From the NCBI GenBank assembly GCA_039802605.1, contig JBDRWW010000004.1, forward strand, positions 1 through 64,000: a DNA stretch of 64,000 nt, given 5' to 3'. The notes beneath the pieces were generated by a model. That model was not told the DNA's origin and did not search any database. It was given only the letters and a program-made list of their open reading frames with translations. The DNA is from a candidate division WOR-3 bacterium. Its GTDB lineage: Bacteria > Hydrothermota > Hydrothermia > LBFQ01. The position numbers and the translations under genes are program-made. Numbering within the stretch: position 1 is the first letter of the stretch; the number at the start of each line of letters is the position of its first letter. Of the stretch, positions 1 through 64,000 are shown piece after piece.

Positions 1-1
1 T

Positions 2-361
2 GTTGCGGGGGAAACTAGGAATTCCTCAGACTTTGCACCTAGTAGAAATGTCTTCGGTACTACCAGTATGGATGATGCCTTTGTAAGTAGGTTAGATAGT
101 CCATCATTGTCAATAACAGAAGATATAGCACATACACAAAAAATTATAACCATAGGCAAAAACGAAATACTCATAACCCTACAAAAGTCCTCTTATGTTG
201 GCATAAATGTTTATACCACAAGTGGCAGGCTTGTAAAGAGGTTTAGTTTTGGGTATTTACCCGCTGGAAAGCATAGGTTTAAGTTGGATGTTAAAAGAGG
301 CGCATATATCCTGAAAGTTAGGATAGGCGATAAAGTTGAGGAGTTTAAAGGGGTGTTTTAA
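2..361 (+). CDS. C-terminal part of a secreted SBBP/beta-propeller repeat protein with a T9SS-type C-terminal sorting domain (5' truncated by the window)
   Basis: Frame is open from base 2 (VAGETRNSSDFAP...DDAFVSRL, an SBBP-like repeat) and ends in INVYTTSGRLVK...GAYILKVRIG, typical of T9SS/FlgD-like CTDs. Confidence 0.7.
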   Translation, partial: VAGETRNSSDFAPSRNVFGTTSMDDAFVSRLDSPSLSITEDIAHTQKIITIGKNEILITLQKSSYVGINVYTTSGRLVKRFSFGYLPAGKHRFKLDVKRGAYILKVRIGDKVEEFKGVF

Positions 362-606
362 CAAATAACAACCCTTTTCGTGGTTCCCGTAATATACACA
401 TTCTTAACACCGGAAAGGAAGACAAAGGGGAGATAGTAAGCCTCCTTTACAAAAAACTTTTCAACATTAAAATGCTTTTCTTATGGTAATGGTATTTGTT
501 ATTAGGTTATCCAATAAATTGAAATAAAGTCGTGGTGAATGGTGTAGAACTTTTGGCAAAATTTTAATTCCCTACGGATAAATCAAACAGCGGTAAAATC
601 CCCGCT

Positions 607-1467
607 ATGAGGATAGGCGTTATCGGAGGCTCGGGTTTTTACAATATCGAAGGGTATGACATCCTTGATAGGAGGCATATAATAAAAACACCTTGGGGGG
701 AGCCATCAGCCGATTACATAATTGCGGGTAAAGATGGGTTTGAGTTTGTATTCTTGGCAAGGCATGGGAAGGACCATTCCATCCCCCCGCATAAAATACC
801 TTTTAGGGCGAATATGTGGGGTTTCAGGCTTTTAGAGGTTGATAGGATCTTTGCAATATCCGCCGTTGGCTCAATGGACCCCAATATAGGGGTCGGTTCT
901 ATTGTAATACCCGATCAACTTATAGACTTCACGAGGACGAGGGGACAAATATCATTTTACGATGGAAAATACACGCCTTCTGGGGAGTTTATGCATCCGG
1001 GCTTTGGTGAGGATAGGGTTTATAAGGCTTTAACGGAAAAGAAAGTTGTGCATATAGATGTTACAAATCCTTTTTGTCCGCAGGGTAGAAAGGCCGCCTA
1101 TGAGGTACTATCCGAAAGGGGCTTAAATGTTATACCAAAGGGGACATATGTAGCAACGGAAGGGCCAAGGCTTGAAACCGCTGCGGAAATAAGGGCCTTT
1201 AGGCTTCTCGGTGGTGATATAGTGGGCATGACGGCCGTTCCAGAGGCCTTTCTCGCAAGAGAATTGGAAATATGTTATACATTGATAACCGTCATAACGA
1301 ATATGGCCGCCGGAATATCCACGACAAAACTAACCACGGAAGAGGTTTTATCCGTATCTTCAAGGTTAAAGCAGGAAATAATAAACGCTTTGCCCGAAAT
1401 AGTTAAAAGGTTACCCGAAGAGAGGGATCCCGAATGCGCTGAGGCTTTGAAGGGTGCCATAATGTAA
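607..1467 (+). CDS. mtnP: S-methyl-5'-thioadenosine/purine nucleoside phosphorylase
   Basis: IGVIGGSG, FLARHG, SAVGS, TEGPRLETAAE, VGMT and VITNMAAG motifs. Confidence 0.9.
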   Translation: MRIGVIGGSGFYNIEGYDILDRRHIIKTPWGEPSADYIIAGKDGFEFVFLARHGKDHSIPPHKIPFRANMWGFRLLEVDRIFAISAVGSMDPNIGVGSIVIPDQLIDFTRTRGQISFYDGKYTPSGEFMHPGFGEDRVYKALTEKKVVHIDVTNPFCPQGRKAAYEVLSERGLNVIPKGTYVATEGPRLETAAEIRAFRLLGGDIVGMTAVPEAFLARELEICYTLITVITNMAAGISTTKLTTEEVLSVSSRLKQEIINALPEIVKRLPEERDPECAEALKGAIM

Positions 1468-1916
1468 TGAAAGAATTAACCGCAGCCTTACTTTTAATAT
1501 CCTGTACGGCAGCACCCCCTTATATGGATGCGGAAAAAGTTGCGGAGGAATATTTAACTTCCATTGAGAATGGGGATTTTAAAAAGGCCTATATGCTAAT
1601 TGATGGGGTTTCCCGTAGATTTACCCCTTACGATGACTTTGTAAAATACTGGAACGATTTTTTTAAGAGGTATGGAAAACCCTATAAACACACCATACAC
1701 GATGTGTCAAAGGAGGATAAATATGCCGTTGTTGAATACACTTGGCACTTTAAAAAGTTGCCGGAAAACGACACGGCCATATTTTTGGATAGTAGATCTT
1801 TTAGGCTTAGGTTGAGGTATGAATTCCGTAGGTGGGCGGTAAAGTTTAGGAAATACATGGTAATTAAAGAAACCCCAACGCCTTATGGCATTGAAAGGGA
1901 AATTATAAAGGAGTGA
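1467..1916 (+). CDS. Lipoprotein, probable NTF2-like (DUF4878-like) fold
   Basis: Lipobox LLISC; AEEYLTSIENGDFKKAY helix pattern; start overlaps the mtnP stop. Confidence 0.55.
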   Translation: MKELTAALLLISCTAAPPYMDAEKVAEEYLTSIENGDFKKAYMLIDGVSRRFTPYDDFVKYWNDFFKRYGKPYKHTIHDVSKEDKYAVVEYTWHFKKLPENDTAIFLDSRSFRLRLRYEFRRWAVKFRKYMVIKETPTPYGIEREIIKE

Positions 1917-3616
1917 TGAAAATTTTAGGGCTTTTAATACCCCACTGGAAAAGGATTTTGGCGGGATTTTTTATACTTTTAGTTGTGGATTTGGGACAGC
2001 TCATAATACCCATATTCATAAAAAACGCGGTTGATAGGCTGTACTTGGGGAAGTTTTCGGAAGTTCCCATATGGGCTTTGTATATTTTCTTGGTGGCAAT
2101 GGCATTTTCAATTCTTAGGTTCTTTTGGAGGATATTCTTTATAGGGACATCAAGGCTTATAGAAAGGGATATGAGGGATGTTTTATACCAACACTTGTTA
2201 AAACTCCATCCCCATTACTTTAACTCCCTACAAACGGGTGATGTAATAGCCCTATTTACCAACGACTTACAGGCCATAAATATGGCTTTGGGTATGGGCT
2301 TGGTGGCAATATCCGATTTCCTAATATACACTTCATTTTCCATAATTGCCATGTTGATAATCTCCCCACTTTTAACCGCCATGGTCATAATACCCCTTCC
2401 ATTCCTCGGAATTGTTATGTTTTTCCTCGGAAGGAAGATACACAGGCAATTTTTAGAAATTCAGGATTATTTCGGTTATATCACGGAATGGATAAGGGAT
2501 ATAATATCGGGCATAAGGGTTGTTAAGGCTTATGATACCGAGGGTAGATTGGTGAAGAGGTATGAGGAAATATCTAAGGAATTCTTAAACCTGAATGTGT
2601 TTATGGGCGCCCTTGATGGCATATTTAACTCCGCGATATTTCTATTGGCCTATTTATCCACGGCAATATTGCTCTTGGTTGGTGGCAGCATGACCACAAC
2701 GGGTAAGATAACGCTCGGTGATTATGTAGCATTCGGTAGTTATATAGGGATGATGATATGGCCCATGATGGCTTTGGGGTGGTTTGCCAACTTAATACAG
2801 CGCGGAAACGCCTCCTACGATAGAATTCTCAACTTCCTCAAAGTCAAACCCGAAATAGATGAAGGTGGAAAAATAAACATAGATGGTTTTGAACGCTTGG
2901 AAACCCGTTCTTTAACCTTCTCAATTGGGGATAAGCAAATTATAAAAGGTATAAACTTTGAGGTTAGAAGGGGAGAGATTGTAGGTATTACGGGGCCTAC
3001 GGGCTCGGGGAAAAGTGTATTTTTGCACCTCTTGGCGAGGTTCTATAACCCCATAGGTGGGGAAATACTAATAAACGGCTTCCCTTGGGAAGAAGTATCA
3101 ACAAAATCCATAAGGAAACATATACTCTTACTCCCACAGGAACCCTTTATATTCTCCCTTAGCATACGGGAAAACCTTTTGTTGGCAAACCCAAGTGCGG
3201 ATGAGGATAAGATGTGGTGGGCTTTGGAAATGGCAAACTTAAAAGAAGATGTTAAATCCTTTCCAAAGGGTCTGGATACGCTAATAGGTGAAAGGGGATA
3301 TTCACTATCGGGGGGGCAAAGGCAAAGGCTTATGTTGGCAATGGCATTTTTAAGCGATGCCGAGTTGGTACTTTTGGATGAATCGCTATCAGCGCTTGAT
3401 TCGCATACTGAGAAAGGGGTTGTTAATAATCTCAAGAATTTGGGTAAAACCATAGTTTTGGTTTCTCACAGGATTTCATCCCTTATGGATTGCGATAGGA
3501 TATATGTGTTCCATGAGGGTAGGGTTGTGGAGGTTGGGAATTTTGAGGAATTGATAAGCCTTAACGGACTATTTTCCCTGTTATACAACGCCCAAAAGGA
3601 GGGTATATCGGTTTAA
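1913..3616 (+). CDS. ABC exporter, fused permease and ATP-binding domains (MdlA-like)
   Basis: Multi-TM N-terminal half; Walker A GPTGSGKS, signature LSGGQRQR, Walker B LLDE, H-loop VSHR. Confidence 0.9.
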   Translation: MMKILGLLIPHWKRILAGFFILLVVDLGQLIIPIFIKNAVDRLYLGKFSEVPIWALYIFLVAMAFSILRFFWRIFFIGTSRLIERDMRDVLYQHLLKLHPHYFNSLQTGDVIALFTNDLQAINMALGMGLVAISDFLIYTSFSIIAMLIISPLLTAMVIIPLPFLGIVMFFLGRKIHRQFLEIQDYFGYITEWIRDIISGIRVVKAYDTEGRLVKRYEEISKEFLNLNVFMGALDGIFNSAIFLLAYLSTAILLLVGGSMTTTGKITLGDYVAFGSYIGMMIWPMMALGWFANLIQRGNASYDRILNFLKVKPEIDEGGKINIDGFERLETRSLTFSIGDKQIIKGINFEVRRGEIVGITGPTGSGKSVFLHLLARFYNPIGGEILINGFPWEEVSTKSIRKHILLLPQEPFIFSLSIRENLLLANPSADEDKMWWALEMANLKEDVKSFPKGLDTLIGERGYSLSGGQRQRLMLAMAFLSDAELVLLDESLSALDSHTEKGVVNNLKNLGKTIVLVSHRISSLMDCDRIYVFHEGRVVEVGNFEELISLNGLFSLLYNAQKEGISV

Positions 3617-3620
3617 GATC

Positions 3621-4433
3621 TCATTTAACATTCAAAAGGGGTGTTAGTTTTTGGTCATAAGGTGCTACGATAATTGTGTTGTTTTGGCTCTTTGCAAATT
3701 CCCGTAATATCTCCAAATACTTCCAAGTCAGGTATTGATTTGTAAGTTGTCTCGCTATGATTTTTTGAGCCTCCGCAATTCCCTCGGCCTCTATCTTTTT
3801 TCTTTCCGCTTCCAACTTTTCCCTTTCTATTACATACTTCATCCTTTCCGCCTCCTGTTGGGCTATCTGCTTTTGCTCAATGGCATCCAAAAACCTCTGG
3901 GGGAACCTTATTTTCCTTACATATATGCCCATCACCTTAATCCTGTTTTCCTTACCCAAAGCCTTTACAACCCTATCCCTCAAAAGTTCCGAAAACTTTT
4001 CCCTCATGGAGTATATATCACTCGTGTTATAAAGGGATACCGCATCCCTAACCTCCGATCTGACCGCGGGGATTAAAAACTTCCCCTCAACGGTTTCAGG
4101 CAATGGTAATCCGTAATCAATTGCCAACTCCGCCGCTTTATCGCCTTTGATCGTATAACTTACTGTTAATTCCACAAGCACGGGCAAACCGTCCTTACTC
4201 AAAGCCTCAATCGGATCCAAACCCTTCTCTCCCTTCTCTTCGGATACAAAATCCAAAGTCAAGTTGTATGATGGTACCTTTATTATACCCTGAATTCCCG
4301 GAATGAAAAAGTGTATTCCGGGGTTTAACTCGTTTGAATCTATAACGCCGAAATTCTTCTTTATACCCACCTCACCCGAGTCTATCTGGGCACAAGATGT
4401 TAATAGAGATAAAATTAAAAGGTCCCTTTTCAT
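3621..4433 (-). CDS. SPFH/prohibitin (Band 7) family protein
   Basis: GEVGIKKNFG, PGIHFFIP, SKDGL, AIEQKQIAQQEAER coiled coil, IEAEGIAEAQ. Confidence 0.9.
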   Translation of the reverse strand: MKRDLLILSLLTSCAQIDSGEVGIKKNFGVIDSNELNPGIHFFIPGIQGIIKVPSYNLTLDFVSEEKGEKGLDPIEALSKDGLPVLVELTVSYTIKGDKAAELAIDYGLPLPETVEGKFLIPAVRSEVRDAVSLYNTSDIYSMREKFSELLRDRVVKALGKENRIKVMGIYVRKIRFPQRFLDAIEQKQIAQQEAERMKYVIEREKLEAERKKIEAEGIAEAQKIIARQLTNQYLTWKYLEILREFAKSQNNTIIVAPYDQKLTPLLNVK

Positions 4434-4451
4434 AAGCGGATATTATAATGC

Positions 4452-7400
4452 TTAAAAGTTGATCTTCACATCAACCCTCAACTCGTTTGATTTTGAACCC
4501 GTTGTGGTTTTTCTATCATATGAATAACTCCTTGAATATACGAAAGTTGCATCAACCGCATTACTAAAAGAGTATGTTGCGGATAAACTGAAAGAGTATC
4601 CCCTCCTATCCGAAAGGTTATTCACCTGTGGGTATTCAAAACCACCTATCGGGTCATATTTGTAATTAATCGCATCGGACCTTGAAGAGTTTATTGAATA
4701 TGTTAGGGATAGCACGAGCATATTTTTCAGGGAAAGGAAATTGCCTTTTGACCACGGAAGTCTAAAACCCCCAAAGCCGTTTAGAGTGTGCGAGGCCGTA
4801 AAGTCTATGTTTGTTTGAATATCCCTTGTACCGGATTTAAAGGTTAATAATTGTTCGTTTTGGCTGATGGTTCTTGTGTATGTTATGTTCAAACTTGACC
4901 CCGAACTTAAAATAAAATTGGGGGATACCGATAAGGTGGTTGATGTCCTTTTATCGTATGAACTGTCCGGGGGGGTTGGGGGATAATATGTAAGGGTGTT
5001 GTCCTTTGAAAATGAAAGGTTTGCGTTTGAAGATGTTATAAACTTAATGGAAGATATAAAGGGTATTTTTGCCAAAGATACGGTTATATCCGGGAATCTG
5101 GTGTTGTTGGTTATAGATTGCCTAACCTTAGTATAAGAAAAAGTCCTTGAAAATGAATACCTGGGTTGCAAACTCAAATCCCAAAAGTTTATACCTGTAT
5201 TCACATCCACGGCATTGCGCTCCGTCCACGTGTTTGCAAAACTGTCCAAGGATATACCGGCATTTGGATCGTTTGTTATACCCAACCTATACCTCCAATC
5301 CGCCCTTCTTTGAACCAGATTAAACCTCGAATTCCTTGAAAAGCTGTAAGTTATCCTCATATTGTTCCAGAATTGTGAAATCTTGTCGAGGCCGTATAGT
5401 ATTGCGTGTAAAGGCCCGGCCGTTTGTAAAGATGTATCCTTACTTTCATCCCTGAGAGAGCCTATTTTTGAAAGGAGTTGCCCGTGGAAAATGGAAAACG
5501 AAGCCTGAACATTTAAGTTTTCGTCAAGGTTTCTAACATCAAGGTGGGGGGAAGGCCTTATTTCCAAGGAGTGGTTTTCGTTGTATGTATGCGAATATGA
5601 GAAGCCGGGTTGTAATATAAATATTTGCGGGATGTTTAAACTACCCGAATACCTCTCACCATAAGAAGATTCGTATCCGAGTATAGAGTCCCTTCTACTC
5701 TTGAATAATGTGTCGTACCTGTAATCCCCCGTCCTTGATATTCCATAACCCAGAGTTAAAAGGCCTGGCACCAAGTTGTAGTTTATATCACCCGAGAAAT
5801 TGCCGCTTTTTACCACGGTTGTGGTTGGAGAACCCAATATAAACCTTTTGCTGTAATCCCTGTTGTAGGTATAAGAGAAACTGTAAGAGGGTAGTGGATA
5901 AATTATCCTGTTGAAGATTTTGAACTCCACCCTAGGATTGTAAGAGTAGGAAACCCTATAATTTTCCTTAAAGGAGGTATCCCTAACCTCGGGCCCATTT
6001 GTTGAAGATGAACTGAAAGAGTTCGAAAGGTTCCAAGCGTCTAAAAGAACCCTACCCAAAAGGGATTTTGAACCGGTTTTCTTAAAAGACCAACCCAAGG
6101 ATTTGCTTTCCGAAGTGGTTATATAGAGGTTTTTTTCATAGTTTGTTTTTATCGGTACATCCAAGCCGGGCTTATACTTTGGTAATTGACCGCTCGTGCT
6201 ATAAGAAACGGTTATTGGGGCGGTTAAACCCCAAGAGGATGGTAAAAACCTATGCGAGTTTAGTGTAGCGGTAATGTTATATGACCTCTTGTCGTATGTG
6301 TTCCTCTGTGTTGCCGACTGCGCGAAATCAACCTGTTCTATTTGCCCATTTGTGCTTAATGAAAACAGATCGGAAAGTTTAAAGTTTATGTTGATCTTCC
6401 CCGCATTTGCGGATGTTCTAACCGGATCCGTTAATCTCAACTCGTTAATCCAAACTATCCCCGAATTCCTTGTACTCCCATCGTTTTCAATTCCAACCCA
6501 GAAAAACCTAACATCAAAAATATTTGGATTACCTTTAACTCCCAATGTTCCATTGCTCCTGTATGCAACCGATGATGTGGAATCCTTAAACCTAACCAAA
6601 TCTTCCAAGTTTATTTTAACCTCCTGCCAATCGCCACCTTTAACCTTATACTTGTACTCGTAAAAGTTCAAGCTATCGGTCCCAAACCTTATTATAACCT
6701 TCGGCGTATAACCGCCAACGCCCTTAATCCAAAAAGAAACGGATTTGTAGTTTATAAAGTTTAAGCTCTGGGTCAACGATTTCCTCGCCAGTGCATACTC
6801 TCCCGGTGCAAAATCCTGAAACTCCATTACAAGGGAACCCTCATCCTCCAACTTTCCCGTTGTTATATCCCTCTGCAATTTGTCCTCAACACCCGGAGGC
6901 GATGTATATCCCGGTGTGGTTTTCCTACTAACAAACCCCAAAACAAACTTTTGAACGGTATCCGCCGTATCAACCTTCACCCCCTCATTTACCCAATCGC
7001 TTCCCCCTATCCCGAGATTAACTATGTACAAAGTATCCGTTTTATCAAATCCCACCCAAGTTATGCGAATATACCTTATCCTTTCAAGGGTTGGCGTTCC
7101 AACCTTGTAATCGGGTTTCTTCAAAGGTATTCTGAACTGCTTCCACCCGTTGTATTCGCTTATGGGTGTCATGTTATCAAGGTCAAAAACATATGTGAAA
7201 TACCTTTCGTACCCGTTTAATGTCCCGTCTTTATCCATATCCTCGGTATCAAGCCTACCGTTTCCCTCAAACCCATCCATAGGGGAAAAGTCCGAGTTCC
7301 TCAAATCGGAGATATACGCGTAGTCGTCATTACCCCAATCGCCATTCCCGCAACCCGCCCTATCATCACCCTTTACACCATCAAAACCCGTATCCTCCTT

Positions 7401-9941
7401 ATCACCGCTTAAAAGGAAATCCCCATCCTTATCCTCCGTATTAAGCGTATCCAAACCCCTTATTTTCCCCCTACAATCCCTAATAAGCATATCTTCCGGT
7501 ATATCCGTTCCGAGATCAACTATAACCCTTCCACGCCCCTTTGCGTACAACTCCAAGTATTCCTTTTCCAAATAATTATAACCGCTTTCGTTTATAAGCC
7601 TCATAAGGGTTGTCCAATGGGGTAATCCATCGGTTTTTGGGCGGGCAACTATTATCATAACCTTTTCCCTATCGTTTATTTCTGTTGGGTCAAGGTTCGG
7701 GTATATCTGTCCCTTTGTGAATAAATTTGCCGTTGAAACCCAAGAGGTTTTTATTGCATAATAGTTTGTATCCGCCAAAAGGGAATCTATCCTCGGCCAA
7801 GAACCCGGATACCACCTTATATATTCGTCCGCAAACTCTTCAAGGCTTGAAGCCCCCCTATCAAAGTCGTCTATATAAGCCTCTCCCCTTGTATTCGGAT
7901 TCGGAAAGGACCTCGCTATTTCCCCCTCAACCGAAAGATTGCTCTTTTGCTCCAACGATAGGAAAGTGTATCTGTTTAAAAAGGAGTTTAGGTAATCCAT
8001 CGTGTGGTTTATCTTTCCGTCAAAGGATAAAACCTTATAACTCGTGGGTTCAAAACCAACCGCGGGCCTAAGGTATGAGGATGCCAAGGATTTTGATATA
8101 TAATTCAAGTGAAACTTCGCGTTCTCGGAAAGGTCAAATGTTGAAGATAATGCTATTATTCCCTTATTTCCCCCTCCAAAAATGTCATAACTCCTGTAGT
8201 TTACCTTTAATTCCGTGTTGGGTGGGAGGTCGGTTTTCAGTATCCTTATTTTTCCGGAAAAGTAATCAACGGTGTAATCAACATTCTCGGTTAATTTTTG
8301 TCCATTGGCGAATATCTCAACCGAACCCTCAACCAGGCCAAACCCCAATGTTATTTCCTTTTGGGGTTTTTCAAAGGATACAACGATGTAATAAATGTCC
8401 CTGTGGCTTGTGGGTATATCCTGTAAGCTGACCATATAAATCAGGCTATCCCTGTCTTTTAAGGAGGAATCGGCAAATGGCCAAAACTTCGGTATAAATA
8501 TGTAGCCGTTATACTTGTCGAGTATCCTAAAAGGAACCCCATTTACCTGAACATAATCGTCAGCAAAACCGTCTTGGTTGTTGTCTATACCCAATATTTT
8601 CGTAAAGGGGATTCCGTCTTGGGAGTTTGGGTCGGTGCTCGTACTCGGCAAATCCCGGAAAATATCCACCTTTACAGACGAAACCGTGGTGTCGATGTCT
8701 CCCGGGAGCCTATAAGCGTATTTAACCTCGTATGAATTTATCTCTACGGCGCAAGGTATAGATGTATCCGATAGGGTGGTGCGGTTCCTCTTTAATAGGA
8801 GCATTTTAATTGGGTTTAAACTGTCGGGATTTTGTGGGATATTACCTATTCTTACCGTATCCGAACCCTTAACAAGGGTTATAACCGCACCAAGCCACCA
8901 CTCCCCACCGGGGGGGTTTATGACCTCAATAACCCTTCCACCAACGGATGTAATAAAATCTTTACCCGGTGTTAATTCCTTCCACCTACCAAATTTTACG
9001 CATACGCTTGTATCCGGCCAGGTTGTATCCCCCCTAAAATAGGCCTTAGCATATGTATAAACATCGTTTGGAGGGGGTGATGTTGTGTAATACAGTCTAA
9101 TATCGGTTATTGCGTAGTTTTCGGGGTCGGGAACGAATAGGGATATGGGGATATAAAAGAACCTATCCCTAACATAATCCCTTGCATATATGGTATCCGT
9201 TATTATTTGCGATTGTAGGGTAAAAACCTTGGTCTGGCTTACACCCCTCTCCCTCGTCGCCAAGAAAACCACATTTGAAGGTCCAAAACCGAATTTCCCC
9301 TTTAACCCAAACAAACCCGCCCCGGCACCAATGGAAGTGTATGAAGTTGTGGGAAAGCCCGAGGCGTCTATATCACCAGCCTCCAAACTCTGAACTATAT
9401 CGTCATCCGTACCCGTATATGAGAGTTTCACCTGATTCCTTGAAAAATCCGTTGCCTCCGAATTGTGCGTGACGGTGACCTTTAACCTATCGGTTATCTG
9501 TCCGGTTATATTAACGTTTAAAGTTTGCTTCATTTGGAGTTGCGGTATATCGGACGAAACCGTATCGTATTTACCCCCAAAGATATAACTGTCCTGCCTA
9601 CCGCCGAGACTTATGGTTTGATTACCGGTTAGGGATACCTTGCTAATTCCCTCACCCAAGAACCTCCACCTTGAAGGTATATAAACCGGTACGCTTATAT
9701 CCGGTATTAAGCCAACACCCTTAGCAAACGATGTATCCGATTTTTTTAGCTCGTCCTCTTTTACGCTTTTTAACAACCTCAACCCGAAAAAGTCTTCATA
9801 AGTATAAACCCTTACCGTATCGGCATACCCGTTATACCTAAGTTTTTCGTATATGAATGTGGAATCATATCCCCATTCCCGCCCAAAAATTTCCCTAACC
9901 AAGTTTTCCGAGAAATCCGTATATGCCAAAAGTATTATCAC
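4452..9941 (-). CDS. sprA: SprA-like type IX secretion system outer-membrane translocon
   Basis: 1829 aa; NVNITGQITDRLKV, KLSYTGTDDDIVQSLEAGDI, GLFGLK, DYTVDYFSGKI, AYIDDF and WINELRL motifs; beta-rich C-terminus ending in Phe. Confidence 0.8.
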   Translation of the reverse strand: MIILLAYTDFSENLVREIFGREWGYDSTFIYEKLRYNGYADTVRVYTYEDFFGLRLLKSVKEDELKKSDTSFAKGVGLIPDISVPVYIPSRWRFLGEGISKVSLTGNQTISLGGRQDSYIFGGKYDTVSSDIPQLQMKQTLNVNITGQITDRLKVTVTHNSEATDFSRNQVKLSYTGTDDDIVQSLEAGDIDASGFPTTSYTSIGAGAGLFGLKGKFGFGPSNVVFLATRERGVSQTKVFTLQSQIITDTIYARDYVRDRFFYIPISLFVPDPENYAITDIRLYYTTSPPPNDVYTYAKAYFRGDTTWPDTSVCVKFGRWKELTPGKDFITSVGGRVIEVINPPGGEWWLGAVITLVKGSDTVRIGNIPQNPDSLNPIKMLLLKRNRTTLSDTSIPCAVEINSYEVKYAYRLPGDIDTTVSSVKVDIFRDLPSTSTDPNSQDGIPFTKILGIDNNQDGFADDYVQVNGVPFRILDKYNGYIFIPKFWPFADSSLKDRDSLIYMVSLQDIPTSHRDIYYIVVSFEKPQKEITLGFGLVEGSVEIFANGQKLTENVDYTVDYFSGKIRILKTDLPPNTELKVNYRSYDIFGGGNKGIIALSSTFDLSENAKFHLNYISKSLASSYLRPAVGFEPTSYKVLSFDGKINHTMDYLNSFLNRYTFLSLEQKSNLSVEGEIARSFPNPNTRGEAYIDDFDRGASSLEEFADEYIRWYPGSWPRIDSLLADTNYYAIKTSWVSTANLFTKGQIYPNLDPTEINDREKVMIIVARPKTDGLPHWTTLMRLINESGYNYLEKEYLELYAKGRGRVIVDLGTDIPEDMLIRDCRGKIRGLDTLNTEDKDGDFLLSGDKEDTGFDGVKGDDRAGCGNGDWGNDDYAYISDLRNSDFSPMDGFEGNGRLDTEDMDKDGTLNGYERYFTYVFDLDNMTPISEYNGWKQFRIPLKKPDYKVGTPTLERIRYIRITWVGFDKTDTLYIVNLGIGGSDWVNEGVKVDTADTVQKFVLGFVSRKTTPGYTSPPGVEDKLQRDITTGKLEDEGSLVMEFQDFAPGEYALARKSLTQSLNFINYKSVSFWIKGVGGYTPKVIIRFGTDSLNFYEYKYKVKGGDWQEVKINLEDLVRFKDSTSSVAYRSNGTLGVKGNPNIFDVRFFWVGIENDGSTRNSGIVWINELRLTDPVRTSANAGKININFKLSDLFSLSTNGQIEQVDFAQSATQRNTYDKRSYNITATLNSHRFLPSSWGLTAPITVSYSTSGQLPKYKPGLDVPIKTNYEKNLYITTSESKSLGWSFKKTGSKSLLGRVLLDAWNLSNSFSSSSTNGPEVRDTSFKENYRVSYSYNPRVEFKIFNRIIYPLPSYSFSYTYNRDYSKRFILGSPTTTVVKSGNFSGDINYNLVPGLLTLGYGISRTGDYRYDTLFKSRRDSILGYESSYGERYSGSLNIPQIFILQPGFSYSHTYNENHSLEIRPSPHLDVRNLDENLNVQASFSIFHGQLLSKIGSLRDESKDTSLQTAGPLHAILYGLDKISQFWNNMRITYSFSRNSRFNLVQRRADWRYRLGITNDPNAGISLDSFANTWTERNAVDVNTGINFWDLSLQPRYSFSRTFSYTKVRQSITNNTRFPDITVSLAKIPFISSIKFITSSNANLSFSKDNTLTYYPPTPPDSSYDKRTSTTLSVSPNFILSSGSSLNITYTRTISQNEQLLTFKSGTRDIQTNIDFTASHTLNGFGGFRLPWSKGNFLSLKNMLVLSLTYSINSSRSDAINYKYDPIGGFEYPQVNNLSDRRGYSFSLSATYSFSNAVDATFVYSRSYSYDRKTTTGSKSNELRVDVKINF

Positions 9942-10519
9942 AACAAGACGATGTTTTCCTGAGACCTTACAATCGTACCCTTATACAGGAAATCCACCTG
10001 CCTTAGGGTAAATTGGTAGTCGTCTTCCGTTAAAGCCGAGATGCAATCCATTGGGACTATAACATTATACCACCTTAACGCGGCGGAACCTGCGGTGTGT
10101 AATACACATATATTTGCAACCGTGCCGGTAATCACCAAGCTCTTTATACCCTTAACCCTTAGTATATGGTCAAGGGATGTGCCGTAAAATGCATCATACC
10201 TCAGCTTTTTAACGGTTATGTCCCTATCCGTAGGCCTTAACTCGTCCACAATTTCGGCCCCCCATGTGCCCGCAACGGCATGGACACCCCATATCTTAAA
10301 CTCCGGGTCATCTTCCATATGCCAGTCCTGTGTGTATATTATAGTTGAGTTCTTTTCCCTAAACTTTTCTATAAGGGATTTTATGGGTTTTATTGTCTTC
10401 GGTGCATCGGGTACAAATAAAGAACCCCTTTCATGGGCAAAATCGTTTTGCATATCGACGATTATTAATGCCGTTTCCTTTGCAGACAATTCCACCCTTT
10501 CTTTCACCTCGTATTTCAT
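9938..10519 (-). CDS. Isochorismatase-family cysteine hydrolase (nicotinamidase-like)
   Basis: ALIIVDMQNDF, QDWH, KLRYDAF, GTVANICV. Confidence 0.9.
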   Translation of the reverse strand: MKYEVKERVELSAKETALIIVDMQNDFAHERGSLFVPDAPKTIKPIKSLIEKFREKNSTIIYTQDWHMEDDPEFKIWGVHAVAGTWGAEIVDELRPTDRDITVKKLRYDAFYGTSLDHILRVKGIKSLVITGTVANICVLHTAGSAALRWYNVIVPMDCISALTEDDYQFTLRQVDFLYKGTIVRSQENIVLL

Positions 10520-10545
10520 AGTTTGATATTATAAAGTTGGGAATT

Positions 10546-11001
10546 TTATCTCATTAAATTACCCTTTGGCGTTTTAACGAACTTGGAAAAGTTGTACCTT
10601 TGAATAATTTCTTCCAATGTTATCTCGCCAAGGATGGAAATTATCTTTAACTGAACGGTATTCCAAACATCCCTTAAAACGCAATCCGTAAGGAAAAAAA
10701 TACACTCCATTTCCTCACCCGGAACGAGACATTTTACCACACCGTATGGCCCCTCTATGGCGTTTATAACATCCAAAAGGCTTATATCTTTGGCAGGCTT
10801 TGCTAAAACATATCCACCCCTCTTACCCCTAAGGCTTTTTATTAAACCCTTCCTCCTAAGCCTTACGAGAATCTGTTCTAAAAAGGCCATAGGAATGCCT
10901 TCCGCCTCGTATATCTGCGTTGAACTCGTGGGTTCGTTAGAAGAGGCTATATGTATGAGGGATTTTAGAGCGTATTCCGTTTTTAAAGTAAATTTTACCA
11001 A
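10546..11001 (-). CDS. Rrf2-family (IscR/CymR/NsrR-like) transcriptional regulator
   Basis: Start re-called at TTG 11001 (MVKFTLKTEYAL); FLEQILVRLRRKGLIKSLRGKRGGYVLAK; three C-terminal Cys. The longer ORF-track start runs through the tRNA. Confidence 0.85.
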   Translation of the reverse strand: MVKFTLKTEYALKSLIHIASSNEPTSSTQIYEAEGIPMAFLEQILVRLRRKGLIKSLRGKRGGYVLAKPAKDISLLDVINAIEGPYGVVKCLVPGEEMECIFFLTDCVLRDVWNTVQLKIISILGEITLEEIIQRYNFSKFVKTPKGNLMR

Positions 11002-11002
11002 G

Positions 11003-11076
11003 AGGTGGCGCGGGGATTTGAACCCCGGAATAGCGGTTTTGCAAACCGCCGCCTTAGTCCGCTTGGCTACGCCACC
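11003..11076 (-). tRNA. tRNA-Cys(GCA), CCA not encoded
   Basis: GGTGGCG/CGCCACC acceptor stem, GCGGT-TTGCAAA-ACCGC anticodon arm, GGTTCAAATCC T-arm, U discriminator. Confidence 0.95.
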
Positions 11077-11114
11077 AAAGTGAGTATTATACACCCGAAA
11101 GGTTTGAGGTTATA

Positions 11115-12422
11115 TTGCGCCTTTACAATCATATCTTGCCGAAACTACTAAAAAACGACTATGTCATATTAACCCTTTTGTTTGTGCTGAGTAGGGTGGT
11201 TTTTTATAAATTTTTACCCTTTGATACATTTTCCCTTATATGGGCATGGCAACTCTTAGACCCCCTTTGGCTTTACAATCTCCCCTTAAAGGATATATTC
11301 ATATACCTCCACATGCAACCTCCACTTTTTAACACATTTACGGCTATTAGTTTAAAAGTATTTGGAGATCCTACCCCCTTTTGGGAGATAACTTTCTTTA
11401 TCTTAGGATTTTTATGCGTTTTAATCGCATACGAAACGGGAAAACTTTTAAAAATCCGAAGGCGTATTCTATTGCCCATACTCGTATTCCTCCTCGTTTT
11501 CAACATAAACTTTATAGTTTATGAGAGATGGTACTTTTACACCTATCCCACGATGTTTTTGTTCCTTTTGTATATTTTTCTGTTTTTAAAAGGCAGGTAT
11601 TTTTTGGCATTTATGGTTTTGGCGCTCTTGATATTCACAAGGGCAACATTCCAAATAATACTTTTCCCCATAATTTGGCTTTTTGCTTTTTTCTTTATGC
11701 GTTCGGGTTTTAAAAGCGTTTTCTTATCCTCATTATTACCTTTTGCTATATCCCTAACCCTTTATTTAAAAAACCTTTTCCTATTCGGTGGGTTCTTTAC
11801 GAGTAGTTGGGGGGGTATGAACCTTTATAGGGGGATTTTGATTACGGGGAAAATTATACCCATTGAAAGGGATTGCAATTTTTTAAAGCCCTTCTCAAAG
11901 GTGAAGGATTACAAGGAGTATTTTTATTACGAGAAAACGGGTATAACAATACTTGACGAGGAAACGGAACCATACACGAAAAGGAACAATTATAACCACA
12001 TAATATACACAAAGGTTAATGACAAATACCTTAAACTTTCCTTTAGCTGCCTTACCAAAGAACCGTATAGGCTTTTAATTATGTTTGGGGTATCCCTTGT
12101 TAGGTTTTTAAAGCCTCCCTTTGAGTATTTGAGGGAATTTTCAAAGAGATTTAAATTCTTTTCGGTTCCTTATATGATTTTAACCCTTCTGTTTGTTCTC
12201 TCCATTTTTTTGCTTTTTGCCGATTGGAAAAACCCCAAAATCGCCTTCACCCTTCTAAACCTCATATATTACATCCTCATAACATCGCTTGACCCCGGCG
12301 AAAACAACCGTTTTAGGATGGTTGTAGAACCCATATTTATCCTATCCTTTGCATACGCTATAAACCGAATAACTTCCTCCAAGTGGAAATCGTCAAGAGC
12401 TCAAAAAGGGTTAAATATGTAA
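11115..12422 (+). CDS. Multi-pass membrane protein, possibly a GT-C-fold glycosyltransferase; start uncertain
   Basis: Many TM segments, YLHMQPPLFN motif, large periplasmic loop, C-terminal ENNRFR. Confidence 0.5.
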   Translation: MRLYNHILPKLLKNDYVILTLLFVLSRVVFYKFLPFDTFSLIWAWQLLDPLWLYNLPLKDIFIYLHMQPPLFNTFTAISLKVFGDPTPFWEITFFILGFLCVLIAYETGKLLKIRRRILLPILVFLLVFNINFIVYERWYFYTYPTMFLFLLYIFLFLKGRYFLAFMVLALLIFTRATFQIILFPIIWLFAFFFMRSGFKSVFLSSLLPFAISLTLYLKNLFLFGGFFTSSWGGMNLYRGILITGKIIPIERDCNFLKPFSKVKDYKEYFYYEKTGITILDEETEPYTKRNNYNHIIYTKVNDKYLKLSFSCLTKEPYRLLIMFGVSLVRFLKPPFEYLREFSKRFKFFSVPYMILTLLFVLSIFLLFADWKNPKIAFTLLNLIYYILITSLDPGENNRFRMVVEPIFILSFAYAINRITSSKWKSSRAQKGLNM

Positions 12423-14112
12423 ATCCCCTACCTTTCAAATTCTCAAAAATTACATACTCAACAAAATGTTTGGGTAGAATCTCCCCTATTAATGGATCGC
12501 TTTTAATATCCCTCACCCTATCCCTTAAAACCCCAGAAATCCATCCCTTAACGGGTGCCCCAAATCCCGCCTTTTTACGATAAATTACCTCCCTTGGTAA
12601 AACCCCCTTTAATGCCCTTTTCAAAATCTTCTTTCCGGAAAACATATCAACCTTTAAGTTTGAAGGGGTTTTTAGCGCCAATTCCAAAAGTTCGTTGCTC
12701 AACATTGGAACCCTTATCTCAAGGCCCACGGCCATAGAAGTTTTATCGGTATATAGCAAATTGTGGTCGGGTAAAAAGTGTTCAATGTCAAAAAGCATAC
12801 AGGAGTTTAACATATCGCCCTTTGGAAACCCATCTATTAAACGCTTAAAAACATCCCCGAAACCCTGATAATAAGACATCCATATCAAATAGTTTAAGGG
12901 GAATGGTCTGGAAGCGGCGGTTTTAAACTTGTTTATATCCCTTGCCAACCTTCCGAGTTTTCCCGATGAAAATGGCAATTCCGGGATATACTTCAAAAAA
13001 GGGAAATTTTTGGCAATTATCAAAGCCCTATACCTCGGATAACCACCCCAGAGTTCATCCCCTCCCGTGCCCGCAAGGGCGACCTTTAACCCCATTTCCC
13101 TCGCCCCCTTTGACAAAAGGTAGTTTGATATTGCGGCACCATCCCCAACGGGTTCTTCAAGGTGATAAACCACCCTTTCAAAATTCTCTTCATTAAACCT
13201 AACCTTTATGGGATGTAAGGAATGCCCGAACCTTTTGGCCACGATCCCCGCAAACCTATACTCGTCCGAAAATATATCCCTTTTTATATCCTCCCCCTCA
13301 AAGACCAAAGAGAATGCCCTTAAAGGCCTTTCGGTAAAGGATGCTATTGCGGATGAGTCCAACCCACCGCTCAGAAAAAGGCCAACCTCAACATCCGCAA
13401 TGAGGTGCATTTTAACGCTTTTTTCCAAAGCGTATTTTATATCATCCGGCTCAACCCTATCCTCGCCCAATTCCGCTTTATAAAATGGGAATACTTTAAC
13501 CTCCCCATCCTCGTATATTAACACATTTCCGGGTGGTAATTTGTATATCCCTTTAAACGCCGTTAAGGGATGGGGGCACCAGAGGAATGTTATGTGGTAT
13601 TTTAAAGCCTCCAAATTGGGGGATTTTTCAACAAAGGGTAGGGTTAAAAGGGGCTTTATTTCCGAAGAAAACGCCAGAATATTGCCCCTTCTCGTCCAAT
13701 AAAGGGGCTTTATCCCAAACCTATCCCTCGCCAACACCAACCTCTTACCATCCCAATAACCGAAGGCAAACATCCCGTTAAACCTTTTTATCCCTTCAAC
13801 CCCATAGACATCCAAAACCTTGAAGACAACTTCCGTATCCGAACGGCTCTTAAACCTTATACCCCTTTCAATTAGCTCCTTTTGCAAATCCAAAAAATTA
13901 TAAACCTCCCCGTTATAAACCAAAGCCCTACCCCCCTCAACCCATGGTTGTTTTCCACCCTCAATATCTATTATAGAAAGCCTACAATGCCCTAATACGA
14001 CCCCTTTATCCGTCCATATCCCCGAATCATCCGGACCCCTATGAGATAAAAGTCTTAAAGGGCGTTCCACATTTAAACCCTCATAATTAACAATTCCAAA
14101 AATCCCACACAT
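12358..14112 (-). CDS. asnB: Asparagine synthase (glutamine-hydrolysing) family amidotransferase
   Basis: N-terminal MCGIFG, HRGPD, YNGEVYN, RDRFGIKPLY, LSGGLDSS, GGDELWGGY. Confidence 0.9.
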   Translation of the reverse strand: MCGIFGIVNYEGLNVERPLRLLSHRGPDDSGIWTDKGVVLGHCRLSIIDIEGGKQPWVEGGRALVYNGEVYNFLDLQKELIERGIRFKSRSDTEVVFKVLDVYGVEGIKRFNGMFAFGYWDGKRLVLARDRFGIKPLYWTRRGNILAFSSEIKPLLTLPFVEKSPNLEALKYHITFLWCPHPLTAFKGIYKLPPGNVLIYEDGEVKVFPFYKAELGEDRVEPDDIKYALEKSVKMHLIADVEVGLFLSGGLDSSAIASFTERPLRAFSLVFEGEDIKRDIFSDEYRFAGIVAKRFGHSLHPIKVRFNEENFERVVYHLEEPVGDGAAISNYLLSKGAREMGLKVALAGTGGDELWGGYPRYRALIIAKNFPFLKYIPELPFSSGKLGRLARDINKFKTAASRPFPLNYLIWMSYYQGFGDVFKRLIDGFPKGDMLNSCMLFDIEHFLPDHNLLYTDKTSMAVGLEIRVPMLSNELLELALKTPSNLKVDMFSGKKILKRALKGVLPREVIYRKKAGFGAPVKGWISGVLRDRVRDIKSDPLIGEILPKHFVEYVIFENLKGRGFTYLTLFELLTISTWRKLFGL

Positions 14113-14798
14113 TACAAACTATCCCCAAAAATATCCCCTAAAATCATCCAATTTACATTTCCCAAATCCGGATTTTCCTTAAACTTTTTCACAAACTTCC
14201 ACTCGTCATACCATCCCCTATACTTAAAATCCTCCCTACCCAAATACTTTGTTAAAAAAGGTGCAACCTCTATTGGCAAAAATGTGTCAGCTTTTTCATC
14301 ATAAACCGCCAACAGTTTCGGATAGGACTTTGCCGCTGGAATGAACTTAACATCAACATATACATGCCAATAATCCCCTATTTTCACCTTTTCAATACTT
14401 TGGATTTCGTAGGATGGGTTTATAACCCTTAAATTCCCGTATATCTCACCAACCTTAAAATTACCCTTAAAAACCGATATTCTAAACCCTTTTTCCCCGT
14501 TATAGTTAAACCTTTCGCTAACCAAAAAGGCTTTTTTAAACTTCTTCTGTTTATCCAGGGTTAAGGCTAAAACATCCGCATAAACGGGGAATTCCCTATC
14601 CCCCAACTTGATAACCAACCTCTTCGGGAATATTAGTGCTGGTATGTATGCACCCTCCCTGACATATTCCGCGGGTATAAACCCAACAACCCTAAACCCA
14701 TCTCCATCTTTAACCACAAACATATTAACATTTAAAGGGGGTTTTTGCGGAAAACAGGAAAAGAGGAAAAGGGACAAGACAAAAAAACGGTTTTTCAC
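14112..14798 (-). CDS. Hypothetical lipoprotein
   Basis: Likely GTG start overlapping the ctaA stop; MKNRFFVLSLFLFSC lipobox. Confidence 0.55.
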   Translation of the reverse strand: MKNRFFVLSLFLFSCFPQKPPLNVNMFVVKDGDGFRVVGFIPAEYVREGAYIPALIFPKRLVIKLGDREFPVYADVLALTLDKQKKFKKAFLVSERFNYNGEKGFRISVFKGNFKVGEIYGNLRVINPSYEIQSIEKVKIGDYWHVYVDVKFIPAAKSYPKLLAVYDEKADTFLPIEVAPFLTKYLGREDFKYRGWYDEWKFVKKFKENPDLGNVNWMILGDIFGDSL

Positions 14799-15598
14799 CT
14801 TACAGATGCCCAAAAGGATATGCCTATTGCCAATAAGGTCAATGCGTAATGCATAGAAACCATTGTTGGACTTAACAGGCTATAAACCGAGAGCATTCCA
14901 AAAGCGATTATCAAAATAATCAGAATGAAAAGGGCGAAATTTACCCTCCTGTTTGATGAATCAAAGAGACCCAATAAGGATACCAACAGTATGAAATAAC
15001 CAAATAGCCTATGGGAGATTTGTAAAACCACATCTCCATTTAAAGGCATTCCCAAACATAGGAATATATCCTGTCCGCAGGAAAAACCCGCATTCGCCTT
15101 CCTTACGGCGGTTCCGAGTAAAACCTGTATAAAAAGCAATGTGAATATCCAGAAAGGGATGGATTTTATTCTTATGGAGAAATTCTCATCTTTGAACTTT
15201 TTCATAACAAAAACGGCTAAAACGAATGTTGATAGTCCAAAAAACGCGTGGGATATGGAAACCCAAAAGGGCATTTTGAGTATTACGGTCAAACCCCCTA
15301 TTAAGATCTGTGCGATCACAAATGCGGATAAAATATAACCAACCTTTGAAAGGAAGGAGCCTTTAAAATCTTTATGAATTATAAATGTCGTTCCGAATAT
15401 GAATATTGCCGTTATAGCGGCCAATGCCCTGTGTATGTATTCAAGTTGCGCTCCCAATTGCTCGGGTGGTAATAAACTCCCATAGCACAAAGGCCAATCC
15501 GGACAACCCAAACAAGCCCCATAAGCCGCAACGGCACTACCAAAAACGAGTAAGGTGTAGGTTAAAACAACCGTTAATAAAACCATTCCCCTTTTCAT
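14795..15598 (-). CDS. ctaA: Heme A synthase (COX15/CtaA)
   Basis: GCPDWPLC, EYIHR, ISH and HRL heme-ligand motifs; about 8 TM segments. Confidence 0.85.
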   Translation of the reverse strand: MKRGMVLLTVVLTYTLLVFGSAVAAYGACLGCPDWPLCYGSLLPPEQLGAQLEYIHRALAAITAIFIFGTTFIIHKDFKGSFLSKVGYILSAFVIAQILIGGLTVILKMPFWVSISHAFFGLSTFVLAVFVMKKFKDENFSIRIKSIPFWIFTLLFIQVLLGTAVRKANAGFSCGQDIFLCLGMPLNGDVVLQISHRLFGYFILLVSLLGLFDSSNRRVNFALFILIILIIAFGMLSVYSLLSPTMVSMHYALTLLAIGISFWASVR

Positions 15599-15626
15599 CG
15601 GTAAAGGGGGTATTCTAAGGCTGTCA

Positions 15627-16850
15627 TTAAGCCTTTAAATATACTATGAATTCCGAACCCTTTCCAACTTCACTTTTAACCTCAATTTTACCACCCAATA
15701 GTTTAACGAATTTTTTAACAATGAACAAACCCAAACCCGTACCCCCCTCCTTTGTGGTAAAGAATGGCTCAAAAATCCTGTTTAAATCCTCCTTATCTAT
15801 ACCCTTACCAAAGTCCCTTATGGATACATACTTATATATTTCCCCATCTTTATGGGATGTTCCGCAGGATATAATTATCTTTCCCTTTATCGGAGAGGCA
15901 TCAATGGCATTTGAAATTAAGTTGTGTAAAATCTCATAAAGTATATCCCTATCCGTCTTCAACTCAAAGTTCTCTGGTATCTCCAACTTTATATCCAAAT
16001 TCCGCGAATTAATCTTGTAGGACAAGTCTTCGCATATTTCTTTAACCATCTCTTCCAATGAAAACTCCGATACTTTCAGAGCGGGTTTTATTACGCTTAA
16101 AACCCTGCTATGAAGCCTTTTTATCCTACCTACGGATTTTTTCAGTTTATCCTTTACGCCTTCATCCTTTACCGTCTCAACCAAAAGGCTTAGAGACATA
16201 AGGGAATTCTTTATATCATGCGATATTAAACTTGAAATAATACCCGCTATTGCAAACCTTTCAAGCTTGGGATCAACCTGCGGCACCTCGGTTAGAATAA
16301 CTATTTTTACCTTTGCAAGGTTGTGGAAGGTATCAACAATTCTAACCTTGTAAGTTCCCGACTTTAATTCCACGGTTTCCCCGTCGTTTAAACCCCTAAA
16401 ATCAACCTCCTCGTTTATCTTTAACGCCCTTTGGTTCATATACAAAACCCTATCCCTACTTATTACCGCTATTGGGTAGGGTATATCGTTAAAAACGGTA
16501 AAATTCCAAACATACTCGGGCTTAAAAATTATGTAGTATTCCGCATTCCCCTTGCTCTCAACGGGTACAACCCGCATTTCCACGGGGATGTGTTCACCCC
16601 GGGCGTTTAAAAGGGAAATCCTTGTACTCGTCGCATTCCAGAGTTTAAATGCCGTATCAACCGATGCCCTGAAAACCCTCCTATGTTGTGGTGATATTAA
16701 CACCTCAACAACCTTACCCTTTAACATATCAACATCATACCCTATATTCTCCGCCCTTTTGTTGACTTCCATTATTTCCAAGGATGAATTTACCTTAAAA
16801 ACGATTTCATCCACAACATCAAGGATTTCCATACCCGTTAAAAGGTTCAT
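15627..16850 (-). CDS. Cytoplasmic PAS-domain sensor histidine kinase
   Basis: N-terminal PAS domain; H-box SHDIKN, N-box NLISNAIDA, DFGKGI, FEPFFTTK, GTGLGL. Confidence 0.9.
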   Translation of the reverse strand: MNLLTGMEILDVVDEIVFKVNSSLEIMEVNKRAENIGYDVDMLKGKVVEVLISPQHRRVFRASVDTAFKLWNATSTRISLLNARGEHIPVEMRVVPVESKGNAEYYIIFKPEYVWNFTVFNDIPYPIAVISRDRVLYMNQRALKINEEVDFRGLNDGETVELKSGTYKVRIVDTFHNLAKVKIVILTEVPQVDPKLERFAIAGIISSLISHDIKNSLMSLSLLVETVKDEGVKDKLKKSVGRIKRLHSRVLSVIKPALKVSEFSLEEMVKEICEDLSYKINSRNLDIKLEIPENFELKTDRDILYEILHNLISNAIDASPIKGKIIISCGTSHKDGEIYKYVSIRDFGKGIDKEDLNRIFEPFFTTKEGGTGLGLFIVKKFVKLLGGKIEVKSEVGKGSEFIVYLKA

Positions 16851-17437
16851 ACCTTTGCCTTTTGCAATACACTCTTCAATACGAGTTTGGATATTAAATC
16901 CAAGGTTTCAAAAACCCCCTTGCCTTGCGAGGCTATGCTTTCAACATAAGGATATCCCTTTTCGTTTAACAACTTGTTCAACTCTTCAACGCTCATAATA
17001 TCCTGTAAATCCCTTTTGTTGTACTGTAACACCAAAGGTATATCGTCTAAACTCAAACCCTGTTCCGCCAAAAACTCCTTCATCTCTTGAAATATAACCT
17101 TGTTCTCCTCCGCGCGGCTTTTTTGAGAATCCGCCACAAAGACTATACCGTCTGCACCCTTTAATACGAGTTTTCTTGAAGTTTTATAAAAGTACTGCCC
17201 GGGTACGGTATATAGGTGAAACCTCACTTTAAAACCACCTCCTATTGGAACCTCAACGGGTAAGAAGTCAAAGAACAATGTCCTTTCACCTTTCGTATCT
17301 ATGGAAACCATTTCGCCCCTATGTTCGGGTTTAATCCTCCTGTGTATAACTATAAGGTTTGTTGTTTTTCCGCTAACCGCGGGTCCGTAATACACGATCT
17401 TTACATTTATTTCCCTCTTGGCTATATCAACGACCAT
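16847..17437 (-). CDS. mglA: MglA-family small Ras-like GTPase
   Basis: KIVYYGPAVSGKTTN, RTLFFDF, LYTVPGQ, QYNKRD. Confidence 0.9.
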   Translation of the reverse strand: MVVDIAKREINVKIVYYGPAVSGKTTNLIVIHRRIKPEHRGEMVSIDTKGERTLFFDFLPVEVPIGGGFKVRFHLYTVPGQYFYKTSRKLVLKGADGIVFVADSQKSRAEENKVIFQEMKEFLAEQGLSLDDIPLVLQYNKRDLQDIMSVEELNKLLNEKGYPYVESIASQGKGVFETLDLISKLVLKSVLQKAKV

Positions 17438-17438
17438 A

Positions 17439-17885
17439 CTACTCCTCCCCTAAGATGTCCTTGAAGGAGAACCCTTCCAGTAGCGAGAGGTCGGAACCGA
17501 GTATTTCCGTAATGTCCTGTTGTTGTGAGAGTATTCCGGCTAAGGCATCGGCGGCTTTTCTAACCTCAACGAGGATAACACCCAAGGGGGCATCGGAGTC
17601 AACGGTTATGGCGATAACACCAACATTGGAAATGCCCACCACTACGAGCATCATTTCTTCGCCGCGCACATATATCTCCCTAAGCTTACCCCCTTTTATC
17701 TCTTGAAGGGTGTGCTCTCCCAAACCCAACAGGGCTGCGGACATGGCACCAAAAGAGGATTCGTTTGTTCCGGGAAACAAATGGGAAGCTATGAGAATCC
17801 CCTCGGAATTTACAACGGCCGCAGATTTAATCTGCGGGTTCTTTTTAACCATTGCCTTTAAAATCTGTTCTACTTGGTTATTCAT
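17439..17885 (-). CDS. mglB: Roadblock/LC7 (MglB-like) protein
   Basis: AAVVNSEGILIAS, GAMSAALLGLGE, LGVILVEVR; adjacent to mglA; SD AGGAGG upstream. Confidence 0.8.
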   Translation of the reverse strand: MNNQVEQILKAMVKKNPQIKSAAVVNSEGILIASHLFPGTNESSFGAMSAALLGLGEHTLQEIKGGKLREIYVRGEEMMLVVVGISNVGVIAITVDSDAPLGVILVEVRKAADALAGILSQQQDITEILGSDLSLLEGFSFKDILGEE

Positions 17886-17909
17886 TTTCTACCTCCTTTA
17901 ACAGGTATT

Positions 17910-19193
17910 TTAAGGTTGCTCAACTTTGTTGGCAAGTAGCATTCCCAACATAACCCCACTATGCGCTCCGGAATAAAAATCCGGATGAACTATTATTTCA
18001 CCCACGGTTGGGATACCGAGGAAGGACAAGCCCAACGCACTCCTCAACGCGGATTTATCCTTATCTATATCATCACCTAAGGCTTGTATCCTCATATGGT
18101 TTTCAAATATTATCATTCCGGCGGAGCTGGCATTTTGTATATACCCCAAGGCTTTTTGAACACCCTTACGGGTACTCTCTATCATCTCTTCAAGGTTTGC
18201 TTCAACAATCCAAACGGTATCGTTTGTGGAAACATCTGTCATTATTCTTAGACCGGATGTATCAAGGGACTGGATTATTGAACCCTTAAACCTACCGGCC
18301 TTTGACGGATCCGCCACGGCCACCTGAAACCTCGAAAGGATCTTTCCCGCTTTAACGGGATCTTTTAATTCGTTTTCGTTATACCCCCTACGCTCAAACA
18401 AACCCCTGAGTATATCAATTACAGGCGTATCGTTCAGCTCCTTGATTACGGAATCCTCCGCGGAGGTTACCTTAAAAGGTATAGTTGGGTGAAATCCATA
18501 AGACAGCAATGTGCCAAACTTGACATCGCTTTCAATTATTAAGAATGCGAAATGGTCGGAATATGTATCGGCGTTATATATTATTGACCAAGGGGAAGGA
18601 TTGAAATCCCCAACAACACCGACAAAAACCGCATCAAATATTTCCGAAACCCTAATCAAAACCCTTGACATCTTTACGGATAACCCCTCTAAAACGTTCG
18701 GTACTATTCCCAGCAGGTAGGTGTATTTCCTCTTTATCTTTAACTCTTCAAACCTTTGGCGGATTTCTTTTACCAATTCATCCTCACCTTTGGCCAGGCC
18801 TTTAATAATAAAAGGGGTAATATCGGCGCTATCCGTTGCCCAAAGGGCAACTCCTACACCCGTATCCGCTATGGTATCCTCGTTGTATATCGTATCGCTA
18901 ACTATTGCGCCTATTATCGGAACGCCTTCTAAGGTTTTCTTTATGGCCTCTAAAACCACCTTTTTATCATAGTTTGCGGTCATAACCACAAAAGCCATTG
19001 AAGGATCTTCCCCGAGTTTTTCCAAAGCCTTATTTATGGCTTGTGAGCCGGCCAAAAACGGTTTTTCTTGGGTTGAAATATATGTTGCAAATCTGCGGCT
19101 TGTTATATTCCCACCACCCTCTATTCTCCTCTCCCTTTCGACGCCACCCCCATGCCTTTCAATCCTCCTTAACCACTGTTCTGAAAAATACAT
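17910..19193 (-). CDS. FIST N/C-domain sensory protein
   Basis: FIST-like pattern (IIGAIVSDTI, GFHPT, VTSAEDSVIKELNDTP, FLGIPTVGEI); start re-called at ATG 19193, 9 nt after TATAAT. Confidence 0.7.
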   Translation of the reverse strand: MYFSEQWLRRIERHGGGVERERRIEGGGNITSRRFATYISTQEKPFLAGSQAINKALEKLGEDPSMAFVVMTANYDKKVVLEAIKKTLEGVPIIGAIVSDTIYNEDTIADTGVGVALWATDSADITPFIIKGLAKGEDELVKEIRQRFEELKIKRKYTYLLGIVPNVLEGLSVKMSRVLIRVSEIFDAVFVGVVGDFNPSPWSIIYNADTYSDHFAFLIIESDVKFGTLLSYGFHPTIPFKVTSAEDSVIKELNDTPVIDILRGLFERRGYNENELKDPVKAGKILSRFQVAVADPSKAGRFKGSIIQSLDTSGLRIMTDVSTNDTVWIVEANLEEMIESTRKGVQKALGYIQNASSAGMIIFENHMRIQALGDDIDKDKSALRSALGLSFLGIPTVGEIIVHPDFYSGAHSGVMLGMLLANKVEQP

Positions 19194-19215
19194 GGTTAAA
19201 ATATTATAAACCCGT

Positions 19216-19665
19216 TCAATTTGTGTGTGGGTAAAAATGTCTAACCATAAGGTATGCGTCCGATCCATCGGAATAAAAACCCCTTAAAACCTTCTCCCTT
19301 ACAAAGTTAAACCTTTCGTATAGCCTTATGGCGGCAACATTATTTGTTTGTACATGCAATTGGATTTCTCCTTTTATGGATTTTAAGGATTCTTCCAATA
19401 AAGCCTTTCCAATACCCTTTCCCCTATGCTCGGGTAAAACCCCTATTAATGTCAATTCCCATAGTTCTTCGTTAAATTTTCTAAAAAAGGCAAATCCAAC
19501 GGGTTTCCCCTCCAATTCCGCCAGAAATACCTTTGAACCCATTTTTATATAACCCAAAACCGACGAATAATGCCACCTTACAAAATCCGGAAATATTTTC
19601 CCGCTCAACTCTTCTACCAATAAAGCACCCGATAGATCGCTTTTCTCCACTATTTTAACCTTCAT
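19216..19665 (-). CDS. GNAT acetyltransferase, RimI-like
   Basis: IGVLPEHRGKGIGKALL, LHVQTNNVAAIRLYERFNF, FYSDGSDAYLM. Confidence 0.85.
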   Translation of the reverse strand: MKVKIVEKSDLSGALLVEELSGKIFPDFVRWHYSSVLGYIKMGSKVFLAELEGKPVGFAFFRKFNEELWELTLIGVLPEHRGKGIGKALLEESLKSIKGEIQLHVQTNNVAAIRLYERFNFVREKVLRGFYSDGSDAYLMVRHFYPHTN

Positions 19666-20227
19666 TTTTCGTTGGAAGTATAACCTCTATGTCCCTTAAA
19701 TGGGTTTTTTTATAACTACCCGTATAATAAAAGTACAAACCCAGTGAAGTTGCTATTGCATCAAGGACATCAACGGGATGGGCCTTCCAATCCAATTTTA
19801 ACGGGTTTATATCCAAATCGGAAATGTACTTATCCAATTTCTTAAACCTAAAATTCAACCCCATAAGGAGTTCGCCGGATGGTATGTTCCCATTGCCATA
19901 TATGGATTGCGAGTATATAGCAAAGGATCTTTTTCTCCTGCGGTTGTTGTAGGCAATAAACCCCTTTAACTCCTCAATGTACATGTTCAATCTCAGTTTG
20001 GGGAGTTTGTATTTGCCAAGTTTTTCCAAATAATGAACATTAAAAGCAAACACCTTTGTGTTGAATTTCTTACATACGGCCGTAATCTCTTCCTTATTTT
20101 CCAAAATACCAACGCTTTGCAAGTGCAACTTCCCATTTTTATAGATTAACACAGAATAAACGGGTTTGCACTTTGTAAAAAATGGCCTAAAATTTAACCC
20201 TATGAATACATCTACGCTTTCATCCAT
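19655..20227 (-). CDS. Hypothetical protein, possibly DUF429/RNase H-like fold
   Basis: N-terminal FIGLNF strand and C-terminal DVLDAIA helix resemble DUF429. Confidence 0.4.
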   Translation of the reverse strand: MDESVDVFIGLNFRPFFTKCKPVYSVLIYKNGKLHLQSVGILENKEEITAVCKKFNTKVFAFNVHYLEKLGKYKLPKLRLNMYIEELKGFIAYNNRRRKRSFAIYSQSIYGNGNIPSGELLMGLNFRFKKLDKYISDLDINPLKLDWKAHPVDVLDAIATSLGLYFYYTGSYKKTHLRDIEVILPTKNEG

Positions 20228-20254
20228 AACCCGTAATTCTAACGGATGGTTGTT

Positions 20255-21115
20255 TTAATTTCCAACCCTATCTGGAACTTTTATGACCTTATAATTTTTT
20301 ATAACCCGTGGTTTTAATATAACTTTCGCAAGTCTTAGGGTTATATCGTTTAAACTACCCGTGGAATTTTCAACAACTATACCAAACTTACCATCCGACA
20401 AACGGAAACCATAACACCCCCTATAAACCATTTTTATTTCCCTTATAGGCCTTATATTGTAATTCCTAAAATCCTCATAATCCAAAAGGAACACATTCAA
20501 ACCCCCACCCCTTCTTGTTTCCTTACAAATATTAAACCTTATATCCCTACGCTCTAAAAAATTATCACCCCACAGAAACCTTAACGAATCGTCATAACCC
20601 GTTGGGGCAATCCAGAGAATATATTCGCCATATTTATCATTTTGGAAAACCGGCTCCCCATCAAATAGGGCGCCGTAAAATGAGTTGGAAAATGGAGGTA
20701 TTATTATCCTCCACTTTTTATACATTACAACCACGGTATCCCATAGCGTATCCTCGTAATAAACCCTTTTTTCCTTAAAGACCACACGGGAATTGAAGCT
20801 TTTATAAGCGCTATCCCCGTTAAACCTAAGGATTTTAAACTTGACCCTATTCCTTTCCCACAATCCTAATTGTAGGAATGTCAGGAAAAACGGCTCTACG
20901 GTATCCGATCGTATGGTCCATGATATGTTTTTAACATACACTTCGGACAATATGGGTTTTTGATCGTATTTGCCGAGATATATACCATCCAATTCCCTTT
21001 CGGCCTCAAGGGTTATACTTATACTGTCCCCGGGGGCGGCAAAAAAGTAAAATGTATAGGTCTTGGGTATCCAAAAAAAGGAGAAAATGCCTATTACCGT
21101 ATCAACTATAACCAA
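20255..21115 (-). CDS. Hypothetical protein
   Basis: 286-codon ORF overlapping the thpR end; no recognised motif. Confidence 0.55.
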   Translation of the reverse strand: MVIVDTVIGIFSFFWIPKTYTFYFFAAPGDSISITLEAERELDGIYLGKYDQKPILSEVYVKNISWTIRSDTVEPFFLTFLQLGLWERNRVKFKILRFNGDSAYKSFNSRVVFKEKRVYYEDTLWDTVVVMYKKWRIIIPPFSNSFYGALFDGEPVFQNDKYGEYILWIAPTGYDDSLRFLWGDNFLERRDIRFNICKETRRGGGLNVFLLDYEDFRNYNIRPIREIKMVYRGCYGFRLSDGKFGIVVENSTGSLNDITLRLAKVILKPRVIKNYKVIKVPDRVGN

Positions 21116-21629
21116 GTTTCAAAACTTTTAAGGGTTTGTATATGGCATTGGGTTTTGCCAATATACTTTGATATACCACGACTTCGCCCGCAATAAAGGT
21201 TTCCCTTTTTATTTTAAAACCCTCAACATTTACGGGCTTTCCCGTTCTGGCTATCGTAATGTGGGGGACAAAGGGTTTATCCCTTGGAGGCAAACCCAGG
21301 CTATCAACTATGCCATCAACCCTTTTGCTCAATTCTATAAGCATCTTTTCTTCCTCAACCCCTACCCAGATAACCCTTGCGCCAAACTCCGTTGGAAAAC
21401 CGCCAATTGAGTTAAATGTTAGGGTAAAGGATTTACCCAGATCCCCTATTGAATCCAAAAGGTTAGCGCATTCCCTATCGCCGATGTCCCCAATAAACCT
21501 AAGGGTTATGTGGAGATTTTCCTTTGGAACGGGTTTTATAAATGGGTATTTTTTATAAATCTCCTTCGCGGCATCGTAAATAACCCTTTTTGCATCCTCG
21601 GGAATATTTAGTGCTATAAAAACCCTCAT
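21102..21629 (-). CDS. thpR: RNA 2',3'-cyclic phosphodiesterase (2'-5' RNA ligase)
   Basis: MRVFIAL start; two HxT motifs (HITL, PHITIAR); RVIWVG. Confidence 0.9.
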   Translation of the reverse strand: MRVFIALNIPEDAKRVIYDAAKEIYKKYPFIKPVPKENLHITLRFIGDIGDRECANLLDSIGDLGKSFTLTFNSIGGFPTEFGARVIWVGVEEEKMLIELSKRVDGIVDSLGLPPRDKPFVPHITIARTGKPVNVEGFKIKRETFIAGEVVVYQSILAKPNAIYKPLKVLKLGYS

Positions 21630-22054
21630 ATTATCTTGGGTGAGAAGACGATTAAACTGTAAATCATAAATATTGCAACCAAAACCATAACCAAACCCGC
21701 AATTATCCGCTGCCTATTTAATGAAGTTGTATATGGATATACGGGTTTTGATGGCCTGCCCAGAAAGAAACCCAACTCCGTAAATATTAACCTCAAACCG
21801 TTTAAACCGTGGATTGCTATTCCCACAACCAATATCCACTCTAAGAAATGTATGATCGGACCTTCCGCCACCTTACTCATGGCCCTTTCCCAAGCCTCGG
21901 GTCCGAAGGTGCGGGAACTAGTAACGATTATGTGCAATGGAAGGTAAAGGGCCAAGCCTACCCCTGTAATCCTATGCAGGGCAAAAAGGTATGCTTCAAT
22001 GTTATACCTCCCTCCAAACAGCCACCTTATTAATCCTCTTCTCTTGTTTAACAT
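21626..22054 (-). CDS. sdhC: Succinate dehydrogenase cytochrome b556 subunit
   Basis: LHRITGVGL and HGLNGLRLI motifs; 3 TM segments. Confidence 0.8.
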   Translation of the reverse strand: MLNKRRGLIRWLFGGRYNIEAYLFALHRITGVGLALYLPLHIIVTSSRTFGPEAWERAMSKVAEGPIIHFLEWILVVGIAIHGLNGLRLIFTELGFFLGRPSKPVYPYTTSLNRQRIIAGLVMVLVAIFMIYSLIVFSPKII

Positions 22055-22120
22055 AGGCTATTATTCTAAGGTTGTGATATTCCCCATTTGGGAACTTTTC
22101 CGCTTTAAAATACCTTCCTC

Positions 22121-22205
22121 GCCGGGGTGGCGGAATCGGCAGACGCAGGGGACTTAAAATCCTCTGGGGCTAATCCCCGTGCGGGTTCGAGTCCCGCCCC
22201 CGGCA
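22121..22205 (+). tRNA. tRNA-Leu(TAA), CCA not encoded
   Basis: GCCGGGG/CCCCGGC acceptor stem, GGGGA-CTTAAAA-TCCTC anticodon arm, long variable arm, GGTTCGAGTCC T-arm, A discriminator. Confidence 0.95.
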
Positions 22206-22206
22206 T

Positions 22207-22467
22207 TTGTTTAAAAAACCCCCTTTGTTTTATGCTTTCCTTTTTATTATTGGTTTTATCATGGGGGAAATCCTCGCAAATTCCTTACACACCCTATTGC
22301 CCAAAAGCGGAGCCTTGGAATTTATCACGGAAACCGTAATCGTAGGTTTTGAAAGCATAAAACTGGACCTATATTTTCTTTTAATAAACCTCGGTTTAAA
22401 GCTTAGGGTTTCCGTACTGGGGATCCTTATGGCCTTGGTTTTTATAGTAATTGGGAGGTTTTTATGA
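22207..22467 (+). CDS. Small membrane protein, DUF4321-like
   Basis: IIGFIMGEIL and LDLYFLLINLGLKLRVSVLGIL patterns; TTG start. Confidence 0.65.
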   Translation: MFKKPPLFYAFLFIIGFIMGEILANSLHTLLPKSGALEFITETVIVGFESIKLDLYFLLINLGLKLRVSVLGILMALVFIVIGRFL

Positions 22468-23117
22468 TAGCGCAAATAGGAGGGGATAGGTTTGAAGTGG
22501 TTGAAAGCGAGGATAGGATTGATTTAAGTAAAAGGGGTTTAAGCGGGTGGATAGTTTTACACCCCGAGGAATTGATATATATAAACTATTTGGGCAAAAG
22601 GGTTCCCTTTTGTGGAAATGCGACAAGGGTTGTTGGATATATAAACGCAAAGGGTAGGGGATTAAAGGAATATACCGTTTATGCAAATGGTCCTAAGAGG
22701 GTTTTTATAAACGGCGATATTGTCGGAATAGAGGTTGATGTTGATTATGAAAACTTTGGAGAGTTTTCCATTGTTAAACTTGAGGGGGTTTCTCATATAG
22801 TATTTTACAAGAAAAACGGAGAATTGCCGGTGAAGGTTTTGGCCGAGGGTTTTCAAAAGGTTCTTGAAGGATACCATGTAAATTATTACTACAACTATGA
22901 GAACTACCTTTTTGTTAGGACATGGGAATACGGTTATATTTATGAACCCGGCGGATGCGCAACCGGGGGGTTGTCCTGCGGGGTTGATTGGATAATGAGA
23001 AGGGGTTTAAGCGGTGTTGTTATAAAAACCCTTTCGGGGGATTACGGTAGGGTTTTTATAAAGGGGGAAAAGTTTGTACTTGAGAACAAAATATTCATAA
23101 GTAGGATGCCAGCATGA
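22464..23117 (+). CDS. Divergent diaminopimelate epimerase (DapF)-like protein
   Basis: PFCGNATR and RTWEYG...GGCATG correspond to the two catalytic Cys motifs; the N-terminal HGxGNDF motif is absent. Confidence 0.6.
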   Translation: MIAQIGGDRFEVVESEDRIDLSKRGLSGWIVLHPEELIYINYLGKRVPFCGNATRVVGYINAKGRGLKEYTVYANGPKRVFINGDIVGIEVDVDYENFGEFSIVKLEGVSHIVFYKKNGELPVKVLAEGFQKVLEGYHVNYYYNYENYLFVRTWEYGYIYEPGGCATGGLSCGVDWIMRRGLSGVVIKTLSGDYGRVFIKGEKFVLENKIFISRMPA

Positions 23118-23934
23118 TGTTTAAAAGCCTTGAAACCGTTTTCTTCATATCCCTCCTATCAACCACCATATCAACCTGCCCGTGCTCTAATTGAAACTCA
23201 CTCCTCTGAAAACCCTCAGGCAATTCCTGTCTTATGGTTTGCTGTATTACCCTTGGTCCCGCAAAGCCTATTAAGGCTCCGGGTTCCGCTATTATAACAT
23301 CGCCAAGGGCGGCAAAACTCGCCATAACACCACCCATTGTTGGGTCACATAGTATTGTAATATACGGGATCCCCGCTTTTTCCATTTTTATAACGGCAAC
23401 GGTGGTTTTTGCCATTTGCATCAGTGAGAATATACCCTCGTGCATCCTTGCCCCACCTCCGGAGAAGAGTACGGATATAAAGGGCATCCTACTCTTTACC
23501 GCATGATCGGCTGCCCTATAAAACTTTTCTCCAAAGACGCTACCCATAGAACCCCCTAAGAAACCGAAATCCGTAAAAAAGGCCGTAACCTTTATCCCGT
23601 CAATGTGCCCTATTCCCGCAACGCTACTGTCGTTTATACCATACAGCTTTCTGTATTGTTCCAATTTTTGCTTATATCCCGGAAATTCCAAGGGGTCGGT
23701 TGCAATTAGTTCTCCGCCTATCTCTTTTTCAATGCCGTTATCCAAAAGAATTTTTGCATATTCGTATGCGCTTATCCTGAAATGATAAGAGCATTTTGGG
23801 CAAACCTTTGATGTTTTTTCAAGTTCTATGTTCGGAATTATGGATTGGCATGAGGGACACTTAACCCAGAAATCATCGGGTATCTCTAAACTTTTTTGTC
23901 TCTTTGGAGGTGTTTTCTTGGGTCTGAAAAACAT
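23095..23934 (-). CDS. accD: Acetyl-CoA carboxylase carboxyltransferase beta subunit
   Basis: WVKCPSC...VCPKC zinc finger, GGSMGSV, GGARMHEG, IGFAGPRVI. Confidence 0.95.
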   Translation of the reverse strand: MFFRPKKTPPKRQKSLEIPDDFWVKCPSCQSIIPNIELEKTSKVCPKCSYHFRISAYEYAKILLDNGIEKEIGGELIATDPLEFPGYKQKLEQYRKLYGINDSSVAGIGHIDGIKVTAFFTDFGFLGGSMGSVFGEKFYRAADHAVKSRMPFISVLFSGGGARMHEGIFSLMQMAKTTVAVIKMEKAGIPYITILCDPTMGGVMASFAALGDVIIAEPGALIGFAGPRVIQQTIRQELPEGFQRSEFQLEHGQVDMVVDRRDMKKTVSRLLNIMLASYL

Positions 23935-23935
23935 G

Positions 23936-25129
23936 TTAACAAACCGCTATGTTTTCAAATACTATTTTCTCCCACAATCTCGGGATCTCGTTGACCTTCG
24001 CAAGGGCCAAATCCTCCATATCCCTTAAGGTATTTTCACCATAATCCCCCCAAACCTTTAAATGCACCAATTGTGGTTGATTTACGGGTTTCCCTATTTG
24101 TGAAACCAAATAAACATACACCTGTTCCACGCCTTCAAACCCTTCGTATATCTCTCGTGCTATAATGTTTGCCATAATGTTATAGAGTTTCCCCACATGA
24201 GAAACGGGATTTTTACCCGCTGCCGCCTCTAAGGTCATAGGCCTGTAAGGGGTTATCAATCCGTTTACCCTATTTCCCCTTCCCACCTGACCGTCATCAC
24301 CCGCCTCGGCACTAGTCCCCGTTACGGTAATATATACGGATCCGTTTTCCTCATCGTCGGCCGTATTTATTGATACATCTATTTTCCCATCGGAAACTAT
24401 ATCCCCTATAAGGCTTAACACATCATCCCTTATAGCCCCCTTCAATTCCAAGTAGTCCTTTAAACTGGAAACATACCTATCCACGAATGCCAAAGCAACC
24501 GTAATGTTATAAGTAGAACCGTTTCTAACCACCATAACCTTTATATCCTCACCCACGGCTGGATACTTCCGCTTGTATTCCTTTGAGTTTAAGAACTTTT
24601 CAACACTTAGGGCTATTTTTTCGGCATTTGAAAACGGATAGAATCCAACACCGAAGGATGTATCGTTTGATAGGGGTACCTGCCCGTTTCTATCAAAAAG
24701 GTCTACAAGGTCTATGCTTCCGGGTTTTGCCCTCAATTCAATTTCCAGGTGTTTATCCGGGTTAAGATTTGGGATGTTTTCTTTTATCCAATCCTCAACT
24801 GTATTGTAAAAGATTTCTTTAACCTTTGGGGTTATATCCAAACCCTTGTATGAGTAGGTTAGTCTCCCAACAAGGGAAAAATATATCGGCTCTAAGACCT
24901 TACCACCCCCGAATTTTGGTTCTGCCCTACCTCCAACGAGTATGGCCTTATCAACATTGTGGTGTAGGATTCTCCCAAATGTTTCGTAATACAGTTTTGA
25001 AAGGTTTTTACTGAACTCTTCGGATAAGGAATCGCATATCGTATCCGGATGCCCTATCCCTTTCCTCTCAACTATCTCAAAGCCGTCTTCCTGCCATTTC
25101 CCCATCTTTTCTACCTTAACCATTTTCAA
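23936..25129 (-). CDS. mat: Methionine adenosyltransferase, archaeal type
   Basis: EIVERKGIGHPDTICD, SNDTSFGVG, GEDIKVM, TGTSAEAGDDGQVGRGNR, GKNPVSHVGKLYN. Confidence 0.9.
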   Translation of the reverse strand: MKMVKVEKMGKWQEDGFEIVERKGIGHPDTICDSLSEEFSKNLSKLYYETFGRILHHNVDKAILVGGRAEPKFGGGKVLEPIYFSLVGRLTYSYKGLDITPKVKEIFYNTVEDWIKENIPNLNPDKHLEIELRAKPGSIDLVDLFDRNGQVPLSNDTSFGVGFYPFSNAEKIALSVEKFLNSKEYKRKYPAVGEDIKVMVVRNGSTYNITVALAFVDRYVSSLKDYLELKGAIRDDVLSLIGDIVSDGKIDVSINTADDEENGSVYITVTGTSAEAGDDGQVGRGNRVNGLITPYRPMTLEAAAGKNPVSHVGKLYNIMANIIAREIYEGFEGVEQVYVYLVSQIGKPVNQPQLVHLKVWGDYGENTLRDMEDLALAKVNEIPRLWEKIVFENIAVC

Positions 25130-25148
25130 ACGGTTATTCTAAGGTTGT

Positions 25149-25174
25149 AAAAAAAGAGGGGGGCAAGGCCCCCC
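25149..25174 (-). terminator. Rho-independent terminator
   Basis: Minus strand GGGGGGC-CTT-GCCCCCC followed by TC and a T7 run, just after the 25183 stop. Confidence 0.8.
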
Positions 25175-25182
25175 AATGCCTT

Positions 25183-27978
25183 TTATCTCCTGATGAACTT
25201 GTATGTCTCTTTGCCAACTTTAACGATATACACACCTTTGGGGAGATTGGAAAGGTTAATGGTATTATTCCCCGCCCTAAGTTGGTATTCCGCAAACCTT
25301 GAACCGTTTAAGGAGTATATGGTTAAGGTTATGTCATAAGGGGTATTAATTGTGATGCCTTCTTTGCCGATATTCACATAATGCTTTTGTGCGCCCTCGC
25401 TAACCGCTAAATCGTCATCCCCTCCAAGGAGCGGACAAGGCCCCCATGTAGTTATATGACAGGAGAAATCACCCACGGAGAAACCGATTTCGGAGGAAGA
25501 AAGCCTTATGATTATCACCTCGGAGGTTATTGAGTAGGGTGTTGTTCCAAATGTTCCCAATATACCCATGGTTTGCCCATTAACTGCCCTTACATTATAG
25601 TTTGAGTACGGGACGAGGGCATCAAGATAACCGTCATTATTAAAATCAAACAAGCTGGGCGGAAAGCCGGTTCCATAATACCCGCTAACCCCAAGACCGG
25701 ATGTCTGACCCAAAAGTGTCCCGTTTGTTCCCCTATATACCATCAACTCACCACCGGATACAATCCAAACATCTTCAAGACCATCCCTATCCTTATCGCC
25801 CAAAGCAACCGGCGAAGCATTCGTTAACCCCGTTACACTCCAAACACTTGTCCAACTTGAACCCATCCACCTATAAACCGTTACAGATGTTGATGTGGGA
25901 ACGACTATTTCATCGGAACCGGTACCGTCCAAATTACCCGTTGCTATGGTATAATCCGGCCATATATTCACCGTGCTCGGAACACCGGCGGAAAACGAGG
26001 AATGAAAGGAACCCGTGGAGGCGCTGAGTATATAAATCTGTCCATTTGTTAATGGGTAAGCCACATACCAATTGCCGCTTATATTTAACAGTGCGGGCGC
26101 AAAGGCGGAGGCTGGAAGCGTATATGTCCAATTCGTCGTATAACTCGTCGCGCATCCGTTTACGCTCACGGCGGTATTACCAAAAGATGTAAATACCTCC
26201 GGGCAGCCATCTGCATTTATATCCGCTATTAAAGGCGAAGCATCCCTCGCGTCCGGTTTATCGTATGTATATACCGTTGCCCCAGTTGTTAGGTTCAAAA
26301 CCCCAAAATAGGAATAACCGTTTGAGAAAACGTATCTTTCCGATGCGGCAACCGAGGCTATACCGGGAGATGTGTAATAATCGTTTAAAGCATCGTCCCA
26401 TATCGGTGTACCCGTGTTCCCATCAAAAGCCGCCACCCCATAACCAGAACTCTTTTGAGCGGCTATTATGTCGTGATCCGCATCGGCATTAACCCTTGTT
26501 GCTATTATGCTTATGTCTATCGACCCGTGCACAACATCGTATAATTCGCCTGGTGATGAACATACGCCCCTTAAGGGAGACCTTCCGGTTCTCCTGTAAT
26601 CGTGTCTATACTGTTTCCAATCCTCCGCCGCCGGCGAATAATCTGCCGGTGGTTCCTTCCACCATTTTGTGGCTTTGTTGTTCCCTATGCTTTGGGTATT
26701 ATAGGAATATTGTAAGCCAATTGTCCCCGTTGAATTCTCTATACCTATGGTTGCATCACCCCCGTAATCGGCATAACTTACCCCAAGTTGGGCGCTCTGA
26801 TAAACCATCTTAAACGAATCCGCGCCGGGAGCACCGGAATTGTATAAGATTATTTCAAATCTCCCCGGATATGTGCTCGCACCAAATCTCCCAACATATC
26901 TCCACTCTATAACAAAATAGCTCCCACCGTTATAGTAGTATATCCCTCCCGAAGAACTTATTACAAGGTCATCCCACATTACGGCTATTATGTTGTTCGG
27001 AGCAGAAGTGTTGGGGATTGACGAGTTTGAAAAGTAAGACGATGGATATCCCGTTCCCATACCTATCCAACCGTTTGATGAAACCGTAATTGTTGTATAA
27101 GAACTTCCGTAAAAGTCAAAGGCAAAGGGTAGGGTTATGGTCCAAGTTGCATCATCGGCACCTGGCGAACCCGCTAAAAGGTTTGTACCGTTTATCCAAG
27201 AGTAAGAAACACACTGCCATTGGTATCCAAAGGCGTCTGGCCCTCCCGATGCTATGCACCTTCCGCTGGGATCCTTTCTCCATTCAACCGTCCAAGTCGG
27301 GCTAAAAGCCGTTATGGTAGGGGATGTACCGGTTACCCTACTCCCGGTATAACCAAGACCTATTGTACCCGTTGAATTCTCTATACCTATGCTGGCATCC
27401 AGAGGTGATATTGAATTGTTGTTATACGAAAACCTTATTATGTTTTCTCCTCCCGACATCTGTTCGTAGATTATTATTTCAAACACGGCATTTCCACTTC
27501 CCGCAAATCTCCTAACATTTCTCCATTCAATTACAAACTTTCTGTTAGGGGACGAGCCGTATGTTGCTGTATATATACCGTCTTGGACGACCAAATCATC
27601 CCACAAAACCGCCAATAAATTGTTTGGATCCGAGGAATTCGGTATAGATGTGTTTGAAAGATATGAGGAGGTATAAGGGTTAAAACTCGCCCAACCGTTT
27701 GTCGATACGGTTATGCTTGTATATGTATTTCCGTAAAAGGTTACCGGAAATGGCAAAGAAATAGTGAATACACAATCATCACAAGCGGAGCCCGATATAA
27801 TGCTTGTTCCATTCAGCCATTCGTAGGCCACGCCGTCATCCCATATATAACCATAAGCGTCGGGACCACCTATTGCTAAGGGTTGCACTTCCCTTTGCCC
27901 CGTTTCCTTTTTTACCAAGGGATCCTTAAAAGGACCTTTTATCTCAACTGCACCACTTCCCACAAGTATCCAGATCAT
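25183..27978 (-). CDS. Secreted T9SS cargo: two tandem nidogen-like domains, PQQ/FG-GAP beta-propeller and C-terminal sorting domain
   Basis: Repeated GGPDA(Y/F)GY...LPF...FYG...SNGW...WDDL...IGIENSTG; DINADG, NLDGTG and DFNNDGYLD repeats; CTD IYSLNGS...LPKGVYIVKV. Confidence 0.75.
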   Translation of the reverse strand: MIWILVGSGAVEIKGPFKDPLVKKETGQREVQPLAIGGPDAYGYIWDDGVAYEWLNGTSIISGSACDDCVFTISLPFPVTFYGNTYTSITVSTNGWASFNPYTSSYLSNTSIPNSSDPNNLLAVLWDDLVVQDGIYTATYGSSPNRKFVIEWRNVRRFAGSGNAVFEIIIYEQMSGGENIIRFSYNNNSISPLDASIGIENSTGTIGLGYTGSRVTGTSPTITAFSPTWTVEWRKDPSGRCIASGGPDAFGYQWQCVSYSWINGTNLLAGSPGADDATWTITLPFAFDFYGSSYTTITVSSNGWIGMGTGYPSSYFSNSSIPNTSAPNNIIAVMWDDLVISSSGGIYYYNGGSYFVIEWRYVGRFGASTYPGRFEIILYNSGAPGADSFKMVYQSAQLGVSYADYGGDATIGIENSTGTIGLQYSYNTQSIGNNKATKWWKEPPADYSPAAEDWKQYRHDYRRTGRSPLRGVCSSPGELYDVVHGSIDISIIATRVNADADHDIIAAQKSSGYGVAAFDGNTGTPIWDDALNDYYTSPGIASVAASERYVFSNGYSYFGVLNLTTGATVYTYDKPDARDASPLIADINADGCPEVFTSFGNTAVSVNGCATSYTTNWTYTLPASAFAPALLNISGNWYVAYPLTNGQIYILSASTGSFHSSFSAGVPSTVNIWPDYTIATGNLDGTGSDEIVVPTSTSVTVYRWMGSSWTSVWSVTGLTNASPVALGDKDRDGLEDVWIVSGGELMVYRGTNGTLLGQTSGLGVSGYYGTGFPPSLFDFNNDGYLDALVPYSNYNVRAVNGQTMGILGTFGTTPYSITSEVIIIRLSSSEIGFSVGDFSCHITTWGPCPLLGGDDDLAVSEGAQKHYVNIGKEGITINTPYDITLTIYSLNGSRFAEYQLRAGNNTINLSNLPKGVYIVKVGKETYKFIRR
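26650..27870 (-). repeat. Intragenic duplication of an approximately 200-aa domain
   Basis: Two homologous domains; shared DNA ttgt(c/a)cccgttgaattctctatacctatg near 26721 and 27363. Confidence 0.75.
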
Positions 27979-27983
27979 AGTGC

Positions 27984-29216
27984 TTATATTCTAAGACTGA
28001 AAAGTTTGTTTTTGTCAAGTCGTAGAATTTCACCCCATAATGCCCCAGAATCCCTATCCCCCACAACTTTAACCTTAACTATTTCCCCCTTTAAACCCTC
28101 ATCCCCTTCAAACATAACCTTTATATAGTTCTCGGAAAACCCCACGGCAACGCCATTGTTAACATACTCCACCAAAACATTTAAAACCTTACCCAAAAAC
28201 TTCCTCCTATATTCCCCCTTTTTAACCTTTATGAGCTCCTGAATCCTCTTCACCCTTTCCTTCCTAATATCTGCGGGGAGTTCGCCGAGTTTATAAGCCT
28301 CCGTCCCTTCCCTAGGCGAGTATTCAAAGGCGTGTATATAGGCAAAGGGGTATTTTCTTATTAGGTCAAGGGTTTGCTCAAAATCCTCATCGGTTTCCGT
28401 TGGGAAAGCAACTATGATATCCGTTCCTATCGCAACATCCGGAATTTTTGAGTATATCCTGTTTAAGACATCCTCATAAACCTCACGGGTATAAGGCCTT
28501 TTCATATCCCTTAAAACCTTGTTTGAACCGGATTGAGCGGATATATGAAAGTGCGGGCATAGGTTTTCCCTGCTAGCAAAGAGATCAACGAGTTCATCCG
28601 TTATATGTGTGGGTTCAATTGAGGAAAGCCTAAACCTAACTTCCGGAAATTTTTCGGATAAAATCCCTATTAAATTGGATAAACTTCCACCCCATTCCTT
28701 ACCCCAATCCCCTATCTGTGTACCGGTTAGTACTATTTCTTTCGTGTTCTTGGCCAATGCCTCCGCGTCTTGTAATATCCTATCCAATGGCAAGCTTCTG
28801 GATTTTCCCCTTGAAAACCTAATGGAGCAATATGTGCATTCAAAATCGCACCCCTCCTGAACCTTTAAAACCCCCCTGGTTCTGGTCAAGGATATTAGTG
28901 TCGGGGTTTCCTTAATACCAAAGAATTCCAAAACGCTTTCAACCGAACCCGAAAAATCCGCCTCTTCATAAGGCCTCAATTTTGCCGCACAACCCGTGTA
29001 AATTACATTCTTGCCCAACCCTTTGTATTTCCTAACCGCCCTCCTGCTCTCCCTCTCGGCCTTATGCGTAACCGCACAGGAATTAACTATAACTATATCC
29101 GCGTCTTCGGGATTTTCAACGAATTTATATCCCTTCCTTAATAAGGCACTTTTTATATACTCGCTGTCGTAATAGTTTGTTCTACAACCAAAGGTTTCAA
29201 CAAAAACCCTCTTCAT
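27984..29216 (-). CDS. mtaB: tRNA methylthiotransferase (MiaB/MtaB family, most like MtaB)
   Basis: TFGCRTN, NSCAVT, radical SAM KVQEGCDFECTYC, RLSSIEP, C-terminal TRAM-like domain. Confidence 0.85.
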   Translation of the reverse strand: MKRVFVETFGCRTNYYDSEYIKSALLRKGYKFVENPEDADIVIVNSCAVTHKAERESRRAVRKYKGLGKNVIYTGCAAKLRPYEEADFSGSVESVLEFFGIKETPTLISLTRTRGVLKVQEGCDFECTYCSIRFSRGKSRSLPLDRILQDAEALAKNTKEIVLTGTQIGDWGKEWGGSLSNLIGILSEKFPEVRFRLSSIEPTHITDELVDLFASRENLCPHFHISAQSGSNKVLRDMKRPYTREVYEDVLNRIYSKIPDVAIGTDIIVAFPTETDEDFEQTLDLIRKYPFAYIHAFEYSPREGTEAYKLGELPADIRKERVKRIQELIKVKKGEYRRKFLGKVLNVLVEYVNNGVAVGFSENYIKVMFEGDEGLKGEIVKVKVVGDRDSGALWGEILRLDKNKLFSLRI

Positions 29217-30532
29217 CTCTTTATCTCTTGGGCCTTTTTAAGGGCTTCAAAGAATTTTTGGGGATCTTTTGGCGGTATGGGTTCAAGGGCTACAAAGTTG
29301 TAAGCTTCATCTTTTAGGTATGCCTTTGCAACCCTTTTTATATCTTCGTTTTTCACCTCCGAAACCTTTTTCGGGAATTCGTTAATTTTGTTCGGGTCTC
29401 CGTGTATTATCCAACTCCATCCCATGGCCATTGCAAGCCTCATAACGCTCTCCCCCTGTTCCACATAATCCACTATTGCGGATTTTTTAACCCTGTTCAA
29501 GAAACCTTCATCCACACCCTTTTCCCTTATCTCCTTCACATTTTCTAAGATTATCCTTTCAACCTCCGAAAAGTCCGCGTTTGGCTGTAAATTCACCCAG
29601 AATGTTATAATAGATGGGTCTATACCCTCATCAACCCAAACAGAATAAGAAGAAGCCTTGCCCCCTTCTATGAGGTCTTTGTAGAGTTTTGATGTTTTTG
29701 AGTTAAGGTAATTGGCCAAAACATTTAAGGCGTATATGTCGTCGCTTTTGCCCTCAGGTATATGCCAAGAAATCGCCAAAATTTTTGAAAAACCCTCCTT
29801 CTTCACATAACTCCTCCTTATACCCCTCTGCTCGGGTTCCCTAGTTTTAACATCCGGGATTTCGGAAGCGGGTGAATGTTTCCCAAAGTATTCCTTTGCC
29901 CATTCGTATATCTCTTCGGCATTTACATCTCCAACAACTATTAAAGCGGCGTTATTCGGGGCATAAAATGTGTTATAATACCTCTTAACATCTTCAAGGG
30001 TTATACCGTTTAAATCGCTCATCCAACCTATTACCGGATGTCTGTAAGGATGGGCTATAAAAGAAGTGGTATAAAGCATTTCATAAACTATACCTTCGGG
30101 CATATTCTCCGTTCTCCACCTCCTCTCCTCCTTTACAACCTCCCTTTCCTCATCAAACCCCTCAAATGTTAAATTCCTCATCCTATCCGCCTCCATTTGT
30201 ATAACCTCTTCAACCCTGTTTGACGGTATTATCGCGTAATATGCCGTAGCATCCCTTGTTGTAAAGGCGTTATCCGAACCCCCCATCCTGTCTATTATTT
30301 GACTGTAATCGCCCTTTATCCCCTTACTCGGCCTAAACATCATATGCTCCAAAAGGTGTGAGATTCCGGTTATTCCATAACTCTCATTCCTTGAACCAAC
30401 CCTATACCAAACCTGCACAGTTGCCACGGGTGATGAGTGGTCTTCAACCACAAAAACCCTTAATCCGTTTTCCAACTTAAACGCCTTTATCTCAACGGGT
30501 TTAATGTCCAACATTGCCGTTGCCATAATCAT
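29213..30532 (-). CDS. M16 (pitrilysin) family zinc peptidase
   Basis: LENGL, WYRVGS, HLLEHMMF (HxxEH), NAFT. Confidence 0.9.
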   Translation of the reverse strand: MIMATAMLDIKPVEIKAFKLENGLRVFVVEDHSSPVATVQVWYRVGSRNESYGITGISHLLEHMMFRPSKGIKGDYSQIIDRMGGSDNAFTTRDATAYYAIIPSNRVEEVIQMEADRMRNLTFEGFDEEREVVKEERRWRTENMPEGIVYEMLYTTSFIAHPYRHPVIGWMSDLNGITLEDVKRYYNTFYAPNNAALIVVGDVNAEEIYEWAKEYFGKHSPASEIPDVKTREPEQRGIRRSYVKKEGFSKILAISWHIPEGKSDDIYALNVLANYLNSKTSKLYKDLIEGGKASSYSVWVDEGIDPSIITFWVNLQPNADFSEVERIILENVKEIREKGVDEGFLNRVKKSAIVDYVEQGESVMRLAMAMGWSWIIHGDPNKINEFPKKVSEVKNEDIKRVAKAYLKDEAYNFVALEPIPPKDPQKFFEALKKAQEIKR

Positions 30533-30585
30533 AGTTTGTTATTCTAAGGCTGATAAAAATATTCCCCTTTATAATACCCGACTAA

Positions 30586-33300
30586 ATGAACAAAATGTTC
30601 GGTTTATATAAAAGGGCTATTATAAGGTTTAACAGGGTATTGGTGGCCTTAACGGTTATAACCGTTTTAGTTTTTTCCCTGGGGATATTTCGCCTAAAAC
30701 TTGAAACCGATATAACAAAGTGGTTGAGGAAGGACGATCCGGATGTTGCCCTGTTCAACCGGTTAAACGAAGATTTTTCTGCGGGGACATTGGTATTCAT
30801 AGGTTTGGAGTCAGATAACATATTTAGTCGGGAAGTTTTGGGCTTTATAAAAACCTTAACGGACACACTTAAAACCGTAAAGGGGGTTGAGGGTATAACA
30901 AGCCTCGCCAATACGGTTGATATAAAGGGGTATGAGGGTGGCATAGAGATTAGGGACCTTATGGAGGCGGTTCCCGAGGATCCAGAACCCCTAAGGGAAT
31001 ATGTGCTATCCAAGGAAAGGTATGTTGGGAATTTGGTTTCAAGGGATGGTAAAAGGACGCTTGTAATCGTAAGGATTTCCAAAGATGCCAATAATTCAGA
31101 GGTTGCGAAGAAAGTAAAGGAGTTGTGTTTGAATTTATCAAAGGGTTTAAATGTAAAACTTTATTTTGGTGGTAACCCCATACAGGTTTACGAAATTACC
31201 GGCGTTGTCCTATCGGATATTTTTAGGTTATTACCCATTGCCATAATCGTTGTTGCCATAATACTTTTTTCCGGTTTCCGCAGTAGGAGGGGGGTTATTT
31301 TAACCTTGCAGGTTGTTGGGTTTTCCACCGTAATGGTTATGGGACTTATGGGATATTTGGGGATTCCGGTTTCCGCGGTATCAAACATAATACCCGTTTT
31401 GCTTTTAAGTATAGGTTCGGCTTATGCCATACACTTTATAAACGGATATTACGACGCTTTATCAAGGGGTTTGGAAACAAAGGAGGCCGTTTTGGATTCC
31501 CTGGATAAAAAGTTTATACCCATATTCATGGCCGCCATAACAACCGCAATAGGCTTTATCTCCTTCATAGGCTCATACCTAATACCCATAAACAACTTTG
31601 GAATATTCACATCTTTGGGGGTAATTTTGGCCTTTGTTCTGAGTATAACATATCTGCCATCTATACTATCCATATTATCAAAGCCCTCATTTATTCCAAA
31701 AACGGAAAGGGATTACGGTATATTTAAACCCTTCATTTCCATATCCCTTAAAGCGGTTTCAAAAAACACCCTTACCTTATTGGCATATCTTATCCTCGTA
31801 TTTTTGGGATTGTTCGGTATAACTAGATTAAAGCCTTCCGTAAACCTCCTTGAATACTTTCCGCCCAAATCGGATGTTAGGATGTCTTCCCTTTTCCTTT
31901 CAAAGTATTTTGGAGGCGATTCACCCTTAAACATATACATAAAAGGGAATTTAAGGGATCCAAATGTTTTATACGAGGTTAGGAGGCTTGAAAAGTTTGT
32001 AAAAACCGTTGATGGTGTGGGTTCCGGTCAATCCATAGCGGATTTGGTTGCGGATATGAACAATGTAATAAACGGGATAAGGACCATACCGGAAAGTGGG
32101 GAAGGGGTGGCAAACCTTATGTTAATGCTTGAAGGAAGGGAAATCCTGAACCAAATGGTAAAACCCGATTACTCGGAAGGCCTTATAATTTTCAGGTATT
32201 CCCGAAAGGATGTTGATTCTATTAAAATGGCCAAAAAACTCGTTGAGGATTATATAAAGGAAAACATAGAAAAGGGGTTTATAGTGGTTCCGGCAAGTGA
32301 TAAAAGGGTTATAAACAGGGTTGCCGAGGAGATTTATTACGACCTTTTAATAAGGGGTTGGAGGGCTGAAAAGACAAAAGTGGTTGATGTTTTGGAAAAA
32401 GCCCTCAATTTGGAGTTTAAGCCCGATTTGGAGGCATTGAAAAGAAGGATTTACGATTATTTAACGGTTGAATCCCCTAAGATAATTGAAAAAGAAAGGG
32501 TAATCACCCTTTTAAAGGGTATCCCTGAGAATGTTGAATTTATACCGGAGTATGTTGCGGAGAGGGTTGGGGGCGAATTTAAGGATATCATAAGGGGGGA
32601 TTTGGATTTTATTTTAAAACAGGAGGTTAAAAGGCAAAGGGTTGAAAGCGTTTATGCCAGTATATTAACGATTATTCCAGAAAACCTGCGGCAAAACCCC
32701 GAATTGGCGGTGGATATAAAGGGGGATATATCCCTTCTTTTAAGGGATAGTGTTATGATACCGGCGGATGGCGGTAAAAGGATAATGGATGTAAAGGTTT
32801 CCGGTCTCCTTCCCATATACGCAAAAATAAGCGATCAAATTATAAAGAGTCAGATAACCAGTCTGGCAATAGCATTAATTTCCGTATTCCTCCTAATTGG
32901 CATTATATTTAGGTCTTTTTATCTGGCCACACTCTCAACCATTGCCATCTTTATAGTTATCCTTGCCAATTTCGGAATTATGGGGATTTTGGGAATTCCA
33001 TTAAACAACGCTACGGTTTTAATAGCTTCAATAGCGGTCGGGATAGGAATAGACTACATAATACACTTCCTTTCGGATTACAGGAAGGAAGGTGATGTTG
33101 AAGGTGTTATAAGAACCACGGGAAAGGCTATATATTTGAACGCCTTAACCGTTTCTTTGGGTTTTGCCGTTTTGTTATTTGCAAACATGATACCGCTTAG
33201 ATATTTGGGAGGTTTAATAGGCTTGACGATGATTTTAAGCGCCTTGGTTTCAACAACCCTTTTGCCCTCAATGTTGAAAATAAAAGGAGGTATAAGATGA
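30586..33300 (+). CDS. RND/MMPL-family transporter
   Basis: Two membrane-domain repeats; SIGSAYAIH, TTAIGF, GIGIDYIIH. Confidence 0.85.
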   Translation: MNKMFGLYKRAIIRFNRVLVALTVITVLVFSLGIFRLKLETDITKWLRKDDPDVALFNRLNEDFSAGTLVFIGLESDNIFSREVLGFIKTLTDTLKTVKGVEGITSLANTVDIKGYEGGIEIRDLMEAVPEDPEPLREYVLSKERYVGNLVSRDGKRTLVIVRISKDANNSEVAKKVKELCLNLSKGLNVKLYFGGNPIQVYEITGVVLSDIFRLLPIAIIVVAIILFSGFRSRRGVILTLQVVGFSTVMVMGLMGYLGIPVSAVSNIIPVLLLSIGSAYAIHFINGYYDALSRGLETKEAVLDSLDKKFIPIFMAAITTAIGFISFIGSYLIPINNFGIFTSLGVILAFVLSITYLPSILSILSKPSFIPKTERDYGIFKPFISISLKAVSKNTLTLLAYLILVFLGLFGITRLKPSVNLLEYFPPKSDVRMSSLFLSKYFGGDSPLNIYIKGNLRDPNVLYEVRRLEKFVKTVDGVGSGQSIADLVADMNNVINGIRTIPESGEGVANLMLMLEGREILNQMVKPDYSEGLIIFRYSRKDVDSIKMAKKLVEDYIKENIEKGFIVVPASDKRVINRVAEEIYYDLLIRGWRAEKTKVVDVLEKALNLEFKPDLEALKRRIYDYLTVESPKIIEKERVITLLKGIPENVEFIPEYVAERVGGEFKDIIRGDLDFILKQEVKRQRVESVYASILTIIPENLRQNPELAVDIKGDISLLLRDSVMIPADGGKRIMDVKVSGLLPIYAKISDQIIKSQITSLAIALISVFLLIGIIFRSFYLATLSTIAIFIVILANFGIMGILGIPLNNATVLIASIAVGIGIDYIIHFLSDYRKEGDVEGVIRTTGKAIYLNALTVSLGFAVLLFANMIPLRYLGGLIGLTMILSALVSTTLLPSMLKIKGGIR

Positions 33301-34022
33301 AAGGATTAAAGGCAATATTGCCGATGCTTTTGGCGGGGAACCTTTATGGATTAAGTGGCAATGATATATTAATCGGGGTGGATTCGGTTATGAACGCCCC
33401 AAAGGATAGAAAAACCTTGATGAAGATGACGCTAATAGACGGTAAGGGGAACGAAAGGGTAAGAACCGCCGAATCATATCAAAAGGGTAGAGATAAAAGG
33501 CTTATAAAGTTTATTACACCGGCGGATCAAAAGGGTGTAAGCTTCTTAGCCCTTCCAAACGATGTTATGTATGTTTATTTCCCCGCTTTTAGGAGTGTTA
33601 GGAGGGTGGCATCCCATATAAAATATCAGGAATTTGCCGGAACGGATTTAACATACAACGACCTCGGTTCTTTCGGTTATTCCAAGGACTACAATGCCGA
33701 AATCGTAGGTGAGGATGATGTGTCTTATATCTTAAAATTAACCCCAAAACCCGGAACGGATAAACCATATTCATACCTTAAAATGTGGGTTGATAAAAAG
33801 ACATTTCTGCCCCAAAAGGTTGAACATTACGACAAATCCGGCTCTCTATGGAAGGTTATGAGGATTGAGGGGGTTAAAAACATCAAGGGTTATAACATAC
33901 CCTATAAGATCTCGGTTGAGAATGTGAAGAAAAAACATAAAACCATAATGGAGTTTGAAAATATGGAGGTGGATGTGGGTTTGAGCGATGATATATTCAC
34001 CGTTAGTTATATGAGGAGGTGA
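33297..34022 (+). CDS. Outer-membrane lipoprotein-sorting (LolA-like) protein
   Basis: FITPADQKGVSFL, YFPAFRSVRRV, FAGTDLTYND; SD AAGGAGG. Confidence 0.8.
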   Translation: MKGLKAILPMLLAGNLYGLSGNDILIGVDSVMNAPKDRKTLMKMTLIDGKGNERVRTAESYQKGRDKRLIKFITPADQKGVSFLALPNDVMYVYFPAFRSVRRVASHIKYQEFAGTDLTYNDLGSFGYSKDYNAEIVGEDDVSYILKLTPKPGTDKPYSYLKMWVDKKTFLPQKVEHYDKSGSLWKVMRIEGVKNIKGYNIPYKISVENVKKKHKTIMEFENMEVDVGLSDDIFTVSYMRR

Positions 34023-34026
34023 AAAC

Positions 34027-35310
34027 ATGATTTTGCTTTTGGTATCCGATATAAACGGCGATGTTTTGGGATATTATAGGTATTGTTTTGGTTGCGATAC
34101 GGCGAGATGGACATGGAACGAGGAAAGGCTTGAATTGAGGTTTTCGGGTTCATCCGATAAGGTTTCTTATGGTGCGGATTTCAGGTTTAGGGTATTCGGA
34201 ATCCCGAATATAAACGGCCTTTCGGATATACAGAGGAGGGATAAGGGTGGAATTTCTCCAATATATGTTCAACCTAGGGAGGCGTTTATTACGCTTTACG
34301 ATATACCTTTTGGCGGTTTAGAGGTTTCCGTAGGGAAAAAGGTTATATCTTGGGGGAAGGCCGACGGAATAAATCCAACATCCCAAATATCCGTTTACGA
34401 TTATGAGGATTTCTTTGACATAGGGGCAAAATTGGGAACAAACGGTATAAACATCAGGTATTCCCTTGGAAACTTTTGGGTTGAAGGGGTTTTTTCAACA
34501 TTCTCCCCAGATGCCATCCCGCCAGATCCCTATTCTTCCGTTTTCTTCTCCTCTTTTCCCGATACCATAAACATCGTTGCGTTAAACGACACCATTAATA
34601 TTCCCAAAAACGGCCTTAGGGGGCCTTCCGAATTTGCAATTAGATTTGCCGGAACCGTAAAGGGTATAGACCTTTCCCTTATATACTTTCGCGGGTATGA
34701 TGGAATACCTTATCCCAAGAGAATTGATATAACCCCTTACAACCTCATTGAAAAACAGGTTAAGATAAACCTGATTATGGAATATCCCAAGTATCATATG
34801 TTGGGTTTTAACTTCGCCTCAACCCCTTTTAATTTGGGTTTTTGGGGGGAATTCGCGCTCTTCATTCCCGATTCCTTTGAAACCCAAAAGAGGCTTTTAT
34901 TACCCGACCCCTTCGGTTTTGACTCCGTTACTCTAACATTTCAACCGAACAAACCGTTTTTAAGGTTCGTATTGGGTTGGGATTACACATTCCCAAAGGG
35001 TATATACGCAAACTTACAATACATAAGGGGATTTATAAACGAAAGGTCAGCCGACAGTTTAAGGGATTATTTTATTCTACGCATGGAAAAGACATTCTTT
35101 GACGGGAACTTAAAGGTTATGCCGGCCAACCTGCTATTAGAAGTGGGAAATTGGGGGAATATTGTGTGGATACCGGCATTTGAGTATTACCCCGTTGATA
35201 ACCTAACCGCTTCCTTTGGCGTATTGTTAATATGGGGTAAGGGGGATTCTCCGCTTGCAAGGATGGAAAAAATAGACGAAGCCTTTTTCAGGATAAAATA
35301 CAGTTTTTAA
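34027..35310 (+). CDS. Outer-membrane beta-barrel protein (DUF1302-like)
   Basis: REAFI...VGKKVISWGKADGINPT motif; C-terminal IKYSF; follows RND and LolA-like genes. Confidence 0.65.
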   Translation: MILLLVSDINGDVLGYYRYCFGCDTARWTWNEERLELRFSGSSDKVSYGADFRFRVFGIPNINGLSDIQRRDKGGISPIYVQPREAFITLYDIPFGGLEVSVGKKVISWGKADGINPTSQISVYDYEDFFDIGAKLGTNGINIRYSLGNFWVEGVFSTFSPDAIPPDPYSSVFFSSFPDTINIVALNDTINIPKNGLRGPSEFAIRFAGTVKGIDLSLIYFRGYDGIPYPKRIDITPYNLIEKQVKINLIMEYPKYHMLGFNFASTPFNLGFWGEFALFIPDSFETQKRLLLPDPFGFDSVTLTFQPNKPFLRFVLGWDYTFPKGIYANLQYIRGFINERSADSLRDYFILRMEKTFFDGNLKVMPANLLLEVGNWGNIVWIPAFEYYPVDNLTASFGVLLIWGKGDSPLARMEKIDEAFFRIKYSF

Positions 35311-35355
35311 AAGAAGACCTATTGGATGAGGGTACGGCGTTAGAATTCACACCTG

Positions 35356-35856
35356 ATGAGGAGGGTGGATGAATTCATAAGTTTTTCAAGGGAAATATCT
35401 TCGCTGAGATTGAGGAGGGAGTTGGAAAGGGCCAATTTGGATTTAAAGATTTCCCTATACAACCTTTTGAGGGATTATGAGGGTTTGAAGAGGGTTATGG
35501 AAGTTAGGGTTAAACAGAACGAGGAGAGGACAAAGGAGAGGTTTATAAGGGAAATAATCCCACTCCTTGAAGATATAGACAGGCTGTTAAATCACATAAA
35601 TTCCCTTGACATTCCGGAAAACGCTAAGGAATCCGTTAAAATCATTCTCAGAAAGGTTGAGCATAACCTTAAAAACCTCGGAATAGAAAAGGTTATGCCT
35701 TCCGTAGGGGATGATTTTGACCCCTCAATATGCGAAGCCCTAACAGTGGTTAATACGGGTGATGTGCCTAAGGGTAAAATAGCGGTTGTATTCGAGCCGG
35801 GATGGAGGTTTGAGGGGAGACTTATAAAACCGGCGAGGGTAGGGGTTGCGAATTGA
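35356..35856 (+). CDS. grpE: Nucleotide exchange factor GrpE
   Basis: Coiled N-terminal half; GDDFDPSICEA; GWRFEGRLIKPARVGV. Confidence 0.85.
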   Translation: MRRVDEFISFSREISSLRLRRELERANLDLKISLYNLLRDYEGLKRVMEVRVKQNEERTKERFIREIIPLLEDIDRLLNHINSLDIPENAKESVKIILRKVEHNLKNLGIEKVMPSVGDDFDPSICEALTVVNTGDVPKGKIAVVFEPGWRFEGRLIKPARVGVAN

Positions 35857-37616
35857 AGCTAGTAATATATTCCAAAGGGAATAGGTTATATTTGGCATTG
35901 GGAGAGTTTGAGAAGGGGGTTTTCTTAGGGGAGGATGAACTGGGTAGGCCTGTGAAACTCAAAAGGGTGGATTTTTTATGCGGGGATGTAAAGGTTAAAC
36001 CGGATTTTAATACCATTAGAGAACTCGTTAAGGAGGATGATATAAGGCAGGTTTGGGAACTCGGCGAGGACTTGGATATTAAAACCTTATGCGAAATCCT
36101 CGGGAACGATTCCCCGGAATTTAAAGCATCCGTTTATTTGGTTTTGAACTCAACCCCTTATTTCAAGTTGGAGGGAGAAATACTGCGCAGGAGGGATGAA
36201 AATCAGGTAAAAAGTATAATCGAGGCCGAAAAGGCGAAGGATAGGGAAGAGGAGATATTAAAGGGCATTGAAAATATCTTAAAGGGAATGAAGACGGAAA
36301 TTTTGGAGGAGGTCTTAAATATTTACAATTACGGTTCCGGCGATAGGGATGTTGAAAGGGTTATAAAGAAAATTCCGGACTTTTGGAATAAATTCTTGGA
36401 TGCGGGTCTTGTGGGTATAACGGATATAAGCTTTGAGATCAGGGCACTGATGAACGATAACACTGGGGATTGTATCGGTATGGATTTCCATTACGAGGAC
36501 TTAACGCACTTGGATACTTTTTCCGTAGACGATGAGGATACGGAAGACATAGACGATGCCATATCGATTTGCGGGAACAAATTGTACATACACATAGCGC
36601 TACCTTATGCCTTTTGCCGGAGGGGTTGTGAGGCGGATAGGGAGGCCTTGAATAGGGGGGCAACCCTATACCTTCCGGATGGGAAATGGCACATGTATCC
36701 CAAAGAGGTGGTAAAAAACTCATCCCTTTTGCCCGGATACGAAAGGCCAACCCTTACTATGGAGGTTGATTTTGATAAAAATTTTGGGATAAAGGGATAC
36801 AGGTTTAAGGTGGCAAAGGTTATAAACAAGAGAAGGCTTTCTTACAAGAATGCCGAGGAAACGCTTAAAAGTATGGGTATATGGGAAGACCTCATGCGCA
36901 TAAGCGGTTATCTTAGGGATTTGAGGGTTAAAAGGGGTGGGGTGGTAATAGACAACCACTTTTTAAAGGTTTTGTTAAGGGATGGTGAAATCCTCATAAG
37001 CGTTGAACCCCCAAACGATGCTTCAAGGATTATAACCGAATTGATGATATTTTACAACTCAAAGGCGGGTGAATTTTTGGCCAATAGAGGAATTCCCGCC
37101 ATTTTTAGGGTTCAAAACGAACCCGTTGAAGGCGAAATTCCCGAACCCAACGACCCATTATACTATCCAAAGATAAAATCCCTTTCAAAGCCCATAACAT
37201 CAAGTACAAAACCGGGACCCCACTTAACAACCGGCGTGGATTACTATACTAGGGTCACATCGCCAATAAGGAGGTATTCCGATGTTTTAAACCAACACCA
37301 AATTTTGGCCGCTTTGGGATACATCGAGCCTTTAAAAGAGGAAGTATTAGCCGAAGAAATGCAAAGGGCACTATCCGGAGAATATAAGAGGCATAATGCC
37401 CAAAGAAACAGGACAAACTTTTTGATTTTGCATAAAATACTTTTGGACGGTTTGGTTGAGGGCATAGCTTATAACGAAACCTATGTGTTCTTACCCGAGT
37501 ATTTGTTTTTAAACGCAAAGAGCACAAAAAGGTTGGAGGTTGGAAAGCGTTATAAATTTAGGGTTAAAAGGGTCTTCTTTTCGTCCCAAAAGGTTATCCT
37601 TTCCCCCTTAGAATAA
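35853..37616 (+). CDS. RNB-domain exoribonuclease (RNase II/R family)
   Basis: FSVDDEDTEDIDDAIS catalytic motif, TLYLP, TSPIRRYSD. Confidence 0.85.
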   Translation: MKLVIYSKGNRLYLALGEFEKGVFLGEDELGRPVKLKRVDFLCGDVKVKPDFNTIRELVKEDDIRQVWELGEDLDIKTLCEILGNDSPEFKASVYLVLNSTPYFKLEGEILRRRDENQVKSIIEAEKAKDREEEILKGIENILKGMKTEILEEVLNIYNYGSGDRDVERVIKKIPDFWNKFLDAGLVGITDISFEIRALMNDNTGDCIGMDFHYEDLTHLDTFSVDDEDTEDIDDAISICGNKLYIHIALPYAFCRRGCEADREALNRGATLYLPDGKWHMYPKEVVKNSSLLPGYERPTLTMEVDFDKNFGIKGYRFKVAKVINKRRLSYKNAEETLKSMGIWEDLMRISGYLRDLRVKRGGVVIDNHFLKVLLRDGEILISVEPPNDASRIITELMIFYNSKAGEFLANRGIPAIFRVQNEPVEGEIPEPNDPLYYPKIKSLSKPITSSTKPGPHLTTGVDYYTRVTSPIRRYSDVLNQHQILAALGYIEPLKEEVLAEEMQRALSGEYKRHNAQRNRTNFLILHKILLDGLVEGIAYNETYVFLPEYLFLNAKSTKRLEVGKRYKFRVKRVFFSSQKVILSPLE

Positions 37617-37623
37617 CCCGCCT

Positions 37624-39282
37624 ATGCGACAGAGCCTTTCCCTCATAAGAACATACAGAGAAGCGCCTTCGGAAGCCGAAACAAAAAGCCATAAACTTTT
37701 GGTTAGGGGGGGATATGTTAGACAACTAACAAGCGGGGTATATACATTTTTACCATTGGGTTGGAGGGTTTTGCACAAGGTTATAAACATAATCAGGGAA
37801 GAGATGAACTCCATAGGGGCTCAGGAACTTTTAATGCCCTCTCTAACCCCATCATCCCTATGGAAGGAATCCGGTAGGTGGGAAAGCTTTGGCGATGACA
37901 TGTTCCGTTTAAAGGATAGGAAGGGCAGGGAGTACGCTTTGGCGCCCACGCATGAGGAGGTTATATCGGAAATAGCAAGGGAATTCGTAAAATCCTACAA
38001 AGACTTACCCCAGATTTGGTACCAGATACAGACGAAATTTAGGGATGAGCCTAGGCCAAGGGGTGGTATTTTGAGGGTTAGGGAATTCATAATGAAGGAT
38101 TCTTATAGCCTTGATGCCTCTTGGGAAGGCCTTGATGAGAGTTATTCCTTACACAGGGAGGCGTATAAGAGGATTTTTACGAGGTGTGGCTTGAAGTTTA
38201 TACATGTTAAGGCATCAACGGGCTTAATGGGGGGTAAAGAAAGCGAGGAGTTCATGGTTATATCGGATGCAGGTGAAGATAAGTTGGCGTATTGTCCCAA
38301 CTGCGGGTGGGCGGCTAATGTTGAAGTTGCCCCGGTTGTTGATAAAGGGGAGAAAGTGGAGTTAAATTACGAAATGCCCGAATTGGTTTATACACCCAAT
38401 GCAAGAAGCGTTGAAGAGGTATGCACCTTCTTGGGTATAGAACCCAAATACTTGGTAAAAACCCTGGTTTATATCACGGATGAAGAACCCGTAATGGTTT
38501 TGGTAAGGGGCGATCACGAGGTTAATGAGAATAAATTGGCACAAATATTAAAAAACCCGAGATTGGCGACCCCCGAAGAAGTAAAAGGACTCCTTGAAGT
38601 TGATGTGGGTTTTGTTGGGCCAGTTGATGTAAAGATGAGAAAGATAGCGGATAATTCTATAAAGTATATGAAGGGTTTTGTTGTGGGTGCAAACAAACCC
38701 AACTACCATTTAATAGGGGTTTCCTTGGATGATATAGAGGATGTTGAGTTTCATGACATAAGGATGGTCGCCCGGGGTGATATGTGTCCAAAGTGCGGGG
38801 AGGAATTGTCCGTTAAGAACGCGATAGAAGTGGGTCATATTTTCAAGTTGGGGACGAGGTACTCCGAAAGTATGGGGGTTTATTTTACGGATAAGGATGG
38901 GGATAGGAAACCGGTTATAATGGGGAGTTATGGCATAGGCCCGGGTAGAATAATGGCTAGCGCCGTTGAACTATACGGTACAGAGGATTCTATGATTTGG
39001 CCAAAAAACATATCCCCCTTTGATGTTCATATTATAGACATAGTAGGGGAAGGTGATGAGGTTTATGAGGTGCTACAAAAAGCGGGTTTTGATGTTTTAT
39101 GGGATGACAGAAGGGAAAGCGCAGGGGTTAAGTTTAAAGACGCGGATTTGATAGGGGTTCCCATAAGGGTAGTTATAGGGAAGCACTGGGAAGAGGATAG
39201 GGTTGAAGTTCAGGATATATCAAAGGGGGAATCAAAGATTATCCACAGGGAAAACCTTATAAACTTCCTCAAAGAAGCGTAA
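37624..39282 (+). CDS. proS: Proline--tRNA ligase (bacterial type with editing insertion)
   Basis: PTHEE, KFRDEPRPRGG, EVGHIFKLG, MGSYGIG, GVKFKDADLIG. Confidence 0.97.
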   Translation: MRQSLSLIRTYREAPSEAETKSHKLLVRGGYVRQLTSGVYTFLPLGWRVLHKVINIIREEMNSIGAQELLMPSLTPSSLWKESGRWESFGDDMFRLKDRKGREYALAPTHEEVISEIAREFVKSYKDLPQIWYQIQTKFRDEPRPRGGILRVREFIMKDSYSLDASWEGLDESYSLHREAYKRIFTRCGLKFIHVKASTGLMGGKESEEFMVISDAGEDKLAYCPNCGWAANVEVAPVVDKGEKVELNYEMPELVYTPNARSVEEVCTFLGIEPKYLVKTLVYITDEEPVMVLVRGDHEVNENKLAQILKNPRLATPEEVKGLLEVDVGFVGPVDVKMRKIADNSIKYMKGFVVGANKPNYHLIGVSLDDIEDVEFHDIRMVARGDMCPKCGEELSVKNAIEVGHIFKLGTRYSESMGVYFTDKDGDRKPVIMGSYGIGPGRIMASAVELYGTEDSMIWPKNISPFDVHIIDIVGEGDEVYEVLQKAGFDVLWDDRRESAGVKFKDADLIGVPIRVVIGKHWEEDRVEVQDISKGESKIIHRENLINFLKEA

Positions 39283-39310
39283 AGCGATTAATGGATAGCA
39301 GAGCACTCTA

Positions 39311-39452
39311 TACCCCTTTCCTGACATTTTACAACGGCCACTTCGGCGGGTGAACAGGCCGGACTCTTATCGCGCCAAATTGGTCACCAATTGCCGTATT
39401 CCTTGTATTCCAGTGGGCGTTCACCTCCACTTGGGCACAGGAAGAGGACCCC
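39311..39452. ncRNA. Putative structured non-coding RNA (rod-like, possibly 6S-like)
   Basis: GC-richer intergenic segment with nested complementary blocks TTCCTG/CAGGAA, GGTGAAC/GTTCACC and AATTGG/CCAATT. Confidence 0.4.
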
Positions 39453-41492
39453 TCACCGTGTAAAAATCTTCAAAAGTATCCCACCGTATTTGTGGAGTAG
39501 TGGTCCAAACACCAAGGACACTATTGACATCAACTTTATTAATATGTTCATCGATGGACCCGTTGTATCCTTGAAAGGATCGCCAACGGTATCGCCCACA
39601 ACCGCAGCCTTATGGGCATCGGAACCCTTACCCCCGAAATGCCCCTCTTCAATATACTTCTTTGCGTTATCCCAAGCGCCACCGCCGTTTGCCATAAAGA
39701 TCGCTATTAGTGCCCCAACCAGCAACGAGGCACCTAGGAAGAAACCGAGGGCCTCCGTTCCAAAAAGCAATCCCACCAAGATCGGTGCCAAAACGGCGGA
39801 TATACCCGGTAAAACCATTTCCTTTAACGCCGCCTGCGTAACTATATCTATGCACTTATCGTATTGGGGCTTTGCGTTTTCGTCTTCCAGTAGTCTCAAT
39901 TCCCTAAACTGCCTCCTAACCTCTTCAACCATTTTGTTTGCCGCTCTTCCAACGGCGTTGAGGGTTAATGCCGAAATCAAAGCCGGCATTGAGGCACCCA
40001 AAAACGCGCCCACAACGCTTTCAACCTTTGAAAAGTCAAGCTTGTCAAGGCCAACCGTTTCCTTATATGCAAACAAAAGGGCCAAAGCAGCAAGTGCCGC
40101 CGAACCTATCGCAAAACCCTTACCTATCGCCGCCGTGGTATTACCCAAAGCATCAAGTTTGTCCGTTATAGACCTAACTTCCTTACCCAAATGCGACATT
40201 TCCGCAATGCCACCGGCGTTATCCGCTATGGGTCCGTAAGAGTCCGTTGTCATAACTATACCTATGGTTGCGAGCATACCAACGGCCGCCAACGAAACGC
40301 CATATATCCCAAGGCCGGGACTCCCCCAAATCTCCGCGGAGAAATAGCCCAAAAGGAGTGCCAACGCTATGGTGATAAAGGGCAAAACTACGGATTCATA
40401 GGCAACGGCAACGCCGTTTATAATAACGGTAGCAGGGCCGAATTGGGCGGATTCTGCAATCTTCTTTATAGGGTTTCCGGATGTGTAATATTCGCTTTCA
40501 AAACCTATTAGCAGTCCGGCTATTATTCCGGAAACAACTGCTATCCATGTCCCCAAATAACCCACGAGTAGGGAGTTTATAAAGTAAGAACCTATTATAA
40601 ACAAGGCGGCGGCAAATATAGTTGCGTTCCTCAAAGCGGTTTGCGGGTCCGCCTTTTTAAACAGGTCTATTGACCAAACACCCAAAAGGGAGGATATAAG
40701 ACCCCAGGCGGATAAAACAACCGGAAGGCTCGCAAATGTTAAGGATTGATCTTTTAAAGCAAAGGATGCGGCCAATGCTATTGCTACCGTGGAAACCATA
40801 CTACCCACATATGATTCGTAAAGGTCCGCACCCATTCCGGCCGTATCTCCAACATTATCCCCCACATTATCCGCTATAACCGCCGGATTTCTGGGATCAT
40901 CTTCTGGAATCCCCGCTTCAACCTTACCCACCAAATCCGCACCGACATCCGCCGCCTTTGTATATATACCTCCACCCACACGGGCAAAAAGGGCAACGGA
41001 TGATGCACCCATACCGAAACCGCTTAAAACTGTCGGATCCTTTGTGAAGTATAGCCACAAAGCGACACCCAAAAGCCCCAAGGCTGCAACGGTTATACCC
41101 ATAACCGAACCGCCCTTAAAGGCCACGGAAAGGGTATCACCGGCGTTTTTTGTCCTATAAGCGGTATAAGTCGTCCTGACATTTGCAACAGTGGCCGCCG
41201 CCATCCCAACAAAGCCCGCCAAAAGGGAAAGGAAGGCCCCGGTAATATACGCCACACCCACTATTGGCTTTATAAATACTGCAAGAACTATTGCCACTAT
41301 CAGAGCAAATATACCAATATATGTATATTCCCTTCTCAAGAACACGAACGCCCCACTTCTAATAGCCGCCGCGTATTCAAGCATTCTACCTTCACCCGCC
41401 GGAAGGGATTTTATATAAAAATATGTAAGGATTGCTACTAAAAAGCCAACCGCTCCTAAACCCGCGGATATGATAAGGATGGCCATTTCCAT
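39453..41492 (-). CDS. hppA: Membrane-bound Na+/H+-translocating pyrophosphatase, K+-dependent type
   Basis: GGIYTKAADVGADLVGKVE, EDDPRNP, DNVGDNVGD, GNTTAA (Ala indicates K+ dependence), GDTVGDPFKDT; start re-called at ATG 41492. Confidence 0.95.
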   Translation of the reverse strand: MEMAILIISAGLGAVGFLVAILTYFYIKSLPAGEGRMLEYAAAIRSGAFVFLRREYTYIGIFALIVAIVLAVFIKPIVGVAYITGAFLSLLAGFVGMAAATVANVRTTYTAYRTKNAGDTLSVAFKGGSVMGITVAALGLLGVALWLYFTKDPTVLSGFGMGASSVALFARVGGGIYTKAADVGADLVGKVEAGIPEDDPRNPAVIADNVGDNVGDTAGMGADLYESYVGSMVSTVAIALAASFALKDQSLTFASLPVVLSAWGLISSLLGVWSIDLFKKADPQTALRNATIFAAALFIIGSYFINSLLVGYLGTWIAVVSGIIAGLLIGFESEYYTSGNPIKKIAESAQFGPATVIINGVAVAYESVVLPFITIALALLLGYFSAEIWGSPGLGIYGVSLAAVGMLATIGIVMTTDSYGPIADNAGGIAEMSHLGKEVRSITDKLDALGNTTAAIGKGFAIGSAALAALALLFAYKETVGLDKLDFSKVESVVGAFLGASMPALISALTLNAVGRAANKMVEEVRRQFRELRLLEDENAKPQYDKCIDIVTQAALKEMVLPGISAVLAPILVGLLFGTEALGFFLGASLLVGALIAIFMANGGGAWDNAKKYIEEGHFGGKGSDAHKAAVVGDTVGDPFKDTTGPSMNILIKLMSIVSLVFGPLLHKYGGILLKIFTR

Positions 41493-41537
41493 AGGCGTGT
41501 ATTCTAAGGGTGAATTAACACCCCTTAAAATACCCCC

Positions 41538-42899
41538 TTGTTTGGTATTTTTGAGATTTCCCACTACTTTTATAGGGATTACGGCTGGACAAACGCCATA
41601 TTACATGGGGGAAATTCCTATATCATCTTTCAAGATTATCTATCTTCATCCATAGGAAAACGCACGAGAACATTAAATGCCAAACTTTCCTTCCATAAAC
41701 TTAACATACTTTCCGATAACACTTCATCCGTGCGCTCATCCGAGTATTCCCTAGGAATATCTTATAAAATCTCAAATATAGAAGTGGGTGGGGACTTACG
41801 CTTTATAAGGTCGGGTATAATAACGAACAACTCCGGGATATTCCTTTTATTCTCCCCATTAAACCTTAGGGTGGAATACCGCCCACTTCTAAAAACACTC
41901 TTTTTATCCCCAAATATAAGAATAACAAAGTTTAATCACAAATTCACCCTATCTTCGAACGCCGAATACTTTAAATATTCCCTCCCCGGTTTCTCCGAAG
42001 AGGGTTATAGGTATAATTTTAGACCAAGTATATCCTTTGGAAAATCCATAGGGTACAATGCCCATGTGTTATTTGAGAACACGAATTACATAACATCCCC
42101 CACAAAAAACAGGCAAACAACGCTCGGATACTTGGAATTATTCTTAAACCAAAACCTTTGGATAACATCCCATAACATCAAACTTTTAAGGTCTTTGGGG
42201 GAAACAAACTTCCCCGCATTTTCATCCGACAAGTGGGAGGATGTTATCAGGTTTGATTATTCTCCGAAAATATACGACTTTATAGGGTTTAACCTTTACA
42301 TAAGGAGGCTTTTAAACATTTATTCGGGTGTTTTGGATTACCAATCATTCGGTTTGAGGGAAACATTTTCCGAAGGCGAGGTTCTTGCAAAAGACTTTAA
42401 AATCTACCTATCAAGAAAAAGAGAAGATTATGTATATCTCCACCCCTTGAGGTCGTCGGAGAGTAAGGGTTTAACAAAGTATTCCTTGGGGTTTAATTCC
42501 TATATGGGTTCTATTACCATACGTGGGGAACTGGTGGCAATTTACACCCTTTACAGGTTTAAGCCTTCGGAAAACAACCTTAGTAGGTATTTGGAAATTG
42601 AGATAAATTACAAGGGAAATGCCGAAGGGAATTTTAAAATCAGGTTTTCGGACATAGGGTGGTTGTCCAACAACATATATTACAGAACCCTGAATTACAC
42701 AAACATATATTCGCAAGGATGGGTACCATTATTAACGGTTTTGAACTCTAAAATTGGTGGTATTTTCGGTATAAAGCCGGACGGTGCGGGGGTGGGAATA
42801 GGTAGTAGGTTTCCGGGTGGTGAAATGTATATTATGAAAAGGGCAGAGGATAAAAAAAGGTTTTGGGAATTCTCCCTAAGATTCAGCACACCGGTATAA
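41538..42899 (+). CDS. Hypothetical protein, probable outer-membrane beta-barrel
   Basis: Alternating aromatic beta-strand pattern; TTG start 6 nt after TAAAAT. Confidence 0.55.
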   Translation: MFGIFEISHYFYRDYGWTNAILHGGNSYIIFQDYLSSSIGKRTRTLNAKLSFHKLNILSDNTSSVRSSEYSLGISYKISNIEVGGDLRFIRSGIITNNSGIFLLFSPLNLRVEYRPLLKTLFLSPNIRITKFNHKFTLSSNAEYFKYSLPGFSEEGYRYNFRPSISFGKSIGYNAHVLFENTNYITSPTKNRQTTLGYLELFLNQNLWITSHNIKLLRSLGETNFPAFSSDKWEDVIRFDYSPKIYDFIGFNLYIRRLLNIYSGVLDYQSFGLRETFSEGEVLAKDFKIYLSRKREDYVYLHPLRSSESKGLTKYSLGFNSYMGSITIRGELVAIYTLYRFKPSENNLSRYLEIEINYKGNAEGNFKIRFSDIGWLSNNIYYRTLNYTNIYSQGWVPLLTVLNSKIGGIFGIKPDGAGVGIGSRFPGGEMYIMKRAEDKKRFWEFSLRFSTPV

Positions 42900-42908
42900 T
42901 TCCCGTTT

Positions 42909-43310
42909 GTGAAAGTTGATAAAACCTTCCTCCTTAGGGGTTTGTGGGTTGTTATAGCGGCCCTTACTTTGTTATTCTTTATAATTTCCGTTATACCCAA
43001 AAATAAAAAGGAAAAACCTTATACGAGCATAACCGACGAAAAACTCGATGTGGTTGTATTAAACGGCACAAAGATGGACAAATTGGCGTATACCGTATCC
43101 CAGTATTTGAAGGGTAAAGGGGTAGATGTTATATATTACGGAAATGCCGACAGTATATACTCGCATACCCTAATAATAGACCGCAGGGATAGTATAAATT
43201 TATCTTATGCCAAGAGGGTTGCGAGGTTTATAAAAGGGAAAATCATGTATATGCCCGACCCCGATAACATCGCCCCGGTTTTCGTAATACTCGGAAACGA
43301 TTACAAATGA
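42909..43310 (+). CDS. LytR C-terminal domain membrane protein
   Basis: One TM segment, then VVVLNGT...LA...YGNAD...VILGNDY. Confidence 0.8.
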   Translation: MKVDKTFLLRGLWVVIAALTLLFFIISVIPKNKKEKPYTSITDEKLDVVVLNGTKMDKLAYTVSQYLKGKGVDVIYYGNADSIYSHTLIIDRRDSINLSYAKRVARFIKGKIMYMPDPDNIAPVFVILGNDYK

Positions 43311-45007
43311 TAACCCTTTTAGTATCGCTTAATATAACCGACATTAGGGTTTCCGGAAACCGTTTTTTAAAAAGCGATTTTATAAAGTCCGTATTAGGTT
43401 ATAAGAGGAATTTCATTTTCTTTAAAAAATACCCAAAGTTTTCCCCTTTTGCGATAAAGAGGGGTATTGAAGTTTTGGAAGGAGTTTATACGGACAGCGG
43501 TTTTTTTGATGTCAAAATTGAATGGAACAGAAGCGTTGAGAAAAACGGCGTTGTGATATTTTTAAACATTTACGAGGGTAAAAGGTATGTTATAAACGAC
43601 ATTGTTGTTCCTGAGGATTTACGGATAAAATTTTCCCTTCCAAAGCCCTATACCATAACATATGTATCCAGCGTAGAGGAAAAAATCCTAAGTTATTATA
43701 GGAATCACGGGTATCCCTTTGTTGAAGTAAATAGGGAAGAATACAAGGACTACGAGAACAAAACCGTAAAAATCGTTTTTTCCGCTTCAAAGGGTGATAG
43801 AATAATTATTAGAAATGTAATTTGGAAAAGCGCCGACACCACAAAACCTTTAAACACCCGCTGGAAGATTTTCAAAAGGGAAATAAAGGTAAAGGGTGGA
43901 GAGTTTTTTAAGGAAAGGGATGTGGAGGAAAGCATAAGCCGTTTATACAGAACACAATTGTTTAACACCGTATTTTGGAAGCTTGAAAATGTCAAAGACG
44001 GATATGCCGACTTGGTGTTTTATGTAAAGGAAGGCCCTCCGAGGATCTTGGATTTAAGCTTTGGTTTTCAAAGCGAGACCAAGCACCCAATACTTATAAA
44101 ACTTGAAAATGTATTCCAACACATAAACCTATTCAACAACCTCCAAAGGGTTCAGCTATCTTCCTATTTATTGGTTGATGTTGCAAATACAAACCTAAAC
44201 GCTTATAACATAAGGGTCTTATATCAAGAACCATACTTTTTGGATTTTAACCTCCGTGCAAATTTTAACATTCCGGTTTTTTACGATCGTGATAGAAACC
44301 TTTTTCAATACGGATTGGCGGGGGAAATTACCAAACCCTATTTTTTTGGCGAAAATAACTCTTTAAACTTTGGGCTATCTTACGACAAAAGGAAGGCGTT
44401 ATCCGATGAACAGGGTTATGACATATTCCGCCTTTATCAAAGCGTGTTTTTTGATACCCGGGATAATATATTTGATCCGGACTTTGGGAGCTTCCTTAGG
44501 TTTGAAATTTATGAAGCGGGCTTTGGTTATTTGGGTAATTACGATTATATAAAATGGGTATCGGATATCTCACTTTATCAAAGGTTCTTTTTAAGCGAGT
44601 GGAAATGGGCCCTTAGATTATATTTTGGGGGTATTTCCCCGTATATAAGAAGCGATACCCTTCCCATAATAGACCTTTTTACCGTAGGCGGTGAGGGACA
44701 AGTTAGGGGATATGATAGGTTTTCCATAGGACCGGATTTAAAGCGATGCTATTCATACATATGTAAAGCCGGCCGGTATCCCCTTCTGTTTAATTACGAG
44801 ATAAGGAGAAAAATAAACGATTACTGGGGTTTTGTCCTGTTCTTTGATTATGGGTATTTGGATGGGGATAAGGGGTACTCCGGTGGAATGGGTATAAGGT
44901 ATTTTACACCCATAGGGCCCATAAGGTTTGATTGGGCTATAAAATTAAAGGAAAGATCTCCCACGGATAGGGGAAAGATTTATATAAGTCTAGGTCATAT
45001 GTTTTAA
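43307..45007 (+). CDS. BamA/TamA (Omp85) family outer-membrane protein
   Basis: POTRA-like repeats, VRGY motif (GQVRGYD), GIRYFTPIGPIRFDWA, terminal Phe. Confidence 0.9.
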   Translation: MITLLVSLNITDIRVSGNRFLKSDFIKSVLGYKRNFIFFKKYPKFSPFAIKRGIEVLEGVYTDSGFFDVKIEWNRSVEKNGVVIFLNIYEGKRYVINDIVVPEDLRIKFSLPKPYTITYVSSVEEKILSYYRNHGYPFVEVNREEYKDYENKTVKIVFSASKGDRIIIRNVIWKSADTTKPLNTRWKIFKREIKVKGGEFFKERDVEESISRLYRTQLFNTVFWKLENVKDGYADLVFYVKEGPPRILDLSFGFQSETKHPILIKLENVFQHINLFNNLQRVQLSSYLLVDVANTNLNAYNIRVLYQEPYFLDFNLRANFNIPVFYDRDRNLFQYGLAGEITKPYFFGENNSLNFGLSYDKRKALSDEQGYDIFRLYQSVFFDTRDNIFDPDFGSFLRFEIYEAGFGYLGNYDYIKWVSDISLYQRFFLSEWKWALRLYFGGISPYIRSDTLPIIDLFTVGGEGQVRGYDRFSIGPDLKRCYSYICKAGRYPLLFNYEIRRKINDYWGFVLFFDYGYLDGDKGYSGGMGIRYFTPIGPIRFDWAIKLKERSPTDRGKIYISLGHMF

Positions 45008-45027
45008 CGGCCTTAGAATACACATAT

Positions 45028-46095
45028 ATGGTTGCACCTTTTAAAAGGAGGAAGAGCAGGGAAGTTAGAATCGGAAATGTCGTTATAGGGGGTGATAACC
45101 CCATTGCGGTACAATCAATGACAACAACGGATACAAACGATGTTGAGGCTACTATTGCCCAAATAGAGAGGCTAGTCAATGCGGGTTGTGAAATAGTCAG
45201 GGTTGCCGTTCCCTCGAGAAAAACCGTTGAACCCTTTAAAAGGATAGTTGAACATTTTAAGGGTAGGGTTCCAATAGTTGCCGATATCCATTTTGATTAT
45301 AAAATAGCCATAATGGCCGCGGATGCGGGGGCGGATAAGATAAGGATCAACCCGGGAAACATTGGGGGTTTTGACAAGGTTAAAGAGGTCATAGCGGCCG
45401 CAAAGGCAAACAATATTCCTATAAGGATAGGCGTAAACTCCGGCTCCCTTGAAATGGATCTAATTGATAAATACGGCGGGGTAAACGCCGACGCCCTCGT
45501 TGAAAGCGCGGTTAGGTGGGTAAGATTTTTTGAGGAACAAAACTTTTACGATATCGTCGTATCGGTTAAGTCCGCCTATGTTCCCCAAATGATAGAGGCT
45601 TATAGAAAGGTGGCACAACTGATAGATTACCCATTACATTTGGGCGTTACGGAAGCCGGCACTCCAAAGACCGGTATAATAAAATCCGCCATAGGTATAG
45701 GTACCCTTTTGGCAGAGGGCATAGGGGATACTTTTAGGGTTTCTTTAACCGCAGACCCAGTGGAAGAGGTTAGGGTTGCTTGGGAAATACTAAAATCCCT
45801 ACAACTCAGGACAAGGGGTATAATGCTTATAGCATGCCCAACCTGTGGTAGAACAAAGATAGACCTCATATCCCTTGCGGAAAAGGTAGAAAAGGCTCTG
45901 GATGGGGTTAATAAGAACTTGAAGGTTGCGGTTATGGGTTGCGAGGTAAACGGCCCGGGCGAGGCTAGGGAGGCGGACATAGGCATAGCGGCGGGTAAGG
46001 GGCAGGGAATACTCTTTATCAAGGGGAAACCCGTAAAAAGGTTAAAGGAGGAGGAGCTGTTAGACGCTTTGCTTGAAGAGATAGAAAAGCTATGA
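45028..46095 (+). CDS. ispG: (E)-4-hydroxy-3-methylbut-2-enyl-diphosphate synthase
   Basis: VQSMTTT, ADIHFD, RINPGNIG, HLGVTEAG, ACPTCGR, GCEVNGPGE. Confidence 0.97.
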   Translation: MVAPFKRRKSREVRIGNVVIGGDNPIAVQSMTTTDTNDVEATIAQIERLVNAGCEIVRVAVPSRKTVEPFKRIVEHFKGRVPIVADIHFDYKIAIMAADAGADKIRINPGNIGGFDKVKEVIAAAKANNIPIRIGVNSGSLEMDLIDKYGGVNADALVESAVRWVRFFEEQNFYDIVVSVKSAYVPQMIEAYRKVAQLIDYPLHLGVTEAGTPKTGIIKSAIGIGTLLAEGIGDTFRVSLTADPVEEVRVAWEILKSLQLRTRGIMLIACPTCGRTKIDLISLAEKVEKALDGVNKNLKVAVMGCEVNGPGEAREADIGIAAGKGQGILFIKGKPVKRLKEEELLDALLEEIEKL

Positions 46096-47270
46096 TTTTG
46101 GTAATCTTGTGTCAGCTCTTAATGGGTCAAGGTGGGGAAAGAGGTGAAGGAATATCAATTGAGCAGCAAACCGGAAAGGTAAGGTATCCGTTCTCGGCAA
46201 CCCCGACCATATACGACACCCTAAGGTTTCGTTCTATTATAACAGAAAAGGGCTTTATAATACCCCCAAAGGATTATACGTTTTTACCCGGTGATATTGT
46301 AGTTATTAGGTTGTCCGGCGATGTACCTTACGAATATTCTACCGTAATAGATTATAGTGGCAAAATCCCCATATATCTACCTACGGGGAAAACGGGCTTT
46401 TCTGTTGAAATTGCAAATATACCCTACGATTCCCTATTGAACTACTTAAATAGAATTATCGAGAAGCGATTGAGGAACTACAAAGTCAACGTATTTCTAA
46501 AACTACCGTCAATTTTCCCAGTTAGGTTTGAAGGTGAGGTTGTTAATGTTATGGATATTTATGTTGACGGTTTAACGCGTTTGCACGATGCTTTAAAATA
46601 CATATCTTTAAAACCCAACGCATCGAGGGATAGGTTTTTAATAACAATTGGGGATACCGGTTTTTTGGTGGATTTAAGGAATCTGTTTGAAAAGGGGGAT
46701 TTATATTCAAGCCCACTATTAAAACCCAATATGACAATTGGTGTTTTATCCGATTCGTCCTTTTGTACGGTTATGGTAGAAGGTTTTCAAAATGTTAATT
46801 GCAGCGAAGGGGAAAGCGTTATATCCGTTTTTAGAAAGGCAACCTTTATGAACCCCGTTTATAAACCCATAGGTTTTGCCGTTAAAAGAAGGGGTTTTGA
46901 ATTTACCAATGGCGATTATGCCGTTAAAGTAGGGGATACTATTTTCCCCATTTTTGGAATGGATAGCGTGTTCGTTTCCGGTTATGTGAATAAACCCACA
47001 ACGGTTGCATATGTCCCAATGGCAACGGTTGCATATTATGTATCGCAGGCGGGGGGTTTTAGGGATAACGCAACTATTGGGAAATATCTCCTCATTTCAA
47101 AGGATGGTAAAGAAAAAACCGTTGATGACACCTATATACCCATGCCGGGTGATGTTATATATGTAAAAAAGTCGTTTATAACTTTGAGGGAATTTTTGTT
47201 TTATACATCCTCGCTTGTGGGTATGACCGCCGCTTTATTGAATACATACCTAATTTTAAGAAGCAGATGA
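46092..47270 (+). CDS. SLBB-domain polysaccharide export protein (Wza/KpsD-like)
   Basis: DYTFLPGD Poly_export motif; SLBB repeats (VSGYVNKP, QAGGF, PGDVIYV); C-terminal hydrophobic helix. Confidence 0.7.
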   Translation: MILVILCQLLMGQGGERGEGISIEQQTGKVRYPFSATPTIYDTLRFRSIITEKGFIIPPKDYTFLPGDIVVIRLSGDVPYEYSTVIDYSGKIPIYLPTGKTGFSVEIANIPYDSLLNYLNRIIEKRLRNYKVNVFLKLPSIFPVRFEGEVVNVMDIYVDGLTRLHDALKYISLKPNASRDRFLITIGDTGFLVDLRNLFEKGDLYSSPLLKPNMTIGVLSDSSFCTVMVEGFQNVNCSEGESVISVFRKATFMNPVYKPIGFAVKRRGFEFTNGDYAVKVGDTIFPIFGMDSVFVSGYVNKPTTVAYVPMATVAYYVSQAGGFRDNATIGKYLLISKDGKEKTVDDTYIPMPGDVIYVKKSFITLREFLFYTSSLVGMTAALLNTYLILRSR

Positions 47271-48316
47271 TATTTTTAACTTTGTACTTTCAGGATAGTA
47301 CGGGTGGCATATTCATAGTACCGAAGGATTATACCATAAACCCTGGGGATTTGTTAAGAATATCCATATACTCCAAAAGCGTTAAAACCTTGGATTATAC
47401 GGATTATGTCGATAATGATGGCTTTTTTCCGCTTATATTTTCCCCTAATTCAAAACCCGAAAGGGTAAAGCTTTTAGGTTTAACGCTTGATTCCGCATCA
47501 AAAGTTATACTTAACATGTTCAGAAATTTCGTTAAAATAAAAGGCATTGATGGGGTTTCCGTAAACCTTGTAAAACCATCGGAGTTTTATGTGTATATTT
47601 ATGGAAATGTGCAGAAATCCGGCCCATTAAAGGTTAATTCCTTAACCAGATTGTCCGATGTTATATTCAGCGAAAATGTTTTACCGTTTTCAGCATTGAG
47701 TAGGGTTGTTTTAAACGGCAATGTTTTATCCATATGGAGGGGCTTGCGCGGGGATATTAAAAACAACCCCTTACTTAAAAATGTGGATAGTATATTTGTT
47801 CCAAAAACCGATAGCGTGGTTTATGTTGTGGGATATTTAACCGATGGTTTTATAAAACCTGTTGAATATAATTCCGGTGATGATGTTTTTACGATAATTT
47901 GGAAAATTGGTTATGGGAAGGATTTGTATAAAATATTTAAGGCCTTTATAAACGGCAAAATTGCGGATTTAAACGATAAAGTCTCGCCAGGAGATACCAT
48001 AAGTTTAATGATTTTCCCGAATTATGTTATAGTGGTTGGTGAGGTTTCAGAACCTAAGCGCGTGGAGTATCAACCGGGTTTAACGGTTTTGGATTATATA
48101 AACCTTGCCGGAGGCTTTTCTGATAGGGCGGATAAGAGAAGGATATCTATAAAAATGTTTTGGAATAATAGAACAAAAAGGGTTCCTCTGGATTATAAAC
48201 CCATGCCCGGAGATGCGATATATGTTCCAAGAGTAATTTTAACATATCAGGAGATCCTTTCCACATTATCCTTTATTTTATCGGCTACAACGCTATACTT
48301 TGTAATTACCAAGTAG
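47267..48316 (+). CDS. SLBB-domain polysaccharide export protein (paralog)
   Basis: DYTINPGD, VVGEVSEP, LAGGFSDRA, PGDAIYVP; C-terminal hydrophobic helix. Confidence 0.7.
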   Translation: MIFLTLYFQDSTGGIFIVPKDYTINPGDLLRISIYSKSVKTLDYTDYVDNDGFFPLIFSPNSKPERVKLLGLTLDSASKVILNMFRNFVKIKGIDGVSVNLVKPSEFYVYIYGNVQKSGPLKVNSLTRLSDVIFSENVLPFSALSRVVLNGNVLSIWRGLRGDIKNNPLLKNVDSIFVPKTDSVVYVVGYLTDGFIKPVEYNSGDDVFTIIWKIGYGKDLYKIFKAFINGKIADLNDKVSPGDTISLMIFPNYVIVVGEVSEPKRVEYQPGLTVLDYINLAGGFSDRADKRRISIKMFWNNRTKRVPLDYKPMPGDAIYVPRVILTYQEILSTLSFILSATTLYFVITK

Positions 48317-49036
48317 ATTTTGATAAATGGGGGTTAATTTTGAAGGTAAGGAAAATGTAAAATCAATAATCTTATAAAAGTCCAGCAATTTTTGTTTAAG
48401 GGAAATATCCGTAATAAATACGGGTATCCTCGGTATTTGAAAGGGTTTTAATTCCTTTTTGGTACCGCTTATACCCGAAAATGCAAACTTATATCCCAAT
48501 TCTTTCATAAAATTTTCCGCCCGCTTATCGTAAATTCCAAAAGGGTAGGAAAAGTGTATAACTTCTTTACCCGTAAGGTCTTCCAAATACTTTTTTGAAT
48601 ATTCCAACTCGTATTTGATCTGCGCATCATCTAGGAGTTTAAAACTCCTGTGGGTTTTTCCATGAGATCCTATTATCCAACCTCTTTGGGATAACTCAAC
48701 TATTTGTTGCTTATCCATATGATAAACAGGGGTCAAAAAGTGGGCATCCCATAAATTCTTTTTCCCTATAAAATCAACAACAACGAATATTATACCCCTT
48801 AAACCGTACTCTTCCATTAAAGGATAAGCATACTTATAAACACCCATTAGGGCATCATCAAAAGTTAGTAAAAACTCATTTTCCCTTAATCTTAAAGGAT
48901 TATTACCATTACCAGGTATAAAGACCTTTTTGAGAAAATTCAAGTGTTTTTTAAACTGCGATGGAAAAACCCAATTGCCGGCTAAATACGGTTTTTTTGA
49001 AATGTTGTGATAGTTAAAAATTAAGGGATATCGCAA
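48293..49036 (-). CDS. Polysaccharide deacetylase (CE4) family protein
   Basis: FNYHNI, LTFDD, GSHGKTH, FSYPFG. Confidence 0.85.
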   Translation of the reverse strand: MRYPLIFNYHNISKKPYLAGNWVFPSQFKKHLNFLKKVFIPGNGNNPLRLRENEFLLTFDDALMGVYKYAYPLMEEYGLRGIIFVVVDFIGKKNLWDAHFLTPVYHMDKQQIVELSQRGWIIGSHGKTHRSFKLLDDAQIKYELEYSKKYLEDLTGKEVIHFSYPFGIYDKRAENFMKELGYKFAFSGISGTKKELKPFQIPRIPVFITDISLKQKLLDFYKIIDFTFSLPSKLTPIYQNLLGNYKV

Positions 49037-49168
49037 GCGTTTATTATAACGGTGTTTGTGAAGGATATAAATGTTTGGTTATTTAAATTATTGTAAAATG
49101 TTTAATATACGGATTTTATTTGTATAAATTGAAGTATCGCAACGGTTATAAATTATTTAAGCGTTAAT

Positions 49169-49196
49169 TTGACAATTTAACTAATGTAATTATAAT
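49169..49196 (+). promoter_or_regulatory. Consensus sigma70-like TTGACA-N16-TATAAT in a very AT-rich intergenic region
   Basis: TTGACA 49169-49174 and TATAAT 49191-49196; points antisense into the antiporter 3' end. Confidence 0.3.
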
Positions 49197-49249
49197 TTAT
49201 AATATTGATTATTTTATACGGGTTATTTTGTGCATTATACACATTGCCC

Positions 49250-50632
49250 CTATATTAAGTATAAAAGGGTTATAAGTATAAAAACCGGCATAAGTATAGG
49301 TATTGAATACTTGATTATATAAGTGAAAAAGTCGGGGGTTTTAAATCCCCATTCATCCGCTATCGCTTTTACCAAGAAGTTGGGGGCATTACCTATATAT
49401 GTATTTGCTCCCATAAACACCGCCCCTAAGGATACGGCCGCTAATAGCTTCTCGGGTATCCCTATGTGGGCAAGTTCGGGTGGTATGTGGTACACTCCGG
49501 GCATTTTTTCGGCCACGCCCTGAGCCAATGAGAAGAAGGTTAAATATGTGGGTGCATTATCAAGGAAGGCTGAAAGGGCACCGGTTGCCCAGAAGAATTG
49601 CCAGGGTTCCGTTATTCCCAGTTCGGGACCCTTTGCCCGTAGTATTTCAAGAGCGGGTACCATTGTTATAAATATCCCTATGAACAAAAAGGCTACTTCC
49701 TTTATGGGTTCAAAGGTGAAGTTGTTTTCCCTTCTCGTTTCGGATGATAGAGGTGATGTTATTAAAGATAGTATAGCAAATCCTATCATTACATATTCCC
49801 TTAAAAACTTTAAAGGCCCATGCATCAATCCCCATTCTTCAAGCCTTGAAGGTGTTAAGAATATGACCGCCGCCAAAACCCCAAAAAGCCACAAAAAGTT
49901 TATTTTCCCCTTTAACTTTAAGGGCCTATATGCAGCCGCTTCCATCTTTTCTATATATGCCTTCTCCCTCTTATAGGCCCAACTATCCCAAATATAAAAT
50001 ATCGTTAAAATTATCCCAAATGCGGTTATCCATTCAACTATTAACCTTAATGTCCAAAAGAAGGGAACACCCCTTAAATAACCCAAAAATAGGGGAGGGT
50101 CCCCTATTGGTAATAAACACCCCCCTATATTGCTAACTATGAATATGAAAAATATGGGGATATGTGCCGTTATAGCCCTTTCTGAGTTTGTTCTTAACAG
50201 AGGCCTTATTAATATCATACTCGCCCCGGCCGTCCCAAAAAAGTTTGCAATTACGCCTCCTATTGCGAGAAAAATAGTATTTACAATAGGTGTCCCCTTT
50301 AAATTCCCTTCAAGGTATATTCCCCCTGATATAACAAACAGGGCAAAGATAAGGGATATAAATGCGAAGTATTCCTCCAAACTGTGAATTAAAGGCCTCC
50401 ATTCGTTTATCTGCCAGAAGAAAAACAGAACGGGTATAGACCACAGGATGGCGAGTATTAGTTTATTATAGTTGTTTTCCCAAAAGTGCGCAACGCGGTT
50501 GTGGGGAAAGTTTGCGGATATAAAGGACATTATGCCTATGGTTAAGAGCAATCCTACAAAAGGTATTACCGTATATATAGGTAGATCCAATGCCTTGTGG
50601 GCCTCCTCGGCGGTTATTATTGCCCAGAACAT
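49250..50632 (-). CDS. Putative sodium:proton antiporter (IT superfamily)
   Basis: NIGGCLLPIGDPPLFLG, SAFLDNAPTY, FMGANTYIGNAPN; multi-TM. Confidence 0.8.
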   Translation of the reverse strand: MFWAIITAEEAHKALDLPIYTVIPFVGLLLTIGIMSFISANFPHNRVAHFWENNYNKLILAILWSIPVLFFFWQINEWRPLIHSLEEYFAFISLIFALFVISGGIYLEGNLKGTPIVNTIFLAIGGVIANFFGTAGASMILIRPLLRTNSERAITAHIPIFFIFIVSNIGGCLLPIGDPPLFLGYLRGVPFFWTLRLIVEWITAFGIILTIFYIWDSWAYKREKAYIEKMEAAAYRPLKLKGKINFLWLFGVLAAVIFLTPSRLEEWGLMHGPLKFLREYVMIGFAILSLITSPLSSETRRENNFTFEPIKEVAFLFIGIFITMVPALEILRAKGPELGITEPWQFFWATGALSAFLDNAPTYLTFFSLAQGVAEKMPGVYHIPPELAHIGIPEKLLAAVSLGAVFMGANTYIGNAPNFLVKAIADEWGFKTPDFFTYIIKYSIPILMPVFILITLLYLI

Positions 50633-50657
50633 AGCGGGTATTATAATATGGGGAAAT

Positions 50658-51662
50658 TTATTCCGTTAAATATTTAAGGATTTTAGAAGTATTCTCCTCC
50701 CATGTGGGGAATTTTTCGGAGGATTTTTTTGCATTTTCTCCCATATATGCCCTTAAAGATTCATCCTTAGCCAAAGTTATGCAAAACTCTCTGAATTCCT
50801 TTAAGTTAAAGTTCTCGGCGTAAAATCCGTTATGTCCATTTATTATAATCCTATCGGTTGAATGGGCTTTAAAAGATACGGTTGGTAATCCATAAAATAG
50901 ACTTTCAACCATCACGGCCGTCAAATTGCCGTATATATAAGGCATAATAACAAAATCAACGGCAGAATATACTATATTCATTTTGGTATGGGGTATTTGT
51001 TCTATTATAATAGAATTAATTTCTTTTAACCATCTTTCCTCGGGTTTCATTTTTCCATTTCCAACTATTATTAACCTATAAGGGTCATTTTTACGGTATA
51101 TTTTGGGTAAGAAATGTATTCCCTTAAACTTTGAAAACCGGCCGATAAAGGCACCTATAACATCATCTTTGGGTAATTTTAACAATTCTCTGGCTTCCGC
51201 CTTATCAATCTTTGGATATTGGGGTTTAGGGTTTAACAACATAACATAATTAACATTGTACATTTTTGCCAACTCTTCGCCTTTTGAACCGTCATCTATT
51301 ATTAAAAAAATATCGGCACCCCCTTTAAACGCTTCATCAAGTTTTCTATACCTGTAAAGGTGTATGGGGTAAAGTATTTTGTTTATCGTCCTTAAGGGAA
51401 ACCTTTCAAATATACCGTATATGCTGACAATGAACTTTTTGGGTTTTAACCTTTTAACCAATTCCTTGGCATAAGGGTAGGGTATTTCGGATTGGCACCA
51501 TATAGTTTTATATTTATCGTATTTTGGCCTTTCGTTTGGAGAAATTACCCCGTATTCAACCGATTTTTTTAACAAGGGTTTTAAATAAAAAACCTCTGGA
51601 TAGGAATAAACATCGTTTTTTAACCATTCTTCCTTCCAAGGGGTAATTATAAGTAAATCCAA
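50658..51662 (-). CDS. Glycosyltransferase family 4
   Basis: FIGRFSKFKG, VESLFYGLPTV, INGHNGF. Confidence 0.8.
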   Translation of the reverse strand: MDLLIITPWKEEWLKNDVYSYPEVFYLKPLLKKSVEYGVISPNERPKYDKYKTIWCQSEIPYPYAKELVKRLKPKKFIVSIYGIFERFPLRTINKILYPIHLYRYRKLDEAFKGGADIFLIIDDGSKGEELAKMYNVNYVMLLNPKPQYPKIDKAEARELLKLPKDDVIGAFIGRFSKFKGIHFLPKIYRKNDPYRLIIVGNGKMKPEERWLKEINSIIIEQIPHTKMNIVYSAVDFVIMPYIYGNLTAVMVESLFYGLPTVSFKAHSTDRIIINGHNGFYAENFNLKEFREFCITLAKDESLRAYMGENAKKSSEKFPTWEENTSKILKYLTE

Positions 51663-51736
51663 GGAAGTCGGTATTATAATGGATGTATTAAAATTGATTG
51701 GTTAACATAAGTACCATTATGTGCATACCCCCTTAA

Positions 51737-52441
51737 TCAGAAAACTATCCTTATCCTGCCAACAAAACCTTCCTTTACCTCTACCTCAACCACGCTCATC
51801 GCGCAGTTTATAACAACCGTTTCTTTAAACCTTATCCATCTACCCCCATAGTTGTGGGCGTGTCCGCACAATACAAGGGGAACCCAATGGGAATAAATTT
51901 CCAAAAACCCCCTTAAAGACTTTGAACCTATCTTTGTACCCCTTGGAATCTTATCCAAAATCCCATAAGGTGGTGCATGTGAAACTATTATCATCCTTTC
52001 CCCAACTTTTAAGGCATTCTCCAAAACTTCCCAATAATATCCCTCTTCCCTCCTCGTAATTCCCCCTATGGGATCGGTTGAACCCTCTAAACCAACAAAA
52101 TTATAAAAGCACCTAAACGATTTTCCGCTTATTCTTATTGCTCCCTTAGAATTTAGGTTAATCATAGGGTCGTCGTTTCCTTCAACATACAGAAAAGCCT
52201 TTTTGGGTATATTTACCAACTTACTTAAAATACCCTCTGATTTCCCATACTTCCTATAATGCCCGTTTATATATCCTTCAAGGGATTTGTCCATAACCGG
52301 ATAATCCCTTTCCGATATGAGGTTTAAAATCCCATCCCCTGCAAATATCAGAAAATCCGGAACATCACACTTTTTTAATACCTCAACCAAAAAATCACCC
52401 TTTAACTTCCCCTGCCAATCGGAAAAGCATAAAATTTTCAC
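51737..52441 (-). CDS. Calcineurin-like metallophosphoesterase
   Basis: SDWQG, AGD, GNDD, SHAPP, GHAH. Confidence 0.8.
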   Translation of the reverse strand: MKILCFSDWQGKLKGDFLVEVLKKCDVPDFLIFAGDGILNLISERDYPVMDKSLEGYINGHYRKYGKSEGILSKLVNIPKKAFLYVEGNDDPMINLNSKGAIRISGKSFRCFYNFVGLEGSTDPIGGITRREEGYYWEVLENALKVGERMIIVSHAPPYGILDKIPRGTKIGSKSLRGFLEIYSHWVPLVLCGHAHNYGGRWIRFKETVVINCAMSVVEVEVKEGFVGRIRIVF

Positions 52442-52681
52442 GGGTGGATATTATAAGTCTTGGATATAAGGGAAGACTAAACTATTAAAATAGAACAAAT
52501 GTACCCTGCTTGGGTTCCGCTTTACGCGAACAATATACCGTTTACGGGAACACCAACAATTGTGCAAGGCAGATTAATCTATTATAATAGATCAATCTTT
52601 GCTCTACTATAACCGAATAACACCCCATAACCAATGAAAGGCCATATTTCCAACACTGCGGATTTAGAATATCCGGAAATT

Positions 52682-53668
52682 ATGGACATAAAAAATGTAG
52701 CCTTTATAATGGCGGGGGGAAAGGGTGAAAGGCTTTGGCCGTTATCAACAGAGGAAAGACCTAAACAGCTTATACCCCTGTTAAACGGAAAAAGCCTCTT
52801 AGATTTGGCCGTAGAAAGGGTTGGGGATTTGGCGGAAGTGATAATTTTAACAAATAAAAAAATAGCGGATAAAATTAAGGGAAACTTTAAAACCTTTGTT
52901 GAATCCATACCCAAAAACACGGCCCCGGCTCTAATATACGCCACATATAAAGTACATAAAGAATACGGAAACACCCTTATAGCAGCCCTACCCTCGGATC
53001 ATTACATTGGAGATATTGAAAACTTCAGACAAACCCTTAAAAATGCTTACGAATACGCTTACAAAACCAAGCATATAATAACCTTTGGCATAAAACCTAC
53101 ATATCCGCATACGGGGTATGGATACATTGAGAGGGGGGAAAGGTTTGAAGGCAACATTTACAAAGTAAAAAAATTCCACGAGAAACCGGATAAGGAAAAG
53201 GCGGAAGAGTATATAAAGTCGGGTAATTTCTATTGGAATTCGGGAATGTTTGTTTGGGAAAGCGAAGCATTTCTCGAAATAGTTAAGGATGTGGCGCCGG
53301 AAATATACGGAATATTGGATTTGAACGAAGGGGAATTCTTTGAAAGATCTCCTGAAATATCCATAGACTATGCGGTTATGGAAAAAACCAACAGGATAAT
53401 GGTTATAGAGGCAAACTTTAAATGGCTTGATGTGGGTTCTTATAGGAGTTTATACGAGATCTTGCCCAAGGATGAAAGGGAAAACGCTTACAGGAATATT
53501 AAACCCTTTGTTATAAACTCCTCAAAGAATTTAAGCATAGCGGAAAAAGAGGTCGTTTTAATCGGTGTTGAGGGGGTTGCGGTGGTTGAGACGGAAAACA
53601 TAATAATGGTTTTAAAACTTGAAAAGGATCAGGATGTTAGAGAGGCGGCGAGGAGGTTCAAAAAATGA
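52682..53668 (+). CDS. manC: Mannose-1-phosphate guanylyltransferase
   Basis: IMAGGKGERLWPLS, PKQ, KNTAPA, PSDH, FHEKP, SIDYAVME, WLDVGS; start re-called at ATG 52682. Confidence 0.9.
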   Translation: MDIKNVAFIMAGGKGERLWPLSTEERPKQLIPLLNGKSLLDLAVERVGDLAEVIILTNKKIADKIKGNFKTFVESIPKNTAPALIYATYKVHKEYGNTLIAALPSDHYIGDIENFRQTLKNAYEYAYKTKHIITFGIKPTYPHTGYGYIERGERFEGNIYKVKKFHEKPDKEKAEEYIKSGNFYWNSGMFVWESEAFLEIVKDVAPEIYGILDLNEGEFFERSPEISIDYAVMEKTNRIMVIEANFKWLDVGSYRSLYEILPKDERENAYRNIKPFVINSSKNLSIAEKEVVLIGVEGVAVVETENIIMVLKLEKDQDVREAARRFKK

Positions 53669-54798
53669 AAATAGGAACTATATGCGTGCATGCGGGACTT
53701 GAACCGGATGAAACAACGGGTGCAATATCCCCCCCAATATATCAAACATCAACATATGTTCAGGATGAGCCCGGAAAACCCAAAAGGGGTAAATACGAGT
53801 ATAGTAGAACAATAAATCCCACAAGGGAAAGGCTTGAAGAGGCGATCGCCAAACTCGAAGGGGTAAAATACGGTTTGGCCTTCTCATCGGGTATGGCCGC
53901 AATTGATACGGTATTAAAAAACCTTGAAGTGGGCTCTACCGTTTTGTGCGAGGAGGATGCATACGGGGGAACAAAGAGGATATTGAACTATTATCAAAGA
54001 AGGGGTTATTTAAGGGTGTATTATTTGGATTTTAAGGATTACGAAAACTTGGCATTGGCGGTGGAAACCCTAAAACCGAATATAATATGGTTTGAAACAC
54101 CAACAAACCCATTAATGAAGGTAATAAACATAAAAAGGGTGGTTGATATAAGGGATGTAAAAAGTCCGAAGAGTTTAATAGTGGTTGATAATACATTTGC
54201 ATCGCCCATTATACAAAGGCCTGCGGATTACGGGGTTGATATAATAATACACAGCGGAACGAAGTATTTGGCGGGGCATAGCGATGTGGTCATAGGTTTG
54301 ATCGCAACGGATAAAGAAGAGATTTACAAAGAACTGAAATTTTTACAGAATGCGGCGGGTGCGGTTCCTGGCCCATTTGACTGCTTTTTAACCCTTAGGG
54401 GTATAAGGACATTACATTTAAGGGTTAAAGCCCATAGCGAAAACGCATACGAAGTTGCGCAATTTCTAAAAGGGCATCCTAAGGTTGAAAGGGTTTATTA
54501 TCCGGCATTTGATGAAGATGCAAAGGGTCAAATGGCGATGTTTGGGGGTATGCTATCGGTTAGGTTTAAAGATGAAGATACCGCTTTAAAGTTTGTAAAG
54601 GGTTTAAAACTGTTTTTCATTGCGGAAAGTCTTGGGGGTGTTGAAAGTTTGGTATCAATACCCGCCTTAATGACCCATGCCTCCCTACCCTACGAGGAAA
54701 GGATTAAAAGGGGCATAGATGAACGGCTTGTAAGGTTGTCGGTGGGGGTTGAGGATAAGGGGGATATTTTAGAGGATATTAAAAATGCTTTAACTTAA
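53665..54798 (+). CDS. Cystathionine gamma-synthase/lyase (PLP trans-sulfuration enzyme)
   Basis: YSRTINPTR, SSGMAAI, ETPTNP, DNTFASP, SGTKYLAGHSD, ESLGGVESL, RLSVGVE. Confidence 0.9.
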   Translation: MKIGTICVHAGLEPDETTGAISPPIYQTSTYVQDEPGKPKRGKYEYSRTINPTRERLEEAIAKLEGVKYGLAFSSGMAAIDTVLKNLEVGSTVLCEEDAYGGTKRILNYYQRRGYLRVYYLDFKDYENLALAVETLKPNIIWFETPTNPLMKVINIKRVVDIRDVKSPKSLIVVDNTFASPIIQRPADYGVDIIIHSGTKYLAGHSDVVIGLIATDKEEIYKELKFLQNAAGAVPGPFDCFLTLRGIRTLHLRVKAHSENAYEVAQFLKGHPKVERVYYPAFDEDAKGQMAMFGGMLSVRFKDEDTALKFVKGLKLFFIAESLGGVESLVSIPALMTHASLPYEERIKRGIDERLVRLSVGVEDKGDILEDIKNALT

Positions 54799-54981
54799 CA
54801 GCGGGGGTGTTCAAAGTAGTCGGTTTATTGCGTTGAAAGGGGCAGATGGATATATACCACGAGGCCGTTTTATCCTTCGCAAGTGAGTACATAAATAGGC
54901 TTGTTAATCATAATGCCTTTGAGCGGGGGCGATCAAAACACTTTACAAAATCAACTTATACGGCTTTATTATTCTTACCCT

Positions 54982-55086
54982 ATGAAAAGGGGGGATACGG
55001 TTAAAATGTTAAGGGGTTTGAATGAAGTTAAAAACGAGGAATTGGGCGACTTAAAGGAGGAGGTTAAGGATATGGTTTTAAAATAG
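54982..55086 (+). CDS. Possible 34-aa leader peptide of the island operon
   Basis: ATG 9 nt after TATTAT, the same geometry as host genes; stop is next to the SD of the 55098 gene. Confidence 0.35.
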   Translation: MKRGDTVKMLRGLNEVKNEELGDLKEEVKDMVLK

Positions 55087-55097
55087 GAGGTTGAGGT

Positions 55098-58000
55098 ATG
55101 AGGATAATAAGCGGTAAATCTTTAAGGAAGATATTAGCAAAAGGGCGCTCAGGCTATGATTTGGATTTTGTGGGTTATGAGCACAAAGGTAAATACGGCT
55201 TTTTCAACTTTATGCACGGTGAGAAAGATGATATAAGGAACTATTTAGAGAGTATATTAAAGACGGCTAACGATGATCAGGTTATAGATGAATTTATACA
55301 AAACGCCTTTGATGCTAATGCAACGAAGGTTTATATAATCCTCATTGAAGAAAAATACCTATTGGTTATAAACAACGGTAAAAAGTTTAAAATTCAAGAG
55401 ATAAAGAATATCCTAAACATAGGGCAGAGTGAGAAGTCAAAGGATTGTAGCAAGATAGGTAAGTTTGGGATAGGTTTTAAGTTGATTCATAGGCTTGTAG
55501 GCTCTGGGACGGGTATAAACGAAATTATGAATTACAAAGGGCCTATAATGTTCTCTTGGAATAACGGTGGTTTATGTAAAATCGTAGGAAAAACACCAGA
55601 GGATATTTTGAATTACATACAAGACTGTCCAGAGGATATATTGAATTACCTACAATACTGTAAAAACGAAAAAAAAATTGTGGATTACCAATTCCTTTTC
55701 AAGTTCATACTAACAGCATTCCCTACAACACCCGGCGAGATCGTGAAAGATTTAAAATATAAAGAGGATGAACTTTTTAAAAAAGATGAGTTTGAAACTT
55801 TCTTAAATGTTGTAAGGAAAGCTATAGGAAAACAACATATAAACTTTGAAGAGGGCAGTTTGTTTTTTGTCGAAGTTCCGAAAGAAAAGATGGAAATCTT
55901 GGAAAAAAACAAACAAAATATACAAGATGCCTTGGAGTATTCCCTTGCTATAATATCAAAACACTACTCTAAGAACAACTTGGAGGTTTTTCTTTTTGAT
56001 CAAAAAATAACACCACCAAAGAATGTTAAAGTTGTTGATATAAGTGGGAATGAAAAAACTGATGATAATTGTGATGAAAAGACATACCTAATATATCCCG
56101 TTGATGGTAATAAGCCGAACTTTTACCTATTTTTCCCGGTTAGAGATGAAAGGCATAAATGGAATATAGCATTGCATTCAAATCTGTTTAAAACCCAATC
56201 AAACAGGACAAAGTTAGATAATACTTGTTATCCAGAAATAGATTATGTTCTTGATAGGGTATTAAGGGTATTAAGAAATAACCAAAACAAAGACCTGCTA
56301 AAAGCGATAATACAAAGCAATATATGCGATGCAAATTGCCAAATATGTGAAAAGTTTAAAGTGTTTGTGAGTAAAGTTCTTAAGATATGGCCGACTTATG
56401 ATTGTGATCCGGATAATTTGACGCCATTAAATCAAACCGGAAAAAATCCTGCTATAAAGGACAGTGATGTAAATATCAAACCACCGGATGGTTATGTATG
56501 GCTTTGGGATGACAATGGTAATTTAAGGGCTAATTTGGAAGCATGGCTTAATAAAACCGGGGAAAAATATTATAAGATGCATATAGTTGATATATTGGAC
56601 AAACATTATAAACTGAGAATAAACGATATAACGCGAGTCCTATGCACAGAAAATTATGTAGATGAGATAAATAAAATACACAATGAGATGGTTCAATTGC
56701 TTAATACATCAAAAGTGCAATCCAAAGATATAATTAAAACTTTTGATAACTGGAACATTTTGGCTTTTCAAAATTCATCAAATCAAACAGATTTTTTGAA
56801 TATATCGGGTTATCATCAAAAAATTAACCAAGGATACATTGTTTTGAGCAAGGGACATCCCGAAACCCAAGAAATAAAAAAGTTAATGCAAGGTTTTTGG
56901 ATAGCCGAAATTCCGGAAGATATATTCTCAAAGTTAACAAAGTTAAAAAACAACATGAGGCATTTCATTGATTGGGTAAATTCTCAACAAAGATCTTGGG
57001 ATATTAGCTCAAAAAAGGAAATCCTTCAAATTTGTATAAATATTTCGGATCAAAAAATAAGTAGTGGGTATTGGGGTGGTTATACAAGCAATACAATTAG
57101 GGATTTAAAAATTTTTAAGAGTGCTAACGGGCAAACCAAACCCCTTAGAGAATTAATACAACATAGTGGAAAAAACTGGTTAAACGATTGGATAATGGAT
57201 AAAAATGAGTATATTCAAGTTCAGGGCTTGGTAGATCAATACCTTATGACCGATGAGGAGATTTATGATAATATATATGTAAATAAATTATCGGAATTTA
57301 TTCAAAACTCAAGTAATGCTAATGATATTTTAGACGATGCTTTTGCTTTATATCAAAAAATTACAAACAAACAACCTTGTCAGGGTTTCAGCAATAAGTA
57401 TTACCATAGGAAACTTAATAATAATGTTATTAGTGCCCTTAAAAAACTTGGCATAAATGTTATAGAAGACTATGTGTTTAATTGGATAAATGGGGATAAA
57501 CAAAAAGAAAATATGCTGGGGTTAAACCAATATCACCAGCAATTATCAAATTACTTGATTAACAATAACAATAACTTCACTCTTCAACAAAGTCAAATAA
57601 ACCAAAACGAGTTTCAAAACTTGATAGATTTCCTTTCGCAAACGGGAGATAGCAGCTTTTTCCAGCATTACATCTTTGAAGAGAATAATTATCAATATAC
57701 CCTAATCAAGAAGGGGAATAATGAACAGGTTTATTTGGGGGAAAATATAAACCCGCAATTAAAGAGTTTTCTCAAACAAAACCACATATATGTTATAGAA
57801 AATCAAAACATTAGTCAATATATTGGAAACATTGGAATAAAAAAGGGTAAAAAGGAAATTGTTGAAAAATTAAACATAACAGTTGATATTACATACAATA
57901 ACGGTAATATAACCGAAATTTATGTGAAGGGGAGTAATAATTCTCCCCTAAATTGGGAAAACAATCAAAACAACAATAAAGATGCCATAGCACAACTTTT

Positions 58001-58832
58001 GGAATGGATTATAATCAACTGGAATAAAAATTGGAAACAAAAAATAAATATAAACTCTCAAAATTTAACCAATTACTCAAGTAAGCAGTTTAAAAATAGA
58101 AAATGGGAAAATTTGGGCTTGGATATAAATCAAATAATAATTACCCAACAAAACTTCAATACTAATGACTTCTCTCAGGTTTTGGCGGGATTTATAGGAA
58201 ATAACAATTTACAGCAAGATATAAACAACAACTTCTTTGATCCTATTGAATTGGAAGATAATGAAATTTACAGTCAAATACGAAATCCAGACAACGACCA
58301 CCAAAAGGTTTTTGTTCTGTTGTATGAGTTGGAAAATAATAATGTATCACAATCCAAATTTACGAATAACCAAATTCAAAAATTAAACATAAATTCAAAT
58401 TCGGGGTTAGAAATAGACAAAATTAAAGAAGAAATTAGGGTTTTATCTAACGAAAGTAAAATTCCACCTATGATAATTGAACCGTTTTTAAAAGAAAGTA
58501 TTATTATCCACTACCCTGTAAATGGAGATAATGAAAAGAAAAAGCTTATGAAAAAACTCTACGAAGAATGGAAAAACATAAAACCTGGTAAAATAAACTT
58601 TGTTTGCAATTGGAAAAATAAAAGTTGCGAATGCGGATTTAATGATTTTGAGAAATACATATACCCTGACGATTTGGCAATTGAAACCGAGAAAATACCA
58701 GACTGGCTAAGGGTTAATAACAATAATAATGATTTTAAAGAGTTCTTAAAAGTTTTAGGGGTAAGGGTTAAGGATAAAAATGAGGATGATGAGGTTAAAT
58801 TAAGGAAGAAAATAAAGGAAAAGGAGGTGTAA
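55098..58832 (+). CDS. Sacsin-like (GHKL/HSP90-type) ATPase with a long Asn/Gln-rich C-terminal region
   Basis: DEFIQNAFDANA (N-box), NNGKKF, IGQSEK and IGKFGIGFK motifs; FYLFFP...ALHSNLF transducer-like region; SD AGGAGG. Confidence 0.8.
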   Translation: MRIISGKSLRKILAKGRSGYDLDFVGYEHKGKYGFFNFMHGEKDDIRNYLESILKTANDDQVIDEFIQNAFDANATKVYIILIEEKYLLVINNGKKFKIQEIKNILNIGQSEKSKDCSKIGKFGIGFKLIHRLVGSGTGINEIMNYKGPIMFSWNNGGLCKIVGKTPEDILNYIQDCPEDILNYLQYCKNEKKIVDYQFLFKFILTAFPTTPGEIVKDLKYKEDELFKKDEFETFLNVVRKAIGKQHINFEEGSLFFVEVPKEKMEILEKNKQNIQDALEYSLAIISKHYSKNNLEVFLFDQKITPPKNVKVVDISGNEKTDDNCDEKTYLIYPVDGNKPNFYLFFPVRDERHKWNIALHSNLFKTQSNRTKLDNTCYPEIDYVLDRVLRVLRNNQNKDLLKAIIQSNICDANCQICEKFKVFVSKVLKIWPTYDCDPDNLTPLNQTGKNPAIKDSDVNIKPPDGYVWLWDDNGNLRANLEAWLNKTGEKYYKMHIVDILDKHYKLRINDITRVLCTENYVDEINKIHNEMVQLLNTSKVQSKDIIKTFDNWNILAFQNSSNQTDFLNISGYHQKINQGYIVLSKGHPETQEIKKLMQGFWIAEIPEDIFSKLTKLKNNMRHFIDWVNSQQRSWDISSKKEILQICINISDQKISSGYWGGYTSNTIRDLKIFKSANGQTKPLRELIQHSGKNWLNDWIMDKNEYIQVQGLVDQYLMTDEEIYDNIYVNKLSEFIQNSSNANDILDDAFALYQKITNKQPCQGFSNKYYHRKLNNNVISALKKLGINVIEDYVFNWINGDKQKENMLGLNQYHQQLSNYLINNNNNFTLQQSQINQNEFQNLIDFLSQTGDSSFFQHYIFEENNYQYTLIKKGNNEQVYLGENINPQLKSFLKQNHIYVIENQNISQYIGNIGIKKGKKEIVEKLNITVDITYNNGNITEIYVKGSNNSPLNWENNQNNNKDAIAQLLEWIIINWNKNWKQKININSQNLTNYSSKQFKNRKWENLGLDINQIIITQQNFNTNDFSQVLAGFIGNNNLQQDINNNFFDPIELEDNEIYSQIRNPDNDHQKVFVLLYELENNNVSQSKFTNNQIQKLNINSNSGLEIDKIKEEIRVLSNESKIPPMIIEPFLKESIIIHYPVNGDNEKKKLMKKLYEEWKNIKPGKINFVCNWKNKSCECGFNDFEKYIYPDDLAIETEKIPDWLRVNNNNNDFKEFLKVLGVRVKDKNEDDEVKLRKKIKEKEV
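55596..55661 (+). repeat. 33-bp imperfect in-frame tandem duplication (2 copies)
   Basis: ccagaggatattttgaattacatacaagactgt / ccagaggatatattgaattacctacaatactgt, encoding PEDILNYIQDC / PEDILNYLQYC. Confidence 0.85.
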
Positions 58833-58833
58833 T

Positions 58834-61800
58834 ATGAGTTGGCAAAACACCATTCAATGGCTTAAAGACAAAACCGTTAAAATGGATATAAAAGATAATG
58901 ATGAGATTTTAGAACTTTTATCCAAATGTTTGAATTCGCAGGGCCAAAATCAAAATATCGTCGTTCCTGTCCTTACCCAAAAAAACGGGATCTTGGCATA
59001 TAGGTTTGAAGAAATAAAAACAAATGATGACTATATTTTTTATACAGATGAAGATTTGAATAGCTTAGGCTTGGATGAAAATGTATTATTACAAAGTTTA
59101 AACAACACTAAACTCGTATGGGCTGGAAAGGATAACCAAAGCAAAAACTGGAAAAGTTTGCTTGATAATCAAAAAGATATAAATTCCCTTGTTCAACCGA
59201 GTAAAAACCACTTAGATAGCAACTTACCCAATGATGTTTTAAACAATAACAATATAAACAATATATACATTTACGATGGCCGGATATACTTAAACATCAA
59301 AGGTGTTGATATACCTTCAAATAAAAACCATATACCTCTAAATGGAAATAATTTATACAAAAACGATAACGAGTTTAAAGATATATGGGATTATATTGGA
59401 CAAAATCTATATCCAGACTTCTCTCCGGATGATTCCAGCATTAATAGCAGCCTTGATGCCGAGGTGGTTAAAGAGTATATGAAACAGAAGAAAAAGGACA
59501 TTATTATCTTCAATGGCAGTATAAAAATAAAGGATAAGAACGGCAAGATTTACACGATTTCAAAAGACGAAGTAGTATTTGGAAATGCAGTATATTATAA
59601 GGATTTATTAACTTGTAAAACTAAAAATAACATAACTTATAATGACCCAATAACATTTGCCATTCAAAACAACATTTTCACACCAAATGTTATTATTCAA
59701 GGATTTAATAAAAATAACGCGTCTGCCTTCTTACAGCAATTACAAAAACATAAGGTTGAAGTCCTGAAAGTCATAGAAGGGAAAGTTGAAAATCTTTCCC
59801 ACAACAAACTTTCCATCGAATTAACCGTTGAATGGCTTTTCTGGGCTACAATATGGGAATATTTGGAAACATATATAACTCCACGAAAACTAAAAATTAC
59901 ATCAAACTATATATATTATGAAAACCAAAACAAAATCGTTATACCTATGGATTATAAGGTTGGTATTGAAGAAATTGAGATTAAATACTTAGAATTATAC
60001 TTACTCGGAAATGTTAAACTTTATTCCGCTAATCAGGGAATTGATAACTTGGGTTGGAATAATGACGGTTTGGCTTTACAAATACAACCAAATTGGACGG
60101 GGGGAGATATACCGGATAAACTAAATTGTGGTGGTGCAAGCTATGATTTGGCGATTAACAATAAGGGCGAAATAGTTGTAAAAAACAATCCTCAACTTTC
60201 TGGAATAGGAACAATTAACGGGGTTCAAGTTAAAGTAAATAACGGAAAAGTTGAAATGCATAATAACAAACCGATACCCTTAAAAATCTTTGCAAAAATT
60301 GAATACAATGCAAGCCAGATTTTTAGGGATATAGTGGTTAATTACTTTTCGGGGATAATAAACACATCCGTTTGGCAAAGTAAAATTTCCGAGGAAATCG
60401 CTAAAATTATAAATCAAGCTCCCAACAACGGAAACCAAAGCAACCCACCATTCGTTTGGGGACCACCGGCAACCGGAAAAACCACATATTTGGCAAATAG
60501 AATAATTGATTACCTTAATAATGGTAAAAAGGTAATAGCCCTTACACCCACAAATAAGGCGGCGGATGTGTTAATAGAAAGAATTTTAAGTGAAAACCCG
60601 TCCGCAAATGCTTATAGGTTCCCAAACACAAGATCCAATAATCCAAATGTACATCAAAAAATTCTAAGACGGGATGGTAGCCCCCCATCCCCTCCGTACG
60701 CAATCATAACCACAATCCACAGGTTTATATTTGACAGTATCCAAAATCAGAAACTGGAATCCTTGGATTGGGATGTTGTTATTATTGATGAGGCTTCAAT
60801 GGTTGAATTGCCTTTTGTGTTTTATGTAATTCATAGTTATATAAATAGTTATATAAATAAAAAAGTTGAGTTAATCATAGCGGGGGATCCGGAGCAGTTA
60901 ACCCCCGTGGGTAAAACACCCGGAGAAAAGCGAAACATTAAGGGTTATTCAACGGAAAACATCTATACGGTTTTGGATTTGACTTTTAATAATGTTAATA
61001 TTAATCGTAATAATACACGGGTTAATGTCGGGGTAAAGAGTTTTCAGGTCATACCCTACACACACAAAATAAACAACCAAAACATAAATGTAATAATTTT
61101 AACAGAACAACACAGAAGTGTCCAGGAAATAGGTGAGGTATATAGCCGCTATCGTTATGGAGGGAAATTAACCCATACAAGGGGGTCTTCAAGTGGAAAG
61201 ATAACCATAAACTTTTACAATAACCAAATTACAATATCGCCCATAACGGTAATAGAGTTTGACATTAGTTCCTCGTCCGGAATACCCACAAGTCCCAACG
61301 ATATTGGAAAACTGGAATATTCATCTTATCATCTGTTTTCGGCAGTTTTGGCCGTTGAGTTGGCAAAAGAACTGGAAAATCAATTGAGAGATTACAACAT
61401 AGGTATAATTTCTCCTTATGGAGCTCAGGTAAAGATTATGAGACAATTGGCTGGGCCTTATAGCTTGAGTTTAACGAGAACAACCGTTGATACCGTTCAC
61501 GGTTTTCAAGGAGATGAGAGGGATATTATAATATTAGTAATGAACCCACCTTCTCAAAAACCCGGCCCACACTCACACTTCAACAATCACAGAATAGTGA
61601 ATGTTGGAATAAGCCGTGCGAAGGATTTCTTAATAATATTAAAACCGGCAATTATAACCAATTCCGAAATTGATAATGCTTTAAGCCATGCTCGAAGCCT
61701 TCCAAAAATTAACAGTAATATAGTGAATCAAATAAATAACAAAATAGAAATCTTCAGCCACCTTGAAGTTAATTTATATTCTCAAAGTTTGCTATCTTCC

Positions 61801-61860
61801 ATGACCAAAAATTATATATTCTTCATAGATTGGGATGTGCTGGATATTTTGGTTAAATAG
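58834..61860 (+). CDS. Superfamily 1 (Upf1/DNA2/NAM7-like) helicase with a long unknown N-terminal region
   Basis: GPPATGKT, LTPTNKAADVL, IIDEASM, AGDPEQL, TEQHRS, IISPYGAQ, TVHGFQGDERD, NVGISRAK; SD AAGGAGGT. Confidence 0.88.
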   Translation: MSWQNTIQWLKDKTVKMDIKDNDEILELLSKCLNSQGQNQNIVVPVLTQKNGILAYRFEEIKTNDDYIFYTDEDLNSLGLDENVLLQSLNNTKLVWAGKDNQSKNWKSLLDNQKDINSLVQPSKNHLDSNLPNDVLNNNNINNIYIYDGRIYLNIKGVDIPSNKNHIPLNGNNLYKNDNEFKDIWDYIGQNLYPDFSPDDSSINSSLDAEVVKEYMKQKKKDIIIFNGSIKIKDKNGKIYTISKDEVVFGNAVYYKDLLTCKTKNNITYNDPITFAIQNNIFTPNVIIQGFNKNNASAFLQQLQKHKVEVLKVIEGKVENLSHNKLSIELTVEWLFWATIWEYLETYITPRKLKITSNYIYYENQNKIVIPMDYKVGIEEIEIKYLELYLLGNVKLYSANQGIDNLGWNNDGLALQIQPNWTGGDIPDKLNCGGASYDLAINNKGEIVVKNNPQLSGIGTINGVQVKVNNGKVEMHNNKPIPLKIFAKIEYNASQIFRDIVVNYFSGIINTSVWQSKISEEIAKIINQAPNNGNQSNPPFVWGPPATGKTTYLANRIIDYLNNGKKVIALTPTNKAADVLIERILSENPSANAYRFPNTRSNNPNVHQKILRRDGSPPSPPYAIITTIHRFIFDSIQNQKLESLDWDVVIIDEASMVELPFVFYVIHSYINSYINKKVELIIAGDPEQLTPVGKTPGEKRNIKGYSTENIYTVLDLTFNNVNINRNNTRVNVGVKSFQVIPYTHKINNQNINVIILTEQHRSVQEIGEVYSRYRYGGKLTHTRGSSSGKITINFYNNQITISPITVIEFDISSSSGIPTSPNDIGKLEYSSYHLFSAVLAVELAKELENQLRDYNIGIISPYGAQVKIMRQLAGPYSLSLTRTTVDTVHGFQGDERDIIILVMNPPSQKPGPHSHFNNHRIVNVGISRAKDFLIILKPAIITNSEIDNALSHARSLPKINSNIVNQINNKIEIFSHLEVNLYSQSLLSSMTKNYIFFIDWDVLDILVK

Positions 61861-62400
61861 CATTGCTTTCCTTATAGCGCTAAAGACTATTTCACCCCCA
61901 TCGCTTTTCCTTAGTAAGAGTATTCACCGCAAAAGATTTTTAATTCCTCGCTGAGGCTAACGAATACCTTTTGGTTTGCCACCTTTTCCCAAGGAAAAAC
62001 ATCATCAAAAACCCCTTAGAAGTCCCTTACCCATTGGAGCGCATTATCCAACAAAAAGAAAAGCGGGATAATAATCCCCTTTGTCTATTACCTTCTTTAA
62101 GTGGGCATAGGCTAATATCCTCCTGAAAAATATTTCAAGGGTATAGAGGGTAAAGGAATCGTGAGGATTACCCACACTTGTGGGTATCAACAGTTTTTGT
62201 TCGGGTATCCCCGTATAAAGTGATGTGATATATTTCCGTTTTGCCCGGAATACCAAAGGTATATATCCTTTAAATGCTTTAACACTTTGGGATTTTTTTA
62301 GAAGTTGTTTAAAAGGGTTTTGGCTTTGGAAGATTCATTCATATAAAAATTAAGGCATATTACAGCTATATCCTTTAAGCAGTTTGTCCATGCTCTTGGG
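61861..62400 (-). pseudogene. Possible decayed gene remnant at the right edge of the island
   Basis: Protein-like minus-strand fragments (62044-62256 plus DNALQWVRDF*...FDDVFPWEKV) broken by stops and frame changes. Confidence 0.3.
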
Positions 62401-62455
62401 TACCGTAGGGTTGGAATTATAAATCGGAAAACCCCTCAACTTTATAATACCCAGT

Positions 62456-63247
62456 ATGCTTTTAAACATTTCCGAATATGAAGAGGTTTTAAACTTTTAT
62501 GAGGAAATAAACAAAAAGGAGATTCAGCCAAAAAGGCTTGAAATTGACAGGGATAGGGATTTGTTCCAACAAACCATAACAAAACTTTCCGAATTAGGGG
62601 TATTAGACCAAGAAAACAACGAATTCCCATTACAGGTTAGGCTTTTGGCAATAATAACCCTTGCAAAGGGAGAACCTTCAATATCCCAATATGTTGGAAA
62701 GACTTGGGCTTTGGGGGATTTGGGGCTTGCAAGGTCGGAAAGTTTGGTTCAGTTTCCAAACGAGAGGGTTTATTATAACGGTAAAATAGCGGAGTTTGAG
62801 GGGGAAGGGGTTGAGGTTTTGGGGCTTAGGGCGTGTGGTTGGGCAAAGGGAAAGTTAAAGATTTTGGAAGATTATCCATTTGAAGTGCAACAAACCCTAC
62901 TCTTTTATGATATAGCCACATTAACCGGCATATCCTTGGCGGCTATGGAAGAGGCGGAGAATTACGCTAAGGAGAGGGTGGCCTTTGGAAAACCAATATA
63001 TGAATTTGAAGAGGTGAGGGGTTTCATAGAAAGGGGTAAATCCTTTGCGGAAGCTTTGAAAACCGCTCTCCTTTTAACGGATAACCCGGAAAAATTACTT
63101 AACTTGGCCATTGAAACCGCATACTTTTGCACGGATAAAGCATTACAGATATTCGGGGGGTACGGCTTCATAAACGAGTATCCCGTTCAAAAGTTTTTAA
63201 GGGATGCGAGGATGTTGAGGAGTTTGCTCATAAGAATGGTTCAATGA
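62456..63247 (+). CDS. Short acyl-CoA dehydrogenase family protein
   Basis: GLRACG, YAKERVAFGKPI, ALQIFGGYGFINEYPVQKFLRDAR. Confidence 0.8.
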   Translation: MLLNISEYEEVLNFYEEINKKEIQPKRLEIDRDRDLFQQTITKLSELGVLDQENNEFPLQVRLLAIITLAKGEPSISQYVGKTWALGDLGLARSESLVQFPNERVYYNGKIAEFEGEGVEVLGLRACGWAKGKLKILEDYPFEVQQTLLFYDIATLTGISLAAMEEAENYAKERVAFGKPIYEFEEVRGFIERGKSFAEALKTALLLTDNPEKLLNLAIETAYFCTDKALQIFGGYGFINEYPVQKFLRDARMLRSLLIRMVQ

Positions 63248-63248
63248 G

Positions 63249-64000
63249 ATGAGGTTAAGGTTTGAAGAGGAGTATATAGAGGCGTTTTTTACCGGTTTAA
63301 CCCTTTTGTTCTTTCTGATTTCTTTGAAATACGAAATCGCTTGGATAGGTGCCTATATATTCGGTAGCATATTTACACTGAAATCAACCGTTGAATCTTT
63401 AAGGGAAAAAAGGGTTGATGTTGATCTTCTGATGCTCTTGGGTGCATACGGTGCGGCATACATAGGAAAGTTTCACGAAGGAGCATTCCTTTTATTACTC
63501 TTTAATCTCGGAAATACATTTGAAAAATTTGCATTTAAAATAAGCAAGGATTCTCTAAAAGATTTGTTGTCTTTAAGACCGGAGAGGGCATTAGTGTTAA
63601 AAAACGATCAATGGGAAGAGGTTTCAGTTGAAGAAATAGAGGCGGGTGATATGGTTCTCGTTAGGGCCGGGGAAAGGGTTCCGGTTGATGCGGAAATAGT
63701 TGAAGGAAAGGCATCCGTTGACCTGTCCCTTATAACCGGGGAATATATACCGGAGTTTAAGAAGGAGGGTGATAGGGTTGTTTCCGGTGCCTTGGTAATA
63801 GATGGGTCGTTAAAACTTAGGGCATTGGGAGGTATTAGGGAAAGTACCCTTGAAAAGATAATAAATCTCGTTATGGAAGCCCAGGATTTAAGGAGCAAAA
63901 CGCAAACATTGGCGGAATGGATAGGACAGAAATACACATTGGCCGTTTTATTAACATTACCATTGGTTTATGGATTGTTTTACCTGATTTTAAAAGATCA
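63249..64000 (+). CDS. Heavy-metal-translocating P1B-type ATPase (3' truncated by the window)
   Basis: Own translation: MRLRFEEE...VDVDLLMLLGA...EGAFLLLLF...GDMVLVRAGERVPVDA...SLITGE actuator motif; no N-terminal metal-binding domain. Confidence 0.88.
   Translation, partial: MRLRFEEEYIEAFFTGLTLLFFLISLKYEIAWIGAYIFGSIFTLKSTVESLREKRVDVDLLMLLGAYGAAYIGKFHEGAFLLLLFNLGNTFEKFAFKISKDSLKDLLSLRPERALVLKNDQWEEVSVEEIEAGDMVLVRAGERVPVDAEIVEGKASVDLSLITGEYIPEFKKEGDRVVSGALVIDGSLKLRALGGIRESTLEKIINLVMEAQDLRSKTQTLAEWIGQKYTLAVLLTLPLVYGLFYLILKD

Follow-up and report, generated by a model that had tools for sequence, protein, structure and literature searches.

Very short, uncharged apolar N-termini as probable trimmed Sec signals in a candidate division WOR-3 bacterium

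In this candidate division WOR-3 genome, 25 of the 30 complete T9SS cargo genes, together with BamA, SurA, LolA and TolC, begin with Met and five to nine apolar residues, an N-terminus that we call a stub. Short apolar starts on T9SS cargo exceed chance, as the same filter is passed by 255 of 6151 non-membrane internal Met residues (p about 1e-29 for the T9SS excess); the T9SS genes were tallied by hand as 25 short, four long and one unresolved among 30 complete genes with a T9SS domain. Judging from residue patterns and orthologues, we consider it probable that the stubs are Sec signals cut down to Met plus about six apolar residues, and that they are removed by LepB after export through SecYEG.

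To our knowledge, bacterial signal peptides are almost universally taken to follow the n-h-c plan. Sec signal peptides normally comprise roughly 18-30 residues. According to passages of PMC5875014, removal of the charge or shortening of the core cripples export in model species; here, essential envelope proteins bear about seven uncharged residues, and their orthologues form natural long/short pairs in front of one mature protein. How little signal Sec needs, and which feature of the channel sets the limit, are open to direct test, and a natural I195S SecY, an SRP-less class, the cultured WOR-3 strain sy37 (PMC12285271) and a cell-free SecYEG assay (PMC13537251) make such tests practical. More tentatively, and with less than even confidence, we propose that WOR-3 may possess a Sec system of relaxed proof-reading, which would accept a seven-residue uncharged signal shorter than a membrane span that slides into the bilayer, with BamA and other essential proteins depending on it and with one class being free of SRP. 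If true, the minimal signal peptide of bacteria would have to be redefined, and predictors would overlook a large share of these secretomes; the secretomes predicted for these lineages are probably too small.

Stubs in the window and across the genome

The window is the whole 64,000-nucleotide stretch analysed. All seven N-termini quoted in the original prediction are present in it with the letters as given, and Pfam matches confirm the families of the stub genes (SprA, M16, DUF1302, Omp85, SLBB and T9SS cargo). The stubs, associated start signals and contrasting leaders are as follows.

1467..1916, plus strand: lipoprotein carrying Lys2 and lipobox Cys13 (contrast)
3621..4433, minus strand: Band 7 lipoprotein whose n-region has Lys-Arg and whose lipobox Cys is residue 14 (contrast)
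9918..9941, minus strand: SprA stub (gene 4452-9941, 1829 aa); the GTG start overlaps the stop of 9938-10519
14112..14798, minus strand: lipoprotein whose n-region is basic and whose lipobox Cys is residue 15 (contrast)
27958..27978, minus strand: T9SS cargo stub (gene 25183-27978, 931 aa); in-frame stop 4 codons upstream
27988..27993, minus strand: TAGAAT, a -10-like box 9 nt before the ATG of the T9SS cargo gene, suggesting a leaderless start
30506..30532, minus strand: M16 peptidase stub, weakly apolar (gene 29213-30532)
30541..30546, minus strand: TAGAAT, a -10-like box lying 8 nt upstream of the M16 ATG and including the in-frame stop that bounds the frame
33297..34022, plus strand: LolA-like protein whose signal is of the classical basic type (about 18 residues), adjoining a stub gene (contrast)
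34027..34047, plus strand: DUF1302 outer-membrane barrel stub (gene 34027-35310), preceded by an AGGAGG site
43307..43327, plus strand: TamA-like Omp85 stub (gene 43307-45007); ATGA overlap, POTRA match from residue 10
46092..46112, plus strand: stub of the first SLBB protein (gene 46092-47270), with Cys7
47267..47290, plus strand: stub of the second SLBB protein, Poly_export (gene 47267-48316); ATGA overlap

The stub at 43307, which had been ascribed to "BamA/TamA", is real, but the gene encodes a short TamA-like paralogue and not BamA proper, which lies at C3:85329-87659 of this genome (G000) and likewise begins with a stub. The first SLBB protein is the only one of the seven with an early Cys; a lipobox reading of it was dropped, because this Cys7 is replaced by Gly in the closest relative (G131).

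Neither Lys nor Arg precedes the apolar run in any of the seven window stubs or the 25 T9SS stubs, which accordingly have no basic n-region; Arg is absent from all seven window stubs, and with it the twin-arginine (Tat) motif. The first polar or charged residue mostly falls at positions 7-12, short of a membrane-spanning length. Like many others, the SprA and M16 stubs of the window contain no obvious cleavage site. Genome-wide, the filter yields 190 stub genes, a set that includes some cytosolic proteins with a beta-strand at their start. Gln occurs at positions 7-11 in 45 of these stubs versus 17.6 expected, and the residue before that Gln is Ala, Ser or Gly in 27 of 47 cases, compared with 232 of 903 before other residues (p=1e-5); a small -1 residue is thus shown for the Gln subset only. 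A clean succession of two apolar residues and a small one, followed by Gln, Asp or Glu, is found in only 33 of the 190 and peaks at seven residues (16/33), Leu-Leu-Ser/Ala and then Gln being a frequent ending. Position -3 is mostly occupied by bulky residues (Leu in 16, Ile in 11, Phe in 6 and Val in 4 of 45) and does not follow the small-residue A-X-A rule. The long signals of this genome end alike, in two apolar residues and Ala or Ser before Gln, often with a bulky -3 residue too. Further biases are Trp at position 3 (38/190, compared with 12/255 in the internal-Met control), a bulky second residue (143/190) and a net negative charge over residues 8-22 (-0.45 versus +0.11, p=0.001). No glutaminyl cyclase of family PF05096 was found in any of five genomes tested, and the single M28 match of this genome is a 551-aa protein, suggesting that cyclisation of the Gln, if any, may be spontaneous.

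Classical signals persist in the same genome, for example on the LolA-like protein at 33297 and on four of the 30 T9SS cargo proteins. Lipoproteins, as originally claimed, retain their charge: 55 of 60 filter-called lipoproteins have Lys or Arg at positions 2-3, and the lipobox Cys lies at 13-18 in 48 of 62. These SPase II signals resemble the stubs in being compact, but differ from them in having both Lys/Arg and a lipobox, of which the stubs have neither. Genes for Lgt and LspA are present.

The proteins might also be exported by Sec on the strength of their mature domains, as happens in prl mutants, with a stub that LepB leaves uncut and that is kept as an apolar tail or shortened by some other periplasmic peptidase. 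The usual membrane-spanning loop needs more than seven residues, the clean small-then-Gln/Asp/Glu site is missing in 157 of the 190 stubs, and LepB carries no adaptation, all of which would suit such a fate; we nevertheless regard it as unlikely, as the small-residue-then-Gln register is enriched and agrees with the long-signal orthologues, and a greasy tail on barrels like BamA would presumably be awkward.

Leaders of orthologues and the export machinery

Across WOR-3, orthologues carry now a classical signal, now a stub, in front of an unchanged mature start, and the pattern differs from gene to gene, so that the stubs are likely Sec/SPase I signals trimmed to the cleavage region. For BamA, TolB-like, SurA, SprA, TamA-like and M16 proteins the stub occupies the position of the orthologues' signal. 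BamA is short in 46 of 70 rows, with 7 residues before Gln-Val-Ile in family f2 versus 17-19 in f11 and f24, and the TolB-like Omp85 family has 7 residues before Gln in this genome versus about 17-24 in many relatives. Many families have short SprA orthologues, with classical ones in f12, f15, f16, f18, f20, f23 and f33, while TamA-like Omp85 orthologues are short, classical or lipoprotein-type depending on the family. Classical signals on M16 orthologues of f8, f15 and f23 indicate that the M16 family is exported. The sole distant homologue found for the DUF1302 barrel (P0290, 30% identity) carries a long basic signal. SLBB orthologues occur in just 6 of 32 genomes and are all short or intermediate, which leaves the SLBB proteins with no long-signal comparison. 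Loci flanking BamA yielded too few rows to add more orthologue families. The idea of a minimal Met-plus-apolar export signal thus gains support from orthology, with classical signals before the same mature start elsewhere in WOR-3. The refuting case of equally short homologues in well-studied taxa was not encountered, although the long-signal homologues read come from other WOR-3 and other uncultured lineages and not from model organisms. The phylum-wide gene-by-gene mosaic and the existence of a class without SRP had both been overlooked in the original prediction.

Genes for SecA, SecY, SecDF, YidC, LepB, Fmt and Def are present in this genome; those for Ffh and FtsY were not found. Alterations of SecA or LepB had been envisaged. 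The single-copy LepB has an intact Ser/Lys dyad and shows no changes across 30 aligned rows, and SecA yielded one weak and three class-specific columns without an interpretable pattern in 31 rows; an altered form of either protein is not supported. An altered SecY fared better in part: alignment to E. coli SecY reveals I195S, A197D and S405R, with the pore ring (I191, I278, I408) and plug residue F67 unchanged, and I195S provides a lead, but its distribution follows the stubs only loosely. Position 195 is Ser or Thr in 11 of 11 rows of the class, and Ile, Val or Met in all 147 filled rows of 150 diverse representatives, with Ser, Thr and Cys in none. In E. coli, I195S is superactive (log2 2.16 over wild type in data S1 of PMC13537251), as assayed on proOmpA with its native signal, one replicate being dropped as an outlier (p=0.085); the variant library did not include A197 or S405. 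Across 31 rows, residue 195 was polar with a short BamA leader in 15, Ile with a long leader in 9, polar with a long one in 4 and Ile with a short one in 3; a test on independent pairs comprised 3 pairs only (p=1). Totals taken by eye gave short leaders in 49 of 82 with a polar or small residue 195 versus 20 of 47 with Ile or Val. The change is not necessary, as f14, f19 and f27 keep Ile with signals of 9-13 residues and f21, f25 and f26 keep Ile with a short SprA, nor is it sufficient, as the genes read from f15, f20 and G090 of f33, all with Cys195, include none with a short signal.

The failure of any one change in SecY, SecA or LepB to follow the stubs could point to a lineage-specific factor or route (a SecA adaptor, YidC or a non-Sec channel) that reads them as a separate code beside Sec, and both their own positional bias, namely Trp3 plus the bulky second residue in 143 of 190, and the coexistence of stubs and classical signals in one genome would fit. 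Such a factor nonetheless seems improbable to us, since orthologues move freely among long, intermediate (10-13 residues) and short leaders, an apparent continuum within one pathway.

SRP loss, whether or not formyl-Met is retained, is a slightly weaker candidate still for what brought about the shortening. No Ffh/FtsY-level match exists in any of 43 genomes of the class (best E 9.8e-7), no small SRP RNA was found in this genome or in G006, and all 25 BamA rows of the class are short. In addition, deformylase favours Lys or Arg at position 3 (as passages of PMC5454389 report), residues that are absent from the stubs. Against this, 21 of the 46 short BamA rows belong to SRP-bearing genomes and 9 of the 24 long rows to SRP-less ones, SRP state and BamA leader length never moved together in independent pairs, and Def is present with its motifs. 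Because 21 SRP-bearing genomes carry short BamA signals, SRP absence is not the cause, and SRP loss as the sole cause is largely refuted.

Proposed mechanism and relation to known systems

Returning to stubs as trimmed Sec signals, we picture that without SRP the precursors would come to SecA post-translationally, guided chiefly by their unfolded mature domains; mature-domain targeting, like signal-less export in prl strains, is described in passages of PMC5412566. The stub would then need only to trigger a permissive channel, to whose permissiveness I195S and the neighbouring A197D and S405R may add in this class. A seven-residue helix is too short to cross the membrane; the N-terminus, uncharged, with its Met and perhaps also its formyl group in place, would accordingly slide into the bilayer or the lateral gate, where Trp3 might act as an interface anchor that brings the cleavage site to LepB. 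The lineage's usual cleavage site would close the stub, and the ordinary signal peptidase LepB is predicted to cut it. For lipoproteins we propose that a longer, charged signal is kept since Lgt and LspA need one that spans the membrane.

Bacteroidetes have Q-rule signal peptides of normal length, accompanied by a glutaminyl cyclase. The enriched Gln at the predicted +1 position of the stubs, in a T9SS-bearing diderm, resembles these signals, but the stubs are short and PF05096 is missing in all five genomes. Compared with classical Sec/SPase I signals, as parts of PMC5875014 and PMC9360617 describe their n-h-c organisation, the stubs are likewise N-terminal and apolar, sit on Sec-dependent families, have a small -1 residue and share the mature start of their orthologues, with SecA, SecYEG, SecDF and LepB all present; they differ in lacking a basic n-region, in comprising about 6-9 residues in all, and in their bulky -3 residue and Trp3 bias. 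The I195S substitution is identical to that of a superactive E. coli SecY, and S405R adjoins the TM10 hotspots G402/G403 and L407/I408 (passages of PMC13537251, PMC5412566 and PMC11494458). In E. coli prl strains, proteins are exported even when their signal is defective or missing (PMC5412566 and PMC11494458, in part; Mori 2002, via citation). The WOR-3 variant is, however, natural and fixed in a whole class, whereas the E. coli one is a laboratory allele. In the mostly open-access literature searched, we found no report of such signals or of SRP loss in WOR-3, and the papers PMC12285271 and PMC11696919 contain no mention of "signal", "signal peptide" or "SRP".

Gene starts

Stop overlaps, -10 boxes or a Shine-Dalgarno site fix the starts in the window, just as had been predicted. 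In-frame stops lie 2-5 codons upstream of the starts at 30532, 27978, 34027 and 46092, and start/stop overlaps determine those at 9941, 43307, 46092 and 47267. For 9941 and 43307 the frame stays open for 13 codons upstream, with no ATG, GTG or TTG among them. Upstream of 47267 the frame is open for 38 codons, including five ATT/ATC/ATA, but in its G077 orthologue a stop lies 3 codons before the start. That the starts are mis-called, with normal signals beginning at rare codons further upstream, is very improbable: although a near-cognate codon with some apolar residues after it lies upstream in 22 of the 190 stub genes and the frame of 47267 is open, an in-frame stop occurs within 8 codons in 110 of the 190 and a -10 box 5-10 nt upstream in 107, several BamA orthologue frames start just 12-17 codons before the first POTRA strand, and BamA and SurA appear with the same starts, letter for letter, in a public collection. 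Upstream non-canonical starts giving normal signals were accordingly not borne out. Genome-wide, TAnnnT-type hexamers peak 6-9 nt before the ATG, a spacing consistent with leaderless starts. A search for related loci returned one near-identical locus.

Short apolar N-termini and the reading we favour

In the genome of this WOR-3 bacterium (G000; 1.65 Mb, 90% complete, G+C ~41%), many genes for exported proteins carry a stub, Met followed by about 5-9 apolar, uncharged residues, in place of a classical signal peptide. The trait is genuine, extends across the lineage and would surprise a specialist, whereas its mechanism is inferred. The seven N-termini of the original prediction were found in the window exactly as worded there and their protein families were confirmed; by start position they are:

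9941, minus strand: SprA
27978, minus strand: T9SS cargo protein
30532, minus strand: M16 peptidase
34027, plus strand: DUF1302 barrel
43307, plus strand: TamA-like Omp85 protein
46092 and 47267, plus strand: SLBB proteins

Among 1609 genes of our own calling (hexamer model), 134 stub genes passed a strict filter and 190, none encoding a membrane helix, passed a looser one; both sets contain some cytosolic proteins, which we take to open on a β-strand. For an unbiased set, a 65-aa frame and five matches located at contig ends were left out of 36 TIGR04183 matches. The remaining 30 T9SS cargo genes comprised 25 with a stub, four with a long signal and one not classed, against a background of 255/6151 internal Met positions passing the same filter. 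Pfam searches with 18 stub proteins gave a family for 12 (among them BamA, SurA, LolA, a DsbA-like protein, two TolC, a TonB-dependent receptor, OmpA and an M23 peptidase) and no match for six, and in several the matched domain starts at residues 10-16.

Map retains the initiator Met before a bulky second residue, so that Met would be kept on most stubs, as position 2 is bulky in 143/190. Trp3 occurs in 38/190 (background 1.3%; internal-Met control 12/255), and Gln is found at positions 7-11 in 45 cases where 17.6 are expected. This Gln is preceded by Ala/Ser/Gly in 27/47 compared with 232/903 for other residues, with Leu/Ile/Phe at -3, an ending shared by the remaining long signals. Residues 8-22 after stub starts are mildly acidic. 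As predicted, lipoproteins keep Lys/Arg (55/60, in a set that includes a few false calls); their signals are compact, and the charge is missing in two candidates.

Judged from these sequences, the stub is probably a cut-down Sec/SPase I signal that would work in the same way, but it departs from that class in two defining features (charge and length) as well as in the -3 rule, and is thus regarded as a variant rather than a member. No report of such signals was found in the open-access literature searched. Targeting would be carried by SecA together with mature-domain signals, of the kind described in PMC5412566, and the role of the stub would be to set off a permissive channel. Since it is too short to span the membrane as a helix, we propose that its uncharged N-terminus slips inward, leading to cleavage by LepB. 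Scored by eye, Lys-bearing short signals have at least 10 residues and those of 6-9 residues are neutral or even acidic, which, like the charge retained by lipoproteins, agrees with the slip model as a fit, not a proof. The formyl group may plausibly be kept, given the preference of deformylase for a basic residue at position 3 (PMC5454389), although Def is present. A complete cleavage-like pattern is seen in only 33/190 stubs, whose modal length is 7 residues; that the stub stays uncleaved, or is trimmed in another way, is considered unlikely.

SecY, SRP and the export machinery

The genome encodes SecA, SecY, YidC, SecD/SecF, Def, Fmt, Map, Lgt, LspA and one LepB. A dedicated factor that reads the stub appears improbable. 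Of the suspected alterations of SecA, SecY or LepB, only that of SecY has support, as a lead; LepB and SecA have no diagnostic change. Ser/Thr195, Asp/Glu197 and Arg405 (E. coli numbering) occur in 11/11 SecY rows of the class; a second clade combines Cys/Ala/Val195 with Asp/Glu197, and 11 rows keep Ile195. Across 150 diverse representatives, position 195 is Ile in 141, Val in five, Met in one and a gap in three, while Asp/Glu197 and Arg/Lys405 occur in two each. PMC13537251 counts I195 among the known superactive sites and describes TM10 as a hotspot, with log2 scores for native-signal proOmpA of 2.16 for I195S (two replicates), 0.63 for I195T and 0.70 for I195C; PMC11494458 predicts that opening would be eased if positions I195, V196 and A197 carried polar or charged residues. 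The present analysis adds the correspondence between the natural change in SecY and an allele measured as superactive, together with the 150-protein control. A simple causal role of residue 195 is nevertheless disfavoured, because Ile195 lineages also carry 9-13-residue signals and Cys195 lineages may have none. Possibly, the SecY change enhances the near-complete stub conversion of the class on top of a phylum-wide tolerance.

Further class-wide changes accompany I195S/A197D/S405R, including T370L, W311x, N314D and an apolar residue in place of a conserved TM4 Arg (these in G000 numbering), and the C4-C5 region of G000 SecY is without the usual basic GRKIYGG-type stretch. On contig C1 (227237-228448, minus strand), a 115-aa ORF of no known kind, a methyltransferase-like gene and lepB follow genes that resemble rpsL and rpsG, in the place where fusA would be expected.

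Neither Ffh nor FtsY was found in G000 by family search or tblastn, nor was a small SRP RNA. A match at Ffh/FtsY level was obtained in 0/43 sampled, incomplete genomes of the class (best E 9.8e-7), although several of these are 99-100% complete. Outside the class, such matches reach E 4e-40 or better in 93/108 genomes of the phylum, but Ffh/FtsY were likewise not found in its families f11, f23, f24, f26 and f32. That loss of SRP caused the shortening is very improbable: 25 short BamA signals come from SRP-less genomes and 15 long ones from SRP-bearing genomes, but 21 short ones have SRP and nine long ones are without it, and SRP status was rejected as an explanation of the stubs.

Long and short signals across the phylum

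BamA proper of G000 lies outside the window and also bears a stub. Its nearest Atlas clusters are most frequent in candidate division WOR-3, and named homologues are mostly WOR-3; the closest named ones carry the label Thermotogae bacterium, presumably a mislabel. From 80 genomes searched, 70 BamA sequences were taken and one incomplete row was dropped, leaving 69 plus G000. Scored by eye, 46/70 have at most ~13 residues before the mature start and 24/70 are classical; nearly all short ones are without an n-region, three having one Lys and 11 residues. A quick, unrooted BamA tree built without the signals, in which gain and loss are not distinguishable, requires at least four changes of signal state.

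Five further protein families, scored by eye in 14-30 genomes each, complete a six-family mosaic in which signal length varies gene by gene across the phylum. In families f3, f7, f9 and f10 of the phylum, BamA is short, but the SurA and TolB-like signals are classical; f11 and f17 combine a long BamA signal with a short TolB-like one, and f21, f25 and f26 a long BamA with a short SprA. Every scored gene is short only in f1 and f2 (the order of G000), f22, f27, f35 and f5. The mature start, often Gln, is in register between long and short forms. The present analysis adds this mosaic and a survey of orthologues of the stub genes in the window: long-signal homologues exist for the M16 peptidase, the TamA-like protein, SprA and the DUF1302 barrel, and these four families are therefore exported. 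The homologue search returned only one distant homologue of the barrel. Across the homologues read from outside WOR-3, most have classical signals.

One operon (30586-35310, plus strand) encodes an MMPL transporter, a LolA-like protein with a classical signal and the stub-bearing barrel.

Start sites and other features of the window

The claim that several starts are pinned was confirmed, with an in-frame stop 2-5 codons upstream in 4/7 and overlap with the preceding stop for the TamA-like gene and for SprA, which begins with GTG; each of these two has 13 open upstream codons and no standard start among them. The frame of 47267 is open for 38 upstream codons including near-cognate ones, but its orthologue in a relative is stop-bounded. 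The 190 stub genes are preceded by a -10 box (107), stop overlap (44), Shine-Dalgarno (19), a short gap (8) or nothing (12). Over all gene calls, -10-like hexamers peak 6-9 nt before ATG and Shine-Dalgarno motifs at 6-8 nt; TATAAT/TAGAAT/TAAAAT lies 6-9 nt before the start codon in 441/1207 other genes against 107/190 stub genes, and many genes look leaderless by this pattern. Mis-called starts are hardly credible as an explanation, given a stop within 8 codons upstream in 110/190 stub genes, even if a near-cognate codon in 22/190 is individually compatible with an earlier start.

At 41538-42899 (plus strand), a 453-aa protein without Pfam match has a TTG start 6 nt after TAAAAT, a short apolar beginning and a barrel-like C-terminus, and is possibly an eighth stub protein. 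Beyond the window, a T9SS cargo frame of 654 codons (C4:109382-111346, minus strand) has no ATG/GTG/TTG near its 5' end. Its first codon is ATA, followed by a short apolar stretch; translation may begin at that ATA, or the frame may be broken. Other features of the window are:

11002-11076, minus strand: tRNA-Cys
15627-19268, minus strand: cluster of a FIST-domain protein, Roadblock/LC7 (MglB-like) protein, small Arf/Ras-like GTPase (MglA-like) and PAS histidine kinase
22121-22205, plus strand: tRNA-Leu
55098-61860, plus strand: island of low G+C (30% at 56-60 kb) that encodes a sacsin/HATPase protein of 1244 aa and a superfamily-1 helicase of 1008 aa

The island has the appearance of a mobile element or a defence locus. 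As tRNA-Cys sits within an over-long ORF call, the gene called as 10546-11094 begins further down.

Follow-up and report, generated by a model that had tools for sequence, protein, structure and literature searches.

Two tRNA genes in the stretch of DNA analysed here (the window, 64,000 nucleotides) are each followed by a single base and then by a TTG that opens a protein-coding gene, which raises the question of whether the maturation of a tRNA could also set the 5' end of an mRNA. The initial annotation had read the arrangement in this way, proposing that RNase Z cuts behind the discriminator of the CCA-less tRNAs and thereby frees a near-leaderless N-UUG message. The host is an uncultured, free-living hot-spring bacterium, with a genome of 1.65 Mb that is 90% complete.

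At the first junction, the tRNA-Cys(GCA) gene lies on the minus strand at 11003..11076 and has no encoded CCA. The 3' end given by ARAGORN, 11002, overshoots by one base; the ends were corrected by the 7-bp acceptor-stem pairing and U8, which set the discriminator, a T on the minus strand, at 11003, the same position that the initial annotation had given. One trailer base, C (11002, minus strand), follows, and the start codon's TT completes it to a conserved Y-T-T. On the other side of the tRNA, the -10 hexamer TATAAT of its promoter (11086..11091, minus strand) ends exactly 9 nt before the tRNA +1 and is part of a genome-wide motif, TTTCAnCCTTAWAAT. The gene behind the trailer base (10546..11001, minus strand, 151 aa) starts with TTG at 11001-10999 and has the N-terminus MVKFTLKTEYAL. 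It is an Rrf2-family regulator with a full-length profile match above cut-off, i.e., 124.3 bits against TIGR00738 (cut-off 73.3) with residues 3-133 on profile positions 2-131; in the alignment to TIGR02944, its residue 1 falls on profile position 1. The tRNA-Cys/Rrf2 junction is kept with a gap of 1-2 nt and TTG in all 12 genomes of the family, and in a second family the TTG of a different gene stands 0-3 nt behind tRNA-Cys (4/4 genomes).

The second junction, on the plus strand, has the same build. tRNA-Leu(TAA) (22121..22205, by ARAGORN; again no encoded CCA) ends on the discriminator A at 22205, one trailer base T stands at 22206 (plus strand), and the -10 hexamer TAAAAT of the tRNA promoter (22106..22111, plus strand) ends exactly 9 nt before the tRNA +1. 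The TTG at 22207 opens the gene of an 86-aa small membrane protein, DUF4321-like (22207..22467, plus strand; N-terminus MFKKPPLF). The claim that both N-termini lie where their families normally start holds fully for Rrf2, by both profiles, and just indirectly for the 86-aa ORF, whose match to Pfam DUF4321 is borderline (26.2 bits vs a cut-off of 27, residues 37-78) and whose N-terminal stretch is conserved: orthologues of 84-88 aa are kept in relatives, the stretch from the TTG to an internal ATG is conserved there as protein, and the internal ATG itself is absent. The N-terminus LFxKPPxFY is found at all 10 junctions of the host's own family, and TTG stands at gap 1 (gap 3 in one case) at 16/16 readable tRNA-Leu(TAA) junctions of the order; in two other families the DUF4321-like gene lies 12 and 10 nt behind tRNA-Leu(TAA) and starts with ATG. 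Conservation of both window junctions extends through the whole family and reaches a sister family. The next entry of the ORF list (22464..23117, plus strand, 217 aa; no family and no Pfam match) probably belongs to the same tRNA-Leu-headed unit, since its ATG and the stop of the 86-aa gene share an overlap of 4 nt.

This spacing is not peculiar to the window. We took as the gap the distance from the discriminator to the TTG or ATG that opens an ORF of at least 50 aa, for the 42 tRNAs of the genome that have no other tRNA behind them, with 50,000 unconstrained positions and 20,000 positions starting YTT as random controls. A gap of 0-1 nt occurs in 13/42 tRNAs (random positions 2.2%; random YTT positions 4.9%), of at most 4 nt in 28/42 (5.5% and 9.4%) and of at most 12 nt in 35/42 (13% and 16%). 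For the 28/42 against the 9.4% YTT control the binomial p is 3e-19, and the tabulated spacing is therefore nonrandom. It is confirmed that most tRNA genes of this genome have the start codon of an ordinary gene a few bases behind them, and the commonest form of the layout is the discriminator (N73), one base and TTG, exactly as at both window junctions. Exceptions to the 12-nt limit number 7/42 and include tRNA-Gln(CTG), behind which tuf follows after 19 nt of spacer containing an ordinary SD, AAGGAGGT. The lack of an encoded CCA, noted at first for the two window tRNAs, extends to all 46 tRNA genes. Their trailers are strongly patterned: +1 is C or T in 46/46, +2 is T in 44/46 and +3 is T in 42/46, and the Y-T-T is present also where a tRNA has no gene behind it. 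In 12/46 a G stands at +4, which after Y-T-T makes a TTG at gap 1. Each tRNA species is single-copy.

Are the genes and their starts real? NCBIfam families are matched by 28 of the 36 downstream ORFs, and the other 8 have no family by which the start could be checked. Many of the N-termini align to profile positions 1-5, i.e., residue 1 to position 1 in L28, MurA, FadD and L33, residue 2 to position 1 in Asd and PdxT, residue 3 to position 1 in Prs, residue 5 to position 4 in PurB, and residue 3 to position 2 in AhcY and Rrf2. In Asd and an epimerase the Rossmann GxxGxxG motif occupies residues 7-14, so that no later start is possible. TTG opens 23/35 of the tRNA-abutted genes vs 63/417 of the promoter-abutted ones (Fisher p = 2e-10). 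On such alignments, we regard the start codons right behind the tRNAs, often TTG, as the true starts.

The upstream signals are distributed just as unevenly. TAWAAT stands 8-16 nt before +1 in 41/46 tRNAs, the remainder being tRNA-Gln(TTG) and four members of a tRNA cluster, and the boxes first reported 9 nt upstream of the two window tRNAs are indeed there. For the abutted genes, TAWAAT was found within 25 nt upstream in 0/35, both window genes included; an SD-like motif at -17 to -5 was likewise found in 0/35, which upholds the early remark that no SD fits between tRNA and start. The idea that the 3' part of the tRNA supplies the following gene with its SD or -10 box was dropped, with 0/35 cases. 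Elsewhere in the genome, C[CT]TTA[TA]AAT occurs 645 times and start codons peak sharply 5-9 nt downstream of it (195 hits); among the 2144 ORFs with 100 aa or more, 417 have TAWAAT 5-9 nt ahead of an early start (about 39 expected), and SD motifs are found for 366 vs about 334 expected. Some 400 ORFs thus have the box 5-9 nt ahead of their start codon, and the normal mRNAs of this genome are mainly leaderless. A regular expression for a short conserved motif of the 16S 3' end, meant for reading the anti-SD, gave no match; the rRNA may not be assembled.

As to the processing machinery, the genome holds an RNase P RNA (211 bits), two class-II CCA-type nucleotidyltransferases, RNase Y (635 bits; C4:112817-114328), a beta-CASP metallo-beta-lactamase RNase of 434 aa (C8:20128-21429) and two RNB-family 3' exonucleases. 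Of the two enzymes that the initial annotation called for, the CCA-adding type is accordingly there, in two copies, and RNase Z is the part that fell: TIGR02651 gave nothing at E <= 0.001 in the host genome (90% complete) and no match past its cut-off among 31 genomes, the host and 30 relatives. Short RNase-Z-like ORFs of about 230 aa occur in only some relatives, and tblastn with four of these on the host genome returned just a weak hit, to the beta-CASP gene. A PF12706 search of the host genome found five MBL-fold ORFs, which NCBIfam assigns otherwise (a YtkL-type hydrolase, the beta-CASP RNase, two lactamase/lactonase-like proteins and a GloB-like one). Searches of the same 90% complete genome for RNase E/G, RNase J and RNase PH detected none of the three, and because of this incompleteness the absence of RNase Z, E/G, J and PH from the organism is not proven. 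The candidate 3' nuclease may be the 434-aa beta-CASP RNase or RNase Y, rather than a recognisable RNase Z. A U-rich sequence right behind the discriminator is a criterion from work on B. subtilis RNase Z. The tRNAs here are of the CCA-less substrate type, with no encoded CCA, CCA-type enzymes present in the genome and Y-T-T behind the discriminator.

RNA data cover parts of the window. From two raw-read hot-spring metatranscriptomes, each sampled to about 3% of the run, 4 and 0 reads fell on window positions 10300-22800. Two RNA contig sets gave, among the matches listed, 12 mismatch-free pieces at 16.1-21.7 kb of the window; the RNA contigs cover parts of 16.1-22.4 kb, with 0 contigs bridging, and no RNA coverage at, either junction. 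The contigs that match tRNA-Leu all continue into unrelated sequence and so come from other organisms. Minimum-free-energy folds of each window tRNA with the first 40 nt of its ORF did not reproduce the cloverleaf (z-scores -2.0 and -0.4 for the two junctions).

Our preferred reading, to which we would give a somewhat better than even chance, is that tRNA-mRNA co-transcripts are cut near the discriminator and that the mRNA, released 0-4 nt before its start, is read leaderless. We infer from DNA sequence that tRNA and gene are co-transcribed, where exactly the cut falls, that the product of the cut is translated, and which kind of nuclease is at work. Briefly, the strong conserved promoter TTTCAnCCTTAWAAT would start transcription a few bases before the tRNA, and the tRNA and the downstream ORF(s) would form one RNA. 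RNase P would take off the short 5' leader, an endonuclease would cut at or next to the discriminator, ahead of the conserved Y-U-U, and CCA would then be added to the tRNA. The downstream fragment would start 0-4 nt before UUG or AUG and could be translated by the leaderless route that most mRNAs of this SD-poor organism use. TTG would be favoured because its two U's do double duty at +2 and +3 of the trailer signal. Of the original proposal that tRNA maturation frees a near-leaderless N-UUG mRNA, the parts that the genome could speak to (spacing, signals, starts and conservation) have thus stood, RNase Z as the named enzyme has not, and the processing step is our reading of them.

A fuller version is put forward more tentatively, at rather less than an even chance. 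It holds that bacterial tRNA punctuation evolved here independently, with tRNAs serving as promoter-and-processing cassettes for about 35 housekeeping units, and that a non-RNase-Z nuclease, possibly the beta-CASP one, recognises N73|YUU, its cut leaving the tRNA 3' end ready for CCA addition and freeing a 5'-monophosphate mRNA whose UUG or AUG, 0-4 nt from the new end, the ribosome of this SD-poor organism accepts as a start. Please note that leaderless translation in E. coli strongly prefers a 5'-terminal AUG and that UUG works poorly there, which counts against the preferred reading, as do the 7/42 tRNAs outside the pattern and the negative RNase Z search.

It is also conceivable, although we judge it unlikely, that no cut is made at the discriminator in the translated molecules, i.e., that the co-transcript itself is the mRNA and keeps the tRNA at its 5' end, perhaps as a stabiliser, while ribosomes start right behind it; mature tRNA would come from other copies of the transcript, through cuts inside the ORF and 3'-exonuclease trimming as far as the discriminator, so that tRNA and protein would be alternative fates. 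The enzyme inventory leans this way, with RNase Z, RNase E/G and RNase J not found and two RNB-family 3' exonucleases and RNase Y present, and in Mycoplasma the 3' maturation of CCA-less tRNAs is described as a one-step exonucleolytic process carried out by RNase R. However, a start codon 0-4 nt behind a closed, GC-rich 7-bp acceptor stem would lie within the footprint of the ribosome's mRNA channel, with no SD to help; the Y-U-U behind the discriminator of all tRNAs, whether a gene follows or none, points to a site-specific event at that place; and, with every tRNA species single-copy, each transcript that ends as tRNA would waste its mRNA.

Much less probable is that the abutted genes start from an own promoter of an unmodelled type inside the tRNA gene, in which case their mRNAs would be primary leaderless ones and the proximity would reflect genome compaction. 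The genome is compact and most of its genes are leaderless, and the sister genus g3 offers a precedent. In a survey of 7 relatives, with at most 30 tRNA loci sampled from each, gaps of 0-4 nt were absent from the sampled loci of three other families of the class; in g3 they were found in 2/28 sampled tRNAs, with gaps of 17-30 nt in 6, and the four g3 tRNAs with gaps of 19-21 nt (Asn, Phe, Gly, Val) all have a new TAWAAT in the trailer, so that the genes behind them do have their own -10 box. In the host genome, by contrast, TAWAAT is missing from the 25 nt upstream of all 35 genes, and this difference from g3 also speaks for the preferred reading. A -10 would have to sit in the GC-rich acceptor and T stems, where tRNA function dictates the sequence. 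As RNA polymerase favours purines for initiation, the U of UUG would be an unusual place for a primary start, yet TTG is enriched behind the tRNAs. That the starts are mis-called, the TTGs arising by chance from T-rich trailers and the real starts lying further downstream, is hardly credible: Y-T-T with a G at +4 (12/46 tRNAs) does suffice for a TTG at gap 1, and 8/36 ORFs lack an NCBIfam family, but random positions held to YTT reach 9.4% at a gap of at most 4 nt vs 28/42 (p = 3e-19), profile alignments of many genes begin at residues 1-5, and the N-termini of both window genes are conserved as protein across genera, unlike the ATG that lies inside the 86-aa ORF.

If the proposed cut is real, this would be tRNA punctuation on a genome scale in a free-living bacterium, of which a search of openly accessible full texts found no case. 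About 35 mRNAs would owe their leaderless 5' ends to processing rather than to transcription, and would offer a natural test of how a 5'-monophosphate, 1-3 nt leaders and UUG act in leaderless initiation. The output of the abutted genes would be tied to tRNA transcription and maturation, and the enzyme that makes tRNA 3' ends would have to be sought where RNase Z, E/G, J and PH are undetectable. The housekeeping genes linked to tRNA promoters in this way include those of L28, L33, MurA, Asd, PurB, Prs, NuoA, NuoH and AhcY, among others. For annotation, the rule would be to trust start codons that stand right behind tRNAs, TTG in many cases, which SD-based gene finders are likely to mis-call. 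The same search found no report of a bacterium in which genes set against tRNAs form a leaderless layout throughout the genome; in a paper on Aquificales RNA (PMC4227106), the words 'leaderless', 'trailer' and 'UTR' are absent.

The nearest parallel is the tRNA punctuation of mitochondria, reportedly described by Ojala, Montoya and Attardi in 1981; a passage of PMC10941002 cites that work on the subject. In both systems tRNAs adjoin coding sequence with almost no spacer (here a gap of 0-4 nt in 28/42), and in both, as we read the genome here, excision of the tRNA would define the mRNA 5' end and give leaderless mRNAs without an SD. The differences are several. Mitochondrial tRNAs stand at both ends of every mRNA within one long transcript, whereas here 41/46 tRNAs have their own promoter box and mark only the 5' side of units. 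The host is a bacterium that lives freely, and about 400 further leaderless units of its genome begin right at a promoter; a gene for RNase Z (ELAC2-type) was not found in its genome, although the RNase P RNA is present; and a 1-3 nt remnant of Y-U-U is kept, with UUG as the main start codon.

Bacterial operons in which tRNAs and a protein gene share one promoter are exemplified by thrU-tyrU-glyT-thrT-tufB of E. coli, as an excerpt of PMC12439589 has it. The tRNA-Gln(CTG), its SD-bearing spacer and tuf resemble this type; the other 35 cases do not, since they lack an SD spacer and start 0-12 nt from the discriminator, and the layout extends to most tRNA genes, where the tufB type is a single operon. 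Primary leaderless mRNAs are documented in Actinobacteria and Deinococcus-Thermus (in the portions consulted of PMC3848588 and PMC4633059), with UUG at 3% in P. acnes according to a passage of PMC3848588. The abutted genes would be like them in being translated with no 5' UTR or SD and in that leaders of a few nt are tolerated. Unlike them, with their triphosphate transcription starts and AUG or GUG, the ends here would be processed ones bearing a monophosphate, UUG opens 23/35 of the genes, and the -10 box about 5-9 nt before the start that marks a primary leaderless gene is seen in none of the 35. In plant mitochondria and haloarchaea, t-elements, which are tRNA-like structures, set the ends of mRNAs. 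As proposed here, the two systems would share the use of tRNA-processing enzymes for making mRNA ends; unlike t-elements, the structures in this genome are not mimics but real, single-copy, essential tRNAs.

The two tRNA genes found in the window by ARAGORN were read on both strands, and their ends were set by the 7-bp acceptor pairing together with U8. On the minus strand, tRNA-Cys(GCA) occupies 11076-11003 with a discriminator T at 11003, followed by one C (11002) and the TTG (11001-10999) that opens an Rrf2-family gene; on the plus strand, tRNA-Leu(TAA) occupies 22121-22205 with a discriminator A at 22205, followed by one T (22206) and, at 22207, the TTG of an 86-aa ORF. Neither tRNA encodes CCA, and each has a -10-like hexamer ending 9 nt upstream, i.e., TATAAT at 11091-11086 (minus) for tRNA-Cys and TAAAAT at 22106-22111 (plus) for tRNA-Leu. 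The initial annotation had described both junctions correctly, coordinates included, and had proposed that tRNA maturation by RNase Z releases a near-leaderless mRNA there; the RNA data sets compared with the window cover neither junction. The nearest named relatives of the Rrf2 gene behind tRNA-Cys include IscR, CymR (a regulator of cysteine metabolism) and a SUF regulator, and a functional tie of the tRNA-Cys unit (10546-11076, minus) with cysteine or Fe-S control is possible.

The window belongs to contig C4 of a 1.65-Mb genome (23 contigs, 41% G+C, 90% completeness) with 46 tRNA genes, of which 0/46 encode CCA. Directly behind the discriminator, the trailer begins with C or T (+1) in 46/46 tRNAs and continues with T at +2 in 44/46 and at +3 in 42/46. 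The gap was defined as the bases from the discriminator to the first ATG, GTG or TTG that begins an ORF of 50 aa or more, and was counted over the 42 tRNAs without another tRNA behind them. It is 0 nt in 1 tRNA, 1 nt in 12, 2 nt in 4, 3 nt in 9, 4 nt in 2, 5-12 nt in 7 and 19 nt in 1, while 6 tRNAs have a gap of more than 40 nt or no ORF. Gaps of at most 4 nt and at most 12 nt are thus found in 28/42 and 35/42 tRNAs (binomial p = 3e-19 and 8e-22), compared with 5.5% and 13% of 50,000 random positions, and with 9.4% and 16% of 20,000 YTT-constrained random positions. Random spacing of the other tRNAs had been set as the point on which the proposal could fall; the excess at 4 nt or less over the random rate clearly favours it.

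In the 35 genes that start no more than 12 nt from the discriminator, TAWAAT is missing from the 25 nt upstream (0/35), and so is an SD-like motif from -17 to -5 (0/35); this stretch is taken up by the tRNA's acceptor and T arm. The promoter element lies before the tRNA, where TAWAAT ends 8-16 nt (mostly 9-13) ahead of +1 in 41/46 tRNAs, the five others being tRNA-Gln(TTG) and the four inner tRNAs of an Ile-Pro-Pro-Pro-Val cluster. This box is embedded in a longer, lineage-specific consensus, TTTCAnCCTTAWAAT, without a spaced -35 box (window examples at 11086-11110, minus, and 22095-22111, plus). C[CT]TTA[TA]AAT occurs 645 times in the genome, 35 of them before tRNAs, and 419 of the 610 other copies are followed within 150 nt by the start codon of an ORF of 60 aa or more, with a sharp peak at a distance of 5-9 nt (195 copies; the adjoining bins of 0-4 and 10-14 nt hold 23 and 46). 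Likewise, TAWAAT stands 5-9 nt before an early candidate start in 417 of the 2144 ORFs that reach 100 aa, where chance predicts about 39 (a 0.48% rate at internal in-frame start codons times 3.8 candidates per ORF); SD-like motifs are barely enriched in the same ORFs (366 observed vs ~334 expected). Given this peak and the near-expected SD count, most units begin translation at, or a few bases from, the RNA 5' end, i.e., the genome is mainly leaderless and SD-poor. Please note that behind tRNA-Gln(CTG) (locus L028, contig C8, 52917-54345) a 19-nt spacer with a perfect AAGGAGGT precedes tuf, indicating that SD-led initiation persists for at least that highly expressed gene despite the SD-poor genome. 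In a mainly leaderless genome, a gene behind a tRNA has two routes to expression, a -10 box newly placed after the tRNA or a start codon exposed once the tRNA is removed.

TTG opens 23/35 of the tRNA-abutted genes and 63/417 of the promoter-abutted ones (Fisher p = 2e-10). The simplest reading of this excess is double use of the same bases as start codon and trailer: the junction would read N73-Y-UUG at a gap of 1, Y-U-UUG at 2, and Y-UU-UUG or Y-UU-AUG at 3, layouts that all retain U at +2 and +3. In addition, RNAs transcribed from strong tRNA promoters may be translated less because their start codon is weak.

For the 36 junctions whose gap does not exceed 20 nt, the ORFs were scanned against NCBIfam, and 28/36 matched a family. 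Against full-length models, the alignments start residue 1 to profile position 1 for L28, MurA, a FadD-like ligase, L33, EF-Tu and a 2-hydroxyacid dehydrogenase, 2 to 1 for Asd and PdxT, 3 to 1 for Prs, 3 to 2 for AhcY and 5 to 4 for PurB; Rrf2 starts 3 to 2 (TIGR00738) and 1 to 1 (TIGR02944). Residue 7 is already the first of the nucleotide-binding glycine motif in Asd (MRIAIVGATGLVGR) and an epimerase (MDEVLITGVGGFIG), and a later start is therefore impossible. The other 8/36 ORFs have no NCBIfam family, including the 86-aa ORF behind tRNA-Leu, which has a borderline Pfam DUF4321 match (26.2 bits vs a cut-off of 27). On these alignments, the start codons directly behind the tRNAs are real.

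Several other ORFs behind tRNAs deserve mention. The one abutting tRNA-Leu(CAG) (L021, C5, 46491-47179) has only 160 aa, matches approximately the first 70 and last 100 of the 417 positions of diaminopimelate decarboxylase (LysA), and appears to be what is left of a lysA gene after an internal deletion. A 1134-aa BREX-type PglX-like adenine methyltransferase lies 10 nt behind tRNA-Leu(TAG) (L010, C2, 41485-45103), and a defence gene directly at this tRNA may mark an island insertion site. The tRNA-Ala(TGC)-headed unit (C14, 12367-15599) encodes a 718-aa SppA with a long N-terminal extension, directly followed by a gene for a 291-aa MBL-fold hydrolase.

Both routes are represented among relatives. 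tRNA-Cys is followed by Rrf2 (gap 1-2, TTG) in 5/5 genomes of the genus and 7/7 of the sister genus, with 75-96% DNA identity. A second family of the order has the TTG of a different gene 0-3 nt behind tRNA-Cys (4/4 genomes); in the remaining families, tRNA-Leu or a gap of 6-113 nt comes next. All 16 readable tRNA-Leu(TAA) junctions of the order lead to the 86-aa gene with TTG (gap 1 in 15 of them, gap 3 in the other), and two more loci are cut off by contig edges. All 10 junctions of the family keep the N-terminus LFxKPPxFY, and the internal ATG of the ORF is found in our genome only, being missing from the junctions of the other family members; in two other families the gene lies 12 and 10 nt behind tRNA-Leu(TAA), with ATG. 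Among at most 30 tRNA loci sampled in each of seven relatives (tRNAs followed by a tRNA not counted), gaps of 0-4 nt occur in 17/27 in G003 (genus g1, family f1, as our genome with its 28/42), 11/30 in G010 (g2, f1), 13/26 in G017 (g4, f2), 2/28 in G012 (g3, f2), and 0/30, 0/30 and 0/31 in G019 (f3), G020 (f4) and G024 (f8); the spacer has collapsed to 0-4 nt in three genera, all from one order. G012 has gaps of 17-30 nt in 6 sampled tRNAs, and four of these (Asn, Phe, Gly and Val, gaps 19-21) carry a new TAWAAT box in the trailer, ~7 nt before the next start (e.g., TTTCCATTATAATTTC, ATG at gap 19); G019 has A/U-rich spacers of 10-16 nt before the start codon in 16/30; these are two other ways to express genes behind tRNAs. 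CCA is encoded in 14/34 tRNAs of G024. From the relatives' spacings, tRNA-headed units seem old in this class.

As for the machinery, RNase P RNA (211 bits) and RNase Y (635 bits) are present, and so are two class-II CCA-type nucleotidyltransferases (385 and 456 aa). RNase Z has no match at E <= 0.001 in this 90%-complete genome, nor do RNase E/G and RNase PH, and no match passes the RNase Z family cut-off in 31 genomes (our own and 30 relatives); RNase-Z-like ORFs of ~230-260 aa in some relatives are without a counterpart in our genome at its 90% completeness. The best RNase J match (19.3 bits, E = 2e-4) is far under the 400-bit cut-off and falls on a 434-aa beta-CASP metallo-beta-lactamase RNase with 247 bits to aCPSF1. 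The choice of RNase Z as the cutting enzyme is thus wrong or at least unsupported, and the release mechanism requires a different endonuclease, or else gives way to exonucleases. In the latter case the uncut co-transcript would be translated, and exonucleases would produce the tRNA 3' ends at the cost of the mRNA. Two RNB-family 3' exonucleases are encoded, one as a domain at 36495-37316 (plus; PF00773, 170 bits) inside a 600-aa ORF of the window; the other gene, 704 aa and RNase R-like, lies on contig C1. That an invariant Y-U-U follows every discriminator, also where no gene lies behind the tRNA, speaks for a site-specific event there, and we hold the exonuclease route to be rather unlikely. 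The core of the initial proposal is supported apart from its named enzyme: near-leaderless mRNAs are, we think, probably generated by processing behind the tRNAs.

In a full-text literature search, no paper was found that describes bacteria with this arrangement across the genome. It extends the classical bacterial tRNA-tufB operon, a form also kept in this genome with a normal SD, and it would work as mitochondrial tRNA punctuation does, i.e., with mRNA 5' ends made by cutting out adjoining tRNAs. Unlike in mitochondria, no RNase Z was found here (genome 90% complete), each tRNA has its own promoter, and the tRNAs mark one side of the unit only.
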